Positions 1-64,000 of a DNA stretch of 64,000 nucleotides are shown here, piece after piece. The notes beneath the pieces were generated by a model. The model was given only the letters and a program-made list of their open reading frames with translations, had not been told where the DNA came from and did not search any database. Both the position numbers and the translations under genes were made by a program. Numbering within the stretch: position 1 is the first letter of the stretch; every line of letters starts with the position of its first letter. Where the stretch lies: the IMG/VR virus record IMGVR_UViG_3300032782_000001, positions 248,001 to 312,000 of that record; one strand, written 5' to 3'.

Positions 1-1173
1 AGCTGGCATATCGTTCAAAGTCTGAATCTGAGCTTGAAGAGCAGAAGTCGTATCTTGGGCACTCTTAAGCCTGTCCCCGTCTTGGGAAGCCTGGACTGTC
101 CTACCTAATCGAGTAGCTAGAGGATCCGCTGATTCATAATCCGTGATAACGCCAGAAGTCATCACGGCCGGAGCCATATTATCAGGCGTGGACAGACTTG
201 TTTGAGGAGAGCCAGTAGACCCGAGAGGACTGTCACCAAATCGTTGATTATACCCAGCCAATTTGGAATCAAGAGCCTTCTGGTATTCTGCAGGATCCAA
301 TCCGAAATAACCGGCCCGGCCTGGTGCATCAGGATTAGCAGCTGTAGGCCTAGGACCAGGAATAGGCTTCGTTGCATCAACAAATTCCTGAGAAGTCTGA
401 GCGTTTGCCACTCCAGGCCAACCACGAATAATATTGGCAACTTGGAAATTGGCGCCATCTTGGAGGTTGTTGAAAGAGTTAAAGGCTACCTTAAAAGCCC
501 TGCTTCCCGGACGTGGAGTCGTCGTATCTGATTCAAATCCTTTGGTACTATCTCTCCATATATAATAAGTCCCCGACGATGGAGGAACGAACCCAGGTGC
601 GTCATTATTTACGTTATTGTCATCGAAGAATCCAATCGTCTGGCCGTAAGCATGGGTAGAACCCAGATTGAAATTGGTTGCACTAATCGTGTTCGGGTTA
701 TTCCCTGCTCCGTTTTCTGTAAGGGTCTGCGCATACAGGAGAGAAAGGGTAGCTTCGGTAGGAGCTTGTCCAGTGGCGTTCACATAGCCGTTGTAAAGAG
801 CCTGTCTCAGATCGCTTGCCGAGAAAGATTGATAGGCTCTAGGTTGCTCTCCACCGTTTCCTACGGATGGAACTTGACTCACCAGTCCAGCAGTACCTGT
901 AGTTGATGGGGTAGTGCTAACCGCGGGAGGAACAGCGGTAGAAACTTTCTGGAATGGGACGTAGTTAACAGGAACGTCCGGAGGAATGATTCCCACCACG
1001 AATAACTTAGCATTCCGACGAGAAGCAGTGCCGGAAGAAAATTCACCGATGTCGGAATCTGAAGCCGCTGTATCAAAAGCAATTTGCTTTGCCAGAGCAT
1101 CAAGATATACGAGTACGTCCAGTGACGGAACTTGAATCTTCGGAACGATAGTGTTGGGTGCTGAAGTCGTCAC
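1..1173 (-). CDS. Baseplate/hub-associated protein with GH73 glucosaminidase-like peptidoglycan hydrolase domain (truncated by window edge)
   Basis: Absent from the ORF track because it has no stop in the window. Hand translation from GTG at 1173 (MTTSAPNTIVP...) stays open to base 1. It contains LLYAQTLTENGAG...NFNLG, FNSFNNLQDG and GYFGLDPAEYQKAL, resembling the GH73 AQ..lEsG.G...NlfG and GYATDP.Y..kL motifs. It lies directly downstream of the tape measure and tube-initiator-like genes. Confidence 0.55.
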   Translation of the reverse strand, partial: MTTSAPNTIVPKIQVPSLDVLVYLDALAKQIAFDTAASDSDIGEFSSGTASRRNAKLFVVGIIPPDVPVNYVPFQKVSTAVPPAVSTTPSTTGTAGLVSQVPSVGNGGEQPRAYQSFSASDLRQALYNGYVNATGQAPTEATLSLLYAQTLTENGAGNNPNTISATNFNLGSTHAYGQTIGFFDDNNVNNDAPGFVPPSSGTYYIWRDSTKGFESDTTTPRPGSRAFKVAFNSFNNLQDGANFQVANIIRGWPGVANAQTSQEFVDATKPIPGPRPTAANPDAPGRAGYFGLDPAEYQKALDSKLAGYNQRFGDSPLGSTGSPQTSLSTPDNMAPAVMTSGVITDYESADPLATRLGRTVQASQDGDRLKSAQDTTSALQAQIQTLNDMPA

Positions 1174-1176
1174 CGA

Positions 1177-2067
1177 TCACCTCAAGTTAGTGTTCGTATT
1201 GTTGTTCAACACGAAATTCGGACTGAAATTCGAGGCTTGATCCAGAGTCGGAGCTGGAATGTTGGGAGCACTAGCAGGACCAACTGTTGGAGCTCCCGTA
1301 TTCTGGAATACTTGAGTACCGGCCCCAATGGACAATCCGGTCTGAAGAGCATTTTGAGACCCGGCGAATCGATAGAGCGTAGCTTCTACTTTGAACTCCC
1401 AAGTAAGCTCAAAAGAATATGCATGAGAATCGTCTTCTTTAACTTGGAAAGTCCTGAAGCTCCCGAGATAAATCCCGCGGTCATAAACACACATGACACG
1501 ACCACGAATAGCGGGAGAACCGAAACCATCAAAAACGATCCCGTTATGTCGGAAGACGTCGAGCATGTCTTCTTGACGTTCCCAGGCCATCGATCCGTGT
1601 CTGCCAGTGGCACCTGGTTGAGAATCAAATCCACCAATATTGGATCCTGTGCCATCTGATCCAGAAGCAAGACCAATCAGTGGCCCTAAAAACGCACCTG
1701 TGGTACCTTCGGCAGAAAGTGTATCCAGTTCATCTGGCCAGATGAACTCAACAAATCCACCATAAGTCATGACGACGTTTTTGCTCTTCGTGAATTTTTC
1801 TCCGAAAGTCTTCGGATTCACATGCATTGCCAACAAGAAATTCCATATTGGTTGATTTGCGGGATCTACTACTTGAAATAGAATAGGCCTCCCAATTTGG
1901 CCAGTAAATGAATTATAAGAATCATTGATTGACGGGTTCGGCGTCCGAGGCATGCGGACGTCGCCAGGGACAGTTAACCCCGTCGTCTGATTTTGTTGAA
2001 GAAGTGCACTCGTATTCCCCGGTGCAATAGTAGAAAGACCGGACGTAAAGGGGTTGGACGTCGTCAT
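1177..2067 (-). CDS. Tail tube initiator / baseplate-proximal structural protein (putative)
   Basis: 296 aa. Immediately follows the tape measure (1-bp overlap). Beta-rich core (MHVNPKTF..., YLGSFRTFQVKEDDSHAYSFELTWEFKV) typical of tube-fold baseplate proteins. Assignment is by position and motif. Confidence 0.5.
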   Translation of the reverse strand: MTTSNPFTSGLSTIAPGNTSALLQQNQTTGLTVPGDVRMPRTPNPSINDSYNSFTGQIGRPILFQVVDPANQPIWNFLLAMHVNPKTFGEKFTKSKNVVMTYGGFVEFIWPDELDTLSAEGTTGAFLGPLIGLASGSDGTGSNIGGFDSQPGATGRHGSMAWERQEDMLDVFRHNGIVFDGFGSPAIRGRVMCVYDRGIYLGSFRTFQVKEDDSHAYSFELTWEFKVEATLYRFAGSQNALQTGLSIGAGTQVFQNTGAPTVGPASAPNIPAPTLDQASNFSPNFVLNNNTNTNLR

Positions 2068-5000
2068 CAGTGCCTCCTAGCGAGTTTGTCCATTGCTCCG
2101 TATACGGCACCTTCCAATTGCTGTTGAGAAAGTCCGGAACCACTGATATTAACATTCACGGGGCCGATGGATGTATGACCTCCGCCACCGCCAGTCGTTC
2201 CACCAGCTGGCACTACATACTCACCTTGATGTAGCTTGTAAAGACCAGTGTCAGGAATGGGGCCACCCATTTGACGACTGCCTTTGGTTTTGTCTTTTAG
2301 TAATTTATCAAAGGATTCATTGACATCGCCTTCTTGAGGCAGCTTCGCTAAATCCCAAAGTGAAGCGTCGGATTTGGACAAATCTTTAGTGTGGTCGATG
2401 AGGGCCTTCTTGAATCCGTCATCACTCATTTTGGCTTCAACGATTGCATAAGCCATCATGACTTCGTCCATAGTATTTCCAATGATGTCCTCCATGAGGT
2501 GTTTCCACCGGGAGTTCATCCAACTGTTCTCGTATTTAATTCCTTTCTTCAGGATCCCCGCGACATCTTTGATTCCATCATAAATGTCGCTCTCTTGTTG
2601 GAGCTGATCTTTTCCAGTGTCGTCTACAGATCCTTGGAGATCCTTTATTTGATCATCACTAACACCCATTTGTTTCGCTACCGCTGGGTGAACCGCACCC
2701 CCACTTAATCCTGCAGCCTTAGCCATCAAAACAGTTGGGCTATTTGGCTTTGTAGATGCATCAGCAAGGGTATTCTGCGCTTGTGCAGAGTCTTTCGTAT
2801 TTTTGTTGATTTCCTCTAGGTCCATCTCCAAGTCTTCGTTAGCCTTAGCAGCTTGCTTTTCGGCTACGGTCTTATAGACTTTCTTATCAGCAGTCCCGGC
2901 TCGACGATTCTCGGCCATTTTCGCAGCTTGTTCCATCGCTTGTTTCTGCATGCGTGGGCTGACCTGACGACCTTCCTTTGTCAGAAGCTTCATCAAATTG
3001 GCGGGAAGATCTTCAGCACTCGAATTTTTGGCAACCAATTCCACAAGCTTATCAAGCTGTTCCGATCCACCGAATGAAGAAGCATCAACCATCTGCTTGA
3101 AAGTATTAGTAAGTTGTTCTGTACCACCACCAGCTTGAACCTGCTTCTTCATCATATCAGCAACATAGCTGAATGATTCCTTAGAAGTAGTCTTTCCTTC
3201 GAATGATTCTTTGAGACCTTCGATCCCCTTAATCATCTTTTGCTGAGTCTTAGCTTCGGCGGGAGTCCCGGAAATCCAATTAACTATGGCTTGATATACA
3301 TCATTAATTGTATCGAGGATCCCAGAAGCTGCTTTGAATAATTTCTCGAGCAGAAATGCAATCACGTTATCGATCTTATCAGCAATGGACATTGTCGCGT
3401 CCGATTGTTGCTGAGCCAAATCTTCAGCAGTCTGCTGACCTTCTTTCATTGTGTTAGACATTTCAGAAGCTTGAAACAAATCCTCATCCGTAGCTTCCTG
3501 CATGTCTTTCTGAGTAACACCTTCAGCCTTAATGCCCTTGCGCATGGCAATAGTCTCGCGCAATGCTTTATTCATTGATTTACTGTTAGTCTTACCATAT
3601 TGCTGCAGAAATGATTTTTGGGTTTTGAGGCTTTGCGCAGTAGAACGGAGAGCGTCATACTGCTGCTCAGAAATACCAAGCTGCTTCATGACATGCTCGG
3701 AAAGACCGTCAAATCCGGTTGTAAGAGTCTGACCAAATTTACTAAGAATTTTGTATGTGGAATAAACTCCACTGCCTCGCATGGCAGTGGCAAGATTCAG
3801 CGGTCCACCTTTCTTGCGAGCCGCTTCATAGCTCGCAAGCTTCATTGCATCACCAATTTGGTTACCGGAAATTTCTGCACCTTCTTTAGCCGCGTTACCT
3901 TGAGCCTTGGCCATGAGATCGGCCATAGACTTCTCGCCGCCTTTGTATGCCTTCTCAAATTCGTCAGGATTAATGCCATATTTTTCAAAATTCTTAGCCA
4001 TAGACTTCGCTTTCATGTCGAAGTCCTTACTGAGAGTTTTACTGACAAATCCAGTGCCCGAAATAAGAACTGTCTTCAATCTCTGCTTAAAATCCATGCC
4101 CTGGAAGCCTTTAGCAAAAGCATCCATGAAATTCTTGACATCTTTAGCACTCATCGTCTTCGACAAGAGCTTGATCGTCCCTGTCAATTCTTCTAATCTG
4201 TTCTGGTAGAGCTCAACATCCGGAAGAACTTGCCTGAAGATGCCCATGAATTTCGTCATAGGCATATTAGCCGTAGCGGCAGCTTTAACAATATTCCCCA
4301 TGAGCCCTTGGACTTGATCAGCTCCATATCCGGTTTCAGATACGAATTTGCCCATCATTCCAGCAACTTCAGTCGATTCCATCCCAAGGGCTTTGCCATA
4401 CACGATGGCATTGCGGGAAAATTCTTCCACCCCTGCTGTCACATCTCCCTTTCCGAGAGATTTCATGGTTTCCCTCGTTTTAATGAGAGAACCAGTTGAT
4501 TCCTTAGCAAATGCGTTAATGGCCTTAGCAGCAGTTTCGGAATTGGCTCCGTACCTTAATAGAGATCCGGCCGCATCCATGGACGCGTTTCGAAGGTCAT
4601 CTACGGCACTCTTATAATTTTTGGTATCAGATGTGAAGTCGTTTACGAATCCAGCACCATCCAGAAGGGCTTTATTAAGTTTGGTTTGATGCTCACTAGC
4701 AGCCTTGAGAAACCCCCAAAGAGCTCCGACTGCGGCAGCAACTAAAGCTAACGACCCGGCAGCTTGAGCAATACCGCCTGCTGCTTTTCCTACCATAGTG
4801 GCATCAGCAGTCCCCGCCCCACCTGCAATGGCAGTTCTAGCTAATCCACCTTGAGCACCTTGAGCAGCTGCCTGACCGGCCCCTGATAGGGCACTTTTGA
4901 GGCCTCCAACGCCACCACTAGAGAGACCTTTCCCTAAGGATTTTAAGATATCCTTGAAAGCGTCTTTCTTACTATAATCGGCAGACTTTTCGAGACCTTC

Positions 5001-5459
5001 TCTGAATTTTTTCTGGCTTTTGACTACATCTTTCAGTTCTTGACCATATTTCTGACCAATTTTCCTATGGTCTTCAATTTGCTTATTTAGGCTGAGAACA
5101 GAATCAGATACTTGTTTCAATTCCTCAGAAATTTTTTCTTTTTCCTCCGGAGTTTTAGCCTTCCTCATGGCCTCCGAAAGAGCCTCAGCTTCCGTCAGAG
5201 CATGATGGAGCTGATCACCAAGTGCGCCAAGTTCTTTCATTGAACTCTTGGCGGAATTAGATAGGACTTTGCCAAAATTAGCAGTAGCAGAGGAAATTTC
5301 TTTGATTTCTTTCAAAGAAATTCTGGAACTTTGAGATACCTCGGTCCAGCTAGCCTTAAGCTTGGAGAGCTTCTTTAGAACCTCAACAGAACTTCGTTCG
5401 TCAACCTTGGGGGTGACGACAACCGGAATCCCAATTCCTCCTTCACGACGAGCAGGCAT
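2067..5459 (-). CDS. Tape measure protein (putative)
   Basis: 1130 aa, Ala/Lys/Gly-rich and predicted largely helical, with hydrophobic Gly/Ala segments (LALVAAAVGALWGFL). Lies after tube and chaperone-like genes and before hub genes. Confidence 0.75.
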   Translation of the reverse strand: MPARREGGIGIPVVVTPKVDERSSVEVLKKLSKLKASWTEVSQSSRISLKEIKEISSATANFGKVLSNSAKSSMKELGALGDQLHHALTEAEALSEAMRKAKTPEEKEKISEELKQVSDSVLSLNKQIEDHRKIGQKYGQELKDVVKSQKKFREGLEKSADYSKKDAFKDILKSLGKGLSSGGVGGLKSALSGAGQAAAQGAQGGLARTAIAGGAGTADATMVGKAAGGIAQAAGSLALVAAAVGALWGFLKAASEHQTKLNKALLDGAGFVNDFTSDTKNYKSAVDDLRNASMDAAGSLLRYGANSETAAKAINAFAKESTGSLIKTRETMKSLGKGDVTAGVEEFSRNAIVYGKALGMESTEVAGMMGKFVSETGYGADQVQGLMGNIVKAAATANMPMTKFMGIFRQVLPDVELYQNRLEELTGTIKLLSKTMSAKDVKNFMDAFAKGFQGMDFKQRLKTVLISGTGFVSKTLSKDFDMKAKSMAKNFEKYGINPDEFEKAYKGGEKSMADLMAKAQGNAAKEGAEISGNQIGDAMKLASYEAARKKGGPLNLATAMRGSGVYSTYKILSKFGQTLTTGFDGLSEHVMKQLGISEQQYDALRSTAQSLKTQKSFLQQYGKTNSKSMNKALRETIAMRKGIKAEGVTQKDMQEATDEDLFQASEMSNTMKEGQQTAEDLAQQQSDATMSIADKIDNVIAFLLEKLFKAASGILDTINDVYQAIVNWISGTPAEAKTQQKMIKGIEGLKESFEGKTTSKESFSYVADMMKKQVQAGGGTEQLTNTFKQMVDASSFGGSEQLDKLVELVAKNSSAEDLPANLMKLLTKEGRQVSPRMQKQAMEQAAKMAENRRAGTADKKVYKTVAEKQAAKANEDLEMDLEEINKNTKDSAQAQNTLADASTKPNSPTVLMAKAAGLSGGAVHPAVAKQMGVSDDQIKDLQGSVDDTGKDQLQQESDIYDGIKDVAGILKKGIKYENSWMNSRWKHLMEDIIGNTMDEVMMAYAIVEAKMSDDGFKKALIDHTKDLSKSDASLWDLAKLPQEGDVNESFDKLLKDKTKGSRQMGGPIPDTGLYKLHQGEYVVPAGGTTGGGGGHTSIGPVNVNISGSGLSQQQLEGAVYGAMDKLARRH

Positions 5460-5467
5460 TGACTACC

Positions 5468-6667
5468 TCATTTTCCCTTCCCATCGGAATCTTGAGATAG
5501 ATCTAGGTGTACTTGCTTGTTGATCTGAGCACGATGCTCTCGTTTGGCTTGCTCCATACGAGCAAGTAGTTCATCGGCTTCCTTTTTACCACCTAGAATC
5601 CGGACTCCGGAACTAAGCTCTCCACCAGTATTGGAGGGCATATTTACCTGCGGAGTCATATAGATCTGCCGCTTATGTTGATTAATAATTTTCGCACGCT
5701 CCCTGAGCTTGCGTTCATGAGCTTCAATAACTCTATCGTGATGGTCCTTCTCACCCGATAGAGCTGCCGAAAGTTGTTCAGCCAATTCTTCAGCAGTTTC
5801 AGCTCGGAATCTTTTCTCCACTGTCGCAATACGCTTATCAGGAAGTTCCACCGTAGAAGGCGGTTCCGCATCTTCTCCCGCTGTTCTGTTGAGATAACGG
5901 TAGAGAATTTTCATCTTGCGTTCTTCGAGGTCGACCCTGTCTTTCTCGCGGCGCCCTCTATCACGCTCATCAACAGAACGAACTCCCTTTCCGTTAAAAC
6001 AAGAACCAATGAATTTGGCGTTATTCCAATCTCGTTCGGCTTCGTCTTTCTTATCAAGAAGTCGATTGAGAGCAACCCAAGTTTGCTGGCAGTAATTCAT
6101 CCCCAACTCTTCAGTGCCAGCAAGACCGGTTGCCATGGCAGAATGAATGGGAATGGATTGAAGATATAACCAATGATAGCGAGATTTGTTCTCATGAACA
6201 TAAATCTCGGTTAATGGATATAGCCTAGAGGCTCGTGCGTTTAGAGCACTTAGGTTTTCTACTACCTTTTCTTGAATGGACGAAGTTAGTTTGGAAATGA
6301 TTTTGATCAGCCGATTCAAATGGGTCGGCCTGGAATGAACAGCGTTTTGTCCGTCTACGAATACAATGCTGTAGGCGATAAAAGCTGCTCGAAAAGATGC
6401 GCGAGCCTCAGTCGGTGAAGATTTGGAAGGCCTTAAAAAGGCAATATTACGGAGCTCATTATGATTGAGAGTTTTGAAGACGAAAGAATGATCAGCGATT
6501 ACCGCAGTGCTAGTTAGGAAACCTAGGTAAAGATAACTTTCTAGATCTTCCCAAACAGCATCGTCGACTTTTCGATATGACTCAGGAACCTTAATTTGGA
6601 CGCGCCGGGGCGCTTGTTCCGAGTCAGGATTGCCCGGGCCCGGAGTGGAGGCCTGAGCTGGATTCAT
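5468..6667 (-). CDS. Tail assembly chaperone-like protein
   Basis: 399 aa between tube and tape measure; charged helical C-terminus. Positional inference. Confidence 0.45.
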   Translation of the reverse strand: MNPAQASTPGPGNPDSEQAPRRVQIKVPESYRKVDDAVWEDLESYLYLGFLTSTAVIADHSFVFKTLNHNELRNIAFLRPSKSSPTEARASFRAAFIAYSIVFVDGQNAVHSRPTHLNRLIKIISKLTSSIQEKVVENLSALNARASRLYPLTEIYVHENKSRYHWLYLQSIPIHSAMATGLAGTEELGMNYCQQTWVALNRLLDKKDEAERDWNNAKFIGSCFNGKGVRSVDERDRGRREKDRVDLEERKMKILYRYLNRTAGEDAEPPSTVELPDKRIATVEKRFRAETAEELAEQLSAALSGEKDHHDRVIEAHERKLRERAKIINQHKRQIYMTPQVNMPSNTGGELSSGVRILGGKKEADELLARMEQAKREHRAQINKQVHLDLSQDSDGKGK

Positions 6668-6670
6668 AGG

Positions 6671-7705
6671 CTACCTGGTGGGACGAGAAAATCTCGGATT
6701 GACATTACCGACAGCTTTATCCACAGTTGGCGGCGGGACAACTACTTTTGAAGCGGGTGCTTCAATGACTTCTGAGGGGACAGAAGGAGTGGCCTGGAAA
6801 GGCCTGTCGGGCGTTGATCCTTCACGGCCAACTGCTGGCACCTGGCTATACGCCTTAGACGGCTGCCTCGTCCTAGTGTAAGGGACTGTGGCGGGGGCTC
6901 GAGCTGCTGGTGGGGGTACCGGCACAGGGACAGTAATGGTAGGAGTTGGGGATGGGGTGGAAATCGGTGGGGGGCTGTAATTCTGTACAGCTTCCTGAGA
7001 TTGGGTGTGCTGAATCTTAGGCTGAGGAAGCGGGTCTTTGGCAACTGTAGCAAACGGATTGAATTCCACGTCTGGAATTGGAGGGTCTGGAATCGAAGAA
7101 GCCTCTTTCGGAGAACTCCGAACGGGCGTCTTATCAGACTCCAGTTTCTCTCCGAGTGAATCTTCATCTCCAGAAGCAGGAGCCTCGATGAGATTCGGCA
7201 TTCCGAGTTGTTGTCGGAGTTCCGCTGCTCTTGCTTCAATTTCTGCGAGTTCTGTAAGTGGATCTTTGGCATTCTCGAATGTGACATTCTTGAGACTGTC
7301 CTTCTTATGGGACTCCATCAGATCCACGAAGACTTCGAAAGCGCGGTCAATAAATTCACCGCCCCAAGTTGACATCTTGGCTTTAATGTACCCGGCCAGG
7401 TCTACTTTTACTTCCTTCCCGAGTCGAGGATCAGAAATGGGAAAGACAGAACCTGCAAAACGCCAAGGTCGTAAATCCAAACTATCAATGCCAACAATAG
7501 CATGAGCGATAGTAATACGCTTGGTTTCGAAAATAGTATTGGCACCAAGGTCAGCATTCGCCAACGTATCGTTGACTTTCGCTTGACTGTCTCCAGGAAT
7601 AGGAGAAAACCAGATGACTCGACCAGCAATCTCGCGTTTCCAGCACTCTGAAGTGCCGACATTCGAGATTTGTTCGTCCAGTTGCTTAAGGAAATCGACG
7701 TCCAT
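6671..7705 (-). CDS. Tail assembly chaperone-like protein with Pro/Ser/Thr-rich disordered C-terminal half
   Basis: 344 aa directly after tail tube; GGAGGA Shine-Dalgarno upstream of the ATG; low-complexity tail (PPPISTPSPTPT...). Confidence 0.45.
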   Translation of the reverse strand: MDVDFLKQLDEQISNVGTSECWKREIAGRVIWFSPIPGDSQAKVNDTLANADLGANTIFETKRITIAHAIVGIDSLDLRPWRFAGSVFPISDPRLGKEVKVDLAGYIKAKMSTWGGEFIDRAFEVFVDLMESHKKDSLKNVTFENAKDPLTELAEIEARAAELRQQLGMPNLIEAPASGDEDSLGEKLESDKTPVRSSPKEASSIPDPPIPDVEFNPFATVAKDPLPQPKIQHTQSQEAVQNYSPPPISTPSPTPTITVPVPVPPPAARAPATVPYTRTRQPSKAYSQVPAVGREGSTPDRPFQATPSVPSEVIEAPASKVVVPPPTVDKAVGNVNPRFSRPTR

Positions 7706-7706
7706 C

Positions 7707-7742
7707 CGTTCCTCCGCAGGATATTAAACCTGCGGAGGAACG
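7707..7742 (-). terminator. Perfect 14-bp stem-loop after tail tube gene; overlaps RBS of next gene
   Basis: cgttcctccgcagg-atattaaa-cctgcggaggaacg. No U-tract. On the minus strand the 3' arm contains GGAGGA 4 nt before the ATG at 7705. Confidence 0.6.
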
Positions 7743-7765
7743 CTACCATGCAACTGAATAGAAAA

Positions 7766-8440
7766 TCAGCCCGTGGGCGTGAAGAGACCAGAGCCAGCAC
7801 CAGGCTGGAGAATGGGATTGTTGCCAGAATCGAGCAGATCTCCGTAGGAATTGGGATCCGCACCATATAGACTGACACCATCCGTGACGTCGGTGCAAGT
7901 TGCCGCAGCATCTTCAGCCACGATAGCAGAATCCGAAGGGAAACTGACGGATACAGAATTGAGCCAGCATGCTTCGAAGAAGGTGACCAACGCGAAATTG
8001 GTACCACCGCTTTCAAGAACTTGCTGGATGATGGCACCACCGTCCTGAGCCGTTACGAGCTCCGAAAACACGAGCTCCGAACGGATGTCAAAGGGCCATT
8101 TGTGTTGGCGAAGAGATCGAACAAGACCATCGACACCGCCTCGGTATCCGACCTCTTGTACAATTCCGGCAGTATAGAGAAGAGTCCGGTTGAGAGTCAA
8201 GGCCATGGGCTCGGTCACACCAGGCACGAGCTCTTGGATCTTGTCACCGAAGCCAACACCGCGCACGGGATCGATAGCCCGAGATTCCGAGTAGTCGAAC
8301 GTCGAAAGGACGCCCACCTGCTTCTCCGTCGGACTGCTAGCAGTCCAAGGCTTCGAGAAAACGCGATTCTTTTGAGAAATAGCTACTCGCGTGTTAGGCG
8401 AGGAACCAGTTCTGTATATGTAGGTGTCCACATCACGCAT
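7766..8440 (-). CDS. Tail tube protein
   Basis: 224 aa; VGVLSTFDYSESRAIDPVRGVGFG..ELVPG..LTLNRTLLY and FEACWLNSVSVSF..D..IVAEDA motifs typical of T4 gp19-like tube proteins; lies upstream of chaperones and tape measure. Confidence 0.75.
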   Translation of the reverse strand: MRDVDTYIYRTGSSPNTRVAISQKNRVFSKPWTASSPTEKQVGVLSTFDYSESRAIDPVRGVGFGDKIQELVPGVTEPMALTLNRTLLYTAGIVQEVGYRGGVDGLVRSLRQHKWPFDIRSELVFSELVTAQDGGAIIQQVLESGGTNFALVTFFEACWLNSVSVSFPSDSAIVAEDAAATCTDVTDGVSLYGADPNSYGDLLDSGNNPILQPGAGSGLFTPTG

Positions 8441-8519
8441 CTGTGCATTCTCCCGTCAGCCTAGATCCTGCATCAGAATTTTCATAAACCACGTAATAGT
8501 ATACGGGGGCCGTAATATT

Positions 8520-8801
8520 ATGCAAACAGCAGCAGAGAAGGCAGCCAGGAGAAGGTTCGAAGCAAGGAGCCTCATAGACAAGCTCAAAGCGGAACCTTGC
8601 ACGGATTGTCAGAAAAAGTTCCATCCTTGTCAGATGGATTTCTGGAGGTCCGATAGAGGGACTCGTCCAATTTCCCAGATGTTGTTGAAGTCAAAGAAAA
8701 CAATCATGATGGAAGCAGCTCGTTGCGTCCTCGTATGCGCAAACTGTGGACGATTACGAACTTGGAATCAACAACGTCAAGATAGGTCTGAACCGACGTA
8801 A
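8520..8801 (+). CDS. Degenerate HNH-like Zn-binding protein
   Basis: LKAEPCTDCQKKFHPCQMDFWR...CVLVCANCGRLRT aligns by eye with the two HNH repeats in 11693..12526 but lacks the DH and CH histidines. Start placed at ATG 8520; the track start is 8424. Confidence 0.6.
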   Translation: MQTAAEKAARRRFEARSLIDKLKAEPCTDCQKKFHPCQMDFWRSDRGTRPISQMLLKSKKTIMMEAARCVLVCANCGRLRTWNQQRQDRSEPT

Positions 8802-8807
8802 TGTATC

Positions 8808-9233
8808 TTGGAATTGATGGAAATCCAGAGGCACTGCAGTTATTGTGGGAAAACCGGCCACGACCGTCGATCCCATTTTAGTGCCATGTCAATGAGAAAG
8901 AACCAGCCGCGACATTGCAGCCAATGCGGGCACGTTGGTCATGATAGAAGAACCTGCAGTCACACGAGACTTCATCTCTCCGTCAGAAAGTGCTTAGGGG
9001 AGAGACTCGTAGACGGAGAGATCTATCAAGTATTGGAGTGTGGGCACGCTGTCCCGGCCACGTTGGACGCGGACGGAATGTGGGTTCAGGAATGGCGTCA
9101 ATGTTACCAGTGTAAAGAAGGAAAGCCGGCTTGCAAACCTCTTTACGAAGGAGAGCCAACCTATGATTTCCGACGCAAATCTTGGAAACAATTCCAATTC
9201 AATCGTCAGAAATTGACGACAGAATTACAATAG
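8808..9233 (+). CDS. Protein with two CCHC zinc-knuckle-like motifs and a further Cys/His cluster
   Basis: CSYCGKTGHDRRSH and CSQCGHVGHDRRTC, then LECGH...CYQC. Confidence 0.65.
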   Translation: MELMEIQRHCSYCGKTGHDRRSHFSAMSMRKNQPRHCSQCGHVGHDRRTCSHTRLHLSVRKCLGERLVDGEIYQVLECGHAVPATLDADGMWVQEWRQCYQCKEGKPACKPLYEGEPTYDFRRKSWKQFQFNRQKLTTELQ

Positions 9234-9241
9234 TATATTCT

Positions 9242-9586
9242 GTGGATATTCATCAACTCAAAGCCATCGCAAAACGCGGCGGGATCGTTAAATGGATCGC
9301 TTCGGGCATGTACGAAAAGCTCGGAATGCTAGGAAAGCGAGTCACGGCTCAAGGGCCTAATTCCCCAATCCATTTCTTGTCTGGCGATCGAACCAAATTC
9401 CATTGTGTTGAAGTGAATCCGAAATCCACGGTCCCCGCGGGAGAATTGTTATTTCCTCGAGGCCCCGTTCCCTACGGATTGATCGTGAGTTCACATTACA
9501 AGTATAAAGAAACTGTGCGCTTCAAAGCTGAAGCCCGTGAACGTAAGAAGAACATGAAGATCGTAGCTGAAGTCATGGAATCCTGA
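9242..9586 (+). CDS. Hypothetical protein with C-terminal VMES tag
   Basis: Ends KIVAEVMES*. In-frame GTG at 9242 lies 5 nt after TAGTAT; the track start at 9182 overlaps the previous gene. Confidence 0.65.
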   Translation: MDIHQLKAIAKRGGIVKWIASGMYEKLGMLGKRVTAQGPNSPIHFLSGDRTKFHCVEVNPKSTVPAGELLFPRGPVPYGLIVSSHYKYKETVRFKAEARERKKNMKIVAEVMES

Positions 9587-9617
9587 AAGTATTCGATAGC
9601 AGATGTAAAAGCATTCC

Positions 9618-10934
9618 ATGGGTTCATTCAGCTACACGTGCGGAGTTTCTAAACTGCCAATCGAGGCCGGGGATAAAATCCGGTACATTCTTCTCACTGA
9701 AAATCCTTATGGCGATGATTGTGGAGCTAACGGACATTGGTTTCCTAGATCTTTCCCAATTCGAGCGGAATACAACGACTATGGTTCCGTCGAAAATGTG
9801 GAAGACGGGATCGGTCGTGATCTCTGGATGGAAGCTCTGAAGATCGACCTCTTATCGGTAGGAGTCGGAGATAATTCCGTGCATGATGTTCCAACTTCTA
9901 AAAATATGAAGTGGGAACAGTTGCTAGAAGCTATCGTGGAAAAACGAGTCTTTGTTCGTCAGGATGTTGGCGATACGAGGGCCGATCGGAAAAAATTGGA
10001 ACAGCATCTCGCAGATGGTCGGAAAACGGTCCCTAATGGGGTGCCAACCATGCAACGAGTATGTTCGGCCCTCAAGAAAGCAAAGCATGCTGTGACTTCA
10101 GCTGGATTCACACATGCAGGCTTTCTAGTGGACAAGATCCGCTACGGAACAATCCGTGTTCGGTGGTCGGGTAACAGTAAGTCTTACGGGAAAGATGTGG
10201 AAAAACTCGAGAAGGCACAAAAAGCCCTCTCGGAGTATGCCACCGTAGTGAAAGCCGGCTCAGGATCCTACGCACATATTGCTGAACTCATGGTTTACGC
10301 TAAGCCAAACACGGCGGGCTTTCATGATGGGAAGAGGCTTCCAAAGAAACGGCTCACGGTAAGCCACATCATGGTCCGTGAAGACGTTTGGCAAAAACTA
10401 TTGGGTATTCGTACTGAAGATTTTTACAACCATAGAAGGTATTTAGGCATCGAAGATCACCGCAAGGCCATTCGTGATCTTTATGATTTGTCTTGTAAAG
10501 AATATCATAAAACTTGCTTCAAAGTCGATAAAAATGCTTCACCAGAAATGGTCTCCATGATGGAGTGTGCTAAGAGACTCCGTTCGTTTGCATTAGAAAA
10601 CATAGACAATCATAGCCCTGTCGGGTTTATCGCCAAAGACGGGATTCCATTCGCGGTGGGGCTCGGAACTAATTGGCGACTTCTGATCGAAAAGAATCTT
10701 CCAGAAGTAGAAGCGGCTCCGGTTCTTGATTCCATTGCCGAAATGGTCCATGTCATGAAGGTGCTTCTTCCTGTCCGATGGTCATGGGTTCCGTCTACGT
10801 CCTGCGGACCTCAGTTCGGGGAATGGGAAAAACACGCTGTCGTGAACGACATTTTCTCACAAATTGCGACCGATATCGGTTTCCAACACAAAGTCCGACA
10901 GGAAGAATTCGAAAAGGAATGTCAGGGAAACTGA
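9618..10934 (+). CDS. Hypothetical phage protein (438 aa)
   Basis: Long ORF starting MGSFSYTCGVSKLPI; no recognisable catalytic motif. Confidence 0.7.
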   Translation: MGSFSYTCGVSKLPIEAGDKIRYILLTENPYGDDCGANGHWFPRSFPIRAEYNDYGSVENVEDGIGRDLWMEALKIDLLSVGVGDNSVHDVPTSKNMKWEQLLEAIVEKRVFVRQDVGDTRADRKKLEQHLADGRKTVPNGVPTMQRVCSALKKAKHAVTSAGFTHAGFLVDKIRYGTIRVRWSGNSKSYGKDVEKLEKAQKALSEYATVVKAGSGSYAHIAELMVYAKPNTAGFHDGKRLPKKRLTVSHIMVREDVWQKLLGIRTEDFYNHRRYLGIEDHRKAIRDLYDLSCKEYHKTCFKVDKNASPEMVSMMECAKRLRSFALENIDNHSPVGFIAKDGIPFAVGLGTNWRLLIEKNLPEVEAAPVLDSIAEMVHVMKVLLPVRWSWVPSTSCGPQFGEWEKHAVVNDIFSQIATDIGFQHKVRQEEFEKECQGN

Positions 10935-10940
10935 CAAGGA

Positions 10941-11150
10941 GTGATAGTGCAACAGAATCGTAGGAACAATATGGATCGTCGACCCGTCCGAGTACCCCCT
11001 GTGGAAATCATCTACTTGAGGCGTTCGTACAGAAATCGTTCAGCGGAAACCGCTGATGGAATCAAGACGGAGCAATCACCCAAAGGACCCGTGGAGTCAA
11101 GCCAAGAGCCCTCGCCGCCATCAGGCGAGCGTTTCCGCTCACAAGAGTGA
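10941..11150 (+). CDS. Possible small hypothetical protein
   Basis: AGGAG upstream of GTG, but the 3' end overlaps the convergent ParB-like gene by about 90 bp. Confidence 0.3.
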   Translation: MIVQQNRRNNMDRRPVRVPPVEIIYLRRSYRNRSAETADGIKTEQSPKGPVESSQEPSPPSGERFRSQE

Positions 11151-11703
11151 TGCTGCCATCAGATCGTTCCAAAATGATAGGGGCAGGAATCCCCGCCCCC
11201 TGGACCATCCCCTGGATTACACTATCGACATCCCGTCCATAACCTTCAGCAATATCGGTGGCCTCGTTTACGGACGAAATACCGAACGAATCTGTTCCTT
11301 CCAACCTTTGCCAGTCGGATTCTGATAAAGGCCGCATCTTGGCACTGTGCGCTTCCTGAAGCAGAGAAGGCATTTCGAGCCCTTCTTCATCAGCTAGGCG
11401 TACGAGTTCCTCCTCTTCTTCATCAAGGCTCGGAGGTACCCAAGAAACGGAAGGAACACCGGCAATATGGAAGGCCGCCACTAAGAGTCTGGTGGACACG
11501 TTTAAACCCGCTGGAGGGGTCTTCTGAGCCCATTGAGCTTTGGAACGAGTTTCGAACACAGAACTCTTGATTCCGTCGATCGTGAGATACCCAGAAAACT
11601 TCGCGTCTTCTAAAACATCTTCAGGAATTTCTTCAGGGTCCCAAGAGCCGTCTGGCTGAAGATGAAATCCGATTCCAGGAGTAAGTATCGGTTCATGTCG
11701 CAT
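11062..11703 (-). CDS. ParB/sulfiredoxin-like domain protein with ~60-aa N-terminal module shared with the neighbouring HNH gene
   Basis: C-terminal PAPIILERSDGSITLVSGNARLMAARALG resembles ParB-N (P..v.......ivdGhrRl.Aa..lG). Start placed at ATG 11703, overlapping the upstream stop. Confidence 0.6.
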   Translation of the reverse strand: MRHEPILTPGIGFHLQPDGSWDPEEIPEDVLEDAKFSGYLTIDGIKSSVFETRSKAQWAQKTPPAGLNVSTRLLVAAFHIAGVPSVSWVPPSLDEEEEELVRLADEEGLEMPSLLQEAHSAKMRPLSESDWQRLEGTDSFGISSVNEATDIAEGYGRDVDSVIQGMVQGAGIPAPIILERSDGSITLVSGNARLMAARALGLTPRVLWVIAPS

Positions 11704-12526
11704 ACTGACTCCGCAAATGTGTACGCCGACGATGACACCAACAACAAACAAGATCGCATTTCATGATTTCGTTCAAAACAATTTTATTCGAACGACGTTT
11801 GCTAACGAGATCAGACACTGCCATCCGTTTTATTTCACCAGGAATATGATCAAAATCCATGAGCAGTGGATTGAATGAAGATCCACAATCGGCACACGAG
11901 TTTTGCTTGAGCTCAGAAATGGGGCTAAGTATTCCATTTCTGGAAAAGGTTCGTTCACGATGGCATCCGACGCAAACAAGTTCACATAAAGAAATTTCTT
12001 GAAGAATGCGTTTTTGACTCCAATGTTGCTTTTGCAACATGCTAATGGAAAAGGTTTTCACACCTAAATGATCATAATCCATCATCCAAGGTTCAAATAT
12101 GCGTTTACAATCCGTACACGGGTTAGTTTTTAAAGAATCTACGAATTTCTTCAAACTCCGACGACGTTCTAAAGTAGAACGATTGTGTGATATTTTCTTT
12201 TTCGGATTAGACCGCCATTCTTTAAATATTAAGCTTTTACACTTTCTACACCGGGAGTCCCGGCCCATACCACCACGCTTAAACCTCGTGAAGGACTCCA
12301 AGGAAAGAATCATTCCGCATTTTGTGCATAATTTCCGATCCCCGAAGGCCCATTGTTCTCCCTCGGGGGTTTCAAACACGGCGGTCTTGAATCCCTCAAT
12401 AGTGAGATATCCTGAAAACTCCGCCTTAGAAATGACGCTGGACGGGACCTTCATGACGTCCCATTCACCTTCAGCGTTCAGACGGAAGGCGTTCCCAGGC
12501 TCAAGGCTAGGGCCGTCGGCCTTCAT
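11693..12526 (-). CDS. HNH endonuclease-like protein (Zn finger plus two tandem HNH repeats)
   Basis: CTKC...CRKC, then PCTDC..MDYDH...CELVCVGCHRERT and SCADC..MDFDH...CDLVCCWCHRRRT; the HNH part is visibly AT-richer than its flanks. Confidence 0.75.
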   Translation of the reverse strand: MKADGPSLEPGNAFRLNAEGEWDVMKVPSSVISKAEFSGYLTIEGFKTAVFETPEGEQWAFGDRKLCTKCGMILSLESFTRFKRGGMGRDSRCRKCKSLIFKEWRSNPKKKISHNRSTLERRRSLKKFVDSLKTNPCTDCKRIFEPWMMDYDHLGVKTFSISMLQKQHWSQKRILQEISLCELVCVGCHRERTFSRNGILSPISELKQNSCADCGSSFNPLLMDFDHIPGEIKRMAVSDLVSKRRSNKIVLNEIMKCDLVCCWCHRRRTHLRSQYAT

Positions 12527-12537
12527 CAGAAGAGAGA

Positions 12538-13059
12538 TTACTCCGACTTTTCGGAGTGATGACCCTTGTTGCGGCGCTCGAAATAGAACGTTGAGTTCTT
12601 GGATTGATCGCCGTATAGCGAATGGACAGCCTTCTCAATAGCCTCGAGCGGCTTGTCGAGATCTTGAACCGTATCGACTTCAGAGAAGATCCCTGCAACC
12701 TTCTCCACAATGGAAGCGATCTGGGGACGGATCGCAGCATTCTGAGGACGTTGAGCTGCTACGAAAGCTTGCTTGAGACCCGACAGGATACTGACGATTC
12801 GTCGGTAATTGGCGGCCGGAACCACGGCCGCGCTCCGAAGCTGATCGATTTGATCTCCAAGATGCTCGATATCAGACTTACGAGAATGCTCCCCGAAGGA
12901 ATTCTTCTCACCAGCCGGCTTCTCAACTTCACTTTGGAGCAAAGCGATCTGAGCCTCCAGACCGTCGATGCTACGGTCTACAGCCTCATCCTGCGGGTCC
13001 ATCTGCGCGAGACGGGTGGCGTGTTCGACAGCAGCGGCAACAATCTGAATTTGGCTCAT
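12538..13059 (-). CDS. Hypothetical helical protein (possible head/scaffold-associated)
   Basis: 173 aa, GAGG RBS, coiled-coil-like heptads. Confidence 0.6.
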   Translation of the reverse strand: MSQIQIVAAAVEHATRLAQMDPQDEAVDRSIDGLEAQIALLQSEVEKPAGEKNSFGEHSRKSDIEHLGDQIDQLRSAAVVPAANYRRIVSILSGLKQAFVAAQRPQNAAIRPQIASIVEKVAGIFSEVDTVQDLDKPLEAIEKAVHSLYGDQSKNSTFYFERRNKGHHSEKSE

Positions 13060-13099
13060 GTCTGGTCCTCTCTAGATAGAAAAGATTGAAGGGTTATGA

Positions 13100-14605
13100 T
13101 TAGCCCAACGCCTTTACTTCCATATCCCCATCTACCCGGACATGGTGCTTCTTGGCCCTTTGACCGATAGCAAAATTGGAAACGACTTGCTGGGCCGCCG
13201 CAGTCAGATCATCTGAAGTGAAGGTGACAGCGCCACCAGAAGTACCTCTTTCAGCCACCGCTCGGATAACGGTAGACTTAGCAAGTTCCTTCACATATGC
13301 GCCCGTAAGCCCTTCGCATAGTTCGATCACGGTGCTGATCGTATCTTTCGTAACCGAAGCATCGGGAACAGCATGAAGCTTCTTGAGGAAGGAATGAAGC
13401 ATAAGAGCACGGTCGATGGAATCCGGGTAGGGAATTTCAATTTTGACATCAAACCTACCTGGCCGATTAACAAGAGCCTCGTCCATTGAGGCGATGTCAT
13501 TGGTTGAAGCCATTACTACAACCCCAGCATTCTCTTGAGCCCCATCCAGACATGCCAAAAACTCATTGAGAACGCGACTTTCATAACCGCTCAGACCACT
13601 CCTGTTCCCTCCGAACAGGTCCATGTCTTCAATAAACACAATGCAAGGGGCCAAAGTCCTGGCGGCCTGGAACAGTGAAGTTACGTGTTCAGGATAATCA
13701 ATTGACTTTCCCGTGCACCAAATTCGAGTAGCTTGACTTTCAGTTTCATGCGAGATAGCACGAAACAATGTCGTTTTCGCCATTCCGGGCGGAGAAATAA
13801 GGATAGCATTCCGATTCGGGCACATGCCGACGGAAGCCAATTCCTCCATATGTTTGAGCACTTCTACGGTGTTGTCACGAATAGCGCATTTGACATGATC
13901 CTTGAGAACAATATCGTCCCAAGACGTCGAAGTCACTGCCATGAAGTCTAGATGACCACGTTCAAAGCAAAGACATTTCTTGAAATAAATATCATTAGCT
14001 CGAATAGACGCATCTAGATCGTGGAAGAACTTTTCAGCTGCTGCTTGTTGAGTAGGGTGAGCAAGAACCGTTAGACTACAATATGGCATCTCGTAACAGA
14101 AATCTGCCCGGACAACTAAGTGCGTATCGTCGACTTCGTTTCTGACAAAGAAAATACCGTAGACGGGCAGCGTCTCCGTCCGACCAAGGTCCACAGAAAG
14201 TTGTTCATACTGAATGCGGTATGAACTACGCCCTTTGAGGGCTTCTTTGAATTCATACTGGTCGAGGAAAGGTACGATTTCGTATTCGGCACCGTTCACG
14301 CCGTAATTTTTGAACAGACGAGTGAAAGCCCAGGCATTCAAATTCCTAGCAAATGCTGGATAAGTTCGATTGAGATTAATGGCAAGATGAATCTCACATC
14401 CTAGCCAAAGTTCTTTAATGTGGGAATCCGGGTCGGACGGGTACCAACGCTCCACTCGGCGAGCCAGAGCAGCCCGTTCGTCCACCTTCGAAAAATAGGA
14501 GTCCAGAATATAATTGGCGGCTCCGGCAAAAGCATCCGTAATTCCGTAAGGAATACTCACGAGGCTTGGAAGGTAGCCTGCAGTCTTGCGCACGGGTCGG
14601 CCCAT
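13100..14605 (-). CDS. AAA+ ATPase (classical AAA clade, FtsH/Cdc48-like module)
   Basis: Walker A variant ISPPGMAKTT, Walker B IVFIEDMD, SRH ASTNDIASMDEALVNRPGRFD. Confidence 0.85.
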   Translation of the reverse strand: MGRPVRKTAGYLPSLVSIPYGITDAFAGAANYILDSYFSKVDERAALARRVERWYPSDPDSHIKELWLGCEIHLAINLNRTYPAFARNLNAWAFTRLFKNYGVNGAEYEIVPFLDQYEFKEALKGRSSYRIQYEQLSVDLGRTETLPVYGIFFVRNEVDDTHLVVRADFCYEMPYCSLTVLAHPTQQAAAEKFFHDLDASIRANDIYFKKCLCFERGHLDFMAVTSTSWDDIVLKDHVKCAIRDNTVEVLKHMEELASVGMCPNRNAILISPPGMAKTTLFRAISHETESQATRIWCTGKSIDYPEHVTSLFQAARTLAPCIVFIEDMDLFGGNRSGLSGYESRVLNEFLACLDGAQENAGVVVMASTNDIASMDEALVNRPGRFDVKIEIPYPDSIDRALMLHSFLKKLHAVPDASVTKDTISTVIELCEGLTGAYVKELAKSTVIRAVAERGTSGGAVTFTSDDLTAAAQQVVSNFAIGQRAKKHHVRVDGDMEVKALG

Positions 14606-14640
14606 GCTGTACCGATACCAGAAGAAGGCTAAAGCCGAAA

Positions 14641-14997
14641 ATGGAAGGCTTCCGGGAGTATTCGCAGTCGATGGGATCTAAAAGAAACGGGAAAGTGGTA
14701 TCTAAATACCATCGGTTGAGGCTTACGGATGACATCAGGAAGCTTGTACTCGGCTTACCGGTCGTCAACCTTCGAGAAACGCAAGTCGGAAATCACGTAT
14801 ACATGGCGGATGGCGAAATTTGCATTGGTCTTCAAAAAAGATCAGTAAGAATCCGAATTGCGCACAGAGATGGGAGACTAAGTCTGATTATCCGTTCAGC
14901 AGATGGATTGGATTTGGAACTACCTTATGATACCTCCGAACAGAGGGATCAAGCTCCAGTCGACGCAAAAGAAAAGATGCAGGCTATGCTGAATTAG
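14641..14997 (+). CDS. Hypothetical protein
   Basis: ORF divergent from the AAA gene. ATG 14641 preferred because the track start (14566) overlaps the AAA gene. Confidence 0.5.
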   Translation: MEGFREYSQSMGSKRNGKVVSKYHRLRLTDDIRKLVLGLPVVNLRETQVGNHVYMADGEICIGLQKRSVRIRIAHRDGRLSLIIRSADGLDLELPYDTSEQRDQAPVDAKEKMQAMLN

Positions 14998-15071
14998 GCG
15001 AATCCTGGCTTTTTATGTCATCTCTACGTACCCGCTCGGGGGTTCCTGAGACATGAGGGGTATCGTAGACC

Positions 15072-16685
15072 ATGACGATCACTGTCGGCGTGACGCAAAC
15101 GGCGTCCGACCTATCCAACGTCATCCAGGCGGTTGTCGTCTTAGGGTCAGATAGCGAGCTTCCCAATCCGCTCGCATCTTTCCTCAGTCCGGACACTTAT
15201 TTGTCCGTACTCACTTCATTGTCTATCCAACCCGGGACGTATGACATCGGTCAAATTACCGTTACGTCAGTTAGTTCCCCCATATTTGCACAATTCGCTT
15301 ACAGCCTCACTGTCAGGTTCGTCAAAAAAGGAACCGCAGTCACTTCTGCACAGTTCGTGGGGCCGGCAGGACCGGTAGGTCCCCAAGGACCAGCCGGAGA
15401 AGACGGAGCTCCCGGAGGCCCACCAGGGCCTCAAGGACCAATGGGTCCGGCTGGCCCACAGGGGCCAACTGGAGCACGAGGGCCAACTGGACCGAACGGA
15501 TCTCCGGGAGCTCAAGGTCCCATTGGTCCAGCCGGACCATCCGGAGCTAGAGGCGCCACCGGACCGCAGGGAATCCAAGGAGTCACAGGTCCATTCGGTG
15601 GACCTCAAGGTTCTCAAGGTTCTCCAGGAATTACTGGTTCTCAAGGAGAACCAGGGGTAACCGGAGCGACTGGGCCCCAAGGAACTACAGGTCCTCAAGG
15701 TCCTATCGGGTCCCCAGGGAATCCCGGTAGTCAAGGATCTCCTGGAGTCACAGGGTCTACGGGACCGGCTGGTGCGACTGGAGCACAAGGAGCTACTGGT
15801 CTACAAGGAGCAACTGGAGCACAAGGAATAACTGGGGCGACTGGACCACAAGGATCAACTGGAGCACAAGGAGCTACCGGTCTACAAGGAGCACAAGGAG
15901 CTACCGGTCCAACTGGAGCACAAGGAGCTACCGGTCTACAAGGAGCAACTGGAGCACAAGGAATAACTGGGAAAACTGGTGCAACTGGTCCCCAAGGTAG
16001 CCCGGGAGTAACTGGTGCAACGGGGGCTGTTGGACCTCAAGGTGTTACTGGTGCAATTGGACCTCAAGGTTCTCAAGGAAGTCCTGGTGCAACGGGGGCT
16101 GCGGGGGCAACGGGTGCGGTTGGACCTACTGGGTCGCAGGGTATTCAGGGCTCACCTGGGGTCACTGGAGTAACTGGACCTGCGGGAGCTCCTCAAGGGT
16201 CACCTGGCGTCACTGGACCGCAGGGTCCTACAGGACCACAAGGTGCGACTGGGCCGGCTGGCGGCGGTAGTGCAGTTACAGGAGCGACGGGTCCTCAAGG
16301 CGCAACAGGACCTGCGGGCGCCATGGGCGTCACTGGTCCAATGCGACGGTTCGTTTACCCGACTCCGTCGTTCCCTGTTACAGCTAGCTATATGGCAAGG
16401 CCATTCGAGAGGGTGTTGTACGCCCCTACGGGGTCAGCATTCACTATTTTTGCTCCGTCGGGGCCTGTGCAAGGCGATCAATTTGCCGTTAAACAAATCA
16501 CCAACAGTCAAACTGCTACCATGACCTTCAACGGCAACAATAATAAAATTGAAGACCCATTTGGTGTAGGACTCCCAGGAGTTACGTCATCCATTATGTC
16601 AATAGGAGGATACTCCGAAACTTCCATGGTGTGGGAATATGACGGAGTCAACACTTGGTATTTGTTGTTCTTTTGGAGCAACTAG
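15072..16685 (+). CDS. Collagen-like fibre protein (537 aa) with C-terminal beta-sandwich
   Basis: About 330 aa of Gly-X-Y with a few interruptions. C-terminus [18 protein letters not shown]...NGNNNKIED...[10 protein letters not shown] resembles T4 gp9/gp10-type fibre domains. Confidence 0.85.
15777..15971 (+). repeat. 60-bp direct repeat (2 copies, 1 mismatch) inside small collagen gene
   Basis: 15777-15836 and 15912-15971: actggagcacaaggagctac(t/c)ggtctacaaggagcaactggagcacaaggaataactggg; a partial third copy lies between them. Confidence 0.9.
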
Positions 16686-16888
16686 CGTGATCCCAATCCG
16701 ACTTTTACGCGAGCGGAAATTCCGTTCCAAGAAAGTGACAGGTTTTGTACTGAGTGGGCATCAGCCCACTCTCCAATCCTAGTCAAGAATCGGGAAAGCT
16801 CATCGGGACGGACGGGGGCCATAAATTCTACGCCCTCCGATGAATCAGAAACTTCGTCCAAAATTTTCCCGAGGTCATTTGCTTCCAT
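16682..16888 (-). CDS. Small hypothetical protein
   Basis: 68 aa, fills the gap and converges on the collagen gene. Confidence 0.5.
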
Positions 16889-16933
16889 AGATATGAAATG
16901 TTACCAAAAGAGGGTCATTGTATTGTGCGCACC

Positions 16934-17833
16934 ATGAATGTTGCTTTTGATATGGAGACTTCAGATCCAGATGACGTCTTCACACTTTGCTTCTTAGCAG
17001 GCCATCCGGCCGTAAAACTTCGTGCGGTCACAATAACACCAGGTTCCAAACAACAAATAGGACTGGTGAAACATGTTTTAAAAAGGCTCGGATTAGATAT
17101 CCCTATCGGAGCCAGGAAACCGGATCACCCCAAATCTTGTGTTTCGGAATTCCATCACAAGTGGTTCGGAAAGATTGAAGAAGCCGTACCCGATGGATTG
17201 GGATGGGAAATTCTGTCTTCCGCTTGTATGTCGAGCTTCCCTCTAGCAATTGTTACAGGAGGCCCACTTGGGAATCTCGGGGACATGATCGCTAACGGTC
17301 GAATTCATGAGTTGAGGGGGCTCATCATTCAGGGCGGATTCGCAGGGGATAACGTGACGAAGCCCGAGCATAGGCTGCCAAAGTTTGCTGGACGAGAAAC
17401 AGCACCAACTTTCAATCTAAACGGGGACGTGAAATCTGCCTGGGCAGTGTTAGCATACCCGAAAGTAGCTAGTCGCAGGCTAGTATCAAAAAACGTATGT
17501 CACGGGGTCATATATGACCAGCCAATGCATGAACGAATGAAGCCCTTCCGTCACGTAAGTGCCGGGATCGGGATGATGATTGAAGGGATGGAAATATACC
17601 TCAAGAATAAGCCCGAAGGGAAAATCTTCCATGACCCGCTGGCGGCTTGCGTGGCCATCGAACCAGAAGTCTGCGAATTCCGCGAGGTAGCAATCTACAG
17701 GATCAAAGGGGAGTGGGGATCCAAGTTGGAGTCCGGAACCAAAACGTGGATTTCCACTGCCGTGAACCGAGAGCTTTTCGAACAAGTATTGTCTGGTCAA
17801 CGAGGCGGCGGGCGAACTGAGTCACTTCCCTGA
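16934..17833 (+). CDS. Inosine-uridine-preferring nucleoside hydrolase family protein
   Basis: N-terminal DMETSDPDD acidic Ca-binding motif, PTFNLNGD and C-terminal FHDPLAAC. Start placed at ATG 16934. Confidence 0.8.
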   Translation: MNVAFDMETSDPDDVFTLCFLAGHPAVKLRAVTITPGSKQQIGLVKHVLKRLGLDIPIGARKPDHPKSCVSEFHHKWFGKIEEAVPDGLGWEILSSACMSSFPLAIVTGGPLGNLGDMIANGRIHELRGLIIQGGFAGDNVTKPEHRLPKFAGRETAPTFNLNGDVKSAWAVLAYPKVASRRLVSKNVCHGVIYDQPMHERMKPFRHVSAGIGMMIEGMEIYLKNKPEGKIFHDPLAACVAIEPEVCEFREVAIYRIKGEWGSKLESGTKTWISTAVNRELFEQVLSGQRGGGRTESLP

Positions 17834-18111
17834 TCTGCAGACTCTTGTTCTACGAACCGAAGAAACACACGTCTGGCTGCGTGCTTACCGTAGCCAATCC
17901 TCTCCATGAAGGTCTCGAATTTGCTCTCACCCTCATGGAAAGCTGATGAAGTAAAAGTGATCCCGCAAGGACCAGTAGCAGAAATAACTTCAAGTCGATC
18001 CGGATAAACTGGGTCTACTCGAATTTCCATTCCAAGAGGATGTAGAATCCTCCTATTAATCTCAAACAGGATTCCATCCGCTTCTAAAGTCTGAGGCAAG
18101 ATCTCCTTCAC
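17797..18111 (-). CDS. Hypothetical phage protein
   Basis: GGAG RBS; LFEINRRILHPLGM motif. Confidence 0.6.
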   Translation of the reverse strand: MKEILPQTLEADGILFEINRRILHPLGMEIRVDPVYPDRLEVISATGPCGITFTSSAFHEGESKFETFMERIGYGKHAARRVFLRFVEQESADQGSDSVRPPPR

Positions 18112-18146
18112 GAGGTCTCCGTTCCATCAACTTTCCAGTTATTAGT

Positions 18147-18182
18147 CTCGCAAAATACGCTCGATCGAGCGTATTTTGCGAG
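18147..18182. promoter_or_regulatory. Perfect 36-bp palindrome between divergent genes
   Basis: ctcgcaaaatacgctcga|tcgagcgtattttgcgag; ends 1 nt before ATG 18184. Confidence 0.7.
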
Positions 18183-18183
18183 C

Positions 18184-18525
18184 ATGGGAGACGTCATCTA
18201 TGCCTCCGACGAACATTCTCTCTACGGAGAATTATATCGAATTCTCAATGAGCTGGCTTTGGAAACCGACCTCATGGAAAAGGGTATCATCGTCGGATTC
18301 CATAGGATCGACAATTCTAACTGCAAATATGTATGTCAAATTCAAGACTGGGAGGGGGATGACAGTCCGATCGAATTTGAAAGGAGAATTGAGAAACTGG
18401 TAGAAGGTAATATTCTCATGATTCGACTCCAAGGACGGGGAGCCGATTGCAGATTTTACGTGATTGCGGAAACCATAGAAGAAGCTTTAGGGAAAATTAC
18501 CGTGTTCCAGATCATGGAATCATGA
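18184..18525 (+). CDS. Hypothetical protein with C-terminal IMES tag
   Basis: 113 aa ending ITVFQIMES*. Confidence 0.7.
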   Translation: MGDVIYASDEHSLYGELYRILNELALETDLMEKGIIVGFHRIDNSNCKYVCQIQDWEGDDSPIEFERRIEKLVEGNILMIRLQGRGADCRFYVIAETIEEALGKITVFQIMES

Positions 18526-18753
18526 TTCCATGATCTGACGAACAATATGCACATCACAAGAATCGTCTTTCTCGGGCTGACTATTGAAAGACATCATACC
18601 GCATCGGTCGCATTTCTGTGCAACCATGGCAGGGTCGTATGACCAAGTCATATTAACGTGGACCTCTACAGATTCTTTGTTAGGCTTTTCAGCTCGTACA
18701 CACAGAAATGATTGGTCCTCGCCGTCTACGACATCGCGCCATTTATGATCCAT
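18520..18753 (-). CDS. Small CxxC protein with C-terminal IMES tag
   Basis: CDRC...DDSCDVHIVRQIMES*. Confidence 0.7.
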   Translation of the reverse strand: MDHKWRDVVDGEDQSFLCVRAEKPNKESVEVHVNMTWSYDPAMVAQKCDRCGMMSFNSQPEKDDSCDVHIVRQIMES

Positions 18754-18768
18754 ATCGGAAGCGTACGC

Positions 18769-19203
18769 TCAATACGAACCGAATGACTCGTGAACTTCAG
18801 GCATGAGTTCACGGACTTTTTCTTCAGTTCGATGAATATCACACAAATCCCAATGGAAACTGTGATTGACAGAAGCAAATTTCTGCGTCCAGTTTCCACA
18901 GACGACGCATTGGCGTTGAGTACCAGAATGCATGCCGTCAAGACGCATATGATTGTCAAGTAAATACGAACGGTAGCAAGCTTGAGCTTCTTGCTCTGTC
19001 GCATGTCCGTCATCGTGGTACTTAGACTGATTGGATTGAATACGTTGCCATTCAGCATCACTCATATGACACTCGGCACGTTTCTCGGGAGTCCAATCGG
19101 TTTTATGACAATACCCGACGGGATAAGTACCGGTCCGTTTGTTCTGACAAGTGTAATCCCAACGTTTATCCAGAGTCCTTTGCCTGGCTGCGTAATAGTT
19201 CAC
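18769..19203 (-). CDS. Hypothetical Cys/His-rich phage protein
   Basis: GGAGG RBS before GTG 19203 (MNYYAARQR...); GYCH, HDDGH, CVVC and CDIH motifs. Confidence 0.65.
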   Translation of the reverse strand: MNYYAARQRTLDKRWDYTCQNKRTGTYPVGYCHKTDWTPEKRAECHMSDAEWQRIQSNQSKYHDDGHATEQEAQACYRSYLLDNHMRLDGMHSGTQRQCVVCGNWTQKFASVNHSFHWDLCDIHRTEEKVRELMPEVHESFGSY

Positions 19204-19229
19204 CGGATACCTCCAGTTAGCAGCGGCAA

Positions 19230-19556
19230 TCAACTTTCCATGACTTCCCAGGCTTTCATGGTCGGGGTCATGACGACCTCCCACAAGCCTTGTTCATTAG
19301 ACGCTATTACGAGATCTTCCCATAAAATACTACAGAAATTTTCTCGGAGTTCAAAAATGGCGTTGGGACAAATCTTGTGATTATCGGCATATCTCGTCAG
19401 CGAATTAACGAACTCAACAAATACCTTTTCGTTATCAGGATTCCCTACCGGGTATAAGCGCCTCGCGCGCTCCATACATGCGCCCAAGATCCGTGCTTTT
19501 TCCCAGCTGCGGAGTTCTTCGTCTGTTGGTTCAGAAGAATAATGTGTCGCAGTCAT
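19230..19556 (-). CDS. Hypothetical protein with C-terminal VMES tag
   Basis: Ends MKAWEVMES* (Ser codon AGT). Confidence 0.7.
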   Translation of the reverse strand: MTATHYSSEPTDEELRSWEKARILGACMERARRLYPVGNPDNEKVFVEFVNSLTRYADNHKICPNAIFELRENFCSILWEDLVIASNEQGLWEVVMTPTMKAWEVMES

Positions 19557-19600
19557 TCCATCTTCAAGGCCTTACACTGGAAAGAATTGTAATGTTTGGA

Positions 19601-19957
19601 GTGGAGCGCCTCATATTGGAACCCACATTGCTCATGCATTGGATTCGGGAAGCTGAATGGAATGAACGCACGAAAAGAGTGAAAGCTGTGGAATTGGGCA
19701 TAGGAAGTTATGTAGAATTCCGACGATGTCGACCTACAGGATTCGATTCAATAACTGATATAAAATCTCTTGCAACCGGACGCATGGGGACAGTTTGGGG
19801 TGTGGAAATTATCGCATCCAGATTTAACGCGGAAAACGTGATTGTGTTCGTTTTTGAGGACGATTCTCGAGAAATCCGTGGAAAATGCATGCAAAAGGAA
19901 GATCACATGTGCGGACACGAAAATTGTCGAGTCGTCCGTGAAGTCATGGAGAGCTGA
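19601..19957 (+). CDS. Hypothetical protein with C-terminal VMES tag
   Basis: Ends CMQKEDHMCGHENCRVVREVMES*. Start is GTG 19601 (TAATGT-N5) or ATG 19592. Confidence 0.65.
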   Translation: MERLILEPTLLMHWIREAEWNERTKRVKAVELGIGSYVEFRRCRPTGFDSITDIKSLATGRMGTVWGVEIIASRFNAENVIVFVFEDDSREIRGKCMQKEDHMCGHENCRVVREVMES

Positions 19958-19994
19958 TTCCGAAAATCTCGCGAGATTCTAGGTATTCCATCAT

Positions 19995-20426
19995 ATGAAC
20001 TTTCCGGAAACCACCATGCAGTCCCAAGCTGATGTGGAAAATATTCTGGCGAAGGTTGCCTTCCGGCCCAGTTGTGTGAACCTCGACTGGAAATGGGAAT
20101 TGAAGCCCGTTTATTCGGCTCCTCCCGAATCCGATATTTCAGGATGGCTCATCCGGACCTCATTCGTCAGACCTGACACGGATAGCGGAGAAATCCAGCG
20201 AGGATTTGGAAGGTGGGAATATGTGGAAAAAGGAACTTCAATCAGCGGAGTTGTGAAAACTTGCTGGCTCCTCGCCGAACTCATCGTACGGCATGAACTC
20301 ATGGAAGCTTTCACCTACGAAGGATCGAAGATCTTTGATCCTCATCACGCTGTAGGTATTTTGAAGTCAGCTCAGACCGTTCAGATCATCATGAATCAAA
20401 AAGAGCAAGCAAGCCCAAGCCCATAA
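19995..20426 (+). CDS. Hypothetical phage protein
   Basis: 143 aa; RPDTDSG...GRW...HELMEAFTYEG..IFDPH pattern. Confidence 0.65.
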   Translation: MNFPETTMQSQADVENILAKVAFRPSCVNLDWKWELKPVYSAPPESDISGWLIRTSFVRPDTDSGEIQRGFGRWEYVEKGTSISGVVKTCWLLAELIVRHELMEAFTYEGSKIFDPHHAVGILKSAQTVQIIMNQKEQASPSP

Positions 20427-20428
20427 AG

Positions 20429-20824
20429 TTAGCTAGACATAACTTCAGTAACACAACATTCTTCATCAGAATGATGATTTCCAGCAACCATCGTTCCGCA
20501 TTTCCAACAGAACATCTCGAGGATGAACACGGCAACGGTCCGACGCCCGGAAGTGTCTGCCATATGTTTGGAAATCAATTTCCGCACGTTCTCAGGAAAG
20601 AAATTATCTCTCGTGCGACTGAAATTCCCGAGGGAAATAGTCCAATGACGATTTTCCACTGGATCAATCATCGTCCCGTCTTTATCGTATCCAACTGACG
20701 TCCAACCCAAAAGAGGTGGGAAAACCCCGGGAATGTCAGCACAAATGACAGAATCTCCTGTGCGCCTGACATGCTCGTGCATATCTTCAAAAAGTTCGCG
20801 CACAGTTTGGAAGAGAACTTGCAT
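20429..20824 (-). CDS. Hypothetical protein with CxxC/HH..EEC module and VMSS tag
   Basis: Ends CWKCGTMVAGNHHSDEECCVTEVMSS*. Confidence 0.7.
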   Translation of the reverse strand: MQVLFQTVRELFEDMHEHVRRTGDSVICADIPGVFPPLLGWTSVGYDKDGTMIDPVENRHWTISLGNFSRTRDNFFPENVRKLISKHMADTSGRRTVAVFILEMFCWKCGTMVAGNHHSDEECCVTEVMSS

Positions 20825-20839
20825 TGTAGAGTTGTCTCT

Positions 20840-21307
20840 ATGCCCGTAGAACCTAACCCGTACGATACACCTGAATTGATTGAACTCCGGAAGGGTCAGG
20901 GAGACCCTCTCATTCTATATCTGATTGTCCGGGAATCACTCGGAATGGGCGTGGGGAAAATTGCGGCCCAATGCGCTCATGCTACTCAAATGGTGATGTT
21001 GCGACACCTTGAGTTGGAAAGAGACGCATGGGAAAATCAAATGTCACCAGCTCATTCACCGAGTCATGAAGCTGCCCAAAAACTTCGCAGTGTCGTAGAA
21101 GAATGGCTCCGAACATCCTTCCGAAAAGTCGTCCTAAAGGCTGACGATAAAGAATGGGCAAAAATCAAAGAAACGGTAAACGTCTTCGTCGTTAAGGATG
21201 CCGGGTTGACCGAAGTGGAAGCTGGTTCAGAAACCGTGATGGCGCTCTGGCCAATGCGGAAGAGCGAAGCTCCGAAAATTATCCAAAGACTTCAGGTCCT
21301 GAAATAG
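20840..21307 (+). CDS. pth2: Peptidyl-tRNA hydrolase, Pth2 (archaeal/eukaryotic-type) family
   Basis: YLIVRESLGMGVGKIAAQCAHA, RKVVLK and VVKDAGLTEVEAGSETVMALWP are Pth2 hallmarks. Start placed at ATG 20840. Confidence 0.9.
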   Translation: MPVEPNPYDTPELIELRKGQGDPLILYLIVRESLGMGVGKIAAQCAHATQMVMLRHLELERDAWENQMSPAHSPSHEAAQKLRSVVEEWLRTSFRKVVLKADDKEWAKIKETVNVFVVKDAGLTEVEAGSETVMALWPMRKSEAPKIIQRLQVLK

Positions 21308-21535
21308 TCAGGATTCCATGACATCACGAACGATGCAATGAGGGCAACCACTCTCTGCCCCATCGTCTGTCATCTTTTTACAAATCGGGCAGGGAGGATC
21401 AGGCCAATCCACAAGCATGGACCGCCGAGGCTGACTAATGTAATCGATAGTCTGCCGGATGGGGTCCGTATTCGGAACGACCAATTTCTTGATAATAGGG
21501 AACGAAAACTTCTTGAATTCAGGAACGTCAACCAT
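21308..21535 (-). CDS. Small Zn-finger protein with VMES tag
   Basis: DPIRQTIDYISQPRRSMLVDWPDPPCPICKKMTDDGAESGCPHCIVRDVMES*; ATG 21535 follows the upstream stop at 21537. Confidence 0.7.
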   Translation of the reverse strand: MVDVPEFKKFSFPIIKKLVVPNTDPIRQTIDYISQPRRSMLVDWPDPPCPICKKMTDDGAESGCPHCIVRDVMES

Positions 21536-21536
21536 T

Positions 21537-21701
21537 TCAAGACCCCATGATTTGGGCGACGACACATTCTTCTTCTGTATGCACTAATCCACGCTCGACT
21601 AAGAGCCTGCACTTCTCGCAAGAAATCAAAACGACGAATTTCTTCGGGCCTTTCATGTTGACCCGAATCACCTGTGTGATTTCAAATTCAGGACATCGCA
21701 T
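21537..21701 (-). CDS. 54-aa Zn-finger protein with IMGS tag (below ORF-track cutoff)
   Basis: Hand translation: MRCPEFEITQVIRVNMKGPKKFVVLISCEKCRLLVERGLVHTEEECVVAQIMGS*; it exactly fills the gap between its neighbours. Confidence 0.7.
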   Translation of the reverse strand: MRCPEFEITQVIRVNMKGPKKFVVLISCEKCRLLVERGLVHTEEECVVAQIMGS

Positions 21702-21702
21702 G

Positions 21703-21948
21703 TCAAGACTCCATGACTTGAATCACAACACAAGCTTCTTCGGAATGAAGATGCTCACGACCTTCCAAAATGGTCCTTCCACAATCTAAACATGAATAAA
21801 TACGCATCATGCCTTCTTCCGGCATCAAATCAGACAGTGTCATTTTCTTGAGAGGAGTCGTTTCTAATTCCTGACGGATGGGCATCCTTCCAATAAACTC
21901 TGGCTCGGATTCCCGATAAACCGCCCCCGTAAATTTCAAATTAACCAC
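21703..21948 (-). CDS. Small Zn-finger protein with VMES tag
   Basis: GTG 21948 directly after the upstream stop; ...EPEFIGRMPIRQEL...CLDCGRTILEGREHLHSEEACVVIQVMES*. Confidence 0.7.
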   Translation of the reverse strand: MVNLKFTGAVYRESEPEFIGRMPIRQELETTPLKKMTLSDLMPEEGMMRIYSCLDCGRTILEGREHLHSEEACVVIQVMES

Positions 21949-21949
21949 G

Positions 21950-22201
21950 TCAGGATTCCATGATGGAGCGAACGGTGCATTCAAGACAACCGAGTTCGGC
22001 TCCGTTATCGGAGTCAAGTAATCCGCAGATCCGACAAGGGACATCTGGAAGTTGACTGACTGGCGAACGCCGTCGGACTTCACCTGCGACCCAGAGACGG
22101 TCATTGATGTCGGACATAATGCTTCGTCCGAGTTTTGCTCGCTTCTCAGGATCTAGAAGACACTGTTTGACGAATTTGATCTTATCGTCTTCGTGAGACA
22201 C
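21950..22201 (-). CDS. Small Zn-finger protein with IMES tag
   Basis: ...RAKLGRSIM...VSQLPDVPCRICGLLDSDNGAELGCLECTVRSIMES*. Confidence 0.7.
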   Translation of the reverse strand: MSHEDDKIKFVKQCLLDPEKRAKLGRSIMSDINDRLWVAGEVRRRSPVSQLPDVPCRICGLLDSDNGAELGCLECTVRSIMES

Positions 22202-22612
22202 TCACAACATTACACGCAAAATCCGAAGGGCGCGTGTTACATCATCATCAGATAGGCCTAGGGAGTTATCTACACGGATGAACTCCGGTCCAAAGCCTCC
22301 CAAATCCCTATCGTCGAGGATCAAGAATTGATCCGGGTGATTCTCTTGTACCCAAGCAAGAATACCCTGGACACGGTCTTCCGCAACGTCCAAAGCCTCG
22401 AGACGAGGTCCAGTATATCCAGAAGCCCTGAAGATAATTTCAAGCTCGTCCGGTTCAAACCGAATCCGCCAAAGAGAAGTCACGACCACACGAACATGTG
22501 GAATCGCGGCGAGCTCATTGAGACGAGCTACTAAATGCCGTTCCAAAATTCCTGGTCGAAAAGCTCCACCGAGGTTTAGAACGCCGTCGATGTCCAGGAA
22601 GATGACTTGCAC
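22202..22612 (-). CDS. HAD-superfamily phosphatase, Swiss-Army-Knife RNA-repair-like type
   Basis: VIFLDIDGVLN (DxDGV), VVVTSLWR, FLILDD, GLSDDDV. Confidence 0.8.
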   Translation of the reverse strand: MQVIFLDIDGVLNLGGAFRPGILERHLVARLNELAAIPHVRVVVTSLWRIRFEPDELEIIFRASGYTGPRLEALDVAEDRVQGILAWVQENHPDQFLILDDRDLGGFGPEFIRVDNSLGLSDDDVTRALRILRVML

Positions 22613-22615
22613 GAA

Positions 22616-23182
22616 CTAAGATACGACGACAGAATCGAGATCTACAAGCTTCAAGATCCCATCCGAAGTCCGCATAACGTTGCCAGGATTCACATCCACG
22701 TGAACAGTTCCGCTTTCTTCCAGTCTATCGTACAATTCCAAAGCATCGTCGAGAAAGTGGGATCCCATGTATTGCTTGATGGGCTTCCCAGAAATTTTGG
22801 CTCGAACGATAGCAGCAACTTCTTCCGCGTTGTCTGCCGGCTCGAGCTTCTCCATTACGTAGTAGTACGCCCAGCCTTGGGATCGACCAACACCTGGATT
22901 GTCGATCTCGCACAGAACGTCTGCTTCGTAGATTCTCGGATAAACTGTAGCGTCTTTCCCCATCAAACGTTTGATTTCCGCTACACGGTCTCGGGCGTCC
23001 TCCTCGTCAATCGCTACTTGGATCTTCAGAACACGGTCGCCCAAATCATAGACTTCACCCTGCCTTCCTGAACCAAGAAGTTTCCCGAGATCAGGAAAGG
23101 ACACATCACAGGTGTCTTGAACAGCGTCCATCATGCCGCCGGCAAAGATGGTGAGGGCAGTACGATAGAGCTTCATGATCAA
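22616..23182 (-). CDS. Protein kinase-fold enzyme (Ser/Thr kinase-like, minimal)
   Basis: LGSGRQGEVY (Gly loop), VLK, YYVMEKL, HVDVNPGNVM (catalytic loop), KLVDLD (DFG equivalent). Start may be ATG 23176. Confidence 0.8.
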   Translation of the reverse strand: MIMKLYRTALTIFAGGMMDAVQDTCDVSFPDLGKLLGSGRQGEVYDLGDRVLKIQVAIDEEDARDRVAEIKRLMGKDATVYPRIYEADVLCEIDNPGVGRSQGWAYYYVMEKLEPADNAEEVAAIVRAKISGKPIKQYMGSHFLDDALELYDRLEESGTVHVDVNPGNVMRTSDGILKLVDLDSVVVS

Positions 23183-23227
23183 GAGAGCTCCATCCAGATG
23201 TCCATGCTTGGACAGGAAACTAAAGAG

Positions 23228-23443
23228 TTAGCTCTCTATGACGGACCGAATGACACATTCAGGACACCCGTCGTCAGCTCCACCGTCGTTTACGATTACG
23301 CCGCTATCAATTACAAAGATCTTCTTGCAACTCGCACACGGTTTATCGTAATCCCGTGTAGTTCGAGCAGGGAGGGTCATCGCTCGTGCCAGTGCGAGCC
23401 TTCCCGCATGCGTAGAAATGATCTGTGTAATCACGGAGTCCAT
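23228..23443 (-). CDS. Small Zn-finger protein with VIES tag
   Basis: ...AGRLALARAMTLPARTTRDYDKPCASC...GGADDGCPECVIRSVIES*. Confidence 0.7.
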   Translation of the reverse strand: MDSVITQIISTHAGRLALARAMTLPARTTRDYDKPCASCKKIFVIDSGVIVNDGGADDGCPECVIRSVIES

Positions 23444-23454
23444 TCAGAATTCCA

Positions 23455-23658
23455 TCATTTGTATGGCCTGCGAAGCTTTGTGATACCTGATTTGAGTATT
23501 TCATAACATCGGAGACAATCCCGGTTCCTATGAATTTTGGAGAGTTGTTGGTTACCAAGCTTGAGCGCCCGCTGCCTCGTCGCCGCTTGGACGCGAACAC
23601 GATGGGTCCTCCAGGGGTTACCACCATTCGCCCATATGATCCATTCTCTTAGCTTCAT
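23455..23658 (-). CDS. Small hypothetical protein
   Basis: 67 aa, in operon with its neighbours. Confidence 0.55.
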   Translation of the reverse strand: MKLREWIIWANGGNPWRTHRVRVQAATRQRALKLGNQQLSKIHRNRDCLRCYEILKSGITKLRRPYK

Positions 23659-23662
23659 TAAT

Positions 23663-23893
23663 CTAGCTCTCCATCACTTGCATTACAATACACTCTTCCG
23701 GAGAATGATGGTGTCCATATTTGAATGTGAATCCGCAATCGTCACATTTCGTTATTAACGAGATCTCCATGAATATAGGCTGTGGATCCACGTGGTAGAC
23801 CACTAGAGTTTGTGGCTGGAGTTCCATCTTCTTGGGTGGAAGATCTGGTCCATTCCAGCGAATTTCGCCAATATCAAAAGATTCTGGCATCAT
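23663..23893 (-). CDS. Small Zn-finger protein with VMES tag
   Basis: CDDCGFTFKYGHHHSPEECIVMQVMES*. Confidence 0.7.
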   Translation of the reverse strand: MMPESFDIGEIRWNGPDLPPKKMELQPQTLVVYHVDPQPIFMEISLITKCDDCGFTFKYGHHHSPEECIVMQVMES

Positions 23894-24177
23894 TCAATAA
23901 CCTTGACGAAAGGAATCGATTTAGCTAATTTTACGTATCGAGCCAAAGAGCCGCGAAGGGATTTGGAAGAGCCTGCAGGCAGTTTCACAAACTGAATCTC
24001 TACGGTCGGATAGAAATCACCGGCTTCCGCATGACATTGGACACTTTGAATGAGTCCAATCGGCTTACCATGAATCTGGACCCTTGTGCATCCAGCGGGG
24101 AATCCGAATTCCAAAGTCAACGGGCGTGCAACCGCAAGATCAGCTGCCATGGAGAACAATACAAAAGAATCATGCAA
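23890..24177 (-). CDS. Small hypothetical protein
   Basis: 95 aa; ATGA-type overlap with the next gene. Confidence 0.55.
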   Translation of the reverse strand: MHDSFVLFSMAADLAVARPLTLEFGFPAGCTRVQIHGKPIGLIQSVQCHAEAGDFYPTVEIQFVKLPAGSSKSLRGSLARYVKLAKSIPFVKVIE

Positions 24178-24229
24178 CTTCGGTTTGCACGTCCCTACGT
24201 CGTCTCAACCGGAAAGTTGGAATGTCCAT

Positions 24230-24260
24230 TAGCCTACCCGGTTTCTCACCGGGTAGGCTA
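24230..24260 (-). terminator. 13-bp stem-loop just downstream of sheath gene
   Basis: tagcctacccggt-ttctc-accgggtaggcta, 17 nt after the sheath stop; no U-tract. Confidence 0.6.
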
Positions 24261-24276
24261 GGTAGATTGAGCAGTT

Positions 24277-27200
24277 TTAAGCGCTGATGCGGATCTGAAG
24301 GGTGCTTACAACGTATTCCAGCGGGAACACCGGTACGTAGATCGAATTGGTCCGCATGATGGTCGGATCGCTGTCATCCACGGCTGCGGAGATACCCGAA
24401 ACCTTGGCGACAATCTGGCTATCGATCAAACGTCCGAACATTGCAGTCAACGCACGTTCCGTCGTCTTAATTAGGGTGCCCGTGAACTTCTGCCCGATGA
24501 ACGGATCAAGAGTCGTTCGGACGCTCTGTTGCACGAATTGAATCGTGAGGGTAACAGACGGCGTACGGGTAATGACCGTGTCAGTCCGGGTCGTCAAACC
24601 GTGGCGGACACGAAGTCCGGAGTCCACAAGCTCGATAACCGAGACTCCAGAGACCGCCACTTGATTGGCTTCCGTGGGGTCAAGAAGCCTTCCCGGGCGA
24701 ACAAACCCGAGAACAGGGCGTCGAGTCCAAGGAGAAGCCACGTCAATAGACGGAGTGCAAGTCGTCGCAGCCAGAGAAGCCGCAACGTAGGACCCGTCCA
24801 CGAGTTGGTTTGAGATGTTGCCGAGGCTATCTTGAACTCCGATGAGGTAGGAGTCTGGATAGACCACCACCATGAGTTCGCTGGCCAGTCCTTGCGCAAT
24901 AGCCTGAGCAGCCAACGGATTAGTACCCGCTGCCACTCCAACCACGCCCATCCGCTCTCCCTCTTGACGCGGAGAGCTCATCACAACGCAGTGCTGGTTC
25001 AGGTAGGCGAAAATCGCCGGATCCGTGCCCAGCGGCGTAATGATGTCAGGCTTGACATTGCCTTGAATTGGCTTGCGAAGCTCGTCGATCGCGGCCGTGA
25101 AAGATCCGACGGAGGCTTGAGAGGTCCCAGGGACCTTCAAAACCTGCTTCAAACCCACGAGGACAGCTCCATTGAGCAATGCGAGACGAGCTCCAAGCGA
25201 GAGGGGGAACTCCGGAGTAGGAGGCCCGAACGCTGCTTGAATCGATTTCGCATCCCGGTAGAGCGCCGCTGAAAGATCGGTCTTCGCGAAGTTGTACGAC
25301 ACGTAATAAATGTCGCCGATCTGAGGCTCGTTGCCGCTCCTACCAAAGGTCTGCACGATTCCAGTCGTATCAATACCCATGTTCAAGGTATTGAACACCG
25401 TAGTTTCGAGACCCGGGATGGAGCGGTATGGAATGGAAGCGTCGGCCGTGAAGGTAGAATTCACGATGAGCGTGAACGTTCCACCGTTCGCGTAATCTCC
25501 CGCGGACGCAGGGAGAACAGTGAACCTGAGGCCCGTGATAGCATCCGTATAGGTCTGACCGGGGAATCCGACGCCAAACGAACCATTAGGATTCGTCGAA
25601 GTAACCGTGTAACCTGCACGTGCAGCTTCACCAGCATCTCCGGAAGCACCAGGAACGATCCCGATACCCGTATCCGTTACGAAGATCGTGTTGGCGACCG
25701 ACGTGAAGGACAGAAGACTGCCCGTACCGGCGGTCCTTGAGTTAATCTCGAGGTACCCACCAATTCCCGCCGACGTAATGCGGTAAGCCACAGCCAAAGC
25801 ATTGAAGCTGCCGTTGGCGTTCAGAGCTCCCGCAATATCGGAGGCAAATGGCTGATGACGGAAAGTCGCATTTCCAGAGGTGAACCCGAGAATGGTGTTC
25901 GCGGAACCCTGGTTGATTCGAACAAGAGAAGTGACCGTATTGGTCCTTGAGACCATGACCACTTCACCAGCGTTGATGCCGAGGCCTTCCTGAGCCACAA
26001 GCTCCGCAAGAACCGACGTGACAATGTTCACAGTGTCGTTGACAACGTGAACGCCAGCTTGCGTCCTGTGCGAGTTATACTTGCTCTTGAGCTCCTCCGC
26101 CAAAATGAGTGCCGAGCGGAGGTCCGTCGCATCCGGCGCTGCTACAACGTTGACCGTATCGGTCATGGGGTGATATGCACCGCCAACGTTAGTCCGGTGG
26201 TTGTTGTAATCACCCTTCGCCTCGTTCAGAAGGGTGATGGAGCTTGCCAGATCCGTCGCATTGGGCGAAGTAATCCCGTTCGCAACGTCTGCCACCGTAT
26301 GGAAAACGGCTGATGCGATGTGCGTGTTATACTCGGACTTAATATTGTTGGCGAGTACGACCAGCGCTGCAGTTTGAGTTGCCTGATCTGCTGCTGGTGC
26401 GTTTGCCGAGTATCCGGCGTTGATGTACGCAACAACATCTTCGATGGAGACTGAAACGCCAGCCGGCAAAATGGCGACGTAATCAGTACCATCAATCGTG
26501 AATTGGAAGTTGTCGTTTACCGCCGCGGTGATAGCGAACGGTGCCGTCTTCGTTCCAACTTGGATCGCCGGCTGATTGATAGCGTTGTAAGAACCCGTCG
26601 ATTCTTGATTCGGAGTGAAACCCAGTGCCGGAGCGGCATCCGTCTGTCCAGGCGCCGTGGGAGAAAGAACCTTGACGTTAGACTTGAGTCCGTTAGTCGC
26701 CGAGAGTACGTTGCGTCCAACGACCTTAAGAATCGACTGAACGCCGTAGGTAACCACCGACGCGAGATTGTTCGGCGCCGTCGAAGCGAAAGTACCGGAA
26801 CCATCTGGATGCACTTGCACATCCGCATCGATCGCCGTGTTGATGTCCGTTGCAACCTGCGCAAGCGTGGTAGCTGCAGAAACATCAATCGGCGCAATGT
26901 TGACACCATCCACTTGGATCACAAGGTGATCCGTAGCTTGGAAGACCAACGCGCCGGGGTTACTGATGGGTTGCGAGAGAAGCTGCGCCACATAGGCCAG
27001 CGAAAGATCCACGGTGAATGCGGGGTTACCGTCAACCACCACACCACCGAAGTTTTTCGTGGCGAGATAGACGTCGTACGGCTCGGCCCCGGCATTCGAG
27101 AAAGAAGCGTGAGTGGCCGGCTCCAACGCATTGCTGAAAGCAATGGTGACCGTTTCAGATACGGGATTCCCACCGAAGTGGATGGCGTCAGTGACGTTCT

Positions 27201-28950
27201 CCACTCCCGACGGCCATTGAACCGTCTGAGGAAGCGCGCTCTTGGTCCCGAATCGGACCCCGTAGAGAGGCCCATTGTTGTTCACAGCTGAAGAGATCGT
27301 GAATTGACCAATCCCACTCGGACCAGGAGTAACTACCTTCAAAGTGAAGGTGTCGTCTCCCAATCGGTTATACCAGAACGTAGCAAACGCCAGGTAATCC
27401 GCAGGAACGGGGTCGCGAAGCGTGAAGGTATTCGTGGAGGAGTCCACTTCGAGCACAGTCACGGCGGGGCGAGAAACCGCGTCCCTAAAATTCTTGCCGA
27501 CGTAGACAGTGACAAGATCCGGACGATTGGTCGGAAGGTCGATACGACCGTTCGTGATCGTCTGATAAAGATCAATTCCGAGTGGCGTGTCACGACCGTT
27601 ACCGGTCGTGGGCGTCAAAGGCATGACGAACTTGGTCGTAGAAACGGTATCCGTTACCGTATCTGTGAACCTGTCACACTCCACACCGAAAATTCGATCA
27701 TCCACCAGCAGACCGACGATCTGAGTCCCATCGAAGCTGGATACTCCAGTCTTCACTCCAGCCGTCACCTGGAACGCAGTTCCCCATTGGATCATCGACT
27801 GGTCGGCATCGTTGACAACAACGAAATCCGGACCATTGAGATAATCGCGGCGCCCCGGAGCAATGCCAACATTGCCCATCGTGACGATGTTGTTGTTGGG
27901 CAGATAGTCGAAAGTATCTTGGAACGTGTTGAAGTAATACTGAATGGTGATCTTTGATCCGTCTTTCGGAGCGAAAGGAAGGGTAACGAGGCGATTGGCA
28001 CCATCCACGGACGTGGCGATCACTTGAAGGTTGTCGACCAGTACGACAACCTTAGAAGTGTCCGTCGTCGTGATACCTCCATCGGAACCATCAACGATAG
28101 GTCCATTGAAGACACGGAACGTCTTGTTGCGATTCGTGTAATCTCCAGGGTTGAACCCGAGAGCTCCATTCCCAGTTCCGGAACCAATAAGTACGTTGCC
28201 AGTAGCAACGAGCTGAACGTGATTCAAACCCTGAGCGTCTACGTGAACAGATGCCTGGAGTCCCGTGATCCCCGCGGCGTTCACATCGTTCGCGATGTCA
28301 GTCGCGGTGCGCGTACCCGCCGTCAGTTTGATAACACCTTGCAAGACATCGTTGACGGTCACATTGAGTTTGTCATTGACATTCAACGTGATGGTGTAAG
28401 TCTCCGCCTTCGGAGCAACGAGTACGGCTACACCTTTCGTGATCTGAGCCGAAAGATTATCCGTGATCCGCGTGTCTTTGCGGTGGAAATTGTAGCTGAC
28501 AAGGACAACATCGGTCGCTTGAGGCGGCACCAGAAGGCTTACGAGACCGTTGGTACCATCGACCGCAGACACGACAGCTTGATCACCGTTTACGGTGACC
28601 GAAACCTTAGTCGTATCGAAAGTCGTCTTGCCAATGCCCGAACCATCTACAATTGGGTAATTACGGACCCTGAATTGAGATCGGGTTCCGTCCTGTTGAC
28701 CCAAAGTAGGATTTTGGGGGGTCCCACTCAAGACCCACCGACCCGTAGCGTCTTCGTTGAAGATCGGCGTGTCAGCAACGCTGCTGGACCCGCGGATGAT
28801 CTCGAAGTCGGTCTGGGTGAGAGTCTCCTGCCCGGTACCAATCAGAACGGGGACCCTCAGTCCACCGAGGAGCTGTCCAAGGACGGGCTCGGTGATGGTC
28901 TGCGTGTAGACGCCGGGAGGCGCGTAGGTCGTGAACGGTCCGATGCCCAT
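24277..28950 (-). CDS. Contractile tail sheath protein with large internal insertions
   Basis: N-terminus FTTYAPPGVYTQT...VPVLIGTG; C-terminus LDPFIGQKF...AMFGRLIDSQIVAKVSGISA...YVPVFPLEYVVSTL, typical sheath ends; 1557 aa. Confidence 0.9.
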   Translation of the reverse strand: MGIGPFTTYAPPGVYTQTITEPVLGQLLGGLRVPVLIGTGQETLTQTDFEIIRGSSSVADTPIFNEDATGRWVLSGTPQNPTLGQQDGTRSQFRVRNYPIVDGSGIGKTTFDTTKVSVTVNGDQAVVSAVDGTNGLVSLLVPPQATDVVLVSYNFHRKDTRITDNLSAQITKGVAVLVAPKAETYTITLNVNDKLNVTVNDVLQGVIKLTAGTRTATDIANDVNAAGITGLQASVHVDAQGLNHVQLVATGNVLIGSGTGNGALGFNPGDYTNRNKTFRVFNGPIVDGSDGGITTTDTSKVVVLVDNLQVIATSVDGANRLVTLPFAPKDGSKITIQYYFNTFQDTFDYLPNNNIVTMGNVGIAPGRRDYLNGPDFVVVNDADQSMIQWGTAFQVTAGVKTGVSSFDGTQIVGLLVDDRIFGVECDRFTDTVTDTVSTTKFVMPLTPTTGNGRDTPLGIDLYQTITNGRIDLPTNRPDLVTVYVGKNFRDAVSRPAVTVLEVDSSTNTFTLRDPVPADYLAFATFWYNRLGDDTFTLKVVTPGPSGIGQFTISSAVNNNGPLYGVRFGTKSALPQTVQWPSGVENVTDAIHFGGNPVSETVTIAFSNALEPATHASFSNAGAEPYDVYLATKNFGGVVVDGNPAFTVDLSLAYVAQLLSQPISNPGALVFQATDHLVIQVDGVNIAPIDVSAATTLAQVATDINTAIDADVQVHPDGSGTFASTAPNNLASVVTYGVQSILKVVGRNVLSATNGLKSNVKVLSPTAPGQTDAAPALGFTPNQESTGSYNAINQPAIQVGTKTAPFAITAAVNDNFQFTIDGTDYVAILPAGVSVSIEDVVAYINAGYSANAPAADQATQTAALVVLANNIKSEYNTHIASAVFHTVADVANGITSPNATDLASSITLLNEAKGDYNNHRTNVGGAYHPMTDTVNVVAAPDATDLRSALILAEELKSKYNSHRTQAGVHVVNDTVNIVTSVLAELVAQEGLGINAGEVVMVSRTNTVTSLVRINQGSANTILGFTSGNATFRHQPFASDIAGALNANGSFNALAVAYRITSAGIGGYLEINSRTAGTGSLLSFTSVANTIFVTDTGIGIVPGASGDAGEAARAGYTVTSTNPNGSFGVGFPGQTYTDAITGLRFTVLPASAGDYANGGTFTLIVNSTFTADASIPYRSIPGLETTVFNTLNMGIDTTGIVQTFGRSGNEPQIGDIYYVSYNFAKTDLSAALYRDAKSIQAAFGPPTPEFPLSLGARLALLNGAVLVGLKQVLKVPGTSQASVGSFTAAIDELRKPIQGNVKPDIITPLGTDPAIFAYLNQHCVVMSSPRQEGERMGVVGVAAGTNPLAAQAIAQGLASELMVVVYPDSYLIGVQDSLGNISNQLVDGSYVAASLAATTCTPSIDVASPWTRRPVLGFVRPGRLLDPTEANQVAVSGVSVIELVDSGLRVRHGLTTRTDTVITRTPSVTLTIQFVQQSVRTTLDPFIGQKFTGTLIKTTERALTAMFGRLIDSQIVAKVSGISAAVDDSDPTIMRTNSIYVPVFPLEYVVSTLQIRISA

Positions 28951-29141
28951 CTTGACTCCTATGGTCCAAGCAGAAGTCTAAATATGTGTTTGCGACCCCT
29001 AGGGGTAGAATCCGCAGTCTCTGTATACGTATGAGTCTGAATTTTGGGCTCTGTCTGCTGGAAACCATAGGGAGCCTATGCGAGATGTAAAACTGGATCC
29101 CATTCTTTCTAGAATTGGGATTTAAAGAAAGGCGATAGAAA

Positions 29142-29507
29142 GTGAATACTTCCGAAACCAATCCGAACGATGGTGGCGCGTTGACCGAAGTTGACTACAA
29201 CACTTTCACCAAAGTTGACATGCGCGTCGGCACCGTGAAATCGGCAGTCAGAGTCCCTGATACCGACAAGCTCATTTGTATGCAAGTGAGCTTCGGTAGC
29301 TTTGATCGTCAAATTGTGGCTGGAATCGGCAAAGTTTTCACGCCAGAAAGTCTCTCTGGGCGTCAGTTCATCTTTGTCGTGAATTTGGCTCCTCGGAAAC
29401 TTCGAGGAGTGGAATCCCACGGGATGATGCTTGCTGCGAGTGACAAAGATAAACTCGCGCTTATTGTGCCAGACAGTAATGCTACGGACGGAGCCTCGGT
29501 AGGCTAG
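29142..29507 (+). CDS. Stand-alone tRNA-binding OB-fold protein (Trbp111/CsaA/MetRS C-terminal family)
   Basis: FTKVDMRVGTV, DKLICMQVSFG..RQIVAGI, VVNLAPRKLRGVESHGMMLAA. Confidence 0.9.
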   Translation: MNTSETNPNDGGALTEVDYNTFTKVDMRVGTVKSAVRVPDTDKLICMQVSFGSFDRQIVAGIGKVFTPESLSGRQFIFVVNLAPRKLRGVESHGMMLAASDKDKLALIVPDSNATDGASVG

Positions 29508-29935
29508 CGAGGACGCTTAGCCCAAGTCTTTAGGCCCGTTTCCCGGGCCTTCATGACTCCCGGATCCGCAGGACCCGTAGTTCCACCGGCAGTAGAAATC
29601 ACATTCGTGCCTGCCTTCTTGCGAATCTCATCACGGGCTTTCTTCCGTTTCCCATATTCGACCCATTTCTTCTCAGCAGATCGACCAATAGCTTTATCCA
29701 ACGTTGGATAATCAAGGTCATGAGAGCCAGACTGACCGTGAACCCCACTGCCTTGAGTCTGACCAGAAGGACCTTTGAAAGAAAAATTGGTAAGGGAGAT
29801 CTCTACTCGCTTGGCCATGGTCCGGCATTTTGGACATGGATGCTGCTTCGAAAATTGTTTGACATCATCCGGGTCCAAAAGAATCTCTTCAAAAAGAGAT
29901 TCACATGGCTCACAATGGTATTCAAACGTCGGCAT
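29504..29935 (-). CDS. FmdB-like zinc-ribbon protein
   Basis: MPTFEYHCEPCESLFE...CPKC. Start placed at ATG 29935. Confidence 0.75.
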   Translation of the reverse strand: MPTFEYHCEPCESLFEEILLDPDDVKQFSKQHPCPKCRTMAKRVEISLTNFSFKGPSGQTQGSGVHGQSGSHDLDYPTLDKAIGRSAEKKWVEYGKRKKARDEIRKKAGTNVISTAGGTTGPADPGVMKARETGLKTWAKRPR

Positions 29936-29964
29936 AGAAAACATTACCAGAATGTTGAAATCAA

Positions 29965-31173
29965 TTATCGAATACGGGCATACCCAATCTTGTTACCAAT
30001 AACTGTTGAAACTCCTGCCATATCCACAGGAGTCCCTGTCTTGAGAAGATCGGAGAGAACTGTTCCGTCCAAATACCCGGCTTGTTGCTCTTCCGTTTGA
30101 GAAGTCGTTTCGACTCGGAAAATTTCAATCGGAAGCGCGATGCGAGTTTCCCAATCCACACGCATAGATAGAGCTACGGAACTCTCGTAATAATATGCAT
30201 CCTCATCTTGATTGTAAACCTCTTCGTTTTCTCCGCCAGGAGAAATATCAAGGAGTTCAAGACCTTCAAATCCGAGTTTATTCTGCCTTTCAAGAATTTT
30301 CGCTATCATATAATCAGAAAGCTTCTCACGATCTTCAGAATCACGTGAGAAGACCACGAGTTCGAAATGAATTTCGAACTTTCCGCCAAAGATTTCGGCG
30401 ACCTCAGTGCGATCTGCAGTAATCGCGATGGCCATTTGATCGCCGTTTTGAGCTCTGTCGCCAAATGCTAAAACTACGCCTGGAATTGCAGTCTCGTTAG
30501 ATTCCTCGAGGAAGAATGGGAAGGGACCCTGTTCCCCCGTCTCATATCGATAATCTGCGTAAATAGTTAACCCAGTAGGAGGATTTTTGAGAAAAGTGAT
30601 GGCTCCCGTGGCGTCATCAACATGGTAGTCTACATTAACGAGGAGAGGATGAGTACCTTCTAGCCAGAGTCTTACAGAGCCAGGGTATATATTCTCTCGC
30701 GACAATTGAGACTCTATGTCACCGGGACCCGAAAACACAATCAGTGGTTCATCAGTCACGGTAAGGATCGGCCTTACCGTGAATTGACCCGGGACGCTCC
30801 GAGCTTCATTCGGGACTTGACATACTTTTATGATGTAAACGCCAGGAGGACTGGGAAAAATATCCCGCTTTTTGGAATACTGTTCTAAAAGAGCATAATT
30901 CTCTCGAATCCATTCCAAAGTAGTATTTGGGAAATTCTGAACAGGAGCCAGCATGCAAAAAGAACTATCCCGACCCATATAGTTGTCGGCTGACAGTCTT
31001 ACGCGATCACCAGATGTGGCATTAACGAAAATGCCACGTTGCGGGCGTGACTCGAATGAATATTTATTGTAGACGTTTTCGGAATCCCCGCGATAACGGG
31101 GATGCTCATAAAGGATTTTCCGGAGTTCCCGGATAATCCTCTTCTTCGTCGGATTCGTGATCCAGGTGATCAC
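29965..31173 (-). CDS. Tail completion/terminator-like structural protein
   Basis: 402 aa upstream of sheath; FELVVFSRDSEDREKLSDY pattern; carries an Ig-like insert. Confidence 0.45.
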   Translation of the reverse strand: MITWITNPTKKRIIRELRKILYEHPRYRGDSENVYNKYSFESRPQRGIFVNATSGDRVRLSADNYMGRDSSFCMLAPVQNFPNTTLEWIRENYALLEQYSKKRDIFPSPPGVYIIKVCQVPNEARSVPGQFTVRPILTVTDEPLIVFSGPGDIESQLSRENIYPGSVRLWLEGTHPLLVNVDYHVDDATGAITFLKNPPTGLTIYADYRYETGEQGPFPFFLEESNETAIPGVVLAFGDRAQNGDQMAIAITADRTEVAEIFGGKFEIHFELVVFSRDSEDREKLSDYMIAKILERQNKLGFEGLELLDISPGGENEEVYNQDEDAYYYESSVALSMRVDWETRIALPIEIFRVETTSQTEEQQAGYLDGTVLSDLLKTGTPVDMAGVSTVIGNKIGYARIR

Positions 31174-31207
31174 GGCCGGTCCTTCCAGTCACGGTTAGAC
31201 TCGAAAG

Positions 31208-31540
31208 TCACGAACCGCGACGACTACGACGGGACTTCTTGGGCTCCATTCCCACGTCAGTCGAGCTGGATGACTCGCCAGACTCCATAGACGGAGCATC
31301 ATCAGACGATGAATCATCAAGAGGAGCATCTCCTTCAGAAGGAGGATCCTCTACTTGAGGCTCTCCGTCAGGGACAACGGGCAAATCTTCCGGATCTGCA
31401 TACAACACCACATCCAATGAGTGCTGCGCGTTGTGGAGAACAACATCCTCCTCGGTCAGGACGATGTGAGGAACTTCGACTCCCTTATAGTTCGGCATTT
31501 GGCACCTACCGATCGGTGAATCGGAAAAAAGGTCGCTCAC
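31208..31540 (-). CDS. Small acidic hypothetical protein
   Basis: Asp/Glu/Ser-rich with a basic C-terminus; ATGA overlap with the actin-like gene. Confidence 0.5.
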   Translation of the reverse strand: MSDLFSDSPIGRCQMPNYKGVEVPHIVLTEEDVVLHNAQHSLDVVLYADPEDLPVVPDGEPQVEDPPSEGDAPLDDSSSDDAPSMESGESSSSTDVGMEPKKSRRSRRGS

Positions 31541-32586
31541 TCTTCAGACTGACTCAGTAGCAAAAGTCCAGTCGCGACGGCCGTCATAGGGTCTTTAGCG
31601 GCCCTGATTTCTGAAATTTGGATGGGAAACTTAGCACGATGAATTTCAAACCGTTCTTTGAACTTATCAAGAAATCCGGAAGCCAAAGAAGTTCCTCCAC
31701 TGACTACGAGAGGTACAGGCTTCGGGACCAGAAGCTCTTGACGAGCTTTTGAAAATTGTTGGATGATGGTATCAATGGAATAGTCAATGAGCGCTTGAAT
31801 AAATAACGCAATGGCTTCACCTTCAAGAGAACTCGATTTTTTACTAATGTCAATCCCACTTTCTTTAATGGAACAAATTTTGGCGGCTGTCGTACTGACA
31901 GCTTTGGCAGCTCCGGAGTCTACCCAATCTCCTCCGCGTCCTACGGAAAATTCCAGAGCGCTCATAGCATTGTAACTAAGACAAACGTTAGTCATGCCGG
32001 AGCCATACGAAATGCCGAGACCTGAAAAATTCTCTTTGGAACATTCCGAGAACACGATGGCCTGAGCCTCATTGGCAGGTTCAGCAGTAAATCCAAGTTC
32101 TGTCAAAATCTTCTTGAGAATAGCAGAGTGGTAAGTAACATCTGAACCTTGCACGTCAACAGCTGGAGCTGGCACTGAATAGACACATTTTTCACCGGAC
32201 TTACGAGGAGCACCCAAAATTCTCTTGATCATCAGAGCGATGACTTTTTGCGCATCCACCTCACCGGGGGTGATCACACCACCAGACATTGGACGACGAG
32301 CTTCTCGATTAAATAAATTCGCCGTCTCTAAGGCTTCATCCCCAATGATCAAAAGTTTCCCATCAAGCTCGACATGACTCGTGCCTGACAGTTTCAACAT
32401 TCGCATATTTCGGTTATCAAGAGGTAAATCGATGAAGGCATCCCTGATTCTAGTAGTTTTGACAGTCTTCCCATTTTGACGGGCAGACACAAAGTTCATA
32501 GTACCGGCATCAAGTGACGCTCCTGCGACAGCGGTATCATCGATGTCGTCAAGGTCAACACTAAACTTGGTCTCATTCTTCGCCAT
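31537..32586 (-). CDS. Actin-fold ATPase (MreB/ParM/FtsA-like superfamily)
   Basis: Phosphate-1 SLDAGTMNF, connect-1 ANEAQAIVF, phosphate-2 ISYGSGMTNV, adenosine VVSGGTSL, connect-2 DPMTAVATGL. Confidence 0.85.
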   Translation of the reverse strand: MAKNETKFSVDLDDIDDTAVAGASLDAGTMNFVSARQNGKTVKTTRIRDAFIDLPLDNRNMRMLKLSGTSHVELDGKLLIIGDEALETANLFNREARRPMSGGVITPGEVDAQKVIALMIKRILGAPRKSGEKCVYSVPAPAVDVQGSDVTYHSAILKKILTELGFTAEPANEAQAIVFSECSKENFSGLGISYGSGMTNVCLSYNAMSALEFSVGRGGDWVDSGAAKAVSTTAAKICSIKESGIDISKKSSSLEGEAIALFIQALIDYSIDTIIQQFSKARQELLVPKPVPLVVSGGTSLASGFLDKFKERFEIHRAKFPIQISEIRAAKDPMTAVATGLLLLSQSEE

Positions 32587-32631
32587 GGGAGTCTCCGTCT
32601 GGATACGCGGTATAGGATACCATACCCAATA

Positions 32632-33144
32632 TCACTTTTGCCGGAGACGACGCAGGACCTTTTTGCTCGAATCCATATCTGACTTATCTACTTCACTTTC
32701 TCGAACCTTCATACGAATTTCTTGAGTAGTTGGCATAATCCGGTCGGGGATGAACATGGGGTCCGATGAACCGGAATCGATGGACGCAGAATAATCTGGA
32801 GTCGTTACCTTGGGTTGGATATTCATATGGCGTAAAAGTAATAGGATTTCTTTCTGGGATTGATTGATTTCATCCAATCTTCGGGAGAATTCTGTATTCT
32901 CCACAGGATTCGAAGCAGATAGGGATTGGACTGGGGAATCTTTAATGAATGGCCAGATAGGCATCGGGCGGGATTCCGGAATGTTTTCCACTCGTACTAG
33001 TTTGACCATTTCTTTGAGATTTTTAGAAGCAGTTGCAGAATCAGCATTCACAACAGCTTGACTGCCTCGACCAGGAAGATGAACACCCAAATCTTCGATA
33101 CTCAGATCAATAGAAGTTAGATTGGTTAAACGACAAAGTTTCAT
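32632..33144 (-). CDS. Hypothetical protein
   Basis: 170 aa in operon; ATGA overlap. Confidence 0.6.
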   Translation of the reverse strand: MKLCRLTNLTSIDLSIEDLGVHLPGRGSQAVVNADSATASKNLKEMVKLVRVENIPESRPMPIWPFIKDSPVQSLSASNPVENTEFSRRLDEINQSQKEILLLLRHMNIQPKVTTPDYSASIDSGSSDPMFIPDRIMPTTQEIRMKVRESEVDKSDMDSSKKVLRRLRQK

Positions 33145-33794
33145 TTTACGTACCTAGCCATGACTTTTTCCAATTCCGGGGAGAACTTTTCTTGAATGGT
33201 GTAAGTAAGCTTGTCCATGAATTGTGCAATTAATCCTTGTAATTTCCCTTTCGGGTAATGAATCTCTGAAGTTCCTTCTCTAAGACTCTTCCGGAACATG
33301 ACAGAAAGTTTCCCTTCTCGGTTCACGTTCATGGACCTTGGCATGTGTTGAGCCATCTCATGACCGATAATTCTTTGTCCGGCCATACGACGTGCATCAC
33401 GTGTTGGACGACGGGCGTCACGCGTTGGAGTCCTCCTATCGAAAGCCTCTTTCCGAGCATCTCTGGGACCTATTAGCCTCTGGACCCCATTGATACCTAT
33501 CCCATAAGTTCGAGCGGCTTCAGAAACGGCCCCGGGTTTAGCCGATTCCACCATTTCTTGAACTTGTTTATCGCGCATCTCCAATGCTGAAAAATTGATC
33601 AAAAGTTCAAATGTGATTTCATTACCATCTACGTGGGCCAATAAATCGTAGTCCTTCAAATATTCAGACCTTCCGAATCCGGCGGCATCAATTATTCCTT
33701 TGAAGACATGTAGACCATCCTTTGCGATCTCATCCGAGAGACCGTCAGTTGCCCTTTGCAAAGCAACGTGAAACTGAGTTGTGAAGTCATCCAT
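33141..33794 (-). CDS. Hypothetical protein (possible neck/tail-completion)
   Basis: 217 aa; contains a short TRDARR repeat. Confidence 0.55.
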   Translation of the reverse strand: MDDFTTQFHVALQRATDGLSDEIAKDGLHVFKGIIDAAGFGRSEYLKDYDLLAHVDGNEITFELLINFSALEMRDKQVQEMVESAKPGAVSEAARTYGIGINGVQRLIGPRDARKEAFDRRTPTRDARRPTRDARRMAGQRIIGHEMAQHMPRSMNVNREGKLSVMFRKSLREGTSEIHYPKGKLQGLIAQFMDKLTYTIQEKFSPELEKVMARYVK

Positions 33795-34010
33795 TCAGCT
33801 CCCCATAACTTCATAGATGATTTCTTCTTCAGGAGATAACCACTGAAGACGTATATTCCAAAAAGGAACTGCCGGACGATTACCGCGTTTTCGTTTTTCT
33901 TTCCAACTGACGGGTACGCATTCTTGGACGACCCAAATCTGATCCCCTTGGATTCGAAAAACAGTCCCCGGTTCATGGTATCGGGTCGCGTCTCTCTGAA
34001 CCATGATCAT
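33795..34010 (-). CDS. Small protein with VMGS tag inserted among neck genes
   Basis: ATG 34010 lies 4 nt after the upstream stop; ends EEEIIYEVMGS*. Confidence 0.65.
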   Translation of the reverse strand: MIMVQRDATRYHEPGTVFRIQGDQIWVVQECVPVSWKEKRKRGNRPAVPFWNIRLQWLSPEEEIIYEVMGS

Positions 34011-34014
34011 GAAA

Positions 34015-35346
34015 TTAGGAACGTCTGTTTGCATTTTCGTAGGACACTGTAGTGCCTCGGATTTCACGTTCATCCGGAATCGAAGCAGCTTCAGTAACCA
34101 TCGGAGTAGCATTACCCTTGCCTGGAATTGTATATCGCGTCTGAGGGGCTACCAGTACAGAAGTATCAAGAACTGGAACTTGATATCGAATATCTGACTC
34201 ATCAAACTTGGACACATTGAAGAACTGTGCGAGTTGCATGCCACGGTTACTGGGCATCCGAACTGGTCCAACAGCATATCTGTCGCCGTTGAGTTTTACA
34301 ATGAAATCTCGCTGAGAAATAAGAGGGCTCGGTAAAGCCCAAACTTCATATGAATGTTCAACCGTACGACCACGAGCACTTTGAGCAATAGACTTAGCGG
34401 CATCATCTGGAGAGATATCGATGTCATACGGACCATCATACCCACCGATTATTCCTGTGCCATAACAAACAAGACAATCTGCACTAGGTTGTCGGTGCAG
34501 ACTGGAATAACATCCACACTTTGGTCCTGCGGCCCGGCGGATCATTAATTTGACTCTCTCGCCGCCTTGTTCCAACATCCAACGTTGGCGGCGAATAGCT
34601 TCACGCCAAATGTAATCGAGCTTCTCAATTTCAAAATTATTCGCTATGGCGGCATCTTCTAAACGTGTTTCGAGAAGCTGGCCACTATCCGCATCATAAG
34701 CTACGGTTGTGATACGATAGAAAATGCGTTGAGCAAGAGTAGTAGGAACTTGATTTGACAAGTACCTGTACGTAGCCAAAACGATGGAGTTAGGGTCTTT
34801 TGGTAAAACAGCATTCGTTTGAATTTGACTAGCTACATCAAACGTAGGCTCGCGACGAAGTTCCACTTCCCCTCTAGTCGCGTTTATGGATTCAACAAAC
34901 GCAGGAACCCCATCAACGGTTACTTGAACATTCAAATTTGTAATATTGGCAGATCCGGGAGAAGGATATATGACGATCGGATTATATCGAGTCCGAAACT
35001 CGTAACGTCCGTCTCCGTCTGAGCTAGGTCCACGAAAGAAAAAATTTTTAGAAACATCTTCCTGGAGAGCTAGGACAGTCCTCGTACTATCACGCCAATA
35101 AGCTGCGCCTACGGGGACAGTATTAAGACGCTCATATGGGCCGTACTCGGAGTCAAAACTCCTGTAAATATTGACCCCTAAAAGATCGAATCGAGAATTC
35201 GCTTGTAATTCTCCCGGCAGGGTCCAGCGAATGTCGAACGTCTCTTTTAGAAAACCTGAAGATACGAATATATTCAGTGGGGGTAGAGGTAAAGCAGGTG
35301 AATCCTGCTCCAGAATCCCAATTTTCCTGTCCGGCGGGAAAGGCAT
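34015..35346 (-). CDS. Head-closure/neck-like structural protein with FnIII/Ig-like N-terminus and Cys cluster
   Basis: 443 aa; CGC...CLVCYGTGIIGGY, then beta-rich DFIVKLNGDRYAV head-closure-like region. Positional inference. Confidence 0.5.
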   Translation of the reverse strand: MPFPPDRKIGILEQDSPALPLPPLNIFVSSGFLKETFDIRWTLPGELQANSRFDLLGVNIYRSFDSEYGPYERLNTVPVGAAYWRDSTRTVLALQEDVSKNFFFRGPSSDGDGRYEFRTRYNPIVIYPSPGSANITNLNVQVTVDGVPAFVESINATRGEVELRREPTFDVASQIQTNAVLPKDPNSIVLATYRYLSNQVPTTLAQRIFYRITTVAYDADSGQLLETRLEDAAIANNFEIEKLDYIWREAIRRQRWMLEQGGERVKLMIRRAAGPKCGCYSSLHRQPSADCLVCYGTGIIGGYDGPYDIDISPDDAAKSIAQSARGRTVEHSYEVWALPSPLISQRDFIVKLNGDRYAVGPVRMPSNRGMQLAQFFNVSKFDESDIRYQVPVLDTSVLVAPQTRYTIPGKGNATPMVTEAASIPDEREIRGTTVSYENANRRS

Positions 35347-35365
35347 ATCCTACCGGATTGTCTAA

Positions 35366-35677
35366 TTAAGAGCCGGTGGGAGGTTGAACAGGAACGTTAT
35401 GCTGAGCAGAAGGAACAGGTTTCAAAATCACAGTAATTTGCGAACCATCTGGTGAAATCATCAGTTTGCCTACAGTTTCCGGTTCTACCCCAGCATCTTT
35501 CAAGATTTTGGCGAACACGGCTTGCTGATGGACATACAAAGTTTGGAGTCCTGATTCTACTTCTCGGTAATGCAACAAGGCCTTACCAAGTGAAACGGAC
35601 TGATTGGCGATAGAAGCACCGGCTTGATTGAGCTCATCCCGGTTGCTTTGTGAAATTTCGAAGGTCTTGGTCTCCAT
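35366..35677 (-). CDS. Hypothetical protein
   Basis: 103 aa in operon. Confidence 0.55.
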   Translation of the reverse strand: METKTFEISQSNRDELNQAGASIANQSVSLGKALLHYREVESGLQTLYVHQQAVFAKILKDAGVEPETVGKLMISPDGSQITVILKPVPSAQHNVPVQPPTGS

Positions 35678-35686
35678 CGAGGAACT

Positions 35687-37036
35687 CTACCGACCTTTGC
35701 GCCGACGCGGAACTTCTTCAACTTCAGGTTCAAGTTCTTCTTCAGGAGAACCCATATCGTTGATGGCACATTCAATTTTGATGGGTTTTACGTGAACACC
35801 AGTAGGTTCTAGATGATATTCACGGGCCGTCACCGTCACACCAGTCTTAATGGCGGCCACAAGTTCCGTTCGAAGTTTCTTCAGAAGTTTCTGCTTCGGA
35901 ACCACGCCTTCGAAATCAGCCGTGAGGGATAGTTCCACTTGACACGAATATTCAGTGGAAGGGATGAGCATGTCCTCCGTCACAACAGGTTGTGAGGTGC
36001 GCGGGCGGGGTCGTTTGGGCGTAGGACGTTGTCGTTTCCGACGTGCAATACGAGCGGCCGCACGGCGAACGTCCAAGGAGGTTTGCTCCAATTCTTCTGC
36101 AGAATCCAATTGCATGGGTTGCAGGAACCCTGCAATTTCATCTCCCAATTCCCCACCTTTCATATCATTGAAAGATTGAAGAACAGCAACTTTGGAACCC
36201 GGCGGAACAATCACGTAGAGATTATTCGAGTCCCAGTCCACGCTTTTCGCGCCAGCCTGCATAAGTTCCAAGTCCACAGCGTCTTGAATGGAACCATCAT
36301 CTATAGCCAGCAGGTCATTTGTAGAACCAGATGACTGGAAAACTAAAACAAGGTCATCTTCCAACGATGCAATAAGAATACGTAGTTTGGTACTGAGAAG
36401 ATTCAGACTCGGCTTCTCGTAAGATTCAACGCTCGTTGCGATCTTCTTAAGAATTTCTGAAACACGAATAGGACTCGTAGAGCCAGCAATGGCTTTCCCT
36501 ACATTATCATAAGCTCCGTTTTGTAGAACGGGGTAATCGAATTCTACCTTTTTGACGGGAACGCCCATGACTAGATCAGGAACATGATGAGCAGTAGCTC
36601 CCTTCGGAACGTATGCTTTCACAAGAGGTGAGCCGTCAACATCGGATGACGGATCTGCCTGAATCCCTGGACATTGTTGCATCAAATCTCGAGCGGCCAT
36701 TAAAGCGACGTAATACTTACCTTTCTCTGAAGAATAAACGTGTTTCAAAAAATCCGAAGAAGGACGAATAGAATGAGTCTTGACATAATGGGAAAGACTG
36801 GAAGGCCAAACCCACGTGCCGTCCGTTAATTCTTGGTGGCTACCAATCCGCGAACCGCAGAGTCGACAAGAAACAAATTCACGATAAGTATTTCGGATTT
36901 CGCCCGAGTCTAAATAAGCCGAGACTGTACTCCGTTCGTTAAAGTTCCAGTCCAGATCCACGAGATCCAAAGGATCCGGAAGCTCCGGTTCCGAAGCAGA
37001 ATGCCAGAAACCTACTTTGAGCAGAGATGAGTCCAC
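35687..37036 (-). CDS. Multidomain hypothetical protein
   Basis: 449 aa; N-terminal CRLC..ELTDGTWVWP..LSHYV..H Zn-like domain followed by unrelated modules. Confidence 0.65.
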   Translation of the reverse strand: MDSSLLKVGFWHSASEPELPDPLDLVDLDWNFNERSTVSAYLDSGEIRNTYREFVSCRLCGSRIGSHQELTDGTWVWPSSLSHYVKTHSIRPSSDFLKHVYSSEKGKYYVALMAARDLMQQCPGIQADPSSDVDGSPLVKAYVPKGATAHHVPDLVMGVPVKKVEFDYPVLQNGAYDNVGKAIAGSTSPIRVSEILKKIATSVESYEKPSLNLLSTKLRILIASLEDDLVLVFQSSGSTNDLLAIDDGSIQDAVDLELMQAGAKSVDWDSNNLYVIVPPGSKVAVLQSFNDMKGGELGDEIAGFLQPMQLDSAEELEQTSLDVRRAAARIARRKRQRPTPKRPRPRTSQPVVTEDMLIPSTEYSCQVELSLTADFEGVVPKQKLLKKLRTELVAAIKTGVTVTAREYHLEPTGVHVKPIKIECAINDMGSPEEELEPEVEEVPRRRKGR

Positions 37037-37133
37037 ACCCGAGAAGCTTATAGAAGGCTCCGGGCTGTATAGTTAGAGGTTACCATGATCCCCATAGAGC
37101 GAAAATTTCGAAGAAGAGGAGGTATGGGGATCC

Positions 37134-37748
37134 ATGGGTTGCAGCGTTTGTGGAAAGCCGGGCCATAACCGTAGGTCGTGCAAGAAGACTTCGTCTGAGA
37201 AGCACCAGACCGTATCCACTCACAAGACCGAGGTAAACGGAGTAAGTTCTAAGGTCGAACCTGAACACGTTCAAGAGACGGCTCCCGAGACGGCTCCCGA
37301 GACGGAATCGGTAGCCACTGAACCTGAAGAGAATCTCGAAACGAAGTCCTCGGTGGAGGATGAAGACGAGGAAGAATCGGAGTCTTCCGACCTGAAGATC
37401 CCCATCGGACAGGGACTCGATGCAATCGTTTCGCTGCCTGTTTGGCTGACGGAAGAAGAGAAGCGGAATGCGATGGCCGCCGTCGGTCATGCCGCTTATA
37501 AAATGGCAGAGGTAGGTCTTCAGGATCCGGAAGAACCTGTGATCCGTACTGCAATGGCTGTCTTGAACTATGCGCTCAAAGCGAGCATTGTGTTGAATCA
37601 TTTCACCTTCAGGGCAGAAGGTGATGGTCAAGTTTGGCTCGGAACGGGAAAGACGCGGAAGGAAGCCCTGACCAGTCTGATCAACAATATGTTCCCTACG
37701 CGGCTCGCACGCGAGTGTTTCAAGCGGTCAGTCTGGCGATTGACCTAA
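37134..37748 (+). CDS. Protein with N-terminal CCHC zinc knuckle and acidic linker
   Basis: MGCSVCGKPGHNRRSC; GGAGG RBS; ETAP tandem repeat and EDEDEEE tract. Confidence 0.7.
   Translation: MGCSVCGKPGHNRRSCKKTSSEKHQTVSTHKTEVNGVSSKVEPEHVQETAPETAPETESVATEPEENLETKSSVEDEDEEESESSDLKIPIGQGLDAIVSLPVWLTEEEKRNAMAAVGHAAYKMAEVGLQDPEEPVIRTAMAVLNYALKASIVLNHFTFRAEGDGQVWLGTGKTRKEALTSLINNMFPTRLARECFKRSVWRLT
37275..37305 (+). repeat. 12-bp tandem repeat (about 2.6 copies)
   Basis: gagacggctccc gagacggctccc gagacgg, encoding ETAPETAPET. Confidence 0.85.
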
Positions 37749-37759
37749 GAAACGAAGTT

Positions 37760-38659
37760 TCAGATCCCGAGGAACCTGCGAGGCGTGAGCGCTCCGCGGC
37801 CTACTGACGGACCGAAACTGCTACGAATACCAATCCCGTACCTGGACTGCTGGAGACCGCGGATGATTTTCACGGTCTCCTTAGCGGCCACAACCATCTC
37901 AGCAAAACGAGATTGAGCGTCATTGGCCATCCCCTGATATTTGGCACTCTTTTCTACATCCAGTGAAACTCCGCCAATAGAATAAGAGAATTCATCAGCC
38001 ACCCAATTCAAGGCCAAGGCATTGATGGCATGAACCATTGCTCCAGTGAACAGAAGAGTTCTCCAGTCTCGATGTTCTGAGATGAGCTTATCAAGAGTGT
38101 CGTAAAAAGTTTGCGGGGCATACATGTTTATGGCGTCGTTTGAGACGCGCAGAAATTCTAAAAGTTCGCAATCTTCCCAAAGGTATCCAAATACCCGCGT
38201 GAATTTATTGACCGATTCTTCTCCGGCTGGAGGCAAAAAATGATAATTGCGGCCCGGGTTGTTATCCCGGAGCATGATCCGGAGACCTCTGACCAGGTCA
38301 AATTCAACCGGCGTAATACCTGGAACAGAAATTACCTGAGTAGAATTCTCGACGATCGAGAATTCTTGAACCACTTCCACTTGTTTCGAATTGACAAGTT
38401 CTCGGAAATACCAACGAATTCGATATGAACCAATATTGGCGTCGATTGGAATAATGAATGAAGCAAAATATTCACCGACCGATGGATTGAATGGCTTCCG
38501 GTTTGGAGGCGGTAAGAGAACTTCCACCCCCGCCGTGTTGTCAAAAATGCTGTAAGAAATTTCTGAAGCGTTTTTCGGGCTTCCGTCTTTGGCTTTCAGA
38601 AAAATATTCAATCCCTGAGAGCGAGACAGTTCTTGACCACGGCGGAAGGTGACGCTCAT
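37760..38659 (-). CDS. Head-tail adaptor-like protein with N-terminal Ig-like domain
   Basis: VRGLRIMLRDNNP...FSYSIGGVSLDVEKSAKYQ pattern of gp15/gp6-like adaptors; the N-terminal GEYFASF..GSYRIRW domain recurs in the 62783 gene. Confidence 0.55.
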   Translation of the reverse strand: MSVTFRRGQELSRSQGLNIFLKAKDGSPKNASEISYSIFDNTAGVEVLLPPPNRKPFNPSVGEYFASFIIPIDANIGSYRIRWYFRELVNSKQVEVVQEFSIVENSTQVISVPGITPVEFDLVRGLRIMLRDNNPGRNYHFLPPAGEESVNKFTRVFGYLWEDCELLEFLRVSNDAINMYAPQTFYDTLDKLISEHRDWRTLLFTGAMVHAINALALNWVADEFSYSIGGVSLDVEKSAKYQGMANDAQSRFAEMVVAAKETVKIIRGLQQSRYGIGIRSSFGPSVGRGALTPRRFLGI

Positions 38660-38661
38660 TT

Positions 38662-39393
38662 TCAGGCCTCTTCGAACGGATTCCTACCATACTTCTTGTC
38701 GAGGACGCTCTGATAAGCGGCCCCTCCACTCATACCTGCAAAAGGAGGAGTCCCGTGAGGATTGTCACTGATTCCGCGAACTTTCTTATCAATTGGTCGT
38801 TCTTTGCGCGTGAAACCATAACCTTCCAAGTCAGCTTGAATCTCACGAATGGGAGTTTTCGTAGTTTCATTAAGATTTTTCAAATCGATATGATCAAATT
38901 CTCCCATTTCATTGTCGTATAGATATTGAGCGAAAGTGTCAACATCCGCATATTCAGGCTCCGAAGAATCCCTCTCTACAGGCTTTGAAGGACCGGGAGG
39001 GTTAGAAGATGGCCTCTTCGGAGGCTCTGCTGGCTTTAGGTGTTTCCGAGCTTCTTCATCACTCTTATAGGGACTCTTCGATTCCGGGACACGCTTTATT
39101 GGCTTTTGGGGAGCCGCCGCTTTGGCGTGTTTGGCAGCTTCAACCTGTTCGAGGCGCTTGTTGGCTTCTTCTTTGGAAGGATAACAACCACCGCTCCAGT
39201 CCGGATTGTGTTCGGACTTGACACAGTATCCCTTCCCCTTCTCTTTCTTGACATACGAGACGCTCTCCATTCCGGCAATACGGAGCGCCACCGAAATCAA
39301 ATCAAATGGGGAAGAACCGAACCGAGGCTTGTGATGAAGAACTACCTCAGTCCGGGAAGCGATTCGGATAGCAATGTCCTTCAGTTCCATCAC
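38662..39393 (-). CDS. Hypothetical protein (possible internal head protein)
   Basis: 243 aa; GYCVKS..GGCYPSKEEANKRLEQVE motif; IAIRIAS and VALRIAG motifs. Confidence 0.6.
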   Translation of the reverse strand: MMELKDIAIRIASRTEVVLHHKPRFGSSPFDLISVALRIAGMESVSYVKKEKGKGYCVKSEHNPDWSGGCYPSKEEANKRLEQVEAAKHAKAAAPQKPIKRVPESKSPYKSDEEARKHLKPAEPPKRPSSNPPGPSKPVERDSSEPEYADVDTFAQYLYDNEMGEFDHIDLKNLNETTKTPIREIQADLEGYGFTRKERPIDKKVRGISDNPHGTPPFAGMSGGAAYQSVLDKKYGRNPFEEA

Positions 39394-39447
39394 GGATGAC
39401 TTGAGATAAGAGGCGGAAGTCGGGATAAAGAAGAAGTATGGAATTCT

Positions 39448-40092
39448 ATGACAGCGACCAGTCCGGGGCTCGGCTCGTGGTGGATGTACCCCATGAAACC
39501 AGCTCGAGTCACGGAAGCCGTCCTATCATCCATCAACCCATCCGACTACTTGATGGAAAAGAAGTATGATGGATGGAGGGCTATCCTAATTGTCAGTCAT
39601 GGGATTCCCGAATTATGGACCAGGGAAAGGCGACGCATCGAGATGCCGACGAATCTCGACAACCAACTCCGATCGCTCAAGCTTCCAGAGGGCACTGTCC
39701 TCGACGGGGAAATCTGGAACCCTGAGAAGAGGGGAGGGTGGAAACACGCCAAAGGCGTTGAATGTCAAATCACCTTTTGGGACGCCATCCGAAAAGGAAA
39801 TCAAGATCTTAGTCGGAATCCACTCGAAGAGCGAAAAGAACGACTTCGGAATCTAGTATCTCCCACTGATTGTGTGAAAATCGTGGAAGACTTTCCGGCA
39901 ACTGTAAAATCAATCGCTGCCGCAAGGGCAGAGGCAATTAGCGCCCGAGGGAATGCGCGTTCTGGATTCGTACATGGAGTGGTGATCAAACGTCGAGAGT
40001 CCCCCCGGCGTGATCACGCCACTAAGTCCCATGAACATTCGGATTGGATGAAAGTGGTTTTCGACGGCATGTCAGGGTGGGCGCCTAGGTGA
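39448..40092 (+). CDS. ATP-dependent ligase adenylation domain (no OB domain)
   Basis: Motif I EKKYDGWR, III VLDGEI, IIIa ITFWDAI, IV variant FVHGVVIK, V WMKV; ends right after motif V. Confidence 0.8.
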   Translation: MTATSPGLGSWWMYPMKPARVTEAVLSSINPSDYLMEKKYDGWRAILIVSHGIPELWTRERRRIEMPTNLDNQLRSLKLPEGTVLDGEIWNPEKRGGWKHAKGVECQITFWDAIRKGNQDLSRNPLEERKERLRNLVSPTDCVKIVEDFPATVKSIAAARAEAISARGNARSGFVHGVVIKRRESPRRDHATKSHEHSDWMKVVFDGMSGWAPR

Positions 40093-40334
40093 AATTCCAC
40101 GAATGGAAAGACACTGGGATCAGAGCCACCGATTTGCGCTCCTTCGGACGGTCGAAAAAGAAAATGTCCCGGTACGAGTGCACGAAATGTGGACTCGTGA
40201 TGAACATTTCAGATGTCGATATTCAAATCGAAAAGAAAAACCCCGGGCATATCCACACCGTCGCTAAGGAAACAGTTCAGTCTGATTTCCAAGACTGTGA
40301 TCTCACAATCGTGGCTATGGTGATGAAGACTTAG
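40089..40334 (+). CDS. Small CxxC protein with divergent VMKT tag
   Basis: CTKC...DCDLTIVAMVMKT*; GTGA overlap with the ligase gene. Confidence 0.6.
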   Translation: MKFHEWKDTGIRATDLRSFGRSKKKMSRYECTKCGLVMNISDVDIQIEKKNPGHIHTVAKETVQSDFQDCDLTIVAMVMKT

Positions 40335-41824
40335 CCGTCGTCTTTCGCCAAAAGAGGCTTCAGCCCGGCTGCCTTTCGGAATTCATCTTCCACCCATTGA
40401 CGAGCTGAAACTATATCTTCAGATGAAAGGCGCTCATGTGACACCCAAGAACGATATTCACCTGGGGTACCTTTGTATAGAACAACATCTTTGGAAAAAT
40501 CCAATGATGCCTTGTCGAATTGAATGTTATGCTTTTCAGGGGATTCGAAAATAGGAGTACCTTCATACGGAGTCGTAATCGAAACATCCGCGTCATCAAG
40601 GCCCTCTTGAGCCATGAGGACAAGCCAATTTCTGAGTGCAGAAATAGTTTCAGGAGTCTCACCGGGAAGACCAACTTGAGTGAAGACTTTAGGGCGGATC
40701 CTGTACTTCACACAGAGACGGACAAACGCCGTGTTATCCTCAACTGTTGCACCTTTCCGAATATCGCGGAGAATCTTCGGATCCGCGGCTTCTGCGCCAG
40801 TACACATTTGAACGCATCCGGCTTCCGCCATAGACTTGAAGATAGAATCAGTTGTTAAGTTCTTCCCATTCTTGAAGAAAGCCCTCCAGAGAATTCCTTC
40901 TTCCTTTAACATTGGAAGGAATTTGCTCATGAAATCTGGCCTCAAGTTGATTTCATCATCGTAAAACATGAAAGCCCGCCATCCGTACATCTCACGGACA
41001 TGACGGATCTCTTCACGGACTTTCTCTGAAGATTTCGCTTCGAGTTTCCGATACCCATCCCAGTGTGAACAATAGGTGCACGCAAAAGGACAGCCGGTAG
41101 CGCTTACAATAGAAGTAGCCCGTTCTCCACCCACGAGATAATTGTAACTTTTGAGGTCAATAAGATCTCGAGCCGGGAGAGGCCATCTGTCATTCTGATA
41201 GACGACACCGTCATGCATTAAGTGTGAAGCTTCTTCCTTGGAAAGACGGCTGGGTAGTTTAATGATGCGTTCATTCTGTTCCCAACCAATTTCGCAATTA
41301 TCCTTGAGTATGCGCAACTGGTTGGTCTTTCTACTAAGCTCTGGTTTATTAGCGAGTCGCTCAGTAGAACGAGATATTCTGTTCAACAATTCGATGAAGC
41401 CAGGCTCCCCACCACCACCACCTTGATCCGAGACTACGACGTAGTCAAACGCGTCGTCGAGACACCTGGACGGTGCAGTGTTGGCATGAGGACCTCCAAT
41501 AGCAGTGATGCATTTAGGATTATGGGTCCGAATGAAAGCATTCAGTTTTACAACTTGAGGATGTTGCGCAGCAAGAGAATAGAACCCAACGAGATCCGCG
41601 TCTTGAGCCATTTCCCAAAGGTATTTTTCAGCTTCATCCATGACAGCGTCATAAGACGCGTGAACAATCTCAGGATGTCGTTGCTTATACCCAGTCAGGT
41701 CAGCTACTCGGATTTCATGACCGAGTTGCCTCGCCACTGCCCCGATTTGGAGTGGACCTAAGAAGGGAAAGGCCCTGTCATCAAGGAGAAAGGGGGAGGG
41801 AGGAATAACAAGACAAATCCGCAT
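40331..41824 (-). CDS. B12-binding radical SAM enzyme (class B methyltransferase-like)
   Basis: N-terminal cobalamin-binding-like region (FLGPLQIGAV...GGPHAN) and CxxxCxxC GCPFACTYC; FYDDEIN; GAEAAD..IL..IRKG. Confidence 0.85.
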   Translation of the reverse strand: MRICLVIPPSPFLLDDRAFPFLGPLQIGAVARQLGHEIRVADLTGYKQRHPEIVHASYDAVMDEAEKYLWEMAQDADLVGFYSLAAQHPQVVKLNAFIRTHNPKCITAIGGPHANTAPSRCLDDAFDYVVVSDQGGGGGEPGFIELLNRISRSTERLANKPELSRKTNQLRILKDNCEIGWEQNERIIKLPSRLSKEEASHLMHDGVVYQNDRWPLPARDLIDLKSYNYLVGGERATSIVSATGCPFACTYCSHWDGYRKLEAKSSEKVREEIRHVREMYGWRAFMFYDDEINLRPDFMSKFLPMLKEEGILWRAFFKNGKNLTTDSIFKSMAEAGCVQMCTGAEAADPKILRDIRKGATVEDNTAFVRLCVKYRIRPKVFTQVGLPGETPETISALRNWLVLMAQEGLDDADVSITTPYEGTPIFESPEKHNIQFDKASLDFSKDVVLYKGTPGEYRSWVSHERLSSEDIVSARQWVEDEFRKAAGLKPLLAKDDG

Positions 41825-41839
41825 TTGTCTTCCATCGAA

Positions 41840-42967
41840 TCATGAACGACCTAAGGAAGACATACGACGATTCAAAATGCCTTCCAGGCGTTTGCAATTG
41901 GATTCCCAAGTATATTTCAAAGCCCTTTTCCTGGATTTACGAACTATTTCCTGACGGTATCCTTCTTCTCGTAAGAGCCGAATTACTTCATCCGTAAACG
42001 TGTCAAGATTATTTTTAATATCAGGAATCGTTATCGCGGCACCCCCGTAAAGCTGACCAAGCGCATCTACATTACTCGTAACGACAGCGGCCCCCGCGTA
42101 ACAGGCTTCCAATATCGTATTAGAGAATCCTTCAGTCCAACGAACAGGATCACAGGGGTACGCCAAAACTTGGGCTTCGCTCATTTCACGAGCGATCCTC
42201 TTGCGACTCACAGATTTGAAGTGTTCAATACCGTGTCCGCGAAGCCTTTCTACTGCTTCGCTGCAGTATAAGGCTCGATGTTTCTGTTCATGTAAAGCGG
42301 GTTCTGCATGGAAAGGGATTGCTTTCATGGCAGCTACCCACGGATCAAAATTATAGAAAATTCTTAGGACAGCGTGAGGGACTTGACGACGAATATGAGG
42401 CCACTGCTGAAGAAGTAAATGTAACCCACGATCAGGGGATGAAGCGTAAATTACGCGACCCGGAATCTTAGCACATTCATCAAATGCAGACGGGTCCATC
42501 CCGTTATAGAAAGATTCCCATTTATTATCGGGAACGGCCGGTGCGCATGTCTTGAGGTATTCCGTGTGGGTCTCACTGAGACCGCCAACAACATCCACAA
42601 ATGATTCCCAGCCCGGTTTGCAATACCCGAAATCATTAAGTTGTTGATCAACAACCCGGAGGGGTCCCGGAGCTACCCCGTGGATGAAATCAGGATTCAT
42701 CCACGCCATGATCACATCAAATTGATTTTTATCTGAAGATGTGTAGGCATCGAACGGGCGAATCAAAACACCGTTCCATAAAAACCTGTCAGGAGTATTG
42801 ACTGTAACTGTGAAAATTGTAACTTCATGACCCAATTTTGCCATACCCTCAGCATAGCAAAAACATGAGACTTCGGAACCCGTGAGACCTCGATCGTCTT
42901 CATAGAGACGGGTGAAATCGAAAGGTCTTCCAATACAGAATGACCCGAAAACGAAAGCAATTCTCAT
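41840..42967 (-). CDS. Glycosyltransferase, GT-B (GT4-like)
   Basis: LTGSEVS..LGHEV, IYASSPDRGL, EGFSNTILEA. Confidence 0.85.
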   Translation of the reverse strand: MRIAFVFGSFCIGRPFDFTRLYEDDRGLTGSEVSCFCYAEGMAKLGHEVTIFTVTVNTPDRFLWNGVLIRPFDAYTSSDKNQFDVIMAWMNPDFIHGVAPGPLRVVDQQLNDFGYCKPGWESFVDVVGGLSETHTEYLKTCAPAVPDNKWESFYNGMDPSAFDECAKIPGRVIYASSPDRGLHLLLQQWPHIRRQVPHAVLRIFYNFDPWVAAMKAIPFHAEPALHEQKHRALYCSEAVERLRGHGIEHFKSVSRKRIAREMSEAQVLAYPCDPVRWTEGFSNTILEACYAGAAVVTSNVDALGQLYGGAAITIPDIKNNLDTFTDEVIRLLREEGYRQEIVRKSRKRALKYTWESNCKRLEGILNRRMSSLGRS

Positions 42968-44097
42968 TTACCGACTTTCGTTGCAATGGCGTCATGAAGA
43001 ATTTTCTCTAATCTATCCGTGAGGACAGGCCAACTATGTTTCTCAGCAAGAATCTTAGTGTTATCAGTGGCCTCTTTCCGGAATGAAGACTCTGTAAGAG
43101 ATCTGATGACCAATTCCGTCCATTCTTCTAAGTGGTCTCGGACTGGACTACGAACTATCGTCTTCACGCTTCCACCGTAGACTGATCCAAGAGCGTCAAC
43201 GTCGGTAATTACCGGGACCGCACCAGCTGCGCAAGCTTCCATAATAGTAACGGAAAAGCCTTCCGTATAAGTAACAGTATCACATGGATACGCAAGCACG
43301 AGTGCCGAAGCCATCTCTTCTGCCATTCTGAGTCGGCTAATGCTTTTGAAATGTTGAACATCAGAATCTTTGAGCCTGTTGAATGCCTCACGAATATAGT
43401 GAGCACGATATGCACATTCACGAACATGAGGATGATGGGACGGATCTTCACATGGGAGAAGATTCTGAATCCAGTCATCGAAATTGTAGAAGACGCGAAG
43501 ATTAGCTTCAGGGACACGGCGTTTGATCAAGGGCCATTGTTGAAGCAACCAATGAAGACCACGGTCAGGAGAGGAAGCGTATAGAACTCGTCCGGGAACT
43601 TTGTCTATGATCGGATAAGCAGTTGGATCACACCCATTTGGGAGGACAACCCATTTGTGGCCGTTCCCGTATTTTCCAACCATATGACTAAGATGGGCGG
43701 AACAAGGGCTAGAATAAATATCAACACAAGAATCAAAACCGGGTTGACAGTATGTAAAATCATTAAGTTGCTGATTGACGAACCTAACCGATTTGGCAGG
43801 TACGCCACGAAGGTTGTCAGGCTCATTCCATGAAAGAACGGCGTCTTCTGTCCAACCTGTCCTGGTATCTGACCAAGCAGAAATTGGAAATATCCTTATC
43901 CCTGACCAGTCCAGACGTGAAGAGGAACTTATGGGGGCGAAAAGTTTGACCTCATGGCCTCGTAATGCCAGTTCTTTGGCAAAACTAAAACATGAAATTT
44001 CAGATCCTGTAAGACCTCTCGGATCCTCGAAAAGACGCGAAAAGTCAAACGGACGGGGTCCGCAAGCCCAAGAACCATATACGAAAGATAGTTTCAC
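42964..44097 (-). CDS. Glycosyltransferase, GT-B (GT4-like), paralogue of neighbour
   Basis: LTGSEIS, LYASSPDRGL, EGFSVTIMEA. Start placed at GTG 44097 (GTGA overlap). Confidence 0.85.
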   Translation of the reverse strand: MKLSFVYGSWACGPRPFDFSRLFEDPRGLTGSEISCFSFAKELALRGHEVKLFAPISSSSRLDWSGIRIFPISAWSDTRTGWTEDAVLSWNEPDNLRGVPAKSVRFVNQQLNDFTYCQPGFDSCVDIYSSPCSAHLSHMVGKYGNGHKWVVLPNGCDPTAYPIIDKVPGRVLYASSPDRGLHWLLQQWPLIKRRVPEANLRVFYNFDDWIQNLLPCEDPSHHPHVRECAYRAHYIREAFNRLKDSDVQHFKSISRLRMAEEMASALVLAYPCDTVTYTEGFSVTIMEACAAGAVPVITDVDALGSVYGGSVKTIVRSPVRDHLEEWTELVIRSLTESSFRKEATDNTKILAEKHSWPVLTDRLEKILHDAIATKVGK

Positions 44098-45044
44098 GTT
44101 AATTTGGGGTCTACGAACTCGCGGAACCATGCAACAGTATGAACAATCCCATCTACATAATCAATCTTCGGCTCCCATCCAAGGATGGTCTTAGCAAGTG
44201 TGATGTCGGGGCATCGCTGCCTAGGATCGTCTTCCGGGAGCGGCAGGCTGATAAGATCGGGAGCATAATCGAAAGCCGATTGGACATCTTTAGCTACAGA
44301 CAGAATTGATCTTTCGTCCGGGTTTCCTATATTGACGACCGGGACTTTCATTCTGTCCCTTTCCATTTCCGACAGCAAAATGAGACCTCGGACAGTATCA
44401 GTCACATAACAGAAACTGCGGGTCTGCCGACCATCTCCATAAACAGTCAGAGGTTCTTTACGCATGGCTTGCATGATAAAATTCGGGATGAGTCTCCCGT
44501 CGTCATGAGCCATTCGGGGACCGTATGTGTTAAAAATGCGTGCAATTCGAATGTCGGTCTTATACTGTTGGGCCCAAGAAACTGCCAAAGCTTCTCCGGC
44601 CCTCTTACCTTCATCATAGCAGGCACGTTTCCCGATAGGATTAACGTGACCAACGTATGATTCGACTTGCGGATGAACTTGAGGATCACCGTAAACTTCG
44701 GAAGTGGAAGCAATTACAATTTTGGAATTTGCATTGCGAGCGCATTCCAATGCATTCAACGTCCCAATGACAGCAGTTTTGATTGTGTTGACGGGATTAC
44801 GTTGATACTGAACGGGGCTTGCAGGACAGGCAAGATGAAAAACCACATCACATTCAATATTCCAAGGTTCACAGACATCGTGACGATGAAATTCGAAATT
44901 GGATCTCTTCAATAAATGCGAAATATTCTCGCGCCTAGATGTGAAGAGGTTATCTATGCAGACAACATCATGCTTTTGTTCGCATAATTGTTCACATAAA
45001 TGTGAACCAATGAACCCTGCACCACCAGTTACGAGAATTTTCAC
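44094..45044 (-). CDS. uxs: UDP-glucuronate decarboxylase (UDP-xylose synthase), extended SDR
   Basis: ILVTGGAGFIGSHL, HLACPASP..YQRNP, ASTSEVYGDP..HPQ.E.Y.G.VNPIG.RACYDEGKR, FNTYGPRM, DDP.QRCPDI. Confidence 0.9.
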   Translation of the reverse strand: MKILVTGGAGFIGSHLCEQLCEQKHDVVCIDNLFTSRRENISHLLKRSNFEFHRHDVCEPWNIECDVVFHLACPASPVQYQRNPVNTIKTAVIGTLNALECARNANSKIVIASTSEVYGDPQVHPQVESYVGHVNPIGKRACYDEGKRAGEALAVSWAQQYKTDIRIARIFNTYGPRMAHDDGRLIPNFIMQAMRKEPLTVYGDGRQTRSFCYVTDTVRGLILLSEMERDRMKVPVVNIGNPDERSILSVAKDVQSAFDYAPDLISLPLPEDDPRQRCPDITLAKTILGWEPKIDYVDGIVHTVAWFREFVDPKLT

Positions 45045-45052
45045 GCCTAACG

Positions 45053-46057
45053 CTACCGAGCAGAAATAGTTTGAAGCCTCATACCTCTAATATCCAATTC
45101 AGGATTAACAGGATCTGCATATCCAGTGGCATGACCGGTTAGGTATAACTGCTCATTTGCACGCTCTGAACGCAACATCTTCCGAATGATCATCAAATCA
45201 TGAACATCGGTGATGTGAACGATATTGGTAGGCTTGAGATACCATTGAGTTCCGAGTCTCATAAATAGGCGATCAGAAACTTCAGAATCCTGCCATCCAT
45301 GGCTTCCGTCGTATCTTTCATCAAAGCCATTGACCAACAGAAGTAACTCCGTAGGGATGCTATCATTCTTAAGATGACAAAATTGAGGTTCAATAAATCC
45401 TTCGGGTTTGGATTTTTTCATCTCCTCGTGAATGATTGGGAGATGAAGTGGATTATCGTTGGATTGGAAAGGTTTTTCAAAAATACTCCACATATAACGA
45501 TCAAGAAGCCCAGAACTCAAATCCTGGCAGTATGAATCACACCATTCACGAGTAGCAGAATGACGAATAGTGTCATCATCCCATTTAGCGAGTACGTCAG
45601 GTTTCGGGACTCCACGTCCCATCCCGAGCTCACAAAGTCCATATCGGGCGGGGAATCCTGGAGAAACGAGCGGAAGGCCGAGCAAATGGCAAACACCAAG
45701 CATTGCGTGGTTGGGACCGCGAGCTTGATGGAAATCGGCATGTTCTTGTAAACAACCAGGAGGCAGCCACGAGTAATCGCAAGTGAAATACGAAATGGGA
45801 CCAGAAGCGTTCACCAAACCCGTGTTCACACACCGCTGATAACTATTTAGCGGGAACGGGTTATCTCGTGGCTCCACATGACGAATTGGAAAATGATACT
45901 GAGAAGCTTTCTCCGCGACGATAGACTGGCGTTTGTTCCAAAGACAGTCCACAAGGACAAGTTCAAAATCTTTGAAAGTCTGTTGTTCCAGACCTGCAAA
46001 GAGAATATCCAGTCCTCCGACTCGAAGAGTCGGAACAATAACAGAGATCAGGGGCAT
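45053..46057 (-). CDS. Glycosyltransferase family 2 protein
   Basis: MPLISVIVPT (ATG 46057, right after the upstream stop), FELVLVD, NGFDERYDGSHGWQD. Confidence 0.8.
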   Translation of the reverse strand: MPLISVIVPTLRVGGLDILFAGLEQQTFKDFELVLVDCLWNKRQSIVAEKASQYHFPIRHVEPRDNPFPLNSYQRCVNTGLVNASGPISYFTCDYSWLPPGCLQEHADFHQARGPNHAMLGVCHLLGLPLVSPGFPARYGLCELGMGRGVPKPDVLAKWDDDTIRHSATREWCDSYCQDLSSGLLDRYMWSIFEKPFQSNDNPLHLPIIHEEMKKSKPEGFIEPQFCHLKNDSIPTELLLLVNGFDERYDGSHGWQDSEVSDRLFMRLGTQWYLKPTNIVHITDVHDLMIIRKMLRSERANEQLYLTGHATGYADPVNPELDIRGMRLQTISAR

Positions 46058-46058
46058 A

Positions 46059-46586
46059 CTACGCCTTGTAACAATCGACGTGGAACTCCCAGAAGACACC
46101 TGGGTTTGTGTTCCCTCTGAAGGAAAAATTAGTATAACCGTATTTCTCCAGAAGTTTTTGCATGGTTTCCCGGGTGAAACCCTGACAATGCTTATCAAAT
46201 TGTTCAAATAAATCGCCGTGTAGGGATCCCTGTTCGCCCCAAATGAGTTCACTCAGCATGGGATTGCTGGGGTCTCGAATGAATCGTGACATGACTTCAG
46301 CCATGTCAACCTCCACAATGTGAAGAAGACCACCAGGCGCCATAACACGATGAATGTCTGCCATGACGCGGTCGTGATATTTCGGCGGCAAATGAAGCAT
46401 CAAGAACCCTGCATACACTTCTATAACAGAATAATCTGGATAAGGAATAGCATCCGTCCGAGCGTCCCAGAGAACATCGCACTCGCAATCGGAATTTGGC
46501 CATTTCTTGACTACGTCAAGATTGACCCATCCACCACCAGTGAAATGAGTAGTACCACAAGCCAGATTGAGGCGGATGTCGGTCAC
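46059..46586 (-). CDS. Class I SAM-dependent methyltransferase (type-11-like)
   Basis: LNLACG..GWVNLD, IPYPDYSV, RVMAPGG. Confidence 0.8.
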   Translation of the reverse strand: MTDIRLNLACGTTHFTGGGWVNLDVVKKWPNSDCECDVLWDARTDAIPYPDYSVIEVYAGFLMLHLPPKYHDRVMADIHRVMAPGGLLHIVEVDMAEVMSRFIRDPSNPMLSELIWGEQGSLHGDLFEQFDKHCQGFTRETMQKLLEKYGYTNFSFRGNTNPGVFWEFHVDCYKA

Positions 46587-47623
46587 AAGAACTCCTCATA
46601 AATAACTCTGAGTTCTTCCGCATGAGACTTGGCCCAAGATAAAACCCTGGACGTACCCATTTCCACGTTCACAACCGGAGCCCACTTTGTAATTGTAGAA
46701 AATTTCTGATGATTCGTAATGAAGATACTGTCTTCATGTCGGCGACCGGGACCATAAGATGTAGATAAAGGCTTTCCATGAATCTTTTGGATTAAGTCCA
46801 CAGCTTCGCAGACGCTCAATGAATTCTGGATACCTCCGCCGATATTGTAAACATTCCCTTGGAGTTCACGGATATTGGAAAATGAGGCCCACACCGCGGA
46901 AGCAACGTCATCAGAAAAGAGCATGTCTCTGGTTTGGAAACCGCTGCCTTGGATTTCCAAAGTCCGTCCTAAAGCAGCAGAAATACAGAACCAAGTTAGC
47001 CAACCATGACGGGGTCCATGACAAGGTGCATCCCCATATAGATTGGAACACCGAAGAGTAGTCACAGGTAAATCATATGTGCGACCATAAGCCATAACCA
47101 AGGCAGTCTGAGCCATTTTGGAAGCCGCGTATGGCTCATCAGGCTCGAGAAGACATGTTTCATCGATCCCACCGGAAAAACGACCCTCCAAAACAAATCG
47201 CTTTCCATGGATGTGCGATGGTAGATCATGAACTCTATACGGCTTCACACTTGAAAGCATGACTGTAGGTGGAACCGAGGTTCTCATTTTTCTCATTGCC
47301 TCGAGGATATGTCTCGAGGCATTCACATTACTCATCCAATCATCGTGAGGATCTTCAGCACTATGAGGGATACCGGTATGAGCTGCTGCGTGGAGAACGA
47401 AATCGTGACTTCGAAGTAAGGACTCAAAGTCAGAATTTTCGACACGCTGTTTAAGGATCGTTACAAGTTCTCCGTAGGATGAATACAAAACGTCAGACAT
47501 CCACAGATTCCGCGGTTCCTCAGCGTGATCTACTACAGTGACCATGTGACCGGATTGAGCAGCAAGTTCCACGAACCTACTACCTACAACCCCGAGGCCG
47601 CCAGTGACGAGATACCGCATCAA
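46583..47623 (-). CDS. NAD-dependent sugar epimerase/dehydratase, CDP-paratose/tyvelose 2-epimerase-like
   Basis: YLVTGGLGVVGS, PYAASK (YxxxK), GWLTWF, QTRDMLF..DV, YNIGGG..NSLS. Confidence 0.8.
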   Translation of the reverse strand: MMRYLVTGGLGVVGSRFVELAAQSGHMVTVVDHAEEPRNLWMSDVLYSSYGELVTILKQRVENSDFESLLRSHDFVLHAAAHTGIPHSAEDPHDDWMSNVNASRHILEAMRKMRTSVPPTVMLSSVKPYRVHDLPSHIHGKRFVLEGRFSGGIDETCLLEPDEPYAASKMAQTALVMAYGRTYDLPVTTLRCSNLYGDAPCHGPRHGWLTWFCISAALGRTLEIQGSGFQTRDMLFSDDVASAVWASFSNIRELQGNVYNIGGGIQNSLSVCEAVDLIQKIHGKPLSTSYGPGRRHEDSIFITNHQKFSTITKWAPVVNVEMGTSRVLSWAKSHAEELRVIYEEFL

Positions 47624-50600
47624 GTAAGCCCCTTATATTTGGGGACGATATTGAGACGGACTTCATCCAATACGTCGAACAACATCTTTTCCCACTCTTG
47701 AGCCAGGGAATCCCAGCCAAAGTTATTTTGGGCATAGGAACGAAGAGATTCCCTGTCAGTGTTATCAGGGTTCATCATTGCTCGAACAACTTCGTCGATG
47801 AATCGATTTTGATAGTCAAGGGAAAGCCAGTCGCCAGCTACCATTCGACCCCTAGGGCCAACAGTTTCGTTCAGAGCTGCAATAGGGGAAGTCACCATGC
47901 GGAGACCAGCGGCATGAGCTTCCATTGCAGAAATGCACGAGGTTTCTGAGAACCAAGTTGGGTATGCCCAAACCCCGCTCTTCAGATATTCTTCAGAGAG
48001 CCGAGATTGGCTTACACGACCATGGAAAAAAACTCCGCAGCTCGAATAGTCTTGAAGAAGCTTCTTCAGGCTATTGATGAGGATTTTCTGTCCCGCATCC
48101 GCACAAGCTTCCCAGGTTTGGAATCCGTAGAAAATATGCAGTTCAGCATCCGGGATTCGTTCGCGGACGCGAGGCCAAATCCGGACAGCTACTTCCATTC
48201 CACGATCTGGACTGGAACTATAGACGGCTCTGTGGGGATTACGAAGAATATCTTTATTGAATTTGACTAAATCAATCCCGTTTCTAGTCCGCAACACTTG
48301 TGAAGGATGTAAGTATTGATAAGTATTGAGAACATTTCCTTTATGCCAATCTGATAGGCACAGCATTTTATCGATCTTAAGAGCTCGTTCATGAGTCAAA
48401 GCGCCGCCACAATGAATGTCATGGACCCAGCATAGAGTAACACGGCGGCGGACGTTATGAGATGCATCCACAGCTTCGGGCTTACGTGACGTAATCAAAA
48501 CATCACAAGAAAGATCTTTGTATTTGGCAGCATCCAAATACTCCACGCCATCGAATTTTCCTTCCAAACCGTTCACGCAATCACCGAAAACTCTAATTCG
48601 ATGACCCATTCCTTGGAGCCTACGAGACATCTCAATCACTGCTGTTTCGGATCCTCCAATCCCGTTAATGGACGCAGTCAGAGGATTCCAGGGCTCCACT
48701 CCGCGACCGACGTAAAAAATAACGTCAAGCTTGGGCTGAGGGGACTCCAAAATAGATACAGATGTCGATTGAACTTCAGAAGCCGTATCAGGCCATCGAC
48801 CATGAGCACAAATAGATGCTTGTGAATGAATAGGAATGGGTTGTTCCGATTGATCGATAGGGATTACTGATCCCACAACGTGGGAAAGACCAACAGCCTG
48901 CATGTCAGCAATCACTTCTGACATGATCGGTGCACGTACATGTTCACGGGGCTTCGGATCATTCCAGGATTCATGGAACGGGACACAAACTCCTTGACAC
49001 CACGAACCACGAGGAGTGCTAACGACTAAAAGACCTCCAGGATTCAATAAGGAGACAGCGGTTTTTAAAATCGTGGTAGGGACGGCTTCATGTTCGTAAA
49101 CTTCGAACAAAATGACGATGTCATATTTATTAGGGAAGCCTTCCGGAAGAGGATCCCGGCCAAAAAGACAAACCCCATGACGAGCTCCAGTGTGGAATTC
49201 TGAAGCCTTGGCATTAGCAATATCGATGACATTTGGAGATGAATCAACACCCCATGTCTCATGACCCACGAGACCGATTCGATTTGTAACCCATCCATCC
49301 ATGCATCCAATATCAAGAATACGAAGCAGTTGTTTCTTCTCTGATTTGATCAAATCGAGAAGATAGTTGTATCGAGCGAATTGTCCGTAAGCAGGACGAA
49401 TTTCTTGGGGGAGAGGAACGGCTTCCTTCTCCAATTTATAGTTACTGTAAATCTTTCGGTATGCATCAGGATCGTCCATGTGAGCCAACATGGAGTCCAC
49501 TCTAGATCGCATCGTGCGTACGTCTTCGTGATCCCTAATCTTCCAAGGAAGAGATTGAACAAGAGCACGCGCCGCCAACACTTCATCATGAAGGAGAAGT
49601 TGCTTGTAAAGCAACTTCGTCATATTCAGAATTACTTCTGATGAAAGTTCGTCAGGTGCTGTATCAATAGAAATGTCATTGGGAATAATGTGACCAGACG
49701 ACATGGGAGAATGAGCAGAAGGAATATTGACAGGAGAAGGAACTGGAAGCTTTCCAGCTATAGCATCCAAGACCAATTTTTGGACCTCGGAATTTACCAC
49801 TCCCATGTTGACTAATTCAGTGAATCCTAGCTCTACCTTCCGCTTGGCGAGATGTTCCTCATAAAGACGTTTGTTTTGAAGAAGCCCAGCGTCATTTGGC
49901 CGGACGCTAAGAGCGTTATTTACACTCTTCAAGGCATTCTCAACATCCCCGATGCTATTCAAAGCAAGATTCATGAATTGATGAACTTCAAACTCCCGCT
50001 CGAGAGGATTAACGAAAAGAATAGTCTTGGTAGGAGGTAGAGATAATCCAATGCGGAAGAAGTGAATGGCCCTTTCCCAATTCCTGCGAGACCGAGCCCC
50101 GCCACGTTGCGCAAGAAAGTAAAAACTTTTACCGAGAGAAAAATATGCTTCGGACCAACCTTCTCTGATCGTAAGTGCCTTAGTTGCCCATTCAATTGAC
50201 GTTTCGTAATCACCAATCGACTGATAATGCTCTGCTACTTTCAGACAAGAAAGAAATCGTTCGTCGTCCCAGTCAGAAAGTTCAATATATCGCTTGTGGA
50301 AATTAATGGCGTTACCGATATCGCCAACATTCCCATACTCCAATCCAAGATAATAAAGTTGACGAACGTCGCTTTCGCCGTGTTTCGCGTAGTGAGCCTT
50401 AAGAATACGAAGATTCCTTCCCGGCTCAGGAACTTTCTTGGAAAAAATCTTCTTATGGACCATTCGGACTTTATCCGAATGGTGTTTCAAGGTATCTTGA
50501 CGTTGCGGATTCAGAATTTCATGAATCGGTCCGTACCATCGGAAAGCTTCTTTAGGAGAACAAAGTCGTTCTCGTTCTTGAATGCAAGTTACGTTTCCGA

Positions 50601-50988
50601 ATTCATCGTGTGAATATTCGTATGGAAAAAAGATAAGCGTTGGAATAGAATGTCGAGATTTATCGAATTCCCCAACCAAATTTTCTAAATTTTCAGCACC
50701 AACGACTACGTCGTCGCCGTCCACCCATAAAACCCATGGTTGGGTAGCTAAATCAAAGCTTCTTTGCCTCGCTGCTGAAAAGTCAGCTATGAGACCATCC
50801 GAATCGTTGCAAGCTGAGAACGATTCGAATTTATCAGCGTATCGACGCGCGATTTCAGGTGTGTTATCAGTCGATCCAGTGTCGACAATAACAATTTCCG
50901 TCACGAAAGGACGGATAGAACGAAGGCAAGCCTCAAGGTTTGCCTCCTCATTCTTGACAATAAGACACGCAGAGATAGGTGCCGTCAC
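47620..50988 (-). CDS. Multidomain glycosyltransferase: GT2 + TPR + methyltransferase + GT4-like
   Basis: ISACLIVKNEE..L, VDTGSTD, DFSAARQ, VDGDD (GT2); TPR-like LYYLGLEY / EAYFSLG; ILDIGCMDG (MTase); VYSSSPDRGM and ETSCISAMEA (GT-B). Confidence 0.9.
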   Translation of the reverse strand: MTAPISACLIVKNEEANLEACLRSIRPFVTEIVIVDTGSTDNTPEIARRYADKFESFSACNDSDGLIADFSAARQRSFDLATQPWVLWVDGDDVVVGAENLENLVGEFDKSRHSIPTLIFFPYEYSHDEFGNVTCIQERERLCSPKEAFRWYGPIHEILNPQRQDTLKHHSDKVRMVHKKIFSKKVPEPGRNLRILKAHYAKHGESDVRQLYYLGLEYGNVGDIGNAINFHKRYIELSDWDDERFLSCLKVAEHYQSIGDYETSIEWATKALTIREGWSEAYFSLGKSFYFLAQRGGARSRRNWERAIHFFRIGLSLPPTKTILFVNPLEREFEVHQFMNLALNSIGDVENALKSVNNALSVRPNDAGLLQNKRLYEEHLAKRKVELGFTELVNMGVVNSEVQKLVLDAIAGKLPVPSPVNIPSAHSPMSSGHIIPNDISIDTAPDELSSEVILNMTKLLYKQLLLHDEVLAARALVQSLPWKIRDHEDVRTMRSRVDSMLAHMDDPDAYRKIYSNYKLEKEAVPLPQEIRPAYGQFARYNYLLDLIKSEKKQLLRILDIGCMDGWVTNRIGLVGHETWGVDSSPNVIDIANAKASEFHTGARHGVCLFGRDPLPEGFPNKYDIVILFEVYEHEAVPTTILKTAVSLLNPGGLLVVSTPRGSWCQGVCVPFHESWNDPKPREHVRAPIMSEVIADMQAVGLSHVVGSVIPIDQSEQPIPIHSQASICAHGRWPDTASEVQSTSVSILESPQPKLDVIFYVGRGVEPWNPLTASINGIGGSETAVIEMSRRLQGMGHRIRVFGDCVNGLEGKFDGVEYLDAAKYKDLSCDVLITSRKPEAVDASHNVRRRVTLCWVHDIHCGGALTHERALKIDKMLCLSDWHKGNVLNTYQYLHPSQVLRTRNGIDLVKFNKDILRNPHRAVYSSSPDRGMEVAVRIWPRVRERIPDAELHIFYGFQTWEACADAGQKILINSLKKLLQDYSSCGVFFHGRVSQSRLSEEYLKSGVWAYPTWFSETSCISAMEAHAAGLRMVTSPIAALNETVGPRGRMVAGDWLSLDYQNRFIDEVVRAMMNPDNTDRESLRSYAQNNFGWDSLAQEWEKMLFDVLDEVRLNIVPKYKGLT

Positions 50989-51005
50989 GCACCCACTCTA
51001 CCGCA

Positions 51006-51923
51006 TCACGTCATTTGAGAGTATGAAGAATAAGGATCAATGCACTGCCCACGGAAACTTGCATTCGTATTGGGCGATGCAGTGAAGTTCCCAGAGATGG
51101 TCGTATGATTCGTTTCCATGGTCGCGAGGGCTCCCGAAGATCCAGTCCAGTAAGACTGATTCCCGAGGCCTGAAGCAGTCTCGGATCCACAGAAAAGACC
51201 AAAGTTCTCCGCTTCCCCTGTCGTGGAAGCATAATTGAACCAGTTCTGGAACATACTGGTTTGCGTAGTTGCATTATTGGAATAACAAGCAACAGCTACG
51301 AAATCAGCGCAGTCCATTAGATTCAACCCTTCAAGTTGATTCGGGCCGCTATTGTATGAGAACGAAAGTGCCGCCGAATTCCCGTCTGCAAGCCACTGCG
51401 TTGCGAAACAGCCGACAGGCATGCTAAGGACGCGTTTCGCGGCCAACATCAAATCACAAAGCCCAATGGGCTCAGTAGTCGTGTAACCCGACATCGTCCA
51501 GTATTCCACATCGAAAATGAGGCCGTCGAAAGCGCTACCGCCATTGGTGGTCTGCGCCGTGGATAGCATGTTATACGAGGCAATGTGACGAATGATGTTA
51601 TTCATCACCCATTGCTGATTATGTCCCCAGTCAGTGTTCCCAGCGAGAGCATAGACCCGAATGCCAGAAAGATGAGCGAAATGAATGAATTTCTGGACAG
51701 TTGAAACGTGGCCAGTCGACCAGTTACCACCGCCTAGATATCCCCACATATCAAGAAACAACAGGTTTACACCTTGCGATGCGCACCAGTTGAGAAGATT
51801 CTGCATCTTGGTATCCGTCGAGAGCGGATCTCCCGAGGAACCGGCCGTCCCACACCACACAAACATGGCGCGGTCAAGATTAGAATTGGGCGGAACGGGA
51901 ACCGCAACAGATGAGACAGTCAT
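51006..51923 (-). CDS. TIM-barrel glycoside-hydrolase-like protein
   Basis: GIRVYALAG, FDGLIFDVEY (GH18-like DG...D.E). AAGGAG RBS before ATG 51923. Confidence 0.5.
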   Translation of the reverse strand: MTVSSVAVPVPPNSNLDRAMFVWCGTAGSSGDPLSTDTKMQNLLNWCASQGVNLLFLDMWGYLGGGNWSTGHVSTVQKFIHFAHLSGIRVYALAGNTDWGHNQQWVMNNIIRHIASYNMLSTAQTTNGGSAFDGLIFDVEYWTMSGYTTTEPIGLCDLMLAAKRVLSMPVGCFATQWLADGNSAALSFSYNSGPNQLEGLNLMDCADFVAVACYSNNATTQTSMFQNWFNYASTTGEAENFGLFCGSETASGLGNQSYWTGSSGALATMETNHTTISGNFTASPNTNASFRGQCIDPYSSYSQMT

Positions 51924-51952
51924 GGCAAACTCCTTCGATTTCAACCGCTTGA

Positions 51953-51958
51953 ATTATA
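51953..51958 (-). promoter_or_regulatory. Consensus -10 (TATAAT) upstream of GH-like gene and glycosylation operon
   Basis: Minus-strand TATAAT in the AT-rich gap 51924-51985, upstream of the AAGGAG RBS. Confidence 0.5.
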
Positions 51959-51985
51959 AAGATTGTAGTGAGTACATTTTTAGAC

Positions 51986-52789
51986 TCACAATTCGTAAAA
52001 AATCAAACTGACCTGAACAGTATTGGCAGTAGTAGCATCGGGCTTCACATACATAGTAATGCGAGCCGGGCCAGCTATGGGTAAATCTTCAAGATCGTAT
52101 ACTTGCTGCGGTTGAGCAGTAATGATGCGAAATTGACCCCCGAATTGACGCTCCAATGCGTTGGCTGTAAGAGGTAAAGCAACGCGAAGAATTCCACCAC
52201 AACTAGCACCCTGAGTGCCAAGCAAAAGTCGCTTAATAAAACATGTTTTACCAGCTTGTACGTAATGATGTGCCCAGAAAGTTTGGCCATCACTTGCTGC
52301 AATAGTACCTACTGTGGTCGCACCATTTTTAATTGAAATGGTTCCAACATTAGTACCATTGGATCCCACAGTGATACTGTCAATTCGTTCAATAAAACAA
52401 TAATTGGAATGGGTTGCAGTAACATTGCTAGTTCCGTTCATCGTAAGAGTTTCAGTAAATGGACCAGACATGGTTTGATCATAATAAGTAATCTTAACAG
52501 TCCTGGTCCCCGTACCAGCTGCAGCATCATTTGCAGAAGACGAAGAAACCGTAGCAGTAAAATTAGCACTTTGCTCTGTGTATGTCGTCGCACGTACAGC
52601 AACAATGCTAGTTGCAGAAGTAGATACATATCCACCTTGCATGGAAATTACGCCGCCAGAAATGAGACCCCTAGCAATAGCTACTCCAGGCGATGCAGAA
52701 TATTGGAATCCATTCGGGTCAACAATGGCAGCATTGCCATTCTCATCGTAGAATGTGGAATTGACTACAGGGCGGTCATTGATTGCCAT
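51986..52789 (-). CDS. Virion decoration/fibre-associated protein, paralogue 1
   Basis: Shares ~190-aa domain (RAT.YTEQ...SSSSANDA.AGTG.RTV.ITYYD...HHYV) with the next two genes. Confidence 0.6.
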   Translation of the reverse strand: MAINDRPVVNSTFYDENGNAAIVDPNGFQYSASPGVAIARGLISGGVISMQGGYVSTSATSIVAVRATTYTEQSANFTATVSSSSANDAAAGTGTRTVKITYYDQTMSGPFTETLTMNGTSNVTATHSNYCFIERIDSITVGSNGTNVGTISIKNGATTVGTIAASDGQTFWAHHYVQAGKTCFIKRLLLGTQGASCGGILRVALPLTANALERQFGGQFRIITAQPQQVYDLEDLPIAGPARITMYVKPDATTANTVQVSLIFYEL

Positions 52790-52791
52790 GA

Positions 52792-53760
52792 TTAATACTC
52801 GTAGTACCCAAATCCACCAAAAAATGAATTAGAACTAGAAGCAGCATCTTGTTGGACGTAAAGAGTAATCCTAGCTGGACCAGAAACTGCAGCAGGAGTG
52901 GAATCGAACGTGAAATCTTGATTTCCCCCAGCGTTCACTCGCAACTGTGGGGCAAACGTGATTTCCGCTTGAGAAGGGGAAGAAGTTGGGAACGCCTTTC
53001 GAATAGTGACGGAGCCGTTACTGCTGCCTTTGCTGCCTCCGTGGATCGTCACTACATAAGCTGTGTGATTTGCACGAACATAATGATGACACCAATTCGT
53101 TTGGTTGTCGCCCGGAGCAATAGTGCCAATAGTGCCACCGCTGCCAGCGGTGCCAACAAAAAGATTGATAGTACCGACGTTCCCTCCGGCAGATCCGACT
53201 TGAACGACGGTCATCTTTTCAATGAAACAAATATCTGTAGCGATGGTGTCTACGGGCGTTGTCCCGTTGAGCGTGACAGTCTCCGTTTCCAGATTCGTGA
53301 GAGTGGAATCGTAGTAAGTAATGAGAACTGTGCGAGCACCAGTCCCAGCTGAAGCATCATTCGCGCTAGAAGACGAGATAGAACGCTGGGCTCCAGTAGA
53401 CTGCTCGTTATAAAGAGTAGCACGACATGCAACAATTGAAGGATCGGAAGTGCTTACATAGCCGGGAATGTAGACTGCTTGAGGAGAAAGAGAACCATTG
53501 GCAGTAGATTGGTAGTTATTTTCAAAATCAGACTTATCGGAATCGTTTTGAGCTTGAGAATATCCGCCAGAAATGATGCCATCTGGAACCGTTCCTTTCC
53601 AGATCGTGCAGATATTCGCTTCAGGTCCATTGTAAAAATAAATCGTATATTTTAATCCATCATCGTCGTATTGGACGATTCCGCCCTTGGATATGTTAAC
53701 ATTCTTCCAAGCAGTCCATGCGTAGAACCTCTGTGTAAACTGGGGAGCGATGGAAATCAT
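52792..53760 (-). CDS. Virion decoration/fibre-associated protein, paralogue 2
   Basis: Same C-terminal domain; different N-terminus. Confidence 0.6.
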   Translation of the reverse strand: MISIAPQFTQRFYAWTAWKNVNISKGGIVQYDDDGLKYTIYFYNGPEANICTIWKGTVPDGIISGGYSQAQNDSDKSDFENNYQSTANGSLSPQAVYIPGYVSTSDPSIVACRATLYNEQSTGAQRSISSSSANDASAGTGARTVLITYYDSTLTNLETETVTLNGTTPVDTIATDICFIEKMTVVQVGSAGGNVGTINLFVGTAGSGGTIGTIAPGDNQTNWCHHYVRANHTAYVVTIHGGSKGSSNGSVTIRKAFPTSSPSQAEITFAPQLRVNAGGNQDFTFDSTPAAVSGPARITLYVQQDAASSSNSFFGGFGYYEY

Positions 53761-53763
53761 AGA

Positions 53764-55500
53764 TCACTGCTCATAGAAATCAAAGCCACCGGAAAAGGTG
53801 ACTGTGTTACTACTAAATGGGTTAACCCATAACTGAATACGAGCAGGGCCAACCACCTGAATTGGCGTACCATAATTCCGAGTAATCTCACTGCTCTGTC
53901 CGAACAAATAAAGAGCGTCAGACACCTGTTTGTCAGGAGAAGTCGTAGAGCTCAGATCCTGTGCCCGAAGAGTAAAAACCCCTCCTTGAGAAATGCCGGA
54001 TGAATTACTACCAATACTGATTCCAGTGATATAGCAAGTCTTACCGGAAGGAACATAATGGAGTCCCAGATACACCGTGTTGTCCGTTGCATTCATCGTC
54101 ATGATGGTCGCTCCGGTACCAGCAGTAGCTGCTTTCAAAGTAATCGATCCGACGTTTGAACCCGTACTGCCGACGGAGATTACTTCGATCTTCTCTACGT
54201 AGCAAATAGTAGTCGAGACCGTATTCACAGCCGTAGTGCCATTCATAGCCACTACTTCAGTATTCGGACCAACCCCGGCAGAAGTGTAGTATGTAATTTT
54301 AACTTGTCGGGCGCCAGTTCCGGCAGACGTGTCATTCGCACTCGATGAGACAATGGATCGTTGGGCGTTAGAAGTCTGCTCTGTTAAAGTAGTCCTACGA
54401 ACAACAACATTTCCGGTATTGGTAAGAACCACATCTCCTGTAACAAATCCGGCAGTAGTGGCCGAAGCACTAGCTGGTGCTATAACGACACGACCGGTCG
54501 TATCTGTAAGAAGTGCGCGAAGGGTGCTCCCGTCACTTCCACCAACCTGAGCAACAGACGGCGGAAGTGCTCCCGTTATACCAGACTGACCGGCGAAAAG
54601 AACAGAATTATCATAAATTAAACTAGAACGAAGGGAACAGGAAGCTGTCCCGGAAGTGAACGCAGATACTCGGACTCGGGCATGTGAAGCTCCGCCCGCC
54701 CCAACAATTGTTCTAGATGTAGCAGTGTTATTGGATGTAAAAACAATACTGGAAACCTTATTATCGGTAGTTGGATCATCAAAGAATGTAGTAACCCAAG
54801 TCGTTCCACCATCAAATGATACTTCAGGAACGATGGTCCCAATCAAAGTTCCGGCAGAAAGTTGGAATCCAATACTAGAATGACCCGAGAGAGGAACTTG
54901 AACGTTAGCATTTGCGGCATTCAAACTCCCATCATTCAAAGAATCAGGAGTTTGAATTGAAAGGACTCCACCCGTAGGGACTCCGGCGGTTCCGACGCCT
55001 TGAATGGAAAGAATGCCTCCAGTAGGTCCTGTCGGATTCCCAAATCCTTGTACGCTTACAGGTCCTGTAATACCAACAGCTCCAAGAGGAGCAACAGCTC
55101 CCGTAATTCCAACTGCATTGAGTCCAGTAACTCCAACATAACCGGTGACACCTACCGGACCTGTGATTCCAACAGCACCCTTTAAAGCAACTGGACCAGT
55201 AATGCCTACGGCATTCAGACCAGTAATCCCAACATAACCGGTGACACCAACTGGACCCGTAATTCCAACAGCGCCCTTTAAAGCGACTGGTCCAGTAATT
55301 CCTACGGCGTTAAGCCCGGTAACTCCAACATAACCGGTGACACCTACCGGACCTGTAATTCCGGCGACGACGGATACGGGATACGAACCAGTCTGACCTT
55401 GAACTGTCATCACCCCACCAGTGGGTGATGGGGCACCGGGGGTGCCCTGGCCCTGGTCCACGAAAATAGGAGCAGGAGCGGCAATGATTACGGCCGACAT
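53764..55500 (-). CDS. Virion decoration/fibre-associated protein, paralogue 3, with GITGPV repeats
   Basis: Same C-terminal domain plus three 32-aa repeats. Confidence 0.6.
   Translation of the reverse strand: MSAVIIAAPAPIFVDQGQGTPGAPSPTGGVMTVQGQTGSYPVSVVAGITGPVGVTGYVGVTGLNAVGITGPVALKGAVGITGPVGVTGYVGITGLNAVGITGPVALKGAVGITGPVGVTGYVGVTGLNAVGITGAVAPLGAVGITGPVSVQGFGNPTGPTGGILSIQGVGTAGVPTGGVLSIQTPDSLNDGSLNAANANVQVPLSGHSSIGFQLSAGTLIGTIVPEVSFDGGTTWVTTFFDDPTTDNKVSSIVFTSNNTATSRTIVGAGGASHARVRVSAFTSGTASCSLRSSLIYDNSVLFAGQSGITGALPPSVAQVGGSDGSTLRALLTDTTGRVVIAPASASATTAGFVTGDVVLTNTGNVVVRRTTLTEQTSNAQRSIVSSSANDTSAGTGARQVKITYYTSAGVGPNTEVVAMNGTTAVNTVSTTICYVEKIEVISVGSTGSNVGSITLKAATAGTGATIMTMNATDNTVYLGLHYVPSGKTCYITGISIGSNSSGISQGGVFTLRAQDLSSTTSPDKQVSDALYLFGQSSEITRNYGTPIQVVGPARIQLWVNPFSSNTVTFSGGFDFYEQ
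55075..55362 (-). repeat. Three tandem 96-bp (32-aa) repeats
   Basis: GITGPVGVTGYVG(V/I)TGLNAVGITG(P/A)VA(LK/PL)GAV x3. Confidence 0.85.
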
Positions 55501-55503
55501 AAA

Positions 55504-58500
55504 TTAGACGTCCCTCGTCATGGAGTATGACGTCAATCTGTTACCCGAATAGGTGTAGTTAATGGTAACCTGAGACACGATCGTCACCCCATCTGCGGCA
55601 TAAACCTTCCGAACCTCGGTCGTGAGCTTGTTGCCCATATATGTATAATTAATCTGCTTCAGCAAGCTATTATCAGAATGGCGCCTCCATTGTTCCTGAA
55701 TGATATTATTTCCAGAATAAGTATTGGAATAATCGTTGGAAGGTGCTACAGGATCTGCCGCAAGCAAAAGGTCGCTCGGACCGGTGGGACCAGTTGCGCC
55801 CTGGACTCCAGTTGCGCCTTGTGGACCGGTCGCACCCTGCGGTCCGGTTGGACCCGTGACACCTAGCGGTCCAGTTGGACCCGTGGCCCCTGTGACTCCG
55901 GGAGATCCTTGAATACCTTGAGGGCCAATGGGACCAGTTGCACCCGTGACACCCGGTGAGCCTTGTGGACCGATTGGACCCGTAGCTCCAGTGACTCCAG
56001 GAGAACCTTGCGGGCCTGTTGATCCTTGAGAACCAGTTGCACCAGTGACACCCGGTGATCCTTGAGGACCTATGGGACCGGTTGCCCCAGTAATACCTTG
56101 AATTCCAGTGGCGCCTTGTGGTCCAGTTGCTCCTGTAATTCCTGGAGATCCTTGCGGACCAACTGGACCAGTTGCACCAGTAACACCGGTGACACCCGGA
56201 GATCCCTGTGTCCCTTGAACACCAGTCGCACCTCGCGGGCCGGTGGGACCGGTTGCACCCGTGACTCCAGGAGATCCCTGCGTTCCCTGAGGACCAGTAA
56301 ATCCAGTGACACCCGGAGATCCATGCGTCCCTTGAATACCAGTCGCACCCTGGGGACCCGTCGCACCTGTGACTCCAGGAGACCCTTGAGGCCCGGTGGC
56401 TCCGGTTACGCCTGTAACTCCAGGAGAGCCTTGAGGACCAGTTGCTCCAGTGACGCCGGGAGACCCTTGAGGACCAATAGGACCTGTAAATCCAGTAACA
56501 CCAGGGGATCCTTGCGTTCCTTGAGGCCCAATCGCACCTTGAGGCCCAGTGGGACCAATGGGACCAGTAACTCCAGGGGATCCTTGGACACCTGTCGCAC
56601 CTTGAGGGCCAGTTGGACCCGTTGCTCCGGGGGATCCTTGCGGGCCTGTTGCACCAGTAACTCCAGGGGATCCTTGGATTCCTTGAGGACCCGTAGGACC
56701 CGTGGCTCCAGTAACCCCAGGAGATCCTTGTGGCCCAGTTGCACCTGTGACTCCGGTGATTCCAGGAGAGCCTTGGGGCCCAGTTGCACCGGTAACGCCC
56801 GGGGACCCTTGAATGCCTTGTGCGCCAGTAGCGCCGGTGACACCAGGAGATCCTTGGGGACCAGTTGCGCCTTGAGGCCCTGTCGCTCCGGTTACACCAG
56901 GAGAACCTTGAATTCCCTGAGGACCAGTTGCACCAGTAACGCCGTCAGCACCAGTTGATCCTTGCGGACCGGTCGCTCCAGTGATGCCTGGAGGCCCTTG
57001 TGGCCCCGTGGCTCCAGTGACTCCGGTGACACCAGGAGATCCTTGGGGACCAATTGCACCCGTGGCTCCAGTGACTCCGGGAGATCCTTGTGGTCCAGTG
57101 GATCCAGTGACTCCTGGTGAACCTTGCGTACCTTGAGAACCGGTTGCACCTTGTGGTCCTGTGGGTCCAGTTGCTCCGGTAACACCATCAACTCCAGTTG
57201 CACCCTGTGGTCCAGTTGCACCAGTAACCCCCGGCGATCCTTGCGTTCCTTGAGGACCGGTAGCACCAGTAACCCCCGGCGATCCTTGCGTTCCTTGAGG
57301 ACCGGTAGCACCCGTGTTCCCTGGAGAACCTTGCGGACCAGCTGGCCCTGTGGCGCCTGTAACACCAGGTGATCCTTGAATTCCTTGCGGACCAGTTGCA
57401 CCAGTAACTCCAGGACTTCCTTGCGGACCAGTGGCCCCCGTGACACCATCTGCGCCAGTGGCACCCTGAGGCCCTGTTGCACCTGTAACTCCGGGAGATC
57501 CTTGTGGGCCGGTGGAGCCTTGCGGCCCCGTTGGACCCGTGGCTCCAGTAATTCCGGGTGAACCTTGTGCGCCTTGCGGACCGGTCGGGCCAGTAAAACC
57601 GGTGAATCCAGGCGAGCCCTGGTCTCCTTGTGGACCTGTAGCTCCAGTGACGCCAGGGCTACCTTGAGGTCCAGTGGGCCCTGTTGCACCTGTAACCCCG
57701 GGGGATCCTTGAGGTCCAGTGGGACCGGTAAAACCTGTGATTCCAGGAGACCCTTGAACACCTTGAGGTCCGGTTGGCCCTGTGGCGCCAGTCGCACCTT
57801 GCGGGCCTGTGACGCCGGTGAACCCAGGTGATCCTTGAGGACCAGTTGCACCAGTGACTCCTGGAGATCCTTGCGGTCCAATTGGACCCGTCGCACCGGT
57901 GAATCCAGGCGAACCCTGATCACCTTGTGGGCCCGTTGGGCCTGTGGCCCCCGTGACTCCAGGCGATCCTTGATCGCCCTGGGGACCAGTTGGACCCGTC
58001 GCTCCTGGAGATCCTTGCCCACCTTGAGGACCAGTGGGCCCTGTGGTGCCGGTGATTCCAGGAGAACCCTGTGGACCTTGCGGACCAGTTGGCCCGGTCG
58101 CGCCAGTAACTCCTGGAGATCCTTGTTCCCCTTGAGGCCCCGTAGGACCGGTCGAGCCCGTGACTCCAGGAGAACCTTGGATTCCCTGCGGGCCGGTTGC
58201 ACCAGTAACACCATCGGCGCCAGTCGCTCCAGTAACCCCTGGGGATCCTTGAGTACCCTGAGGCCCGGTCGATCCCGTGACTCCGGTAACACCTGGAGAC
58301 CCTTGGACTCCTTGGGGACCCGTCGGCCCTGTAGCTCCAGTGACTCCATCAGCTCCGGTTGCACCTTGAGACCCGGTAGAACCTGTAACGCCCGGTGATC
58401 CTTGTGGACCGATCGGACCGGTTGCTCCAGTGACGCCAGGGCTACCTTGAGAACCAACTGGACCGGTTACTCCTGGAGACCCTTGTCCTCCTTGAGGACC

Positions 58501-61500
58501 TGTAGGACCTGTCGCTCCAGTAACACCATCCGCACCAGTGGGTCCTTGAGGACCTGTCGCGCCAGTAGCCCCCGTTACACCGTCCGCGCCAGTGGGTCCT
58601 TGAGGCCCCGTGAGACCCGTCGCGCCAGGAGAGCCTTGAATCCCCTGCGGGCCAGTCGCTCCAGTAATGCCGGGTGAACCTTGATCGCCTTGCGGTCCAG
58701 TTGGACCCGTAGACCCGGTTACACCAGGAGAGCCTTGGATGCCTTGGAAACCTGTGGCGCCTTGCGGACCTGTGGGACCAGTCGCGCCAGTAACTCCATC
58801 GATTCCAGTTGCACCTTGTGGACCAGTTGCTCCAGTAACACCTGGAGATCCTTGACTACCTTGCGGACCCGTTGGCCCGGTGGCACCTGTAATCCCCGGG
58901 GACCCTGGATTTCCTTGCGGACCCGTGGGACCAGTAACACCTGGTGATCCTTGAGACCCTGTAGACCCTTCAGGACCAGTTGCACCGGTAACTCCATCTG
59001 CTCCAGTCGCGCCCTGCGGGCCTGTGGGACCAGTGGCACCAGTAACACCTGGCGATCCTTGGATTCCTTGAGGACCCGTAGGACCCGTTGCTCCATCAGC
59101 ACCGGTAACGCCTTGAGGACCTGTCGCGCCGGTAATTCCGGGCGAGCCTTGTGGACCTGTAACACCGGGAGACCCCTGCGGGCCAGTTGCACCGGTGACT
59201 CCATCAGCCCCCGTTGAACCTTGCGGGCCCGTAGCGCCTGTTGCTCCAGGTGATCCTTGCGGGCCCGTGACTCCGGTGACTCCAGGAGATCCTTGTGGAC
59301 CGGTAGGCCCGGTTGAACCGGTAACTCCGTCCGCACCAGTTGCACCTTGGGGACCCGTGACTCCGGTGACTCCGGTAACACCTGGAGAACCTTGTACTCC
59401 TTGGGGCCCAGTAGGGCCAGTAGCACCGGTGACACCATCAGCTCCGGTTGGCCCTTGAGGTCCAGTGGCTCCGGTTACTCCGGGCGATCCTTGCTGTCCT
59501 TGAGGACCGGTCGGGCCTGTAGTACCGTCAACTCCCGTGGCACCTTGTGGACCAATTGGACCTGTAAATCCAGTAACACCAGGGGATCCTTGCGGGCCAG
59601 TTGCACCAGTAACCCCAGGTGAACCTTGGACTCCTTGAGGACCAGTGGCTCCAGTGAATCCTGGAGAACCCTGTTCGCCTTGCGGACCAGTTGATCCAGT
59701 GACGCCAGTAACTCCATCGGCGCCTGTAGCACCTTGGGGTCCAGTGGCCCCCGTGACCCCTGGAGATCCTTGCGGGCCAATTGGGCCTGTGGCCCCCGTG
59801 ACTCCAGGCGATCCTTGATCACCTTGTGGGCCTGTGGGCCCAGTAGCTCCTGTGACGCCAGGCGATCCTTGATCGCCTTGAGGACCTGTGGAGCCAGTAA
59901 ATCCTGGAGACCCTTGCGGGCCCGTAGCTCCGGTTGAACCAGGAGAACCTTGTGGCCCAGTTGCACCAGTTACTCCAGGAGATCCTTGAATTCCTTGAGG
60001 ACCCGTAGAACCGGTTGCACCGGTGACTCCATCGGCACCCGTTGCGCCTTGAGGACCAGTTGGGCCCGTCGCACCAGTGACTCCAGGTGATCCTTGATCG
60101 CCTTGAGGACCCGTTGGTCCGGTGACTCCAGTTACTCCGGGCGATCCTTGGTATCCTTGGGGACCCGTTGCACCTGTAACTCCATCAACCCCCGTTGCGC
60201 CTTGCGGACCAGTAGCCCCCGTGACTCCAGGAGACCCCTGTTCGCCTTGTGGGCCCGTTGGACCTGTCGCACCAGTGATACCTGGGGACCCTGAATCTCC
60301 TTGCGGACCAGTTGGACCCGTAAATCCAGTAACCCCAGGTGATCCCTGTGGTCCCGTTGCTCCAGTAACTCCAGGTGAACCTTGATCGCCTTGCGGGCCA
60401 GTCGGTCCCGTTGCTCCAGTTAGACCATCTGAACCGGTCGCGCCTTGTGGACCAGTTGCACCAGTGACTCCAGGATTTCCTTGCGGACCAGTTGTACCAG
60501 TGACACCATCAACGCCCGTCGCACCTTGAGGTCCCGTTGGACCCGTGGCACCGGTAACGCCGTCCGCTCCAGTCGCGCCTTGCGGACCCGTGGGTCCGGT
60601 AGTTCCAGTAACACCAGGCGAACCTTGATCACCTTGAGGCCCCGTGGCTCCCGTGGCTCCGGGAGAACCTTGAGGCCCGGTTGCACCGGTTACTCCTGGA
60701 CTACCTTGGACACCTTGAGGACCTGTGAATCCTGTGATGCCTGGCGATCCTTGATTACCTTGAAGACCTGTAGCGCCTTGTGGGCCAGTCGCTCCCGTGA
60801 CTCCGGGCGATCCTTGAGGCCCTGTTGCTCCTTGCGAACCAGTTGGACCAGTTGGACCTTGGGGTCCGGTCGCACCTGGAGAGCCTTGAGGACCAGTAGT
60901 CCCCGGAGATCCTTGAGGACCGGTCGCTCCAGTGACACCGTCCGAGCCAGTTGGGCCAGGAGAACCTTGCGGGCCAGTAGAACCTTGCGGGCCAGTTGCT
61001 CCAGTTACTCCGGGCGATCCTTGAGGTCCGATGGCACCTGTGACGCCGGTAGGTCCAGCAGGACCAGTCGGACCTTGAGGCCCCGGTAAACCTGTGAATC
61101 CACGAGGTCCCGGAGTTCCTTGTTCACCTTGCGGACCCGTGGGCCCAGTAGCCCCCGCAGGACCAGTCGGACCTGTGGATCCCGTGACTCCGGGGGATCC
61201 TTGGATGCCCTGAGGACCTGGAGAACCTTGAGGTCCGGTAGTTCCCACAGGACCAGTTGGACCCGTTGCACCAGTAACCCCAGGTGAACCTTGAACGCCC
61301 TGTGGCCCTGTTACTCCTTGCGGACCCGTGGCACCTTGCGGACCCGTAGGCCCAGCCGAACCTGTAACGCCTTGGGGTCCGGTAGAACCTTGCGGACCCG
61401 TGGCACCTTGCGGACCCGTGGCACCTTGCGGACCCGTCGGTCCCGTGGCACCTTGTGGGCCCACGGGCCCAGTCGAACCTTGAATTCCAGTAACACCTTG

Positions 61501-62778
61501 CGGACCAGTTGGTCCAGTTGGACCAGTCGCGCCTTGGGGTCCCGTGGCTCCTTGTGGACCAGTTGGACCAGTCGCGCCTTGAGACCCAGTGGATCCCTGA
61601 GGACCTGTCGCCCCTTGAGGCCCGGTTGTGCCTGTAGCGCCGCGAGGACCGGTAGGTCCTGTAGAGCCAGTTACACCTTGGAACCCTGTAGCTCCTTGCG
61701 GTCCAGTGACACCTTGCGGACCAGTTGGCCCAATTGATCCAGTAGGACCAGTTGGACCAGTCGCGCCCTGAAGGCCCGTAGCTCCTTGCGGACCCGTAGC
61801 TCCGGTAGTTCCTTGGGCTCCCGTGGGACCTTGGGCTCCCGTGGCACCCTGAGGACCTGTGAAGCCAGGAGAGCCTTGTGGACCCGTCGTCCCTGGGCTT
61901 CCTTGGGGTCCCGTAGCTCCAGTAACTCCTTGGGGACCGGTCGCTCCTTGGGGACCGGTCGCTCCGGTAACTCCTGGATTTCCTTGGGGTCCCTGAAGAC
62001 CAGTTGCACCTCGAGGACCTGGAGTCCCCTGAATGCCCTGATCGCCTTGGGGACCTGTTGTACCCGTTGCGCCGGTAACGCCAGGACTCCCTTGAACCCC
62101 TTGAATACCTTGAAGACCAGTCGCGCCCTGCGGACCCGTTGCGCCAGCAGGACCTGTGGGACCAGTCGCTCCAGTTGATCCTTGAAGACCAGTCGCGCCC
62201 TGCGGACCCGTTGCGCCCTGCGGTCCAGTCGCACCAGTTATTCCCGGTGAACCTTGCGGTCCAGTTGGACCCGTTGCGCCTTGCGGACCCGTTGCGCCTT
62301 GCGGACCCGTTGCGCCGGTAAAGCCAGGTGAACCTTGATCACCTTTCGGACCCGTGGGACCAGTTGCCCCCGTTGATCCTTGTGGACCTGTTGATCCTTG
62401 TGGACCCGTTGGACCTGTTGAACCCTGGATTCCAGTCGCGCCTTGCGGACCGGTCGGTCCCGTCGCCCCATCTGGACCGGTGTTACCCTGGGGACCTATT
62501 GGTCCCGTAGAACCCGGTACACCATCAGCTCCTGTTGTGCCTTGAGGCCCCGTAGGCCCTGTGGGACCAACAGGTCCGATCGAACCGGTAATGCCTTGAA
62601 GACCCGTTGCACCTTGCGGACCCGTAACTCCAGCAGGACCCGTTGCTCCGGTAACACCGTCTATTCCGGTCGGACCTTGGACACCAGTTACCCCCGGCGA
62701 CCCTTGCGGACCTTGGGGGCCCGTAGCTCCAGTCGCCCCAGGATGCCGCGGCGCTCCTCGGGGGTTGTCGATCGACAT
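55504..62778 (-). CDS. Giant collagen-like fibre protein (2424 aa)
   Basis: Residues ~14-2335 are Gly-X-Y ([15 protein letters not shown]). The 89-aa C-terminal domain has two INYTY.GN.L repeats. Confidence 0.92.
55774..62739 (-). repeat. Gly-X-Y coding repeat, including a perfect 45-bp tandem duplication at 57218-57312
   Basis: 9-bp periodicity with diverse codons; gcaccagtaacccccggcgatccttgcgttccttgaggaccggta occurs twice in tandem. Confidence 0.9.
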
Positions 62779-62782
62779 AGGT

Positions 62783-64000
62783 TCAGCTGGAGGCAGTCAA
62801 GGTGATACCGATAGTTCCCGGCGCTCCAGGGACTCCTTTCTCAGCCGCAATTAACCGAACGGTTGTAGTACCTCCGGGGATAGTCACGTAAAGAATGAAA
62901 TTGATCGGATTCCCGTCCAGAGGAGCAGGGCCATCCAAACTCTGAAGAAACATGTCTTGAGAAGAATTCGCCGAGTTGACGATAAGAATGTCATGGTCAA
63001 CTAGAGTTTCCTGGGTTTCTTCCACGCCGTTTCCCCAGAACAGTTTAAAAGTGGCGAACCCATTCGGAGCACCGCGAGTATATGTGATATAGAAAGTAAT
63101 GTGACGAACTCCCCGCGGAATTGCAAAAGGAGGTTGGCTCGTGGTATTCCCGGAAGGAGGAAGAGGCCCCGTTACAAGATGAATTACCCGTGGAATTTCA
63201 AATTGGCAACAAGTGGGATTACTCATCACGACAGGCACCACCGGGATAGTGACACCACAAGGTGCTGAAGGAGCTGAACAAGGCCTATCGCATGCACACG
63301 GGTCGCATGGTGTAGAGCAATCCATGAGTAGTCGAGGAGCAAGAATGACGGGACAATTGGAACAGGGGTCAAAAAAGAACCCGTCACAGAGAATAGGAAC
63401 AAGTGGAGTAAAGGGATTTATTGGATTGATGACAGAGAATCGCATGGACTTCGATTCTAACGGGGAATCTGCGAATGCCATCCATTCCCACGTAACGAGA
63501 TAGTCACCACTGCATACGCATACGTTCCATTGGACAAAATACTCACCCATAGCAGCACGCGTAGCTATGGTCCTTGGAGAAACAGATCTCCCGACCGCAT
63601 CGTAGATAGTCCAGAAAACTGCAAAAGCATCAGCAGGGAGGCCTTCAGGACTCTTCAAGAAAAGAGGCAAGTCCCCGCGACCAAGGAAAGTTCCAGAGAG
63701 GTAAGTAAAACCTCCCCTTTCCGGAATGTCGTTCGGGTTTAAAGGTTCACACGGACCATAACTAGATGGATCTACTACGAAGAATTGTTCAGTGAACTTC
63801 CTCGGTAATTGGCCCGATTCAGGAATTACAGACCACTCGATTCGATAATTCCCATTTTTGACATCGGAATACCAGGGAGCATAATACTCACCTGTCTTGG
63901 CTCGAATGGCAGGCAAATCTTTGCCACTCACTTTGGATCCATCAAAGCCAAACACCGTCCAACGGACGTCAAAGGCATCCTGAGCTTGACCGAGATCGTT
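62783..64000 (-). CDS. Structural protein with repeated Ig-like domains and Cys-rich linker (5' end beyond window)
   Basis: The frame of track ORF 62783..63955 stays open to base 64000 ([18 protein letters not shown]). Two GEY...G.Y...W domains resemble the N-terminus of the 37760 gene. Confidence 0.65.

What the first reader, a model, noticed from the sequence alone, without database searches (positions are those of the whole stretch)
9242..40334. Fourteen small proteins with unrelated N-termini share a C-terminal 'VMES' peptide tag
Seen directly, these stop-proximal sequences: KIVAEVMES (9586+), ITVFQIMES (18525+), HIVRQIMES (18520-), KAWEVMES (19230-), RVVREVMES (19957+), CVTEVMSS (20429-), CIVRDVMES (21308-), CVVAQIMGS (21537-, a 54-aa ORF missing from the track), CVVIQVMES (21703-), CTVRSIMES (21950-), CVIRSVIES (23228-), CIVMQVMES (23663-), EIIYEVMGS (33795-), TIVAMVMKT (40334+). 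Nine end exactly in [VI]MES, and 13 of 14 have V/I seven residues from the end. The terminal Ser uses both TCN and AGY codons and all three stop codons occur, which argues for selection on the peptide rather than on a DNA site. About 10 carry a Zn-binding module just upstream, in two main subtypes: CxxC..H.(H/S).EEC and CxxC..GA..GCxxC. The genes lie on both strands; 11 cluster in 18.2-23.9 kb and others are inserted among neck and ligase genes. Inference: a modular cargo + (Zn finger) + C-terminal address system, for example for virion packaging/ejection, timed proteolysis, or docking to one host or phage partner. I know of no described phage C-terminal tag of this form.
Basis: partly seen in the sequence, partly recalled or inferred. 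Interest (0 to 1): 0.9.

Follow-up and report, generated by a model that had tools for sequence, protein, structure and literature searches.

The report
Shared C-terminal tail on phage miniproteins
One clade of giant bacteriophages ends dozens of small proteins, several of them copies of pieces of its own capsid protein, with the same short helix finishing in Val-Met-Glu-Ser; the tail is real and conserved, belongs to no described family, and probably docks these proteins to one shared partner during head assembly.

Summary
All 14 ORFs exist, and 9 of the 10 [VI]MES tetrapeptides in the six-frame translation sit directly before a stop. Codons vary synonymously. The tail also persists in relatives with 47 to 66% GC, so selection acts on the peptide.

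The window belongs to a 436-kb jumbo myophage (an IMG/VR contig). The tail is confined to the clade whose major capsid protein (MCP) is at least 84% identical: 48 tails in 675 kb of head-module loci, against 0 in 204 kb of the sister group and 0 in a complete 485-kb sister genome.

The tail is a roughly 12-residue amphipathic helix with Met fixed three residues from the end. In about half of cases a zinc knuckle precedes it. It matches no Pfam or PHROG family.

New here: the N-termini are not all unrelated. Five of the 14 are diverged copies of MCP segments (N-arm, or residues about 179-254). A conserved tagged protein sits beside the head-maturation protease gene, and in one relative a tagged gene lies immediately after the MCP gene.

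Best reading (confidence about 0.4): a portable docking handle that needs a free C-terminus and acts in head assembly. The partner was not identified.

The parts
9242..9586 (+). Tagged protein, 114 aa, GTG start, no zinc motif; tail ends VMES. Lies 31 nt upstream of a 438-aa gene.
   Evidence: no Pfam hit
18184..18525 (+). Tagged protein, 113 aa, acidic, no zinc motif; tail ends IMES. Convergent with the next gene.
   Evidence: no Pfam/PHROG hit; single-sequence AF2 model poor, pLDDT 54
18511..18534 (.). Perfect 24-bp palindrome formed where the two convergent IMES-stop ends overlap by 6 nt.
18520..18753 (-). Tagged protein, 77 aa, zinc-knuckle type; tail ends IMES. Orthologues in L001, L055 and L048 keep the tail.
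19230..19556 (-). Tagged protein, 108 aa, no zinc motif; tail ends VMES.
19592..19957 (+). Tagged protein, 121 aa from ATG 19592 (the ORF is open from 19478). Residues 28-89 match MCP profile positions 179-240. Degenerate zinc site; tail ends VMES.
   Evidence: E 1.4e-6
20429..20824 (-). Tagged protein, 131 aa, C2HC zinc type; tail ends VMSS. Orthologues P0002 and P0005 end VMLE and VMAE at the same length.
21308..21535 (-). Tagged protein, 75 aa, C4 zinc type. The N-terminal part matches the MCP N-arm (profile positions 24-67); tail ends VMES.
   Evidence: E 6.6e-5
21537..21701 (-). Tagged protein, 54 aa, C2HC zinc type; tail ends IMGS. The next gene starts 1 nt after its stop.
21703..21948 (-). 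Tagged protein, about 81 aa (GTG 21948), C2HC zinc type. The N-terminal part matches MCP profile positions 232-254 (220-254 on the longer ORF); tail ends VMES.
   Evidence: E 3.4e-5
21950..22201 (-). Tagged protein, 83 aa, C4 zinc type. Paralogue of 21308-21535, with a weak MCP N-arm match (profile positions 9-56); tail ends IMES.
   Evidence: E 0.026
23228..23443 (-). Tagged protein, 71 aa, C4 zinc type. Residues 3-45 match the MCP N-arm (profile positions 11-50). Tail ends VIES, the only member with Ile in place of Met.
   Evidence: E 1e-6; AF2 with a 16-sequence alignment gives an N-terminal helical hairpin (pLDDT above 90) and a terminal helix at residues 61-70
23663..23893 (-). Tagged protein, 76 aa, C2HC zinc type; tail ends VMES.
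33795..34112 (-). Tagged protein, 105 aa, inside the neck/tail module. Zinc ligand lost (SPEEE where relatives have SPEEC); tail ends VMGS. Genes at the same position in L023 (detectably homologous) and L018 end EVMLF and EVMLT.
40164..40334 (+). Weakest member, 56 aa: C-x2-C plus His and Cys; tail ends VMKT. Convergent with a radical-SAM gene.

Best explanation
The 'VMES tag' is the end of a portable protein module: an amphipathic alpha-helix of about 12 residues.

Its consensus is acidic-acidic-(Cys or other)-hydrophobic-Val-x-x-Val/Ile-Met-Glu-Ser-COOH. In about half of the cases a four-ligand zinc knuckle precedes it, with its last Cys nine residues from the end. The module is under purifying selection as a peptide and almost always has to be the last thing in the protein.

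The module is joined to N-terminal pieces of different origin. A substantial share of these are diverged copies of the phage's own major capsid protein: the N-arm, possibly the E-loop region (one marginal match), and the C-terminal beta-strand region. In HK97-fold shells these are contact elements. That last point is general knowledge of the fold, not something tested here.

The module exists only in one clade of jumbo myophages.

Inferred mechanism: the helix with its free carboxyl end is a docking handle for one conserved partner that acts in head morphogenesis. Candidates are the capsid inner surface, the scaffold, or the maturation protease. Tagged miniproteins would then be recruited to, or hold contacts within, the assembling procapsid.

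Shown: the module itself, its terminal position, its conservation, its clade restriction, the capsid-fragment chimeras, and the head/neck-module locations.

Inferred: docking, the identity of the partner, and incorporation into capsids.
For: Terminal position and chance:
- In the window, 9 of 10 [VI]MES occurrences precede a stop. In relatives' loci the figure is 46 of 62.
- In 92 non-redundant tails selected for [VI]M at -4/-3, positions -1 and -2 allowed 10 and 9 residue types and gave Ser 71 and Glu 54. Position -7, required only to be one of seven hydrophobic or small residues at -7 or -8, was Val 57. Positions -9 and -10 were unconstrained: Cys at -9 in 42, Glu at -10 in 51.

Peptide-level selection:
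- Codons vary synonymously.
- The tail is kept in genomes of 47, 55 and 66% GC.

Terminal requirement:
- 41 of 43 small hits of the module profile in 1.84 billion proteins end at the C-terminus.
- In the one lineage where the module is internal in two adjacent genes (L164), Met is replaced by His.

Clade restriction:
- 48 tails in 675 kb of head loci with MCP at least 84% identical, against 0 in 204 kb of loci with MCP 76-77% identical.
- 0 tails in the complete 485-kb LR745208.1.

Capsid link:
- The MCP profile matches about 20 of 79 tagged proteins at consistent positions.
- 11 of 12 MCP-like fragment ORFs outside the true MCP genes end in the tail.
- 5 of the 14 window proteins are MCP-derived.
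- The true MCP is intact and untagged: L175 in the window's own genome, and L060.
- In L060 a tagged N-arm copy starts 82 nt after the MCP gene.
- A 170-215 aa tagged protein lies upstream of the head genes on the opposite strand in 12 or more genomes (in L175 directly beside the maturation-protease gene). Most remain homologous after the tail is removed.
- 33795-34112 sits in the neck module.

Structure: AF2 predicts the tail as a helix.
Against: - No partner was identified, and no binding or multimer modelling was possible.
- Most tagged genes lie in a small-gene cluster that also holds PTH2, HAD and kinase-like genes, which are not structural.
- About three quarters of the N-terminal parts have no detectable parent.
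- In the zinc-containing members the helix may be needed simply to complete the zinc site.
- The AF2 confidence for the tail is only 52-62.
- Expression timing is unknown; the sigma-70 scan was uninformative.
- No virion proteomics exist for this uncultured clade.
Confidence: 0.4

Rival explanations
1. Common descent only. All members descend from one small zinc-finger gene, and the helix is kept because it completes a treble-clef-like zinc site or a small fold. There is no shared partner and no address function; the non-zinc members are decayed derivatives.
For: - The last zinc ligand sits at a fixed distance, nine residues from the end, in 42 of 92 tails.
- C4, C2HC and ligand-lost versions interchange within one N-terminal subfamily. 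33795 has SPEEE where relatives have SPEEC.
- AF2 places the last ligands at the start of the terminal helix.
Against: - 50 of 92 tails have no Cys at -9, and many of these follow long helices with no zinc motif.
- A packing helix would tolerate Leu or Ile for Met and need not stop at the same residue. Yet every member identified independently of the Met criterion has Met at -3 except one Ile (23228-23443), and 41 of 43 database hits are exactly terminal.
- Bodies with no detectable homology to one another carry the tail.
Confidence: 0.2
2. Adaptor or degron for an AAA+ machine. The tail delivers the miniprotein, or whatever its N-terminal bait holds, to the phage's own Cdc48/PAN-like AAA ATPase (13100-14605, minus strand) or to a host Clp/Lon/FtsH protease. 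Precedents from established knowledge: the C-terminal ClpX-binding peptide of SspB, the ssrA tag, and the C-terminal MIM helices that bind the MIT domain of Vps4.
For: - The AAA ATPase belongs to the classical unfoldase clade. Its best matches are VAT/p97 D2, PAN, FtsH and CdvC.
- It has a 215-residue N-terminal domain of unknown kind.
- It is conserved in 24 clade loci, whereas the tag-less LR745208.1 has only a 78-residue generic match.
- It lies 3.6 kb from the cluster.
Against: - No peptidase partner was seen.
- Read directly from the sequence, the Walker B region reads E-D rather than D-E, and I see no canonical aromatic-hydrophobic-Gly pore loop.
- The tail is acidic and polar at its end, unlike known bacterial C-terminal degrons.
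- The links to the capsid protein and the head module are not explained, unless the baits target capsid-binding factors.
Confidence: 0.15
3. Immune decoys or competitor poisons. The capsid-protein fragments mimic epitopes or interfaces. They either occupy host sensors that detect the capsid protein or block capsid assembly of rival phages, and the common tail supplies stability or an effector contact.
For: - The fragments copy particular segments of a capsid protein that is 76-100% identical across the loci recovered.
- Copies are multiple, fast-evolving and clustered like accessory genes.
Against: - No defence or anti-defence family matched; PADLOC was not searched.
- Most tagged proteins are not capsid-derived.
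- The conserved tagged protein next to the protease gene looks like a core gene rather than an accessory one.
Confidence: 0.1
4. Nucleic-acid-level by-product. The codons for Met-Glu-Ser plus the stop are conserved as a Shine-Dalgarno/translational-coupling cassette for the next gene, or as a recombination or terminator site.
For: - In 19 of 38 tagged genes a downstream start lies between -4 and +12 nt of the stop, 6-10 nt after GGAG, GGGG or GGAA.
- In the window and L065, all four Glu-to-Gly variants are in such coupled contexts; two of the three in L001 are not.
- Tails ending in Glu create overlapping ATGA starts.
Against: - The other 19 tagged genes have no nearby downstream gene, including five convergent gene ends in the window, and still end in VMES.
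- Conservation extends to -10, too far upstream for a ribosome-binding site.
- Codons vary synonymously, and genome GC ranges from 47 to 66%.
- Nothing is conserved downstream of the stop.
Confidence: 0.03

Closest known systems
Encapsulin cargo-loading peptides (C-terminal targeting peptides that dock cargo to the inside of an HK97-fold shell)
   Same: A short peptide at the extreme C-terminus is shared by otherwise unrelated proteins. The shell protein has the HK97 fold, as this phage's capsid protein presumably does. The peptide is modular and portable.
   Different: The sequence differs: encapsulin peptides are Gly/Ser-rich and extended (established knowledge), whereas this one is an acidic amphipathic helix with a fixed Met. 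Binding to the shell is not shown here. Many members also carry a zinc knuckle or a capsid-protein fragment, which encapsulin cargo does not.
T4 capsid targeting sequence and internal proteins; C-terminal coat-binding helices of scaffolding proteins (P22, herpesviruses)
   Same: Short peptides or terminal helices that bring proteins into a procapsid. Small proteins are packaged in many copies. The genes lie near head genes.
   Different: The T4 signal is N-terminal and is cut off by the prohead protease (established knowledge). Scaffold helices sit on a single dedicated protein, not on dozens. The scaffold-like protein of this phage does not end in the tail.
C-terminal AAA+ docking peptides (SspB ClpX-binding tail, ssrA tag, ESCRT-III MIM helices binding the Vps4 MIT domain)
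   Same: A free C-terminal peptide or helix on several proteins is recognised by one ATPase. A classical-clade AAA ATPase specific to the clade is encoded nearby.
   Different: There is no sequence resemblance to those motifs, no associated peptidase, and the ATPase motifs look atypical. Binding was not tested.
Treble-clef / zinc-ribbon mini-domains (for example Zn_ribbon_8 and the FmdB family)
   Same: A C-x2-C knuckle plus two further ligands, the last at the start of a helix. The module is 28-35 residues long.
   Different: No Pfam zinc-ribbon model reaches its cut-off (best E 0.008-0.5). The defining feature here, the terminal helix ending in VMES, belongs to none of those families, and half of the tails lack the zinc site.

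Membership tests
Encapsulin-type C-terminal cargo-loading peptide | A short peptide at the extreme C-terminus shared by unrelated cargo proteins | tested here: met
   41 of 43 small database hits are exactly terminal, and the protein bodies show no detectable similarity to one another.
Encapsulin-type C-terminal cargo-loading peptide | The peptide binds the luminal face of the HK97-fold shell protein and causes encapsulation | not testable with these tools
   No multimer modelling or experiment was available. The only indirect evidence is the head-module locations and the capsid-fragment chimeras.
Encapsulin-type C-terminal cargo-loading peptide | Sequence resembles the known Gly/Ser-rich consensus | tested here: not met
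   The tail consensus from 92 sequences is acidic and helical with a fixed Met. The comparison with the known consensus rests on my own knowledge.
ssrA-like or other bacterial C-terminal degron | A non-polar C-terminal end recognised by ClpXP, ClpAP, FtsH or Tsp | tested here: not met
   The last two residues are Glu-Ser in most tails. Recognition itself was not tested.
Pfam or PHROG zinc-ribbon families, or any described phage family | A profile match above the family cut-off | tested here: not met
   No family reached its cut-off for any of the 14 window proteins (Pfam for all, PHROGs for ten), for 10 larger tagged proteins from relatives (Pfam), or for the tagged head-module protein (both libraries).
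HK97-fold major capsid protein (phrog_2522), for the N-terminal parts | Significant profile match to MCP at consistent positions | tested here: met
   About 20 of 79 tagged proteins match, 5 of them among the 14 window proteins, with E from 7e-17 to 3e-2. Matches fall at profile positions 8-67 or 179-255. The reference MCP matches phrog_2522 at 2e-47.
HK97-fold major capsid protein (phrog_2522), for the N-terminal parts | A complete fold able to form a capsomer | tested here: not met
   Only 20-62 residues of the roughly 291-residue MCP are present in any one miniprotein. They are fragments, not capsid-protein paralogues.
Translational-coupling or Shine-Dalgarno cassette | A downstream start codon within a few nucleotides in every case | tested here: not met
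   Only 19 of 38 tagged genes have one.

The most novel reading that the evidence does not exclude
A jumbo-phage clade has evolved its own C-terminal sorting code, a helix ending in Val-Met-Glu-Ser-COOH. The code loads or anchors a changing repertoire of miniproteins, at least 16 in the 81 kb of this genome that was examined, onto the assembling head. Many of these miniproteins are built by fusing copies of the capsid protein's own contact elements to the handle. This would be a phage counterpart of encapsulin cargo loading or of peroxisomal PTS1 sorting, combined with interface mimicry of the capsid lattice.
Probability: 0.2. Interest if true: 0.9.

Novelty: new variant of a known kind. Interest (0 to 1): 0.7.

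Why it matters
Terminal sorting or docking peptides are known for encapsulins, for T4 internal proteins and for AAA+ substrates. A clade-wide C-terminal code shared by dozens of unrelated phage miniproteins has not, to my knowledge and in the literature searched, been described.

If the tail is a docking handle, three things follow:
- It gives a one-line rule for predicting a whole class of head-associated or partner-bound proteins in uncultured jumbo phages.
- It offers a ready-made 12-residue tag for loading foreign proteins.
- It provides a natural example of new genes being built by joining fragments of a structural protein to a portable terminal module.

The capsid-fragment chimeras are of interest whichever function holds. 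Among the ORFs scanned, 11 of 12 capsid-like fragments outside the true capsid genes carry the tail.

Tried and rejected
- Megablast of the cluster against GenBank phages found no match.
- Pfam, PHROGs and NCBIfam found nothing for the tagged proteins and for most neighbouring genes.
- The single-sequence AF2 model of 18184-18522 was poor (pLDDT 54). A Foldseek search of the second model against PDB gave no match.
- The sigma-70 promoter and terminator scan was uninformative. No tRNA genes were found.
- The Shine-Dalgarno/coupling explanation was rejected as the cause. It does appear to shape the last two residues.
- The DNA-site explanation was rejected.
- The actin-like protein is less likely to be the receptor, because the tag-less LR745208.1 has a 50%-identical orthologue in the same position.
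- A portal-protein origin for one subfamily rests on two marginal tblastn hits (E 0.01 and 0.03), and a direct comparison found nothing. It is not claimed.
- A match of P0035 to a LAGLIDADG ORF is marginal (E 0.003) and is not claimed.
- No parent other than the capsid protein was found among 2631 large ORFs on hand.
- Literature searches for the motif, for volactin in phages, for capsid targeting and for capsid decoys found nothing relevant.
- Host assignment is weak. It rests on two contigs binned into MAGs, one Phycisphaerales and one Verrucomicrobiota.

Full report
**Observation**

A six-frame scan reproduces all 14 stop-proximal peptides at the stated stops. The tetrapeptide [VI]MES occurs ten times in all six frames of the 64-kb window. 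Nine of these are followed directly by a stop, and the tenth lies opposite a gene. The last four codons vary synonymously: five Ser codons, both Glu codons, four Val/Ile codons and all three stops. Nothing is conserved downstream of the stop. The zinc motifs are as described. None of the 14 proteins reaches the cut-off of any Pfam family, and none of the ten scanned against PHROGs matches there.

**What the window is**

The window is part of IMGVR_UViG_3300032782_000001, a 436,316-bp contig. The 1557-aa protein at 24277-28950 is a giant tail sheath. It is 30% identical to the annotated sheath of Tunturiibacter phage Tunturi_5 and 40% identical to that of the uncultured 485-kb phage LR745208.1.

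Homology to Tunturi_5 names three more genes:
- the head-tail connector (37760-38659);
- a minor tail protein (34015-35346);
- the tail terminator (29965-31173).

So the main cluster (18.2-23.9 kb) lies just downstream of the sheath gene, and 33795-34112 lies inside the neck module. Fifty-four IMG/VR loci share the sheath.

**The tail is conserved across a clade and is a peptide feature**

- A syntenic 38-kb relative (L001) carries 16 such endings in 18.7 kb, many without any zinc motif.
- A 66%-GC contig (L065) has 8 among 19 genes, and a 55%-GC contig (L066) has 4. The window itself is about 47% GC.
- In the other sheath-linked loci, [VI]M at positions -4/-3 of predicted genes occurs 23 times against 1.6 expected (four of the 23 come from loci retrieved by a tail pattern).
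- An exact degenerate DNA pattern for one zinc subtype found five stretches in all of IMG/VR. All five are true members, and at least three lie on contigs placed in this clade by sheath or MCP.
- A 39-position profile of the zinc-plus-tail module was searched against 1.84 billion representative proteins. It returned 43 small single-stretch proteins, 41 of which match through to their last or second-last residue. The 80 long hits are cysteine-rich repeat proteins that never reach the end of the profile.
- One of the two exceptions, together with the gene next to it in L164, carries the module internally, and there Met is replaced by His.
- Ninety-two non-redundant tails were selected for [VI]M at -4/-3 (so those two positions are fixed by construction). 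Of the other positions, -1 and -2 were restricted to 10 and 9 residue types and -7/-8 to a hydrophobic or small residue at one of the two, while -9 and -10 were free. The counts are Ser 71 at -1, Glu 54 at -2, Val 57 at -7, Glu 51 at -10 and Cys 42 at -9.
- The hydrophobic positions (-8, -7, -4, -3) form one face of a helix. AF2 with a 16-sequence alignment predicts a terminal helix.

**Rival: a ribosome-binding or coupling cassette**

In 19 of 38 tagged genes a downstream start lies within -4 to +12 nt of the stop. In the window and L065 the Glu-to-Gly variants all occur in that context (in L001 only one of three does), and tails ending in Glu create overlapping ATGA starts. Coupling therefore shapes the last two residues. 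The other 19 genes have no nearby downstream gene, including five convergent gene ends in the window, and still end in VMES. This cannot be the cause of the tail.

**Clade restriction**

The complete LR745208.1 genome was read in ten pieces and has no such ending. Head-module loci split cleanly:
- those whose capsid protein is at least 84% identical to the L060 type, a group that includes the window's own genome (L175), have 48 tails in 675 kb;
- those at 76-77% identity have none in 204 kb.

L175 adds two more tagged genes to this genome.

**The N-terminal parts**

With the last 12 residues removed, only 3 of 435 pairs among 30 tagged proteins match by BLASTP. A chance tblastn hit led further.

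The capsid protein of LR745208.1 (L079 4418-5293, phrog_2522, E 2e-47) begins with the very motif that defines one N-terminal subfamily of tagged proteins. Its C-terminal strands match a second subfamily.

A profile built from 54 capsid proteins matches about 20 of 79 tagged proteins at consistent positions, 8-67 or 179-255. Five of these are among the 14 window proteins:
- 23228-23443;
- 21308-21535;
- 21950-22201;
- 19592-19957;
- 21703-21948.

In a six-frame scan of 3025 ORF segments, 11 of 12 capsid-like fragments outside the true capsid genes lie in ORFs that end in the tail. One protein, P0054, is the capsid C-terminus with the zinc module inserted in frame.

The true capsid genes are intact and untagged. 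In L060 a tagged N-arm copy starts 82 nt after the capsid gene.

A 170-215 aa tagged protein lies upstream of the head genes on the opposite strand in at least 12 genomes; in L175 it sits directly beside the head-maturation protease gene. Most of these proteins remain homologous after the tail is removed, and all keep the tail.

**Interpretation**

What is shown:
- a portable terminal module under peptide-level selection;
- restriction to one phage clade;
- attachment to bodies of different origin, including fragments of the capsid protein;
- repeated location in head and neck modules.

What is inferred: the module is a docking handle that needs a free C-terminus and binds one conserved partner in head morphogenesis. 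I put this at about 0.4.

The main rivals are:
- a purely structural helix inherited from one ancestor (0.2);
- an adaptor or degron for the clade-specific Cdc48/PAN-like AAA ATPase at 13100-14605 or for a host protease (0.15);
- decoys or poisons based on capsid mimicry (0.1).

The actin-like protein is a less likely receptor, because the tag-less sister genome has it too.

**Comparison with known systems**

The closest analogues are encapsulin cargo-loading peptides, the T4 capsid targeting sequence, the coat-binding helices of scaffolding proteins, and the C-terminal docking peptides of AAA+ adaptors. The tail resembles none of them in sequence, and the key property, binding, could not be tested. 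I therefore do not file it as a member of any of them. I rate it a new variant of a known kind, namely terminal docking or sorting peptides. The capsid-fragment chimeras are an unexpected addition.

Noticed in passing
window 31537-32586 (-): A 349-aa protein matches Pfam Volactin (an archaeal actin homologue) over its full length, E 4e-70. It sits inside the neck/tail module and is conserved in 30 clade loci. LR745208.1 has a 50%-identical copy and LR756511.1 a 31%-identical one.
   Followed up: partly
window 18511-18534: Two convergent tagged genes overlap by 6 nt, so their identical IMES-stop ends form a perfect 24-bp palindrome.
   Followed up: partly
window 13100-14605 (-) and 11062-13059 (-): A single-ring Cdc48/PAN/FtsH-like AAA ATPase has an unknown 215-residue N-domain. 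Its Walker B region reads E-D, and no canonical pore loop is evident. With the three genes downstream of it, it is conserved in 17-24 clade loci, while LR745208.1 has at most weak partial matches to them.
   Followed up: partly
L164 613-1024: Two adjacent genes carry the zinc-plus-helix module internally, each followed by a 30-35 residue extension. In both, the otherwise fixed Met is His.
   Followed up: partly
L066 10811-10990; P0054 (L163 242-448): The first is a 59-aa ORF that matches only the last ~36 residues of the capsid protein and lies just after tandem tagged N-arm copies. The second is a 68-aa ORF that is the capsid C-terminus with the zinc module inserted in a hairpin loop. Both look like remains or intermediates of a broken capsid-gene copy.
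   Followed up: partly
L175 9034-9507: The 157-aa gene immediately after the window phage's own capsid gene ends in a near-tail with Leu in place of Met (VLES).
   Followed up: no
window 24277-28950 (-): The tail sheath is 1557 aa, several times the usual size, and is conserved at 44-75% identity across 54 IMG/VR loci.
   Followed up: partly
window 55504-62778 (-): A 2424-aa ORF lies in a stretch of 61-63% GC, whereas the rest of the window is about 47% GC.
   Followed up: no
window 40331-51923 (-): A run of genes includes a B12-binding radical-SAM enzyme (Pfam). Two further ORFs begin with N-terminal motifs that I read as NAD-dependent epimerase-like, which suggests a sugar or DNA modification cluster; those two were not run against Pfam.
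   Followed up: no
window 20771-21307 (+), 22202-22612 (-), 22616-23176 (-): A PTH2 peptidyl-tRNA hydrolase, a HAD domain of the RNA-repair 'Swiss Army Knife' type and a weak kinase-like protein are interleaved with the tagged genes.
   Followed up: no
L079 525-4214 (LR745208.1): A 1229-aa ORF with a LAGLIDADG homing-endonuclease domain lies directly downstream of the capsid gene in the tag-less sister genome.
   Followed up: no
L065 and L081: Two relatives' contigs were binned into MAGs, one Phycisphaerales (Planctomycetota) and one Verrucomicrobiota. This is a weak hint that the hosts belong to the PVC superphylum. The nearest cultured relative by sheath infects an acidobacterium.
   Followed up: partly

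Follow-up and report, generated by a model that had tools for sequence, protein, structure and literature searches.

Mini-proteins of a huge phage that join pieces homologous to its major capsid protein to a predicted zinc ribbon and a shared C-terminal tag

The locus considered here lies in a window of 64,000 nucleotides, the whole stretch of DNA that was analysed, which is part of a 436-kb contig of a huge soil/wetland phage related to uncultured phage LR745208, to Tunturiibacter phage Tunturi_5 and, more distantly, to Bacillus phage G. An earlier note, based on the sequence alone, proposed that four mini-proteins with a VMES-type tail carry 20-45-aa pieces of an HK97-fold major capsid protein (MCP), three from the N-arm and one from the C-terminal part, grafted onto a zinc finger and the tag. 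Are these small proteins indeed made from pieces of a capsid protein, are they maintained as such, and what might they be for?

The four open reading frames exist on the minus strand as described, each ending in CxxC...(C/H)xxC followed by (V/I)(M/I)ES and a stop codon, and the observation made in the earlier note is confirmed. The motifs that the note had ascribed to the MCPs of large uncultured myophages occur almost letter for letter in the MCP of uncultured phage LR745208.1 and in the MCP of the parent contig itself, and the division into three N-arm pieces and one C-terminal piece is correct. However, the note under-described the system. A fifth ORF with an MCP piece lies on the plus strand, the cluster holds eight zinc-ribbon/tag paralogues instead of four, and the tag also sits on unrelated small proteins across the whole phage clade. 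The features of the locus are collected in the table.

Features of the mini-protein locus, with positions counted from the first nucleotide of the 64,000-nt window. Shuffle counts give the number of 2000 shuffled sequences that reached the observed score against an MCP profile; MCP residues are those of the parent contig's own protein unless stated otherwise.
Position	Strand	Product	MCP piece	C-terminal part	Support and homologues
23228..23443	-	Mini-protein, 71 aa	N-arm; residues 2-32 match MCP 16-46 (45% identity)	CxxC...CxxC, tail VIES	hhalign 87%; 0/2000 shuffles; E 2e-6; full-length homologue at L311 517-768 (40% identity, E 3e-14)
21950..22201	-	Mini-protein, 83 aa; GTG start abutting the stop of the HAD gene; not called by the JGI gene caller	Longest N-arm piece; residues 21-53 match MCP 29-61, ending in ..VSQLPD	Zinc ribbon (predicted), tail IMES	4/2000 shuffles; E 0.012; family profile 97%
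21308..21535	-	Mini-protein, 75 aa from the ATG at 21535, the likely true start, just after the upstream stop (ORF 21308-21565)	N-arm; residues 16-47 match MCP 30-61	Zinc ribbon (predicted), tail VMES	1/2000 shuffles; E 2e-5; full-length orthologue P0136 / L313 1661-1873 (49% identity, E 1e-19)
21703..22104	-	Mini-protein; either 133 aa from the ATG at 22104, overlapping the 21950 gene in another frame, or 81 aa from the GTG at 21948, without this overlap	C-terminal piece (..GAVYRESEPEFIGRMPIRQEL..), matching MCP 226-259 and gp27 201-253	CxxC...H..C, tail VMES	hhalign 92%; core 0/2000 shuffles; E 4.6e-6; homologues P0133 and P0141
19592..19957	+	Fifth MCP-piece protein, 121 aa as called by JGI (ORF could start at 19478)	MCP about 168-241	CX7CXHX2C, tail REVMES	hhalign 50%, P 1.6e-4; 0/2000 shuffles; E 6e-4 (MCP profile) and E 1e-4; P0135
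21537..21701	-	Paralogue, 54 aa	N-terminus resembles an MCP motif (PEF....IR) by eye only	Zinc ribbon (predicted), tail IMGS	297/2000 shuffles, not supported; three synonymous and no nonsynonymous SNPs in strain X2
23663..23893	-	Paralogue, 76 aa	None significant	CxxCG..HHSPEEC, tail VMES	
20429..20824	-	Paralogue, 131 aa	None significant	CxxCG..HHSDEEC, tail VMSS	
18520..18756	-	Paralogue, 77 aa (stop codon at 18520-18522)		CxxCG...C..H, tail RQIMES	Homologue in L053; P0137
18184..18525	+	Small tagged protein without zinc ribbon; others of this kind are 19230-19571 (-), 9182-9586 (+) and 33795-34148 (-, VMGS)		tail ..QIMES	
20771..23182	.	Genes interleaved with the array: PTH2 peptidyl-tRNA hydrolase (20771-21307, +), HAD_SAK_2 RNA-repair-type phosphatase (22202-22612, -), short protein-kinase-like gene (22616-23182, -)			
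24277..28950	-	Tail sheath, 1557 aa; the variable island begins just downstream of it, here and in relatives			

The resemblance of the N-terminal parts to an MCP of the phage G gp27 type (Pfam PF25209) is real and beyond chance. A phmmer search of the PDB placed 6wkk_A, the gp27 MCP of Bacillus phage G, first for both the 23228 protein (MCP 12-51) and the 21703 protein (MCP 226-252). Conversely, when gp27 or an MCP profile was used as query against all six-frame ORFs of the window, the top four hits all lay in this cluster. Family profiles that were built without any MCP sequence aligned to the MCP profile with hhalign at 97.1% (E 6.6e-11, MCP 18-60) for the N-arm type and 95.7% (E 9.5e-9, MCP 237-259) for the C-terminal type. 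No MCP gene lies within the window. The parent's own MCP was found by walking along the contig, about 76 kb away, at positions 787-1680 of the locus L308, and its 297 residues are 75.6% identical to the LR745208 MCP; it belongs to the same gp27-type family. The similarity is nevertheless confined to short segments: the mini-proteins are 54-133 aa long, only 20-75 aa align, and in gp27 numbering these segments correspond to the N-arm (about residues 7-55) and the C-terminal region (about 160-253). A complete HK97 fold of about 280-300 aa is lacking, while the remainder of each protein, the predicted zinc ribbon plus tag, is absent from MCPs, indicating that the mini-proteins are derivatives of the family and not members of it. 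The Pfam model PF25209 did not report any of them even at E <= 10, and scans with Pfam, PHROGs and PADLOC gave only sub-threshold zinc-ribbon hits and no capsid family. The MCP module is also not obligatory, since three of the eight zinc-ribbon paralogues, 21537, 23663 and 20429, as well as a candidate picked by eye in the relative L010, failed the shuffle test. The upstream extension of the 133-aa form of 21703, read in the frame that overlaps the zinc-ribbon region of 21950, lines up by eye with conserved MCP residues, but it is not significant on its own and its 'WN' comes from the tag codons of 21950 read out of frame.

The part that follows the MCP piece is shared more widely. Eight genes have in common a stretch of about 30 aa with the ligand pattern of a zinc ribbon just before the tag, and this pattern is invariant or nearly so in 13 aligned tails, although the Pfam zinc-ribbon models score below their cut-offs and metal binding is inferred from sequence alone. 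AlphaFold2 (AF2) models the hairpin and the C-terminal helix at pLDDT about 80. In the model of 21703 the MCP piece is coil at pLDDT 51-61, and in that of 23228 it forms two low-confidence helices; the mean pLDDT of the two models was 61 and 65, which is too low for fold searches, and the ESM Atlas was uninformative. The fusion point is constant: the MCP text runs to ..V(E/D)xLP, and CxxC follows.

It could be argued that such pieces are non-functional debris, leftovers of duplicated MCP genes that were broken up by mobile elements such as introns or homing endonucleases and are merely still open. In the sister gp27 clade, MCP genes are often split by LAGLIDADG-type insertions after ..ANPIR (about residue 36), after ..VVDPL (about residue 55) and at about residue 125, and the fusion point of 21950 and 21308 coincides with the residue-55 site. 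In another phage (locus L146), an MCP C-terminal fragment is fused to an unrelated tail. However, the proteins encoded by the sister-clade insertions are unrelated to the zinc-ribbon/tag module, no homing-endonuclease gene lies next to the array, and the ORFs are tightly packed with stop/start overlaps. DNA similarity to the MCP gene is fully erased while protein similarity persists: comparison of the pieces with the MCP gene gives pS 0.66-0.93, which is saturated, but pN 0.34-0.56, while unrelated segments give a mean pN of 0.73 with a minimum of 0.60. Among the paralogue tails pN is 0.33-0.47, below pS of 0.57-0.80. A second strain, X2, which is roughly 2% divergent, differs in the mini-protein genes by 7 synonymous and 5 nonsynonymous SNPs and no indels (pN/pS 0.20, binomial P 0.006), although this test rests on only 12 changes in low-coverage contigs.

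Homologues point in the same direction. A word-indexed protein search with the eight paralogues found only the copies of the parent contig itself, but an exhaustive HMMER search recovered relatives in at least four other metagenomic contigs, L311 to L314, which come from four other samples. The homologue P0131 scores 34.6 bits (E 1.7e-11) against the MCP profile over positions 11-54, P0133 and P0141 carry the C-terminal motif, and P0136 is a full-length orthologue of the 21308 protein. In L311 and L314 the N-arm-type and C-terminal-type fusions are adjacent genes. Retention of the intact fusion under purifying selection, which had been set beforehand as a test of the proposal, is thus borne out, neither of the outcomes that the note had named as refuting it, no capsid alignment or decaying fragments, was observed, and the debris explanation is largely refuted and very unlikely.

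The tag itself behaves as a feature of the protein and is specific for this clade. Its serine is encoded by both TCN and AGY codons. The tag ends 9 of 769 ORFs in the window and 8 of 8939 in loci of relatives identified by the tail sheath, against 0 of 17,554 in loci of other MCP clades, and it ends 8 of 14 small genes in L311 and 8 of 17 in L312. The cultured relative Tunturi_5 shows neither tags nor MCP pieces in its 50-kb structural region. The genes upstream of the island are conserved in 33-40 relatives, while the array and its neighbours were found only in the parent contig. A conserved terminal peptide shared by otherwise unrelated small proteins in a variable locus is also what characterizes the internal proteins of T4 (IPI-III, Alt), diverse anti-restriction proteins that share only a capsid targeting sequence (PMC3012670). 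The T4 signal, however, is N-terminal, about 10 aa long and removed by the prohead protease, whereas the motif here forms the last four residues of a C-terminal helix, and T4 internal proteins do not contain MCP segments.

This parallel leads to the possibility that the tagged proteins are virion cargo, with the tail as a capsid-loading signal, the MCP-derived strand or helix helping to dock some of them into the shell lattice, and the proteins being injected with the DNA. The gp27-type MCP is a small, encapsulin-like HK97 protein without a delta domain, and encapsulin cargo-loading peptides are short C-terminal peptides on unrelated proteins that bind the inside of an HK97-fold shell. V-M-E|S fits the hydrophobic-x-Glu pattern cut by T4-type prohead proteases, and a cultured relative encodes a head maturation protease beside its MCP. 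On the other hand, cleavage at the extreme C-terminus would remove a single residue, the tag has no sequence similarity to known loading peptides, and nothing links the tag to the MCP computationally. We consider this reading, in which encapsidation is inferred by analogy alone, unlikely.

A second possibility is that the pieces are capsid-assembly competitors, binding scaffold, protease, portal or neighbouring MCP subunits, either to poison head assembly of co-infecting related phages in a dominant-negative manner or to tune the timing or size of the phage's own head assembly. The copied regions are the most conserved inter-subunit and assembly elements of this MCP family, the 21703 core is as close to MCPs of other clades as to that of the parent (37 bits against gp27 versus 28.5 bits against the own MCP), and related huge phages with the same MCP family co-occur in the same samples. 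In contrast, the genes lie 76 kb from the head module, in a variable accessory island beside RNA-repair-type genes, and the pieces are only 25-45% identical to an MCP that is 75-94% conserved among relatives, which may be too diverged to co-assemble. A complex prediction of the parent's MCP with the 23228 protein scored 0.00 and gave no answer on binding. Small proteins or MCP homologues that interfere with the capsid assembly of another element are found in satellites (SaPI CpmB/Ccm, P4 Sid), but these are either whole MCP paralogues or unrelated scaffolds encoded by satellites, and not 20-75-aa MCP segments on a zinc-ribbon scaffold inside the phage's own genome. This explanation is possible but rather doubtful.

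The explanation we favour, tentatively, is that the mini-proteins are capsid-segment mimics. The analysis establishes that in five of the tagged genes the part ahead of the metal-binding motif is an ancient, highly diverged copy of a segment of the lineage's own MCP, the N-arm helix plus first strand in three genes and a late A/P-domain stretch in two, that the two fusion types recur side by side in other phage contigs, and that amino-acid similarity has been kept. What these proteins bind, whether they are expressed and what they do are inferred; the locus was found in DNA sequencing runs only and in no RNA run. In this view the MCP-derived stretch, predicted to be unstructured on its own, would act as a peptide mimic of conserved MCP surface elements and compete with real MCP for something that binds those elements, while the predicted zinc ribbon and the C-terminal helix ending in VMES would be a common handle used by the phage for its whole set of small accessory proteins, for targeting, loading or turnover. 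Because the neighbours are translation- and RNA-repair-type genes in a variable island, a hypothetical host sensor of capsid protein is ranked as the most likely competitor target, with assembly partners second. The interpretation given in the earlier note is therefore only partly supported: the in-frame fusion of MCP segments to a predicted zinc ribbon and tag holds, while its three proposed functions, a decoy for capsid-sensing immunity, a dominant-negative inhibitor of rival head assembly or an assembly modulator, have not been shown and remain plausible inferences from the anatomy and the gene neighbourhood.

A rationale for a decoy comes from MCP-sensing abortive-infection systems, since MCP directly activates CapRel, as in CapRel-SJ46 with the SECphi27 MCP (PMC9712102). 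Another such system is Lit with the Gol peptide of T4 gp23, and both show that short regions of an HK97 MCP can be the molecular pattern read by host immunity. Those are host sensors and their triggers, however, and a decoy that binds an immune sensor through the trigger epitope might activate it instead of blocking it. No phage-encoded MCP-fragment decoy is described in the papers that could be searched, and the design of these proteins, a capsid-protein segment joined to a predicted zinc ribbon and a shared tail, has not been described before. The furthest-reaching possibility, which the data leave standing but which is doubtful, is that a clade of huge soil and wetland phages marks a fast-evolving arsenal of small proteins with the four-residue tag (V/I)M(E/D)S and keeps within it paired mimics of its own capsid protein, one of the N-arm and one of the C-terminal strand, on a predicted zinc-ribbon scaffold, as decoys that blunt host immune sensors recognizing conserved capsid epitopes. 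If so, this would be the first phage-encoded capsid-fragment counter-defence.

Capsid proteins are among the main patterns by which bacterial immunity recognizes phages, and head assembly is a point where phages and satellites compete. A conserved and selected family of proteins made from capsid-protein segments gives a concrete, testable candidate for how a phage might mask or exploit those interactions, and its two modules, 20-45 aa of MCP-derived peptide and about 35 aa of predicted zinc ribbon with tag, are short and separable, which makes them readily accessible to experiment. Separately, a four-residue C-terminal tag shared by many unrelated small proteins of one phage clade points to an unrecognized sorting, loading or turnover system in huge phages, and offers a simple sequence handle for finding their accessory gene arsenals in metagenomes. 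At the level of the DNA, an inverted repeat revealed the tag of the plus-strand gene at 19592, and the stop codon of the paralogue at 18520 overlaps that of the convergent tagged gene at 18184 inside a perfect 30-nt palindrome.

Between 18.5 and 24 kb the window carries a dense set of small ORFs, mostly on the minus strand. An earlier note had described four of these as capsid-protein fragments joined to a zinc finger and a tag, and this observation was borne out: the four ORFs exist as described and contain the strings reported for them. Reading of the DNA refines two of the four. The 21308 ORF most likely starts at the ATG at 21535, one base after the stop of the upstream gene, while the 21703 ORF starts either at the ATG at 22104, overlapping the 3' third of the 21950 gene in another frame, or at a GTG at 21948, two bases after the 21950 stop. 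If the longer form is real, two family members overlap in different frames. The JGI gene caller kept this longer ORF and dropped the 21950 gene, even though the latter has a complete zinc-ribbon pattern and tag. The overlapping frame lines up by eye with MCP (major capsid protein) residues about 196-225, but this is not significant on its own. A local HMM of the C-terminal 36 residues finds eight paralogues with a CxxC...(C/H)xxC zinc-ribbon pattern followed by (V/I)(M/I)(E/G/S)S and a stop, seven of which fall into two subtypes. Genes in the run 22201-21308 abut or overlap by a few bases, and the tag codons (ATGGAG / ATGGGG) also supply a Shine-Dalgarno-like GGAG/GGGG 8-9 nt before the next start. 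Interleaved with the array are an HAD_SAK_2 phosphatase, a PTH2 peptidyl-tRNA hydrolase and a short, truncated protein-kinase-like gene, which retains the HxDxxxxN and DLD motifs and hits the kinase models of the PD-T4-6 defense system at E 2e-9. The 1557-aa gene just upstream is the tail sheath.

Features of the mini-protein array and other loci, with the alignment of each capsid-derived piece to the major capsid protein (MCP) of the parent contig. Positions are those of the window unless a contig handle is given; L307 and L308 are stretches of the parent contig.
Feature	Position	Strand	Size	C-terminal part or other detail	Residues aligned	MCP residues	Identity	E-value
Zinc-ribbon/tag paralogue	23228			CxxC..G(A/x)xxGCxxC	2-32	16-46	45%	2e-6
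Zinc-ribbon/tag paralogue	21950		83 aa	CxxC..G(A/x)xxGCxxC	21-53	29-61	30%	0.012
Zinc-ribbon/tag paralogue	21308		75 aa	CxxC..G(A/x)xxGCxxC	16-57	30-72	37%	2e-5
Zinc-ribbon/tag paralogue	21703		133 aa (ATG) or 81 aa (GTG)	CxxCG..HHSxEEC	49-80 (133-aa form)	226-259	41%	3e-5
Fifth MCP-piece ORF	19592-19957 (aligned as 19478-19957)	+		CX7CXHX2C before REVMES	47-122	168-241	25%	1e-4
Zinc-ribbon/tag paralogue	21537			CxxCG..HHSxEEC
Zinc-ribbon/tag paralogue	23663			CxxCG..HHSxEEC
Zinc-ribbon/tag paralogue	20429			CxxCG..HHSxEEC
Zinc-ribbon/tag paralogue	18520
Tagged ORF without zinc ribbon	18184-18525	+		(V/I)MES
Tagged ORF without zinc ribbon	19230-19571	-		(V/I)MES
Tagged ORF without zinc ribbon	9182-9586	+		(V/I)MES
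Tagged ORF without zinc ribbon	33795-34148	-		VMGS
Overlap of two family members if the 133-aa ORF is real	21950-22104	-	155 nt
Protein-kinase-like gene	22616-23182	-	188 aa
Perfect palindrome	18508-18537		30 nt
Perfect palindrome	18147-18182		36 nt
MCP of the parent contig	L308:787-1680		297 aa
324-aa protein followed by a 147-aa protein, about 60 kb right of the array	L307:113-1087 and L308:11082-11525		324 aa; 147 aa	147-aa protein ends in ..RDVMES
Tagged ORF	L307:12911-13351	-
Tagged ORF	L307:14407-15099	+
MCP C-terminal fragment with a different tail, in an unrelated huge phage	L146:2857-3420		about 170 aa
Volactin-type protein	31537-32586	-	349 aa
G+C-rich ORF	55504-62778	-	2424 aa
Possible glycan modification module	40331-50988	-

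The resemblance to a capsid protein is real. A phmmer search against all PDB chains gave the same top hit, 6wkk_A (Bacillus phage G gp27 major capsid protein), for two different mini-proteins at two different places, with residues 4-46 of the 23228 protein on MCP 12-51 and residues 9-35 of the 21703 protein on MCP 226-252. With gp27 as query against every six-frame ORF of the window, the best hits were the 21703 ORF (E 4.6e-6), 23228 (1.5e-4), a plus-strand ORF at 19409-19954 (0.004) and 21308 (0.5), and an HMM built from 73 IMG/VR MCPs returned the same four at the top. When each N-terminal segment was shuffled 2000 times and scored against that HMM, the observed score was reached 0 times for 23228, for the 21703 core and for the plus-strand ORF, once for 21308 and four times for 21950, whereas 21537, 23663, 20429 and 18523 were no different from their shuffles. 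Family profiles that contain no MCP sequence align to an MCP profile with hhalign at 97.1% (E 6.6e-11, 43 columns, parent MCP 18-60) for the N-arm type and at 95.7% (E 9.5e-9, MCP 237-259) for the C-terminal type. However, the PF25209 model of Pfam does not report the mini-proteins, which lack a complete fold and are derivatives of the gp27/PF25209 MCP family rather than members of it.

No MCP lies in the window. The nearest annotated relatives of the sheath are uncultured phage LR745208.1 (40% identity), Tunturiibacter phage Tunturi_5 (30%) and phage G gp178, and both LR745208.1 and Tunturi_5 have gp27-family MCPs. The LR745208 MCP contains, almost letter for letter, the motifs that the earlier note had attributed to HK97-fold capsid proteins of large uncultured myophages. 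The window is bases 248,001-312,000 of the parent contig (JGI Ga0335082_10000001, also listed as IMGVR_UViG_3300032782_000001; 436,316 bp). Following this contig led to its own MCP, which is 75.6% identical to that of LR745208 and lies about 36 kb beyond the right end of the window. In the three N-arm proteins the MCP text runs up to ..V(E/D)xLP(D), and the first CxxC follows at once. Elsewhere on the parent contig, a 324-aa protein starts with a weakly MCP-E-loop-like stretch (..EGSIPVYDR...RPVVPLFEF..; E 0.005 pairwise against the LR745208 MCP, but not significant against the parent's own MCP), and is followed by a tagged 147-aa protein.

An alternative reading, which the earlier note had named as one that would overturn its own, is that these ORFs are decaying fragments. 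Against the MCP gene, synonymous sites are at saturation (pS 0.66-0.93; unrelated segments average 0.70), while nonsynonymous differences are well below the unrelated level (pN 0.34-0.56, against a mean of 0.73 and a minimum of 0.60 in 300 random pairs). The similarity therefore survives only at the protein level, which is the signature of old, constrained sequences, and the zinc-ribbon tails of paralogues show the same pattern. An exhaustive HMMER search of 1.84 billion representatives with 13 tails found 21 proteins at E <= 0.001, all matching through their last residue. The members from outside the parent include P0131 (83 aa), with a very clear N-arm (34.6 bits, E 1.7e-11, HMM 11-54) plus zinc ribbon plus ..RSVMES; P0133 and P0141, with ..VY..EPE(F/R)(V/F)GRF(P/Q)VR.. 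plus zinc ribbon plus VMES; P0136, a full-length orthologue of the 21308 protein (49% identity, E 1e-19); and P0128 and P0129, in which only the last N-arm strand remains ahead of the ribbon. Their contigs (L311-L314, from four different samples) show arrays of small genes, with the N-arm type and the C-terminal type adjacent in L311 and L314. In L312 the array lies downstream of a 1561-aa protein that matches the 1557-aa sheath of the window in length and position, and is followed by a VWA protein and a nucleoside hydrolase; a nucleoside hydrolase also lies in the window. The 12.6-kb contig L311 (ENA ERZ24842409) was binned as Phycisphaerales_UBA1924, which may hint at a planctomycete host or may be a binning artifact. 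A second wetland metagenome holds a strain about 2% diverged, the contigs of which show no indels and 18 SNPs over 20400-24300. In the mini-protein genes 7 of these are synonymous and 5 nonsynonymous, giving pN/pS 0.20 and binomial P 0.006, although this is a small sample from low-coverage contigs. Together these results refute the alternative of decaying fragments.

In IMG/VR contigs with gp27-type MCP genes (L160, L170, L204, L223, L101 and others), the MCP genes of the sister clade are repeatedly split by 270-320-aa LAGLIDADG-like ORFs at the same three places, after ..ANPIR, after ..VVDPL and near residue 125, which suggests recurrent group I intron or homing-endonuclease invasion of a capsid gene. 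An unrelated huge phage (L146; IMGVR_UViG_3300035208_003026, 209 kb) has its real, intron-split MCP elsewhere (L160), and also encodes a protein whose N-terminal part is an MCP C-terminal fragment (..EPEFIGRMPIRTELEVIP..LKLGWLV), 72% identical to the 21703 core, fused to a different tail.

The tag extends beyond the zinc-ribbon family. Inverted repeats at gene ends led to four further tagged ORFs that have no zinc ribbon, and the fifth MCP-piece ORF was found in the same way. One of two perfect palindromes is formed by the last codons (QIMES plus stop) of two convergent tagged genes whose stop codons overlap, and the other lies just upstream of the 18184 start; they could be recombination scars between tag sequences or bidirectional terminators. 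ORFs ending in [VI]M[ED]S number 9 of 769 in the window, 8 of 8939 in the loci of 53 sheath relatives and 0 of 17,554 in loci around MCPs of other clades, and in L311 and L312 about half of all small genes end in VM(E/D/G/S/Q)S. Serine is encoded by TCC, TCT, TCA, AGC and AGT, so the constraint acts on the protein. AF2 places the tag at the end of a C-terminal helix that follows the predicted zinc hairpin, the best-modeled part at pLDDT about 80, whereas the MCP-derived part is modeled as coil in the 21703 protein and as two low-confidence helices in 23228. The island downstream of the sheath is variable. The two genes upstream of the sheath are conserved in 33-40 relatives, whereas the array, the kinase-like gene, HAD and PTH2 have no counterpart in any of them, and only single zinc-ribbon/tag genes occur at the same place in the relatives L010 and L053.

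While the capsid origin of the pieces, their fusion to the tagged C-terminal part and their maintenance were established by sequence comparison, any binding partner, function or encapsidation is inferred from the anatomy of the proteins and from their gene neighborhood. The interpretation in the earlier note was therefore supported in part, namely for the grafting of capsid pieces, while the decoy, inhibitor or assembly-modulator roles that it proposed remain hypotheses. The anatomy is a short, probably partner-dependent peptide copied from the most conserved, surface- or interface-forming parts of the MCP, mounted on what would be a compact metal-stabilized knob with a clade-wide C-terminal handle, with several diverged versions kept side by side in an accessory island. 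This design suits competitive mimicry of the capsid protein. As the possible object of competition we tentatively rank a host sensor of capsid protein first, since capsid proteins are direct triggers of bacterial immunity (CapRel, PMC9712102), the neighbors are translation- and RNA-repair-type enzymes of the kind that would undo tRNA- or translation-directed abortive infection, and the island behaves like an arms-race locus. Competition with assembly partners, either of rival phages or of the phage's own head, is ranked second; the one docking prediction gave no answer. A role as encapsidated cargo docked through the MCP-like strand is ranked third, and draws on the parallel with T4 internal proteins, diverse anti-restriction proteins that share only a capsid targeting sequence (PMC3012670).

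The predicted zinc ribbon is generic and the source of the pieces is the gp27/PF25209 MCP family. However, no description of phage proteins built from MCP segments, nor of a C-terminal VMES-type tag, was found in the literature that could be searched. A word-indexed protein search found no relatives at all, and Pfam records for the genes of the relatives, which came from a library without names or annotation, are blank in their contigs. We therefore regard these mini-proteins as a new kind of protein design, which does not imply that the proposed mechanism is established.

Among the structural genes of this huge phage an actin-like protein is encoded, which matches Pfam Volactin (PF25216) at E 4e-70 over its full length. 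A block of genes that may be a glycan modification module comprises a B12-binding radical SAM enzyme, several glycosyltransferases, two NAD-dependent sugar epimerases/dehydratases and a 1122-aa glycosyltransferase-methyltransferase-TPR fusion. The longest ORF in the table has 61-63% G+C in a genome of about 47% G+C, and is flanked by collagen-like tail-fiber genes.

What the first reader, a model, noticed from the sequence alone, without database searches (positions are those of the whole stretch)
31537..32586. Phage actin-fold ATPase embedded in the neck/tail-completion gene block
Seen: all five actin-superfamily motifs, but phosphate-2 has Ser where Asp is usual (ISYGSGMT). It is flanked by two small unknown genes (170 aa upstream; acidic 110 aa downstream with ATGA coupling) that could be an adaptor or nucleator. 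Established: some jumbo phages use tubulin (PhuZ) for intracellular organisation, whereas actin homologues in lytic phages are little characterised. Its position among late genes hints at a role in assembly or transport rather than DNA partition.
Basis: partly seen in the sequence, partly recalled or inferred. Interest (0 to 1): 0.6.

Follow-up and report, generated by a model that had tools for sequence, protein, structure and literature searches.

The report
Volactin-type actin module in huge phages
A 436-kb phage encodes a strongly conserved actin-like filament protein of the volactin family, next to a small partner protein predicted to clamp onto it, among tail-completion genes; this looks like an undescribed actin counterpart of the tubulin cytoskeleton known from other giant phages.

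Summary
The ORF is real (31537-32586, minus strand, 349 aa). It is a clear member of Pfam Volactin (PF25216, 237 bits, cut-off 35) in a complete 436-kb phage genome with terminal repeats.

All five actin motifs are present. The Ser in phosphate-2 is invariant across phage, haloarchaeal and bacterial members, so it is a family hallmark, not a defect.

The confident model (pLDDT 89) is closest to filament-forming actins (MamK Z 28.8, BeeR, MreB, actin), not to Hsp70 or kinases.

The phage proteins form their own clade. Of 62 loci found through the neighbouring gene, 60 carry the actin in the same place: g443, g217, g170, actin, small gene, g402, Zn-ribbon, giant sheath-like protein. g402 has a tail-terminator fold, so the "tail-completion block" reading holds.

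The upstream 170-aa protein is predicted to bind the actin through a conserved C-terminal motif (score 0.61, best control 0.05). A natural variant that lost the actin also lost exactly that motif.

The most likely function is a late-expressed dynamic filament plus adaptor that positions a cargo. Virion intermediates are favoured by context; phage DNA is the main rival. Nothing is experimentally tested. No paper describing it was found.

The parts
31537..32586 (-). Volactin-family actin-like ATPase (349 aa), the finding itself
   Evidence: PF25216 237 bits. Five motifs with invariant S193. AF2 model pLDDT 89.4. MamK Z 28.8, BeeR 27.2, MreB 26.1. The phage proteins form a clade with 95/96 support.
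32632..33144 (-). g170: candidate actin adaptor. It has an N-terminal domain of about 55 aa, a Pro-rich linker, a helix, and a conserved C-terminal motif ([DE]P[ML]FIP...ALRKLRKK).
   Evidence: It sits directly upstream of the actin in both phage groups. Complex prediction: ipSAE 0.61 against a best control of 0.05, with interface residues 132-168. L077 lacks the actin and keeps only the N-terminal domain (hhalign 97.3%, residues 1-68). No Pfam match; 24 word-search relatives, all unnamed.
31208..31498 (-). Small acidic protein downstream of the actin (96 aa from the ATG at 31498; the GTG-start ORF reaches 31540). It has an N-terminal motif [WFY][KR]G[VL]...T.EDV..H, a Pro/Ala/Glu-rich linker and a short basic tail.
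   Evidence: Positional and motif homologues occur in group-A loci. Relatives end in a SAP domain: L012 30 bits (cut-off 26.3), L014 22.9, L010 17.3. It is absent in LR745208.1. It is retained in L052, which lacks the actin. Whether it belongs to the actin module is uncertain.
33141..33794 (-). g217: conserved unknown protein with basic DARR-type repeats. Its stop overlaps the g170 start (ATGA).
   Evidence: Synteny. Overlap. Tandem repeat at 33387-33429. No family hit.
34015..35346 (-). g443: conserved phage protein with a CxC...CxxC cluster, upstream boundary of the block
   Evidence: Conserved in both phage groups. Weak hits to phrog_2806 and phrog_1004 'virion structural protein'. Its Atlas neighbours are all viral.
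29965..31173 (-). g402: tail-terminator / tail-completion-fold protein with an inserted beta domain (about residues 136-211)
   Evidence: AF2 model pLDDT 72. VIA matches: phage 812 neck Z 13.5, RcGTA 12.5, T5 p142 12.3, Mu terminator 11.2, pyocin collar 11.2, lambda gpU 10.8, T4 gp15 9.3. Foldseek top hit is the phage 812 neck.
29504..29944 (-). Zn-ribbon protein (146 aa), conserved member of the block
   Evidence: PF09723 26.5 bits, below its cut-off. Synteny.
24277..28950 (-). Giant (1557 aa) sheath-like protein, probably the tail sheath
   Evidence: N-terminal PGVY signature. Atlas feature neighbours are tail-sheath clusters at 0.87-0.94. The Pfam sheath models do not hit it, and another giant ORF elsewhere gets a weak sheath_1C hit, so the assignment is probable only.

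Best explanation
The gene encodes a volactin-type actin: an ATP-binding protein that polymerises into dynamic cytoplasmic filaments in the infected cell. It works with the protein encoded just upstream (g170).

g170's conserved C-terminal segment lies along subdomain IA of the actin. One short strand adds onto the edge strand 41-47. The terminal helix sits in the groove between subdomains IA and IIA, the cleft used by ParR on ParM and by many regulators on eukaryotic actin. g170's N-terminal domain is then free to hold a cargo. Filament plus adaptor would make a cargo-positioning machine.

The pair has stayed on the same strand, tightly packed between virion genes and the tail-terminator gene, throughout a large clade of huge phages. 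I therefore infer late expression, and a cargo that is a virion assembly intermediate (filled heads, tails or the head-tail joining site). This would be analogous to capsid trafficking on PhuZ tubulin filaments in nucleus-forming jumbo phages.

Shown by computation: family membership, fold, conservation, synteny, the predicted interface, co-loss.
Inferred: polymerisation (from volactin), timing (from gene order), cargo (from context).

My sub-probabilities:
- filament-forming actin: about 0.85
- g170 binds it: about 0.6
- cargo is a virion intermediate: about 0.35
For: **Family and fold.**
- PF25216 at 237 bits.
- About 39% identity to haloarchaeal volactins, which share the S[YF]G[SA]GMTN motif.
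- Volactin forms dynamic filaments in vivo (PMC10869688).
- AF2 model pLDDT 89.4. Closest structures are MamK filament Z 28.8, BeeR 27.2, MreB 26.1, crenactin 25.9, F-actin about 25.
- Best PDB profile hit is MamK, E 8e-6.

**Selection.**
- All nucleotide-binding residues are invariant.
- It is among the best-conserved genes of the block: 64-80% identity in group A and 47-54% in group B, against 35-41% for g402.
- Relatives attract an intein and homing endonucleases.

**Partner.**
- Complex score 0.61 against a best control of 0.05. That mark was reached by 58 of 80 solved complexes and 2 of 110 mismatched pairs. Runs agree in at least 47% of contacts; partner pLDDT is at least 59.
- The interface is the motif conserved in both phage groups.
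- L077 lost the actin and the motif but kept the N-terminal domain. L052 lost the actin and g170 together.
- Both losses are nested among actin-bearing phages.

**Context.**
- g402 has a tail-terminator fold. There is a sheath-like giant protein and a tail fibre.
- 60 of 62 g402-anchored loci have the actin directly upstream.
- Genes are co-directional with gaps of 45 nt or less inside the module, and there is no excess of promoter or terminator sites.
- The genome has no tubulin/PhuZ.
Against:
- Polymerisation is inferred only from homology and fold.
- The complex result is a model's confidence with my own shallow alignments, and the co-loss evidence rests on two loci from fragmentary contigs (33% and 10% complete). 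The actin could sit elsewhere in those genomes.
- The two losses show the module is dispensable for making virions in some lineages.
- No function is known for g170's N-terminal domain, g217 or g443, so the cargo is a guess.
- Hints towards DNA instead: the downstream small protein carries a SAP DNA-binding domain in several relatives. An Atlas cluster fuses Volactin to HU. The known phage and plasmid actins AlpC and ParM, and archaeal salactin, handle DNA.
- The sheath assignment is only probable.
Confidence: 0.5

Rival explanations
1. DNA positioning or partition. The filament moves or anchors phage DNA (replicating genomes, or DNA destined for packaging), as in ParMRC, AlpC/AlpA or salactin. 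The SAP-domain small protein, or g170, would act as the DNA-binding adaptor.
For: - The small downstream protein ends in a SAP domain in L012 (30 bits, cut-off 26.3), L014 and L010.
- An Atlas cluster of Acidobacteriota proteins fuses Volactin with HU-type PF00216 in 96% of members.
- Precedents: prophage CGP3 AlpC/AlpA (PMC4446434) and salactin (cited in PMC10869688).
- In ParMRC, AlfAB and Alp7AR the adaptor gene lies next to the actin gene (my own knowledge).
Against: - No iteron or centromere-like repeat array lies within about 4 kb.
- The window's own small protein has no SAP domain.
- The small gene is missing in the distant phage group and persists where the actin is lost (L052).
- The gene sits in a tail-completion block, not a replication block.
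- g170, the better-supported partner, has no recognisable DNA-binding domain.
Confidence: 0.22
2. Host-cell remodelling. The phage filament changes host shape, size or division to make room for very large virions, by analogy with volactin's role in cell shape or with MreB.
For: Volactin is needed for the timely rod-to-disk transition in H. volcanii and spans the cytoplasm with its tips at the membrane (PMC10869688). MreB is among the closest folds. Huge virions plausibly need a reorganised cytoplasm (inference).
Against: - A phage-specific partner with a cargo-like domain fits transport better than morphogenesis.
- The disordered acidic N-terminus and the C-terminus show no obvious amphipathic membrane-targeting helix (sequence).
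- The position among late structural genes is odd for host takeover.
Confidence: 0.12
3. Non-polymerising ATPase. It acts as an Hsp70-like assembly chaperone or clamp for neck or tail proteins, or is a virion-packaged protein delivered with the DNA.
For: It is located between virion genes. The usual phosphate-2 Asp is replaced by Ser. In the viral structure library, Hsp70 homologues top the list, though with low TM scores.
Against: - The 50 best solved matches are all filament-forming actins, with none from Hsp70 or kinases.
- The same Ser is present in volactin, which polymerises dynamically.
- There is no substrate-binding or lid domain: 349 aa is the actin core only.
Confidence: 0.08

Closest known systems
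Volactin (VolA, HVO_2015) of Haloferax volcanii; Pfam PF25216
   Same: Same Pfam family, scoring well above its cut-off. About 39% identity to haloarchaeal members. Same five motifs, including the phosphate-2 Ser. Same length and core-only architecture.
   Different: The phage proteins form their own supported clade. They are encoded in huge-phage tail-completion blocks with a phage-specific partner (g170) that the haloarchaeal loci lack. Volactin's known role, the transition to the disk cell shape, has no obvious equivalent for a phage.
MamK (with MamJ) of magnetotactic bacteria
   Same: Closest solved structure by profile (E 8e-6) and by fold (Z 28.8, rmsd 3.0 A over 296 residues). MamK is a filament that positions a cargo through an acidic adaptor (my own knowledge).
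   Different: Only about 20% identity. MamK has Asp in phosphate-2 and falls outside the volactin family on a very long branch. No magnetosome genes are present.
AlpC/AlpA of Corynebacterium glutamicum prophage CGP3
   Same: A phage-encoded actin with a co-transcribed adaptor that binds the filament (PMC4446434).
   Different: AlpA binds phage DNA, and alpAC are early genes needed for replication. Here the genes lie among tail genes, no DNA site was found, and the partner has no recognisable DNA-binding domain. Sequence relatedness to AlpC was not tested, because no AlpC sequence was at hand.
ParM/ParR/parC plasmid segregation (also AlfA/AlfB, Alp7A/Alp7R)
   Same: A dynamic actin plus a small neighbouring adaptor. 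The adaptor's terminal peptide binds the cleft between subdomains IA and IIA, as the predicted g170 interface does (the ParR-ParM mode is from my own knowledge).
   Different: No centromere repeats. The adaptor gene is upstream, not downstream. ParM is not among the closest folds listed. The context is lytic-type virion genes.
PhuZ tubulin spindle of nucleus-forming jumbo phages
   Same: A functional analogue: a phage-encoded dynamic cytoskeleton that is non-essential but conserved, and that positions and delivers capsids (PMC13282480; titles).
   Different: A different superfamily (tubulin, not actin). This genome has no tubulin. PhuZ is not embedded in the tail module.

Membership tests
Volactin family (Pfam PF25216) | Scores above the curated gathering threshold over the full-length model | tested here: met
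   237.2 bits against a cut-off of 35; residues 24-342 cover profile positions 4-318 of 321. The whole-genome scan gave the same result.
Volactin family (Pfam PF25216) | Actin-fold nucleotide-binding motifs, with the family's phosphate-2 signature S-[YF]-G-[SA]-G-[ML]-T-N (signature derived here) | tested here: met
   S193, G195, G197 and N200 are invariant in 31 phage, haloarchaeal and Magnetococcales sequences. MreB and MamK-like proteins have Asp at that position.
Volactin family (Pfam PF25216) | Groups with haloarchaeal volactins rather than with MreB or MamK in a tree | tested here: met
   The volactin-family sequences separate from the MreB/MamK-like outgroup at 100/100. The phage clade has 95/96 support. 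Only two outgroup sequences were used, and the branch is long.
Volactin family (Pfam PF25216) | Forms dynamic filaments in vivo | not testable with these tools
   This is known only for H. volcanii VolA (PMC10869688). Here it is inferred from 39% identity and the fold.
Filament-forming actin-like proteins (as opposed to Hsp70 or sugar-kinase members of the superfamily) | Four-subdomain actin core closest in structure to polymerising actins | tested here: met
   The top 50 solved matches are MamK, BeeR, MreB, crenactin and F-actin at Z 24.5-28.8. Foldseek agrees.
ParMRC-type segregation system | Centromere-like repeat array next to the operon | tested here: not met
   No direct-repeat family or tandem array lies in 29000-37100, apart from a coding repeat inside g217.
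ParMRC-type segregation system | Adjacent small adaptor that binds both the filament and DNA | tested here: inconclusive
   g170 is predicted to bind the actin but has no DNA-binding domain. The downstream small protein has a SAP domain only in some relatives, and its binding to the actin was not tested.
MreB (PF06723) | Matches the MreB_Mbl model | tested here: not met
   No match in the genome at E <= 0.01. The PDB profile E-value to MreB is 0.15.
Tail terminator / tail-completion proteins (for neighbour g402) | gpU / gp15 / p142-type fold | tested here: met
   More than 30 concordant neck, terminator and collar entries at Z 9-13.5, spanning model residues about 4-349. The model has pLDDT 72 and pTM 0.49, so confidence is moderate.

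The most novel reading that the evidence does not exclude
A large, globally distributed clade of huge phages builds its own actin cytoskeleton late in infection. It uses a dedicated adaptor (g170) to haul or dock virion assembly intermediates, for example filled heads to tails at the tail-terminator end. That would be the first actin-based intracellular transport system for virus assembly in prokaryotes, and an actin counterpart of the PhuZ tubulin spindle.
Probability: 0.3. Interest if true: 0.85.

Novelty: new variant of a known kind. Interest (0 to 1): 0.62.

Why it matters
Phage-built cytoskeletons are so far known almost only from PhuZ tubulin in nucleus-forming jumbo phages. Phage actins are known from one prophage system that handles DNA.

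Here an actin of the recently named volactin family is fixed in the tail-completion block of a very widespread lineage:
- more than 1,000 protein clusters;
- 357 viral stretches found through the neighbouring gene;
- genomes up to about 440 kb.

It comes with a predicted dedicated binding partner. If it polymerises and carries virion parts, it would show that very large phages solve the logistics of assembling huge particles with an actin track.

It would also give a compact actin-plus-adaptor pair that can be studied in vitro, and a new handle on volactin biology: the conserved Ser in phosphate-2 and the adaptor-binding cleft.

The two natural deletion variants offer ready-made comparisons.

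Tried and rejected
- **Family and structure searches that gave nothing.** PHROGs gave no hit for the actin or its small neighbours. Single-sequence PDB search found nothing meaningful.
- **HK97 gp10 idea for g217.** I suspected an HK97 gp10-like tail-completion protein from a short motif in distant relatives. Neither Pfam nor PHROGs supports it, and the alignment between the phage groups is weak, so I dropped the idea and folded g402 instead.
- **Sheath identity.** The Pfam sheath models do not hit the 1557-aa protein. Its sheath identity rests on language-model neighbours and an N-terminal signature only.
- **Other cytoskeletal genes.** Tubulin and MreB models find nothing in the genome.
- **Operon signals.** Promoter and terminator scans are at chance level.
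- **Centromere repeats.** None found.
- **Expression data.** I did not try to obtain it another way, and read laying was not used.
- **g443 and g170 searches.** The Atlas search returned only viral hypothetical clusters for g443. The g170 word search returned 24 unnamed proteins with no domains.
- **Big representative search.** Not used, because the family scan had settled the identity.
- **Downstream protein and actin self-association.** Neither could be tested, because the single complex job went to g170.
- **Operator rules.** No alternative genetic code was used.
Full report

Yes. The ORF listing gives an ATG-initiated ORF at 31537..32586 on the minus strand, 349 aa. It matches Pfam PF25216 (Volactin) at E 4e-70, 237 bits against a gathering score of 35, nearly end to end.

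The window is positions 248001-312000 of a 436,316-bp IMG/VR virus record with direct terminal repeats, estimated complete. So this is a huge phage.

Alignments of 17 and 31 relatives show all five actin-superfamily motifs:
- phosphate-1 LDAGTMN
- connect-1 NEA
- phosphate-2 GISYGSGMTN
- adenosine SGGTS
- connect-2 DPMTAVATG

D26, G28, T29, N31, N172, E173, S193, G195, G197, N200, G297 and G298 are invariant.

The Ser-for-Asp replacement in phosphate-2 is real. MreB and a MamK-like protein taken from a Magnetococcales genome read VVDIGGGTT and IIDIGAGTT at that position. But the Ser is invariant in phage, haloarchaeal and bacterial members alike, so it marks the family rather than this gene.

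Two details need correcting:
- The overlap at the actin's 3' end is GTGA, not ATGA. Orthologues of the downstream gene all begin M-x-[WFY]-[KR]-G. The likely start is therefore the ATG at 31498, preceded by AGGTG.
- A genuine ATGA overlap joins g217 and g170, one gene upstream.

**2. What the protein is**

The AlphaFold2 model built on 31 sequences is confident (pLDDT 89.4, pTM 0.86). Only the first 16 residues are disordered.

The best solved matches are all polymerising actins (Foldseek agrees):

| Match | Z |
|---|---|
| MamK filament subunit | 28.8 (rmsd 3.0 A, 296 residues) |
| BeeR | 27.2 |
| MreB | 26.1 |
| crenactin | 25.9 |
| F-actin | about 25 |

A family profile finds MamK as the best PDB sequence match (E 8e-6) and MreB only marginally. 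The MreB Pfam model does not detect the gene, and the genome has no tubulin. The viral structure library holds no close relative.

The founding member of the family, H. volcanii volactin, forms dynamic filaments in vivo that grow, shrink rapidly and span the cytoplasm (PMC10869688). It is not met.

**3. Relatives and phylogeny**

The word search returned 1,058 proteins. The top 120 are 62-80% identical, all carry PF25216, and many sit on contigs of 200-440 kb.

Among deposited phage genomes only two uncultured huge phages match: LR745208.1 (485 kb, 50%) and LR756511.1 (595 kb, 31%).

Cellular relatives:
- Haloarchaeal volactins, about 39% identical.
- A Pseudomonadota subfamily (Magnetococcales and others), about 37% identical.
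- PF25216 was found in 61 of 301 sampled genomes of the haloarchaeal phylum and in 21 of 401 sampled Pseudomonadota.

In a maximum-likelihood tree rooted on MreB and the MamK-like protein:
- the phage proteins of two groups (A, 64-80% identical to the query; B, 47-54%) form one clade (95/96);
- that clade is separate from the haloarchaeal (99/96) and Magnetococcales (100/100) clades;
- the LR756511.1 protein sits on a long, unreliable branch.

Several "MAG" hits labelled Methylobacter, Actinomycetota, Legionellales, Thermoplasmata and Lysinibacter carry the phage gene order. I take them for mis-binned phage contigs, so they say nothing reliable about the host.

**4. Gene neighbourhood**

Across 13 viral loci found through the actin, the order on one strand is: g299, C-terminal part of g449, (g103), g443, g217, g170, actin, a small gene, g402, Zn-ribbon protein, giant 1557-aa protein. 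Group B keeps g443, two small ORFs, actin, g402, Zn-ribbon and the giant protein.

To avoid circularity I searched viral contigs with the g402 profile. 357 stretches matched. Of the 62 retrieved loci with at least 2.5 kb upstream, 60 carry the actin directly upstream.

g402 folds (pLDDT 72) into a tail-terminator / tail-completion fold with an inserted beta domain. Matches include phage 812 neck Z 13.5, RcGTA 12.5, T5 p142 12.3, Mu terminator 11.2, pyocin collar 11.2, lambda gpU 10.8 and T4 gp15 9.3.

The 1557-aa protein starts with a PGVY-type sheath signature, and its language-model neighbours are tail-sheath clusters (0.87-0.94). The Pfam sheath models miss it, and another giant ORF outside the window gets a weak sheath_1C hit. 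"Sheath" is therefore probable, not shown.

A 2424-aa collagen-like tail fibre lies in the same window.

Within the module the intergenic gaps are 45 nt or less. Promoter-like and terminator-like sites are no more frequent than in shuffled sequence. The "neck/tail-completion block" description is supported.

**5. The flanking small genes**

*Upstream, g170.* It has an N-terminal domain of about 55 aa, a Pro-rich linker, a helix, and a C-terminal motif ([DE]P[ML]FIP...acidic...ALRKLRKK). The motif is conserved in both phage groups although overall identity is only 16-39%.

The one controlled complex prediction (actin with g170, each with its alignment) passed:
- Median score 0.61; best control 0.05.
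- That mark was reached by 58 of 80 solved complexes and 2 of 110 mismatched pairs.
- Runs agree in at least 47% of contacts; partner pLDDT is at least 59.
- These counts hold only roughly, because my own alignments were used.

The interface is g170 residues 132-168. On the actin it covers strand 40-47, residues 70-84, helices 110-123 and 155-164, the hinge 179-187 and the C-terminal helix 332-348. By the canonical actin topology (my inference from the model's secondary structure) this wraps subdomain IA and enters the IA/IIA cleft.

Nature provides a check:
- L077 lacks the actin. It retains a protein whose first 68 residues match the g170 N-terminal domain (hhalign 97.3%, E 2e-11), but whose C-terminus is an unrelated acidic, Ala-rich tail.
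- L052 lacks the actin and g170 together.
- In a g402 tree both are nested among actin-bearing phages. L052 falls in a 100* clade with L041 and L059; L077 pairs with L072 at 93. So these are two independent losses.
- The contigs are fragments (33% and 10% complete), so relocation of the actin cannot be excluded.

*Downstream small gene.* It is conserved in group A as an N-terminal motif plus a low-complexity linker. It ends either in an acidic/basic tail, as here, or in a SAP domain: L012 30 bits (above its cut-off), L014 22.9, L010 17.3. It is absent in LR745208.1 and persists in L052 without the actin. Its link to the actin is therefore open.

**6. Mechanism and rivals**

My best reading is a late-expressed, dynamic volactin-type filament with g170 as adaptor. 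The C-terminal peptide holds the filament subunit and the N-terminal domain holds the cargo. Gene context favours a virion assembly intermediate as the cargo, by analogy with capsid trafficking on PhuZ filaments.

The main rival is DNA handling. Its support: the SAP domains, an Atlas cluster of Acidobacteriota proteins that fuse Volactin to an HU-type domain, and the precedents ParMRC, AlpC/AlpA and salactin. Against it: no centromere-like repeats nearby, the tail-gene context, and the lack of a DNA-binding domain in g170.

Host-shape remodelling and a non-polymerising chaperone role are less likely, for the reasons given under the rivals.

The two natural losses show that the module is accessory, as PhuZ is.

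**7. Comparison with what is known, and novelty**

The protein is a member of the Volactin family, and every testable criterion is met. In layout it works most like the actin-plus-adaptor systems ParM/ParR, AlpC/AlpA and MamK/MamJ, but it fails the ParMRC centromere criterion.

I found no description of volactin-family actins in phages:
- The 17 papers that mention volactin concern archaea or cite it in passing.
- The 2020 huge-phage survey mentions only tubulin.
- A 2026 jumbo-phage review discusses only PhuZ.
- Other searches gave nothing relevant.

Databases already tag these proteins with PF25216 or as "actin-like ATPase", so their existence is not hidden. What is new here is the phage clade, its fixed place in the tail-completion block, the candidate adaptor and the co-loss pattern. 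I rate it a new variant of a known kind, interest 0.62.

**8. Limits**

Everything is computational. Expression could not be examined. The host is unknown. Cellular relatives were sampled through patterns and subsamples, so the family's range is not fully mapped.

Noticed in passing
L014:6-1961 (relative of the actin gene): The actin gene of this relative is interrupted in frame by an intein of about 330 aa (Cys...His-Asn|Cys). Pfam gives LAGLIDADG_3 34.9 bits and Intein_splicing 26.4 bits. It is inserted just after the phosphate-2 strands, between the residues equivalent to about 216 and 217 of the window protein.
   Followed up: partly
L014:1960-1965: The same relative has an in-frame TAG where all others have Lys. 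This could be a sequencing error, a pseudogene or recoding. It is a single case and was not pursued.
   Followed up: no
L011:1690-2451, L014:2084-2863, L012:7515-8255: GIY-YIG (plus NUMOD3) homing-endonuclease ORFs, and a Cys-rich HNH-like ORF, are inserted between the actin and g402 in some relatives. The locus is a hot spot for selfish elements.
   Followed up: partly
window 55504-62778 (-), also 53764-55500 (-): A 2424-aa collagen-like tail-fibre protein (very high PHROG tail-fibre scores from its repeats) lies in a 62% GC island, against about 47% GC elsewhere. It is followed by a 578-aa collagen-like protein.
   Followed up: partly
window 40331-50988 (-): A glycan-synthesis cluster: a B12-binding radical SAM enzyme, two GT1 glycosyltransferases, two NAD-dependent epimerases/dehydratases and a 1122-aa GT2-TPR-methyltransferase-GT1 fusion. 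It lies between the tail-fibre genes and the actin block and could glycosylate virion proteins.
   Followed up: no
window 29142-29507 (+): A 121-aa tRNA-binding-domain protein (PF01588, 88.5 bits) is encoded on the opposite strand, between the Zn-ribbon gene and the giant sheath-like gene.
   Followed up: no
G000:C1:215869-216051 (outside the window; L037): A second giant open frame (about 2170 aa) gives a weak Phage_sheath_1C match (14.9 bits). This leaves open which giant protein is the true sheath.
   Followed up: no
L016 (LR756511.1:541792-556787), ORF 6989-8005: A 595-kb uncultured phage carries a much more divergent volactin-like gene (31% identity, same phosphate-2 Ser) in an unrelated neighbourhood. 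This may be an independent acquisition.
   Followed up: partly
L026, L027, L115-L118 (Pseudomonadota genomes): A bacterial volactin subfamily, about 37% identical and with the same Ser, was found in 21 of 401 sampled Pseudomonadota genomes, some on contigs longer than 500 kb. As far as I could find it is uncharacterised.
   Followed up: partly
ESM Atlas cluster, no coordinates: A cluster of 69 Acidobacteriota proteins (456 aa) combines the Volactin domain with an HU-type DNA-binding domain (PF00216 in 96% of members). This fusion hints at a DNA-linked role for some family members.
   Followed up: no
window 33387-33429 (within g217): A 21-nt tandem repeat encodes basic DARR-type repeats. Orthologues have variable numbers of similar repeats.
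   Followed up: no
window 11693-12526 (-), 13100-14605 (-), 15072-16685 (+), 16898-17833 (+): Other annotated genes in the window: an HNH endonuclease, an AAA ATPase, a collagen-repeat protein and an inosine-uridine nucleoside hydrolase homologue.
   Followed up: no
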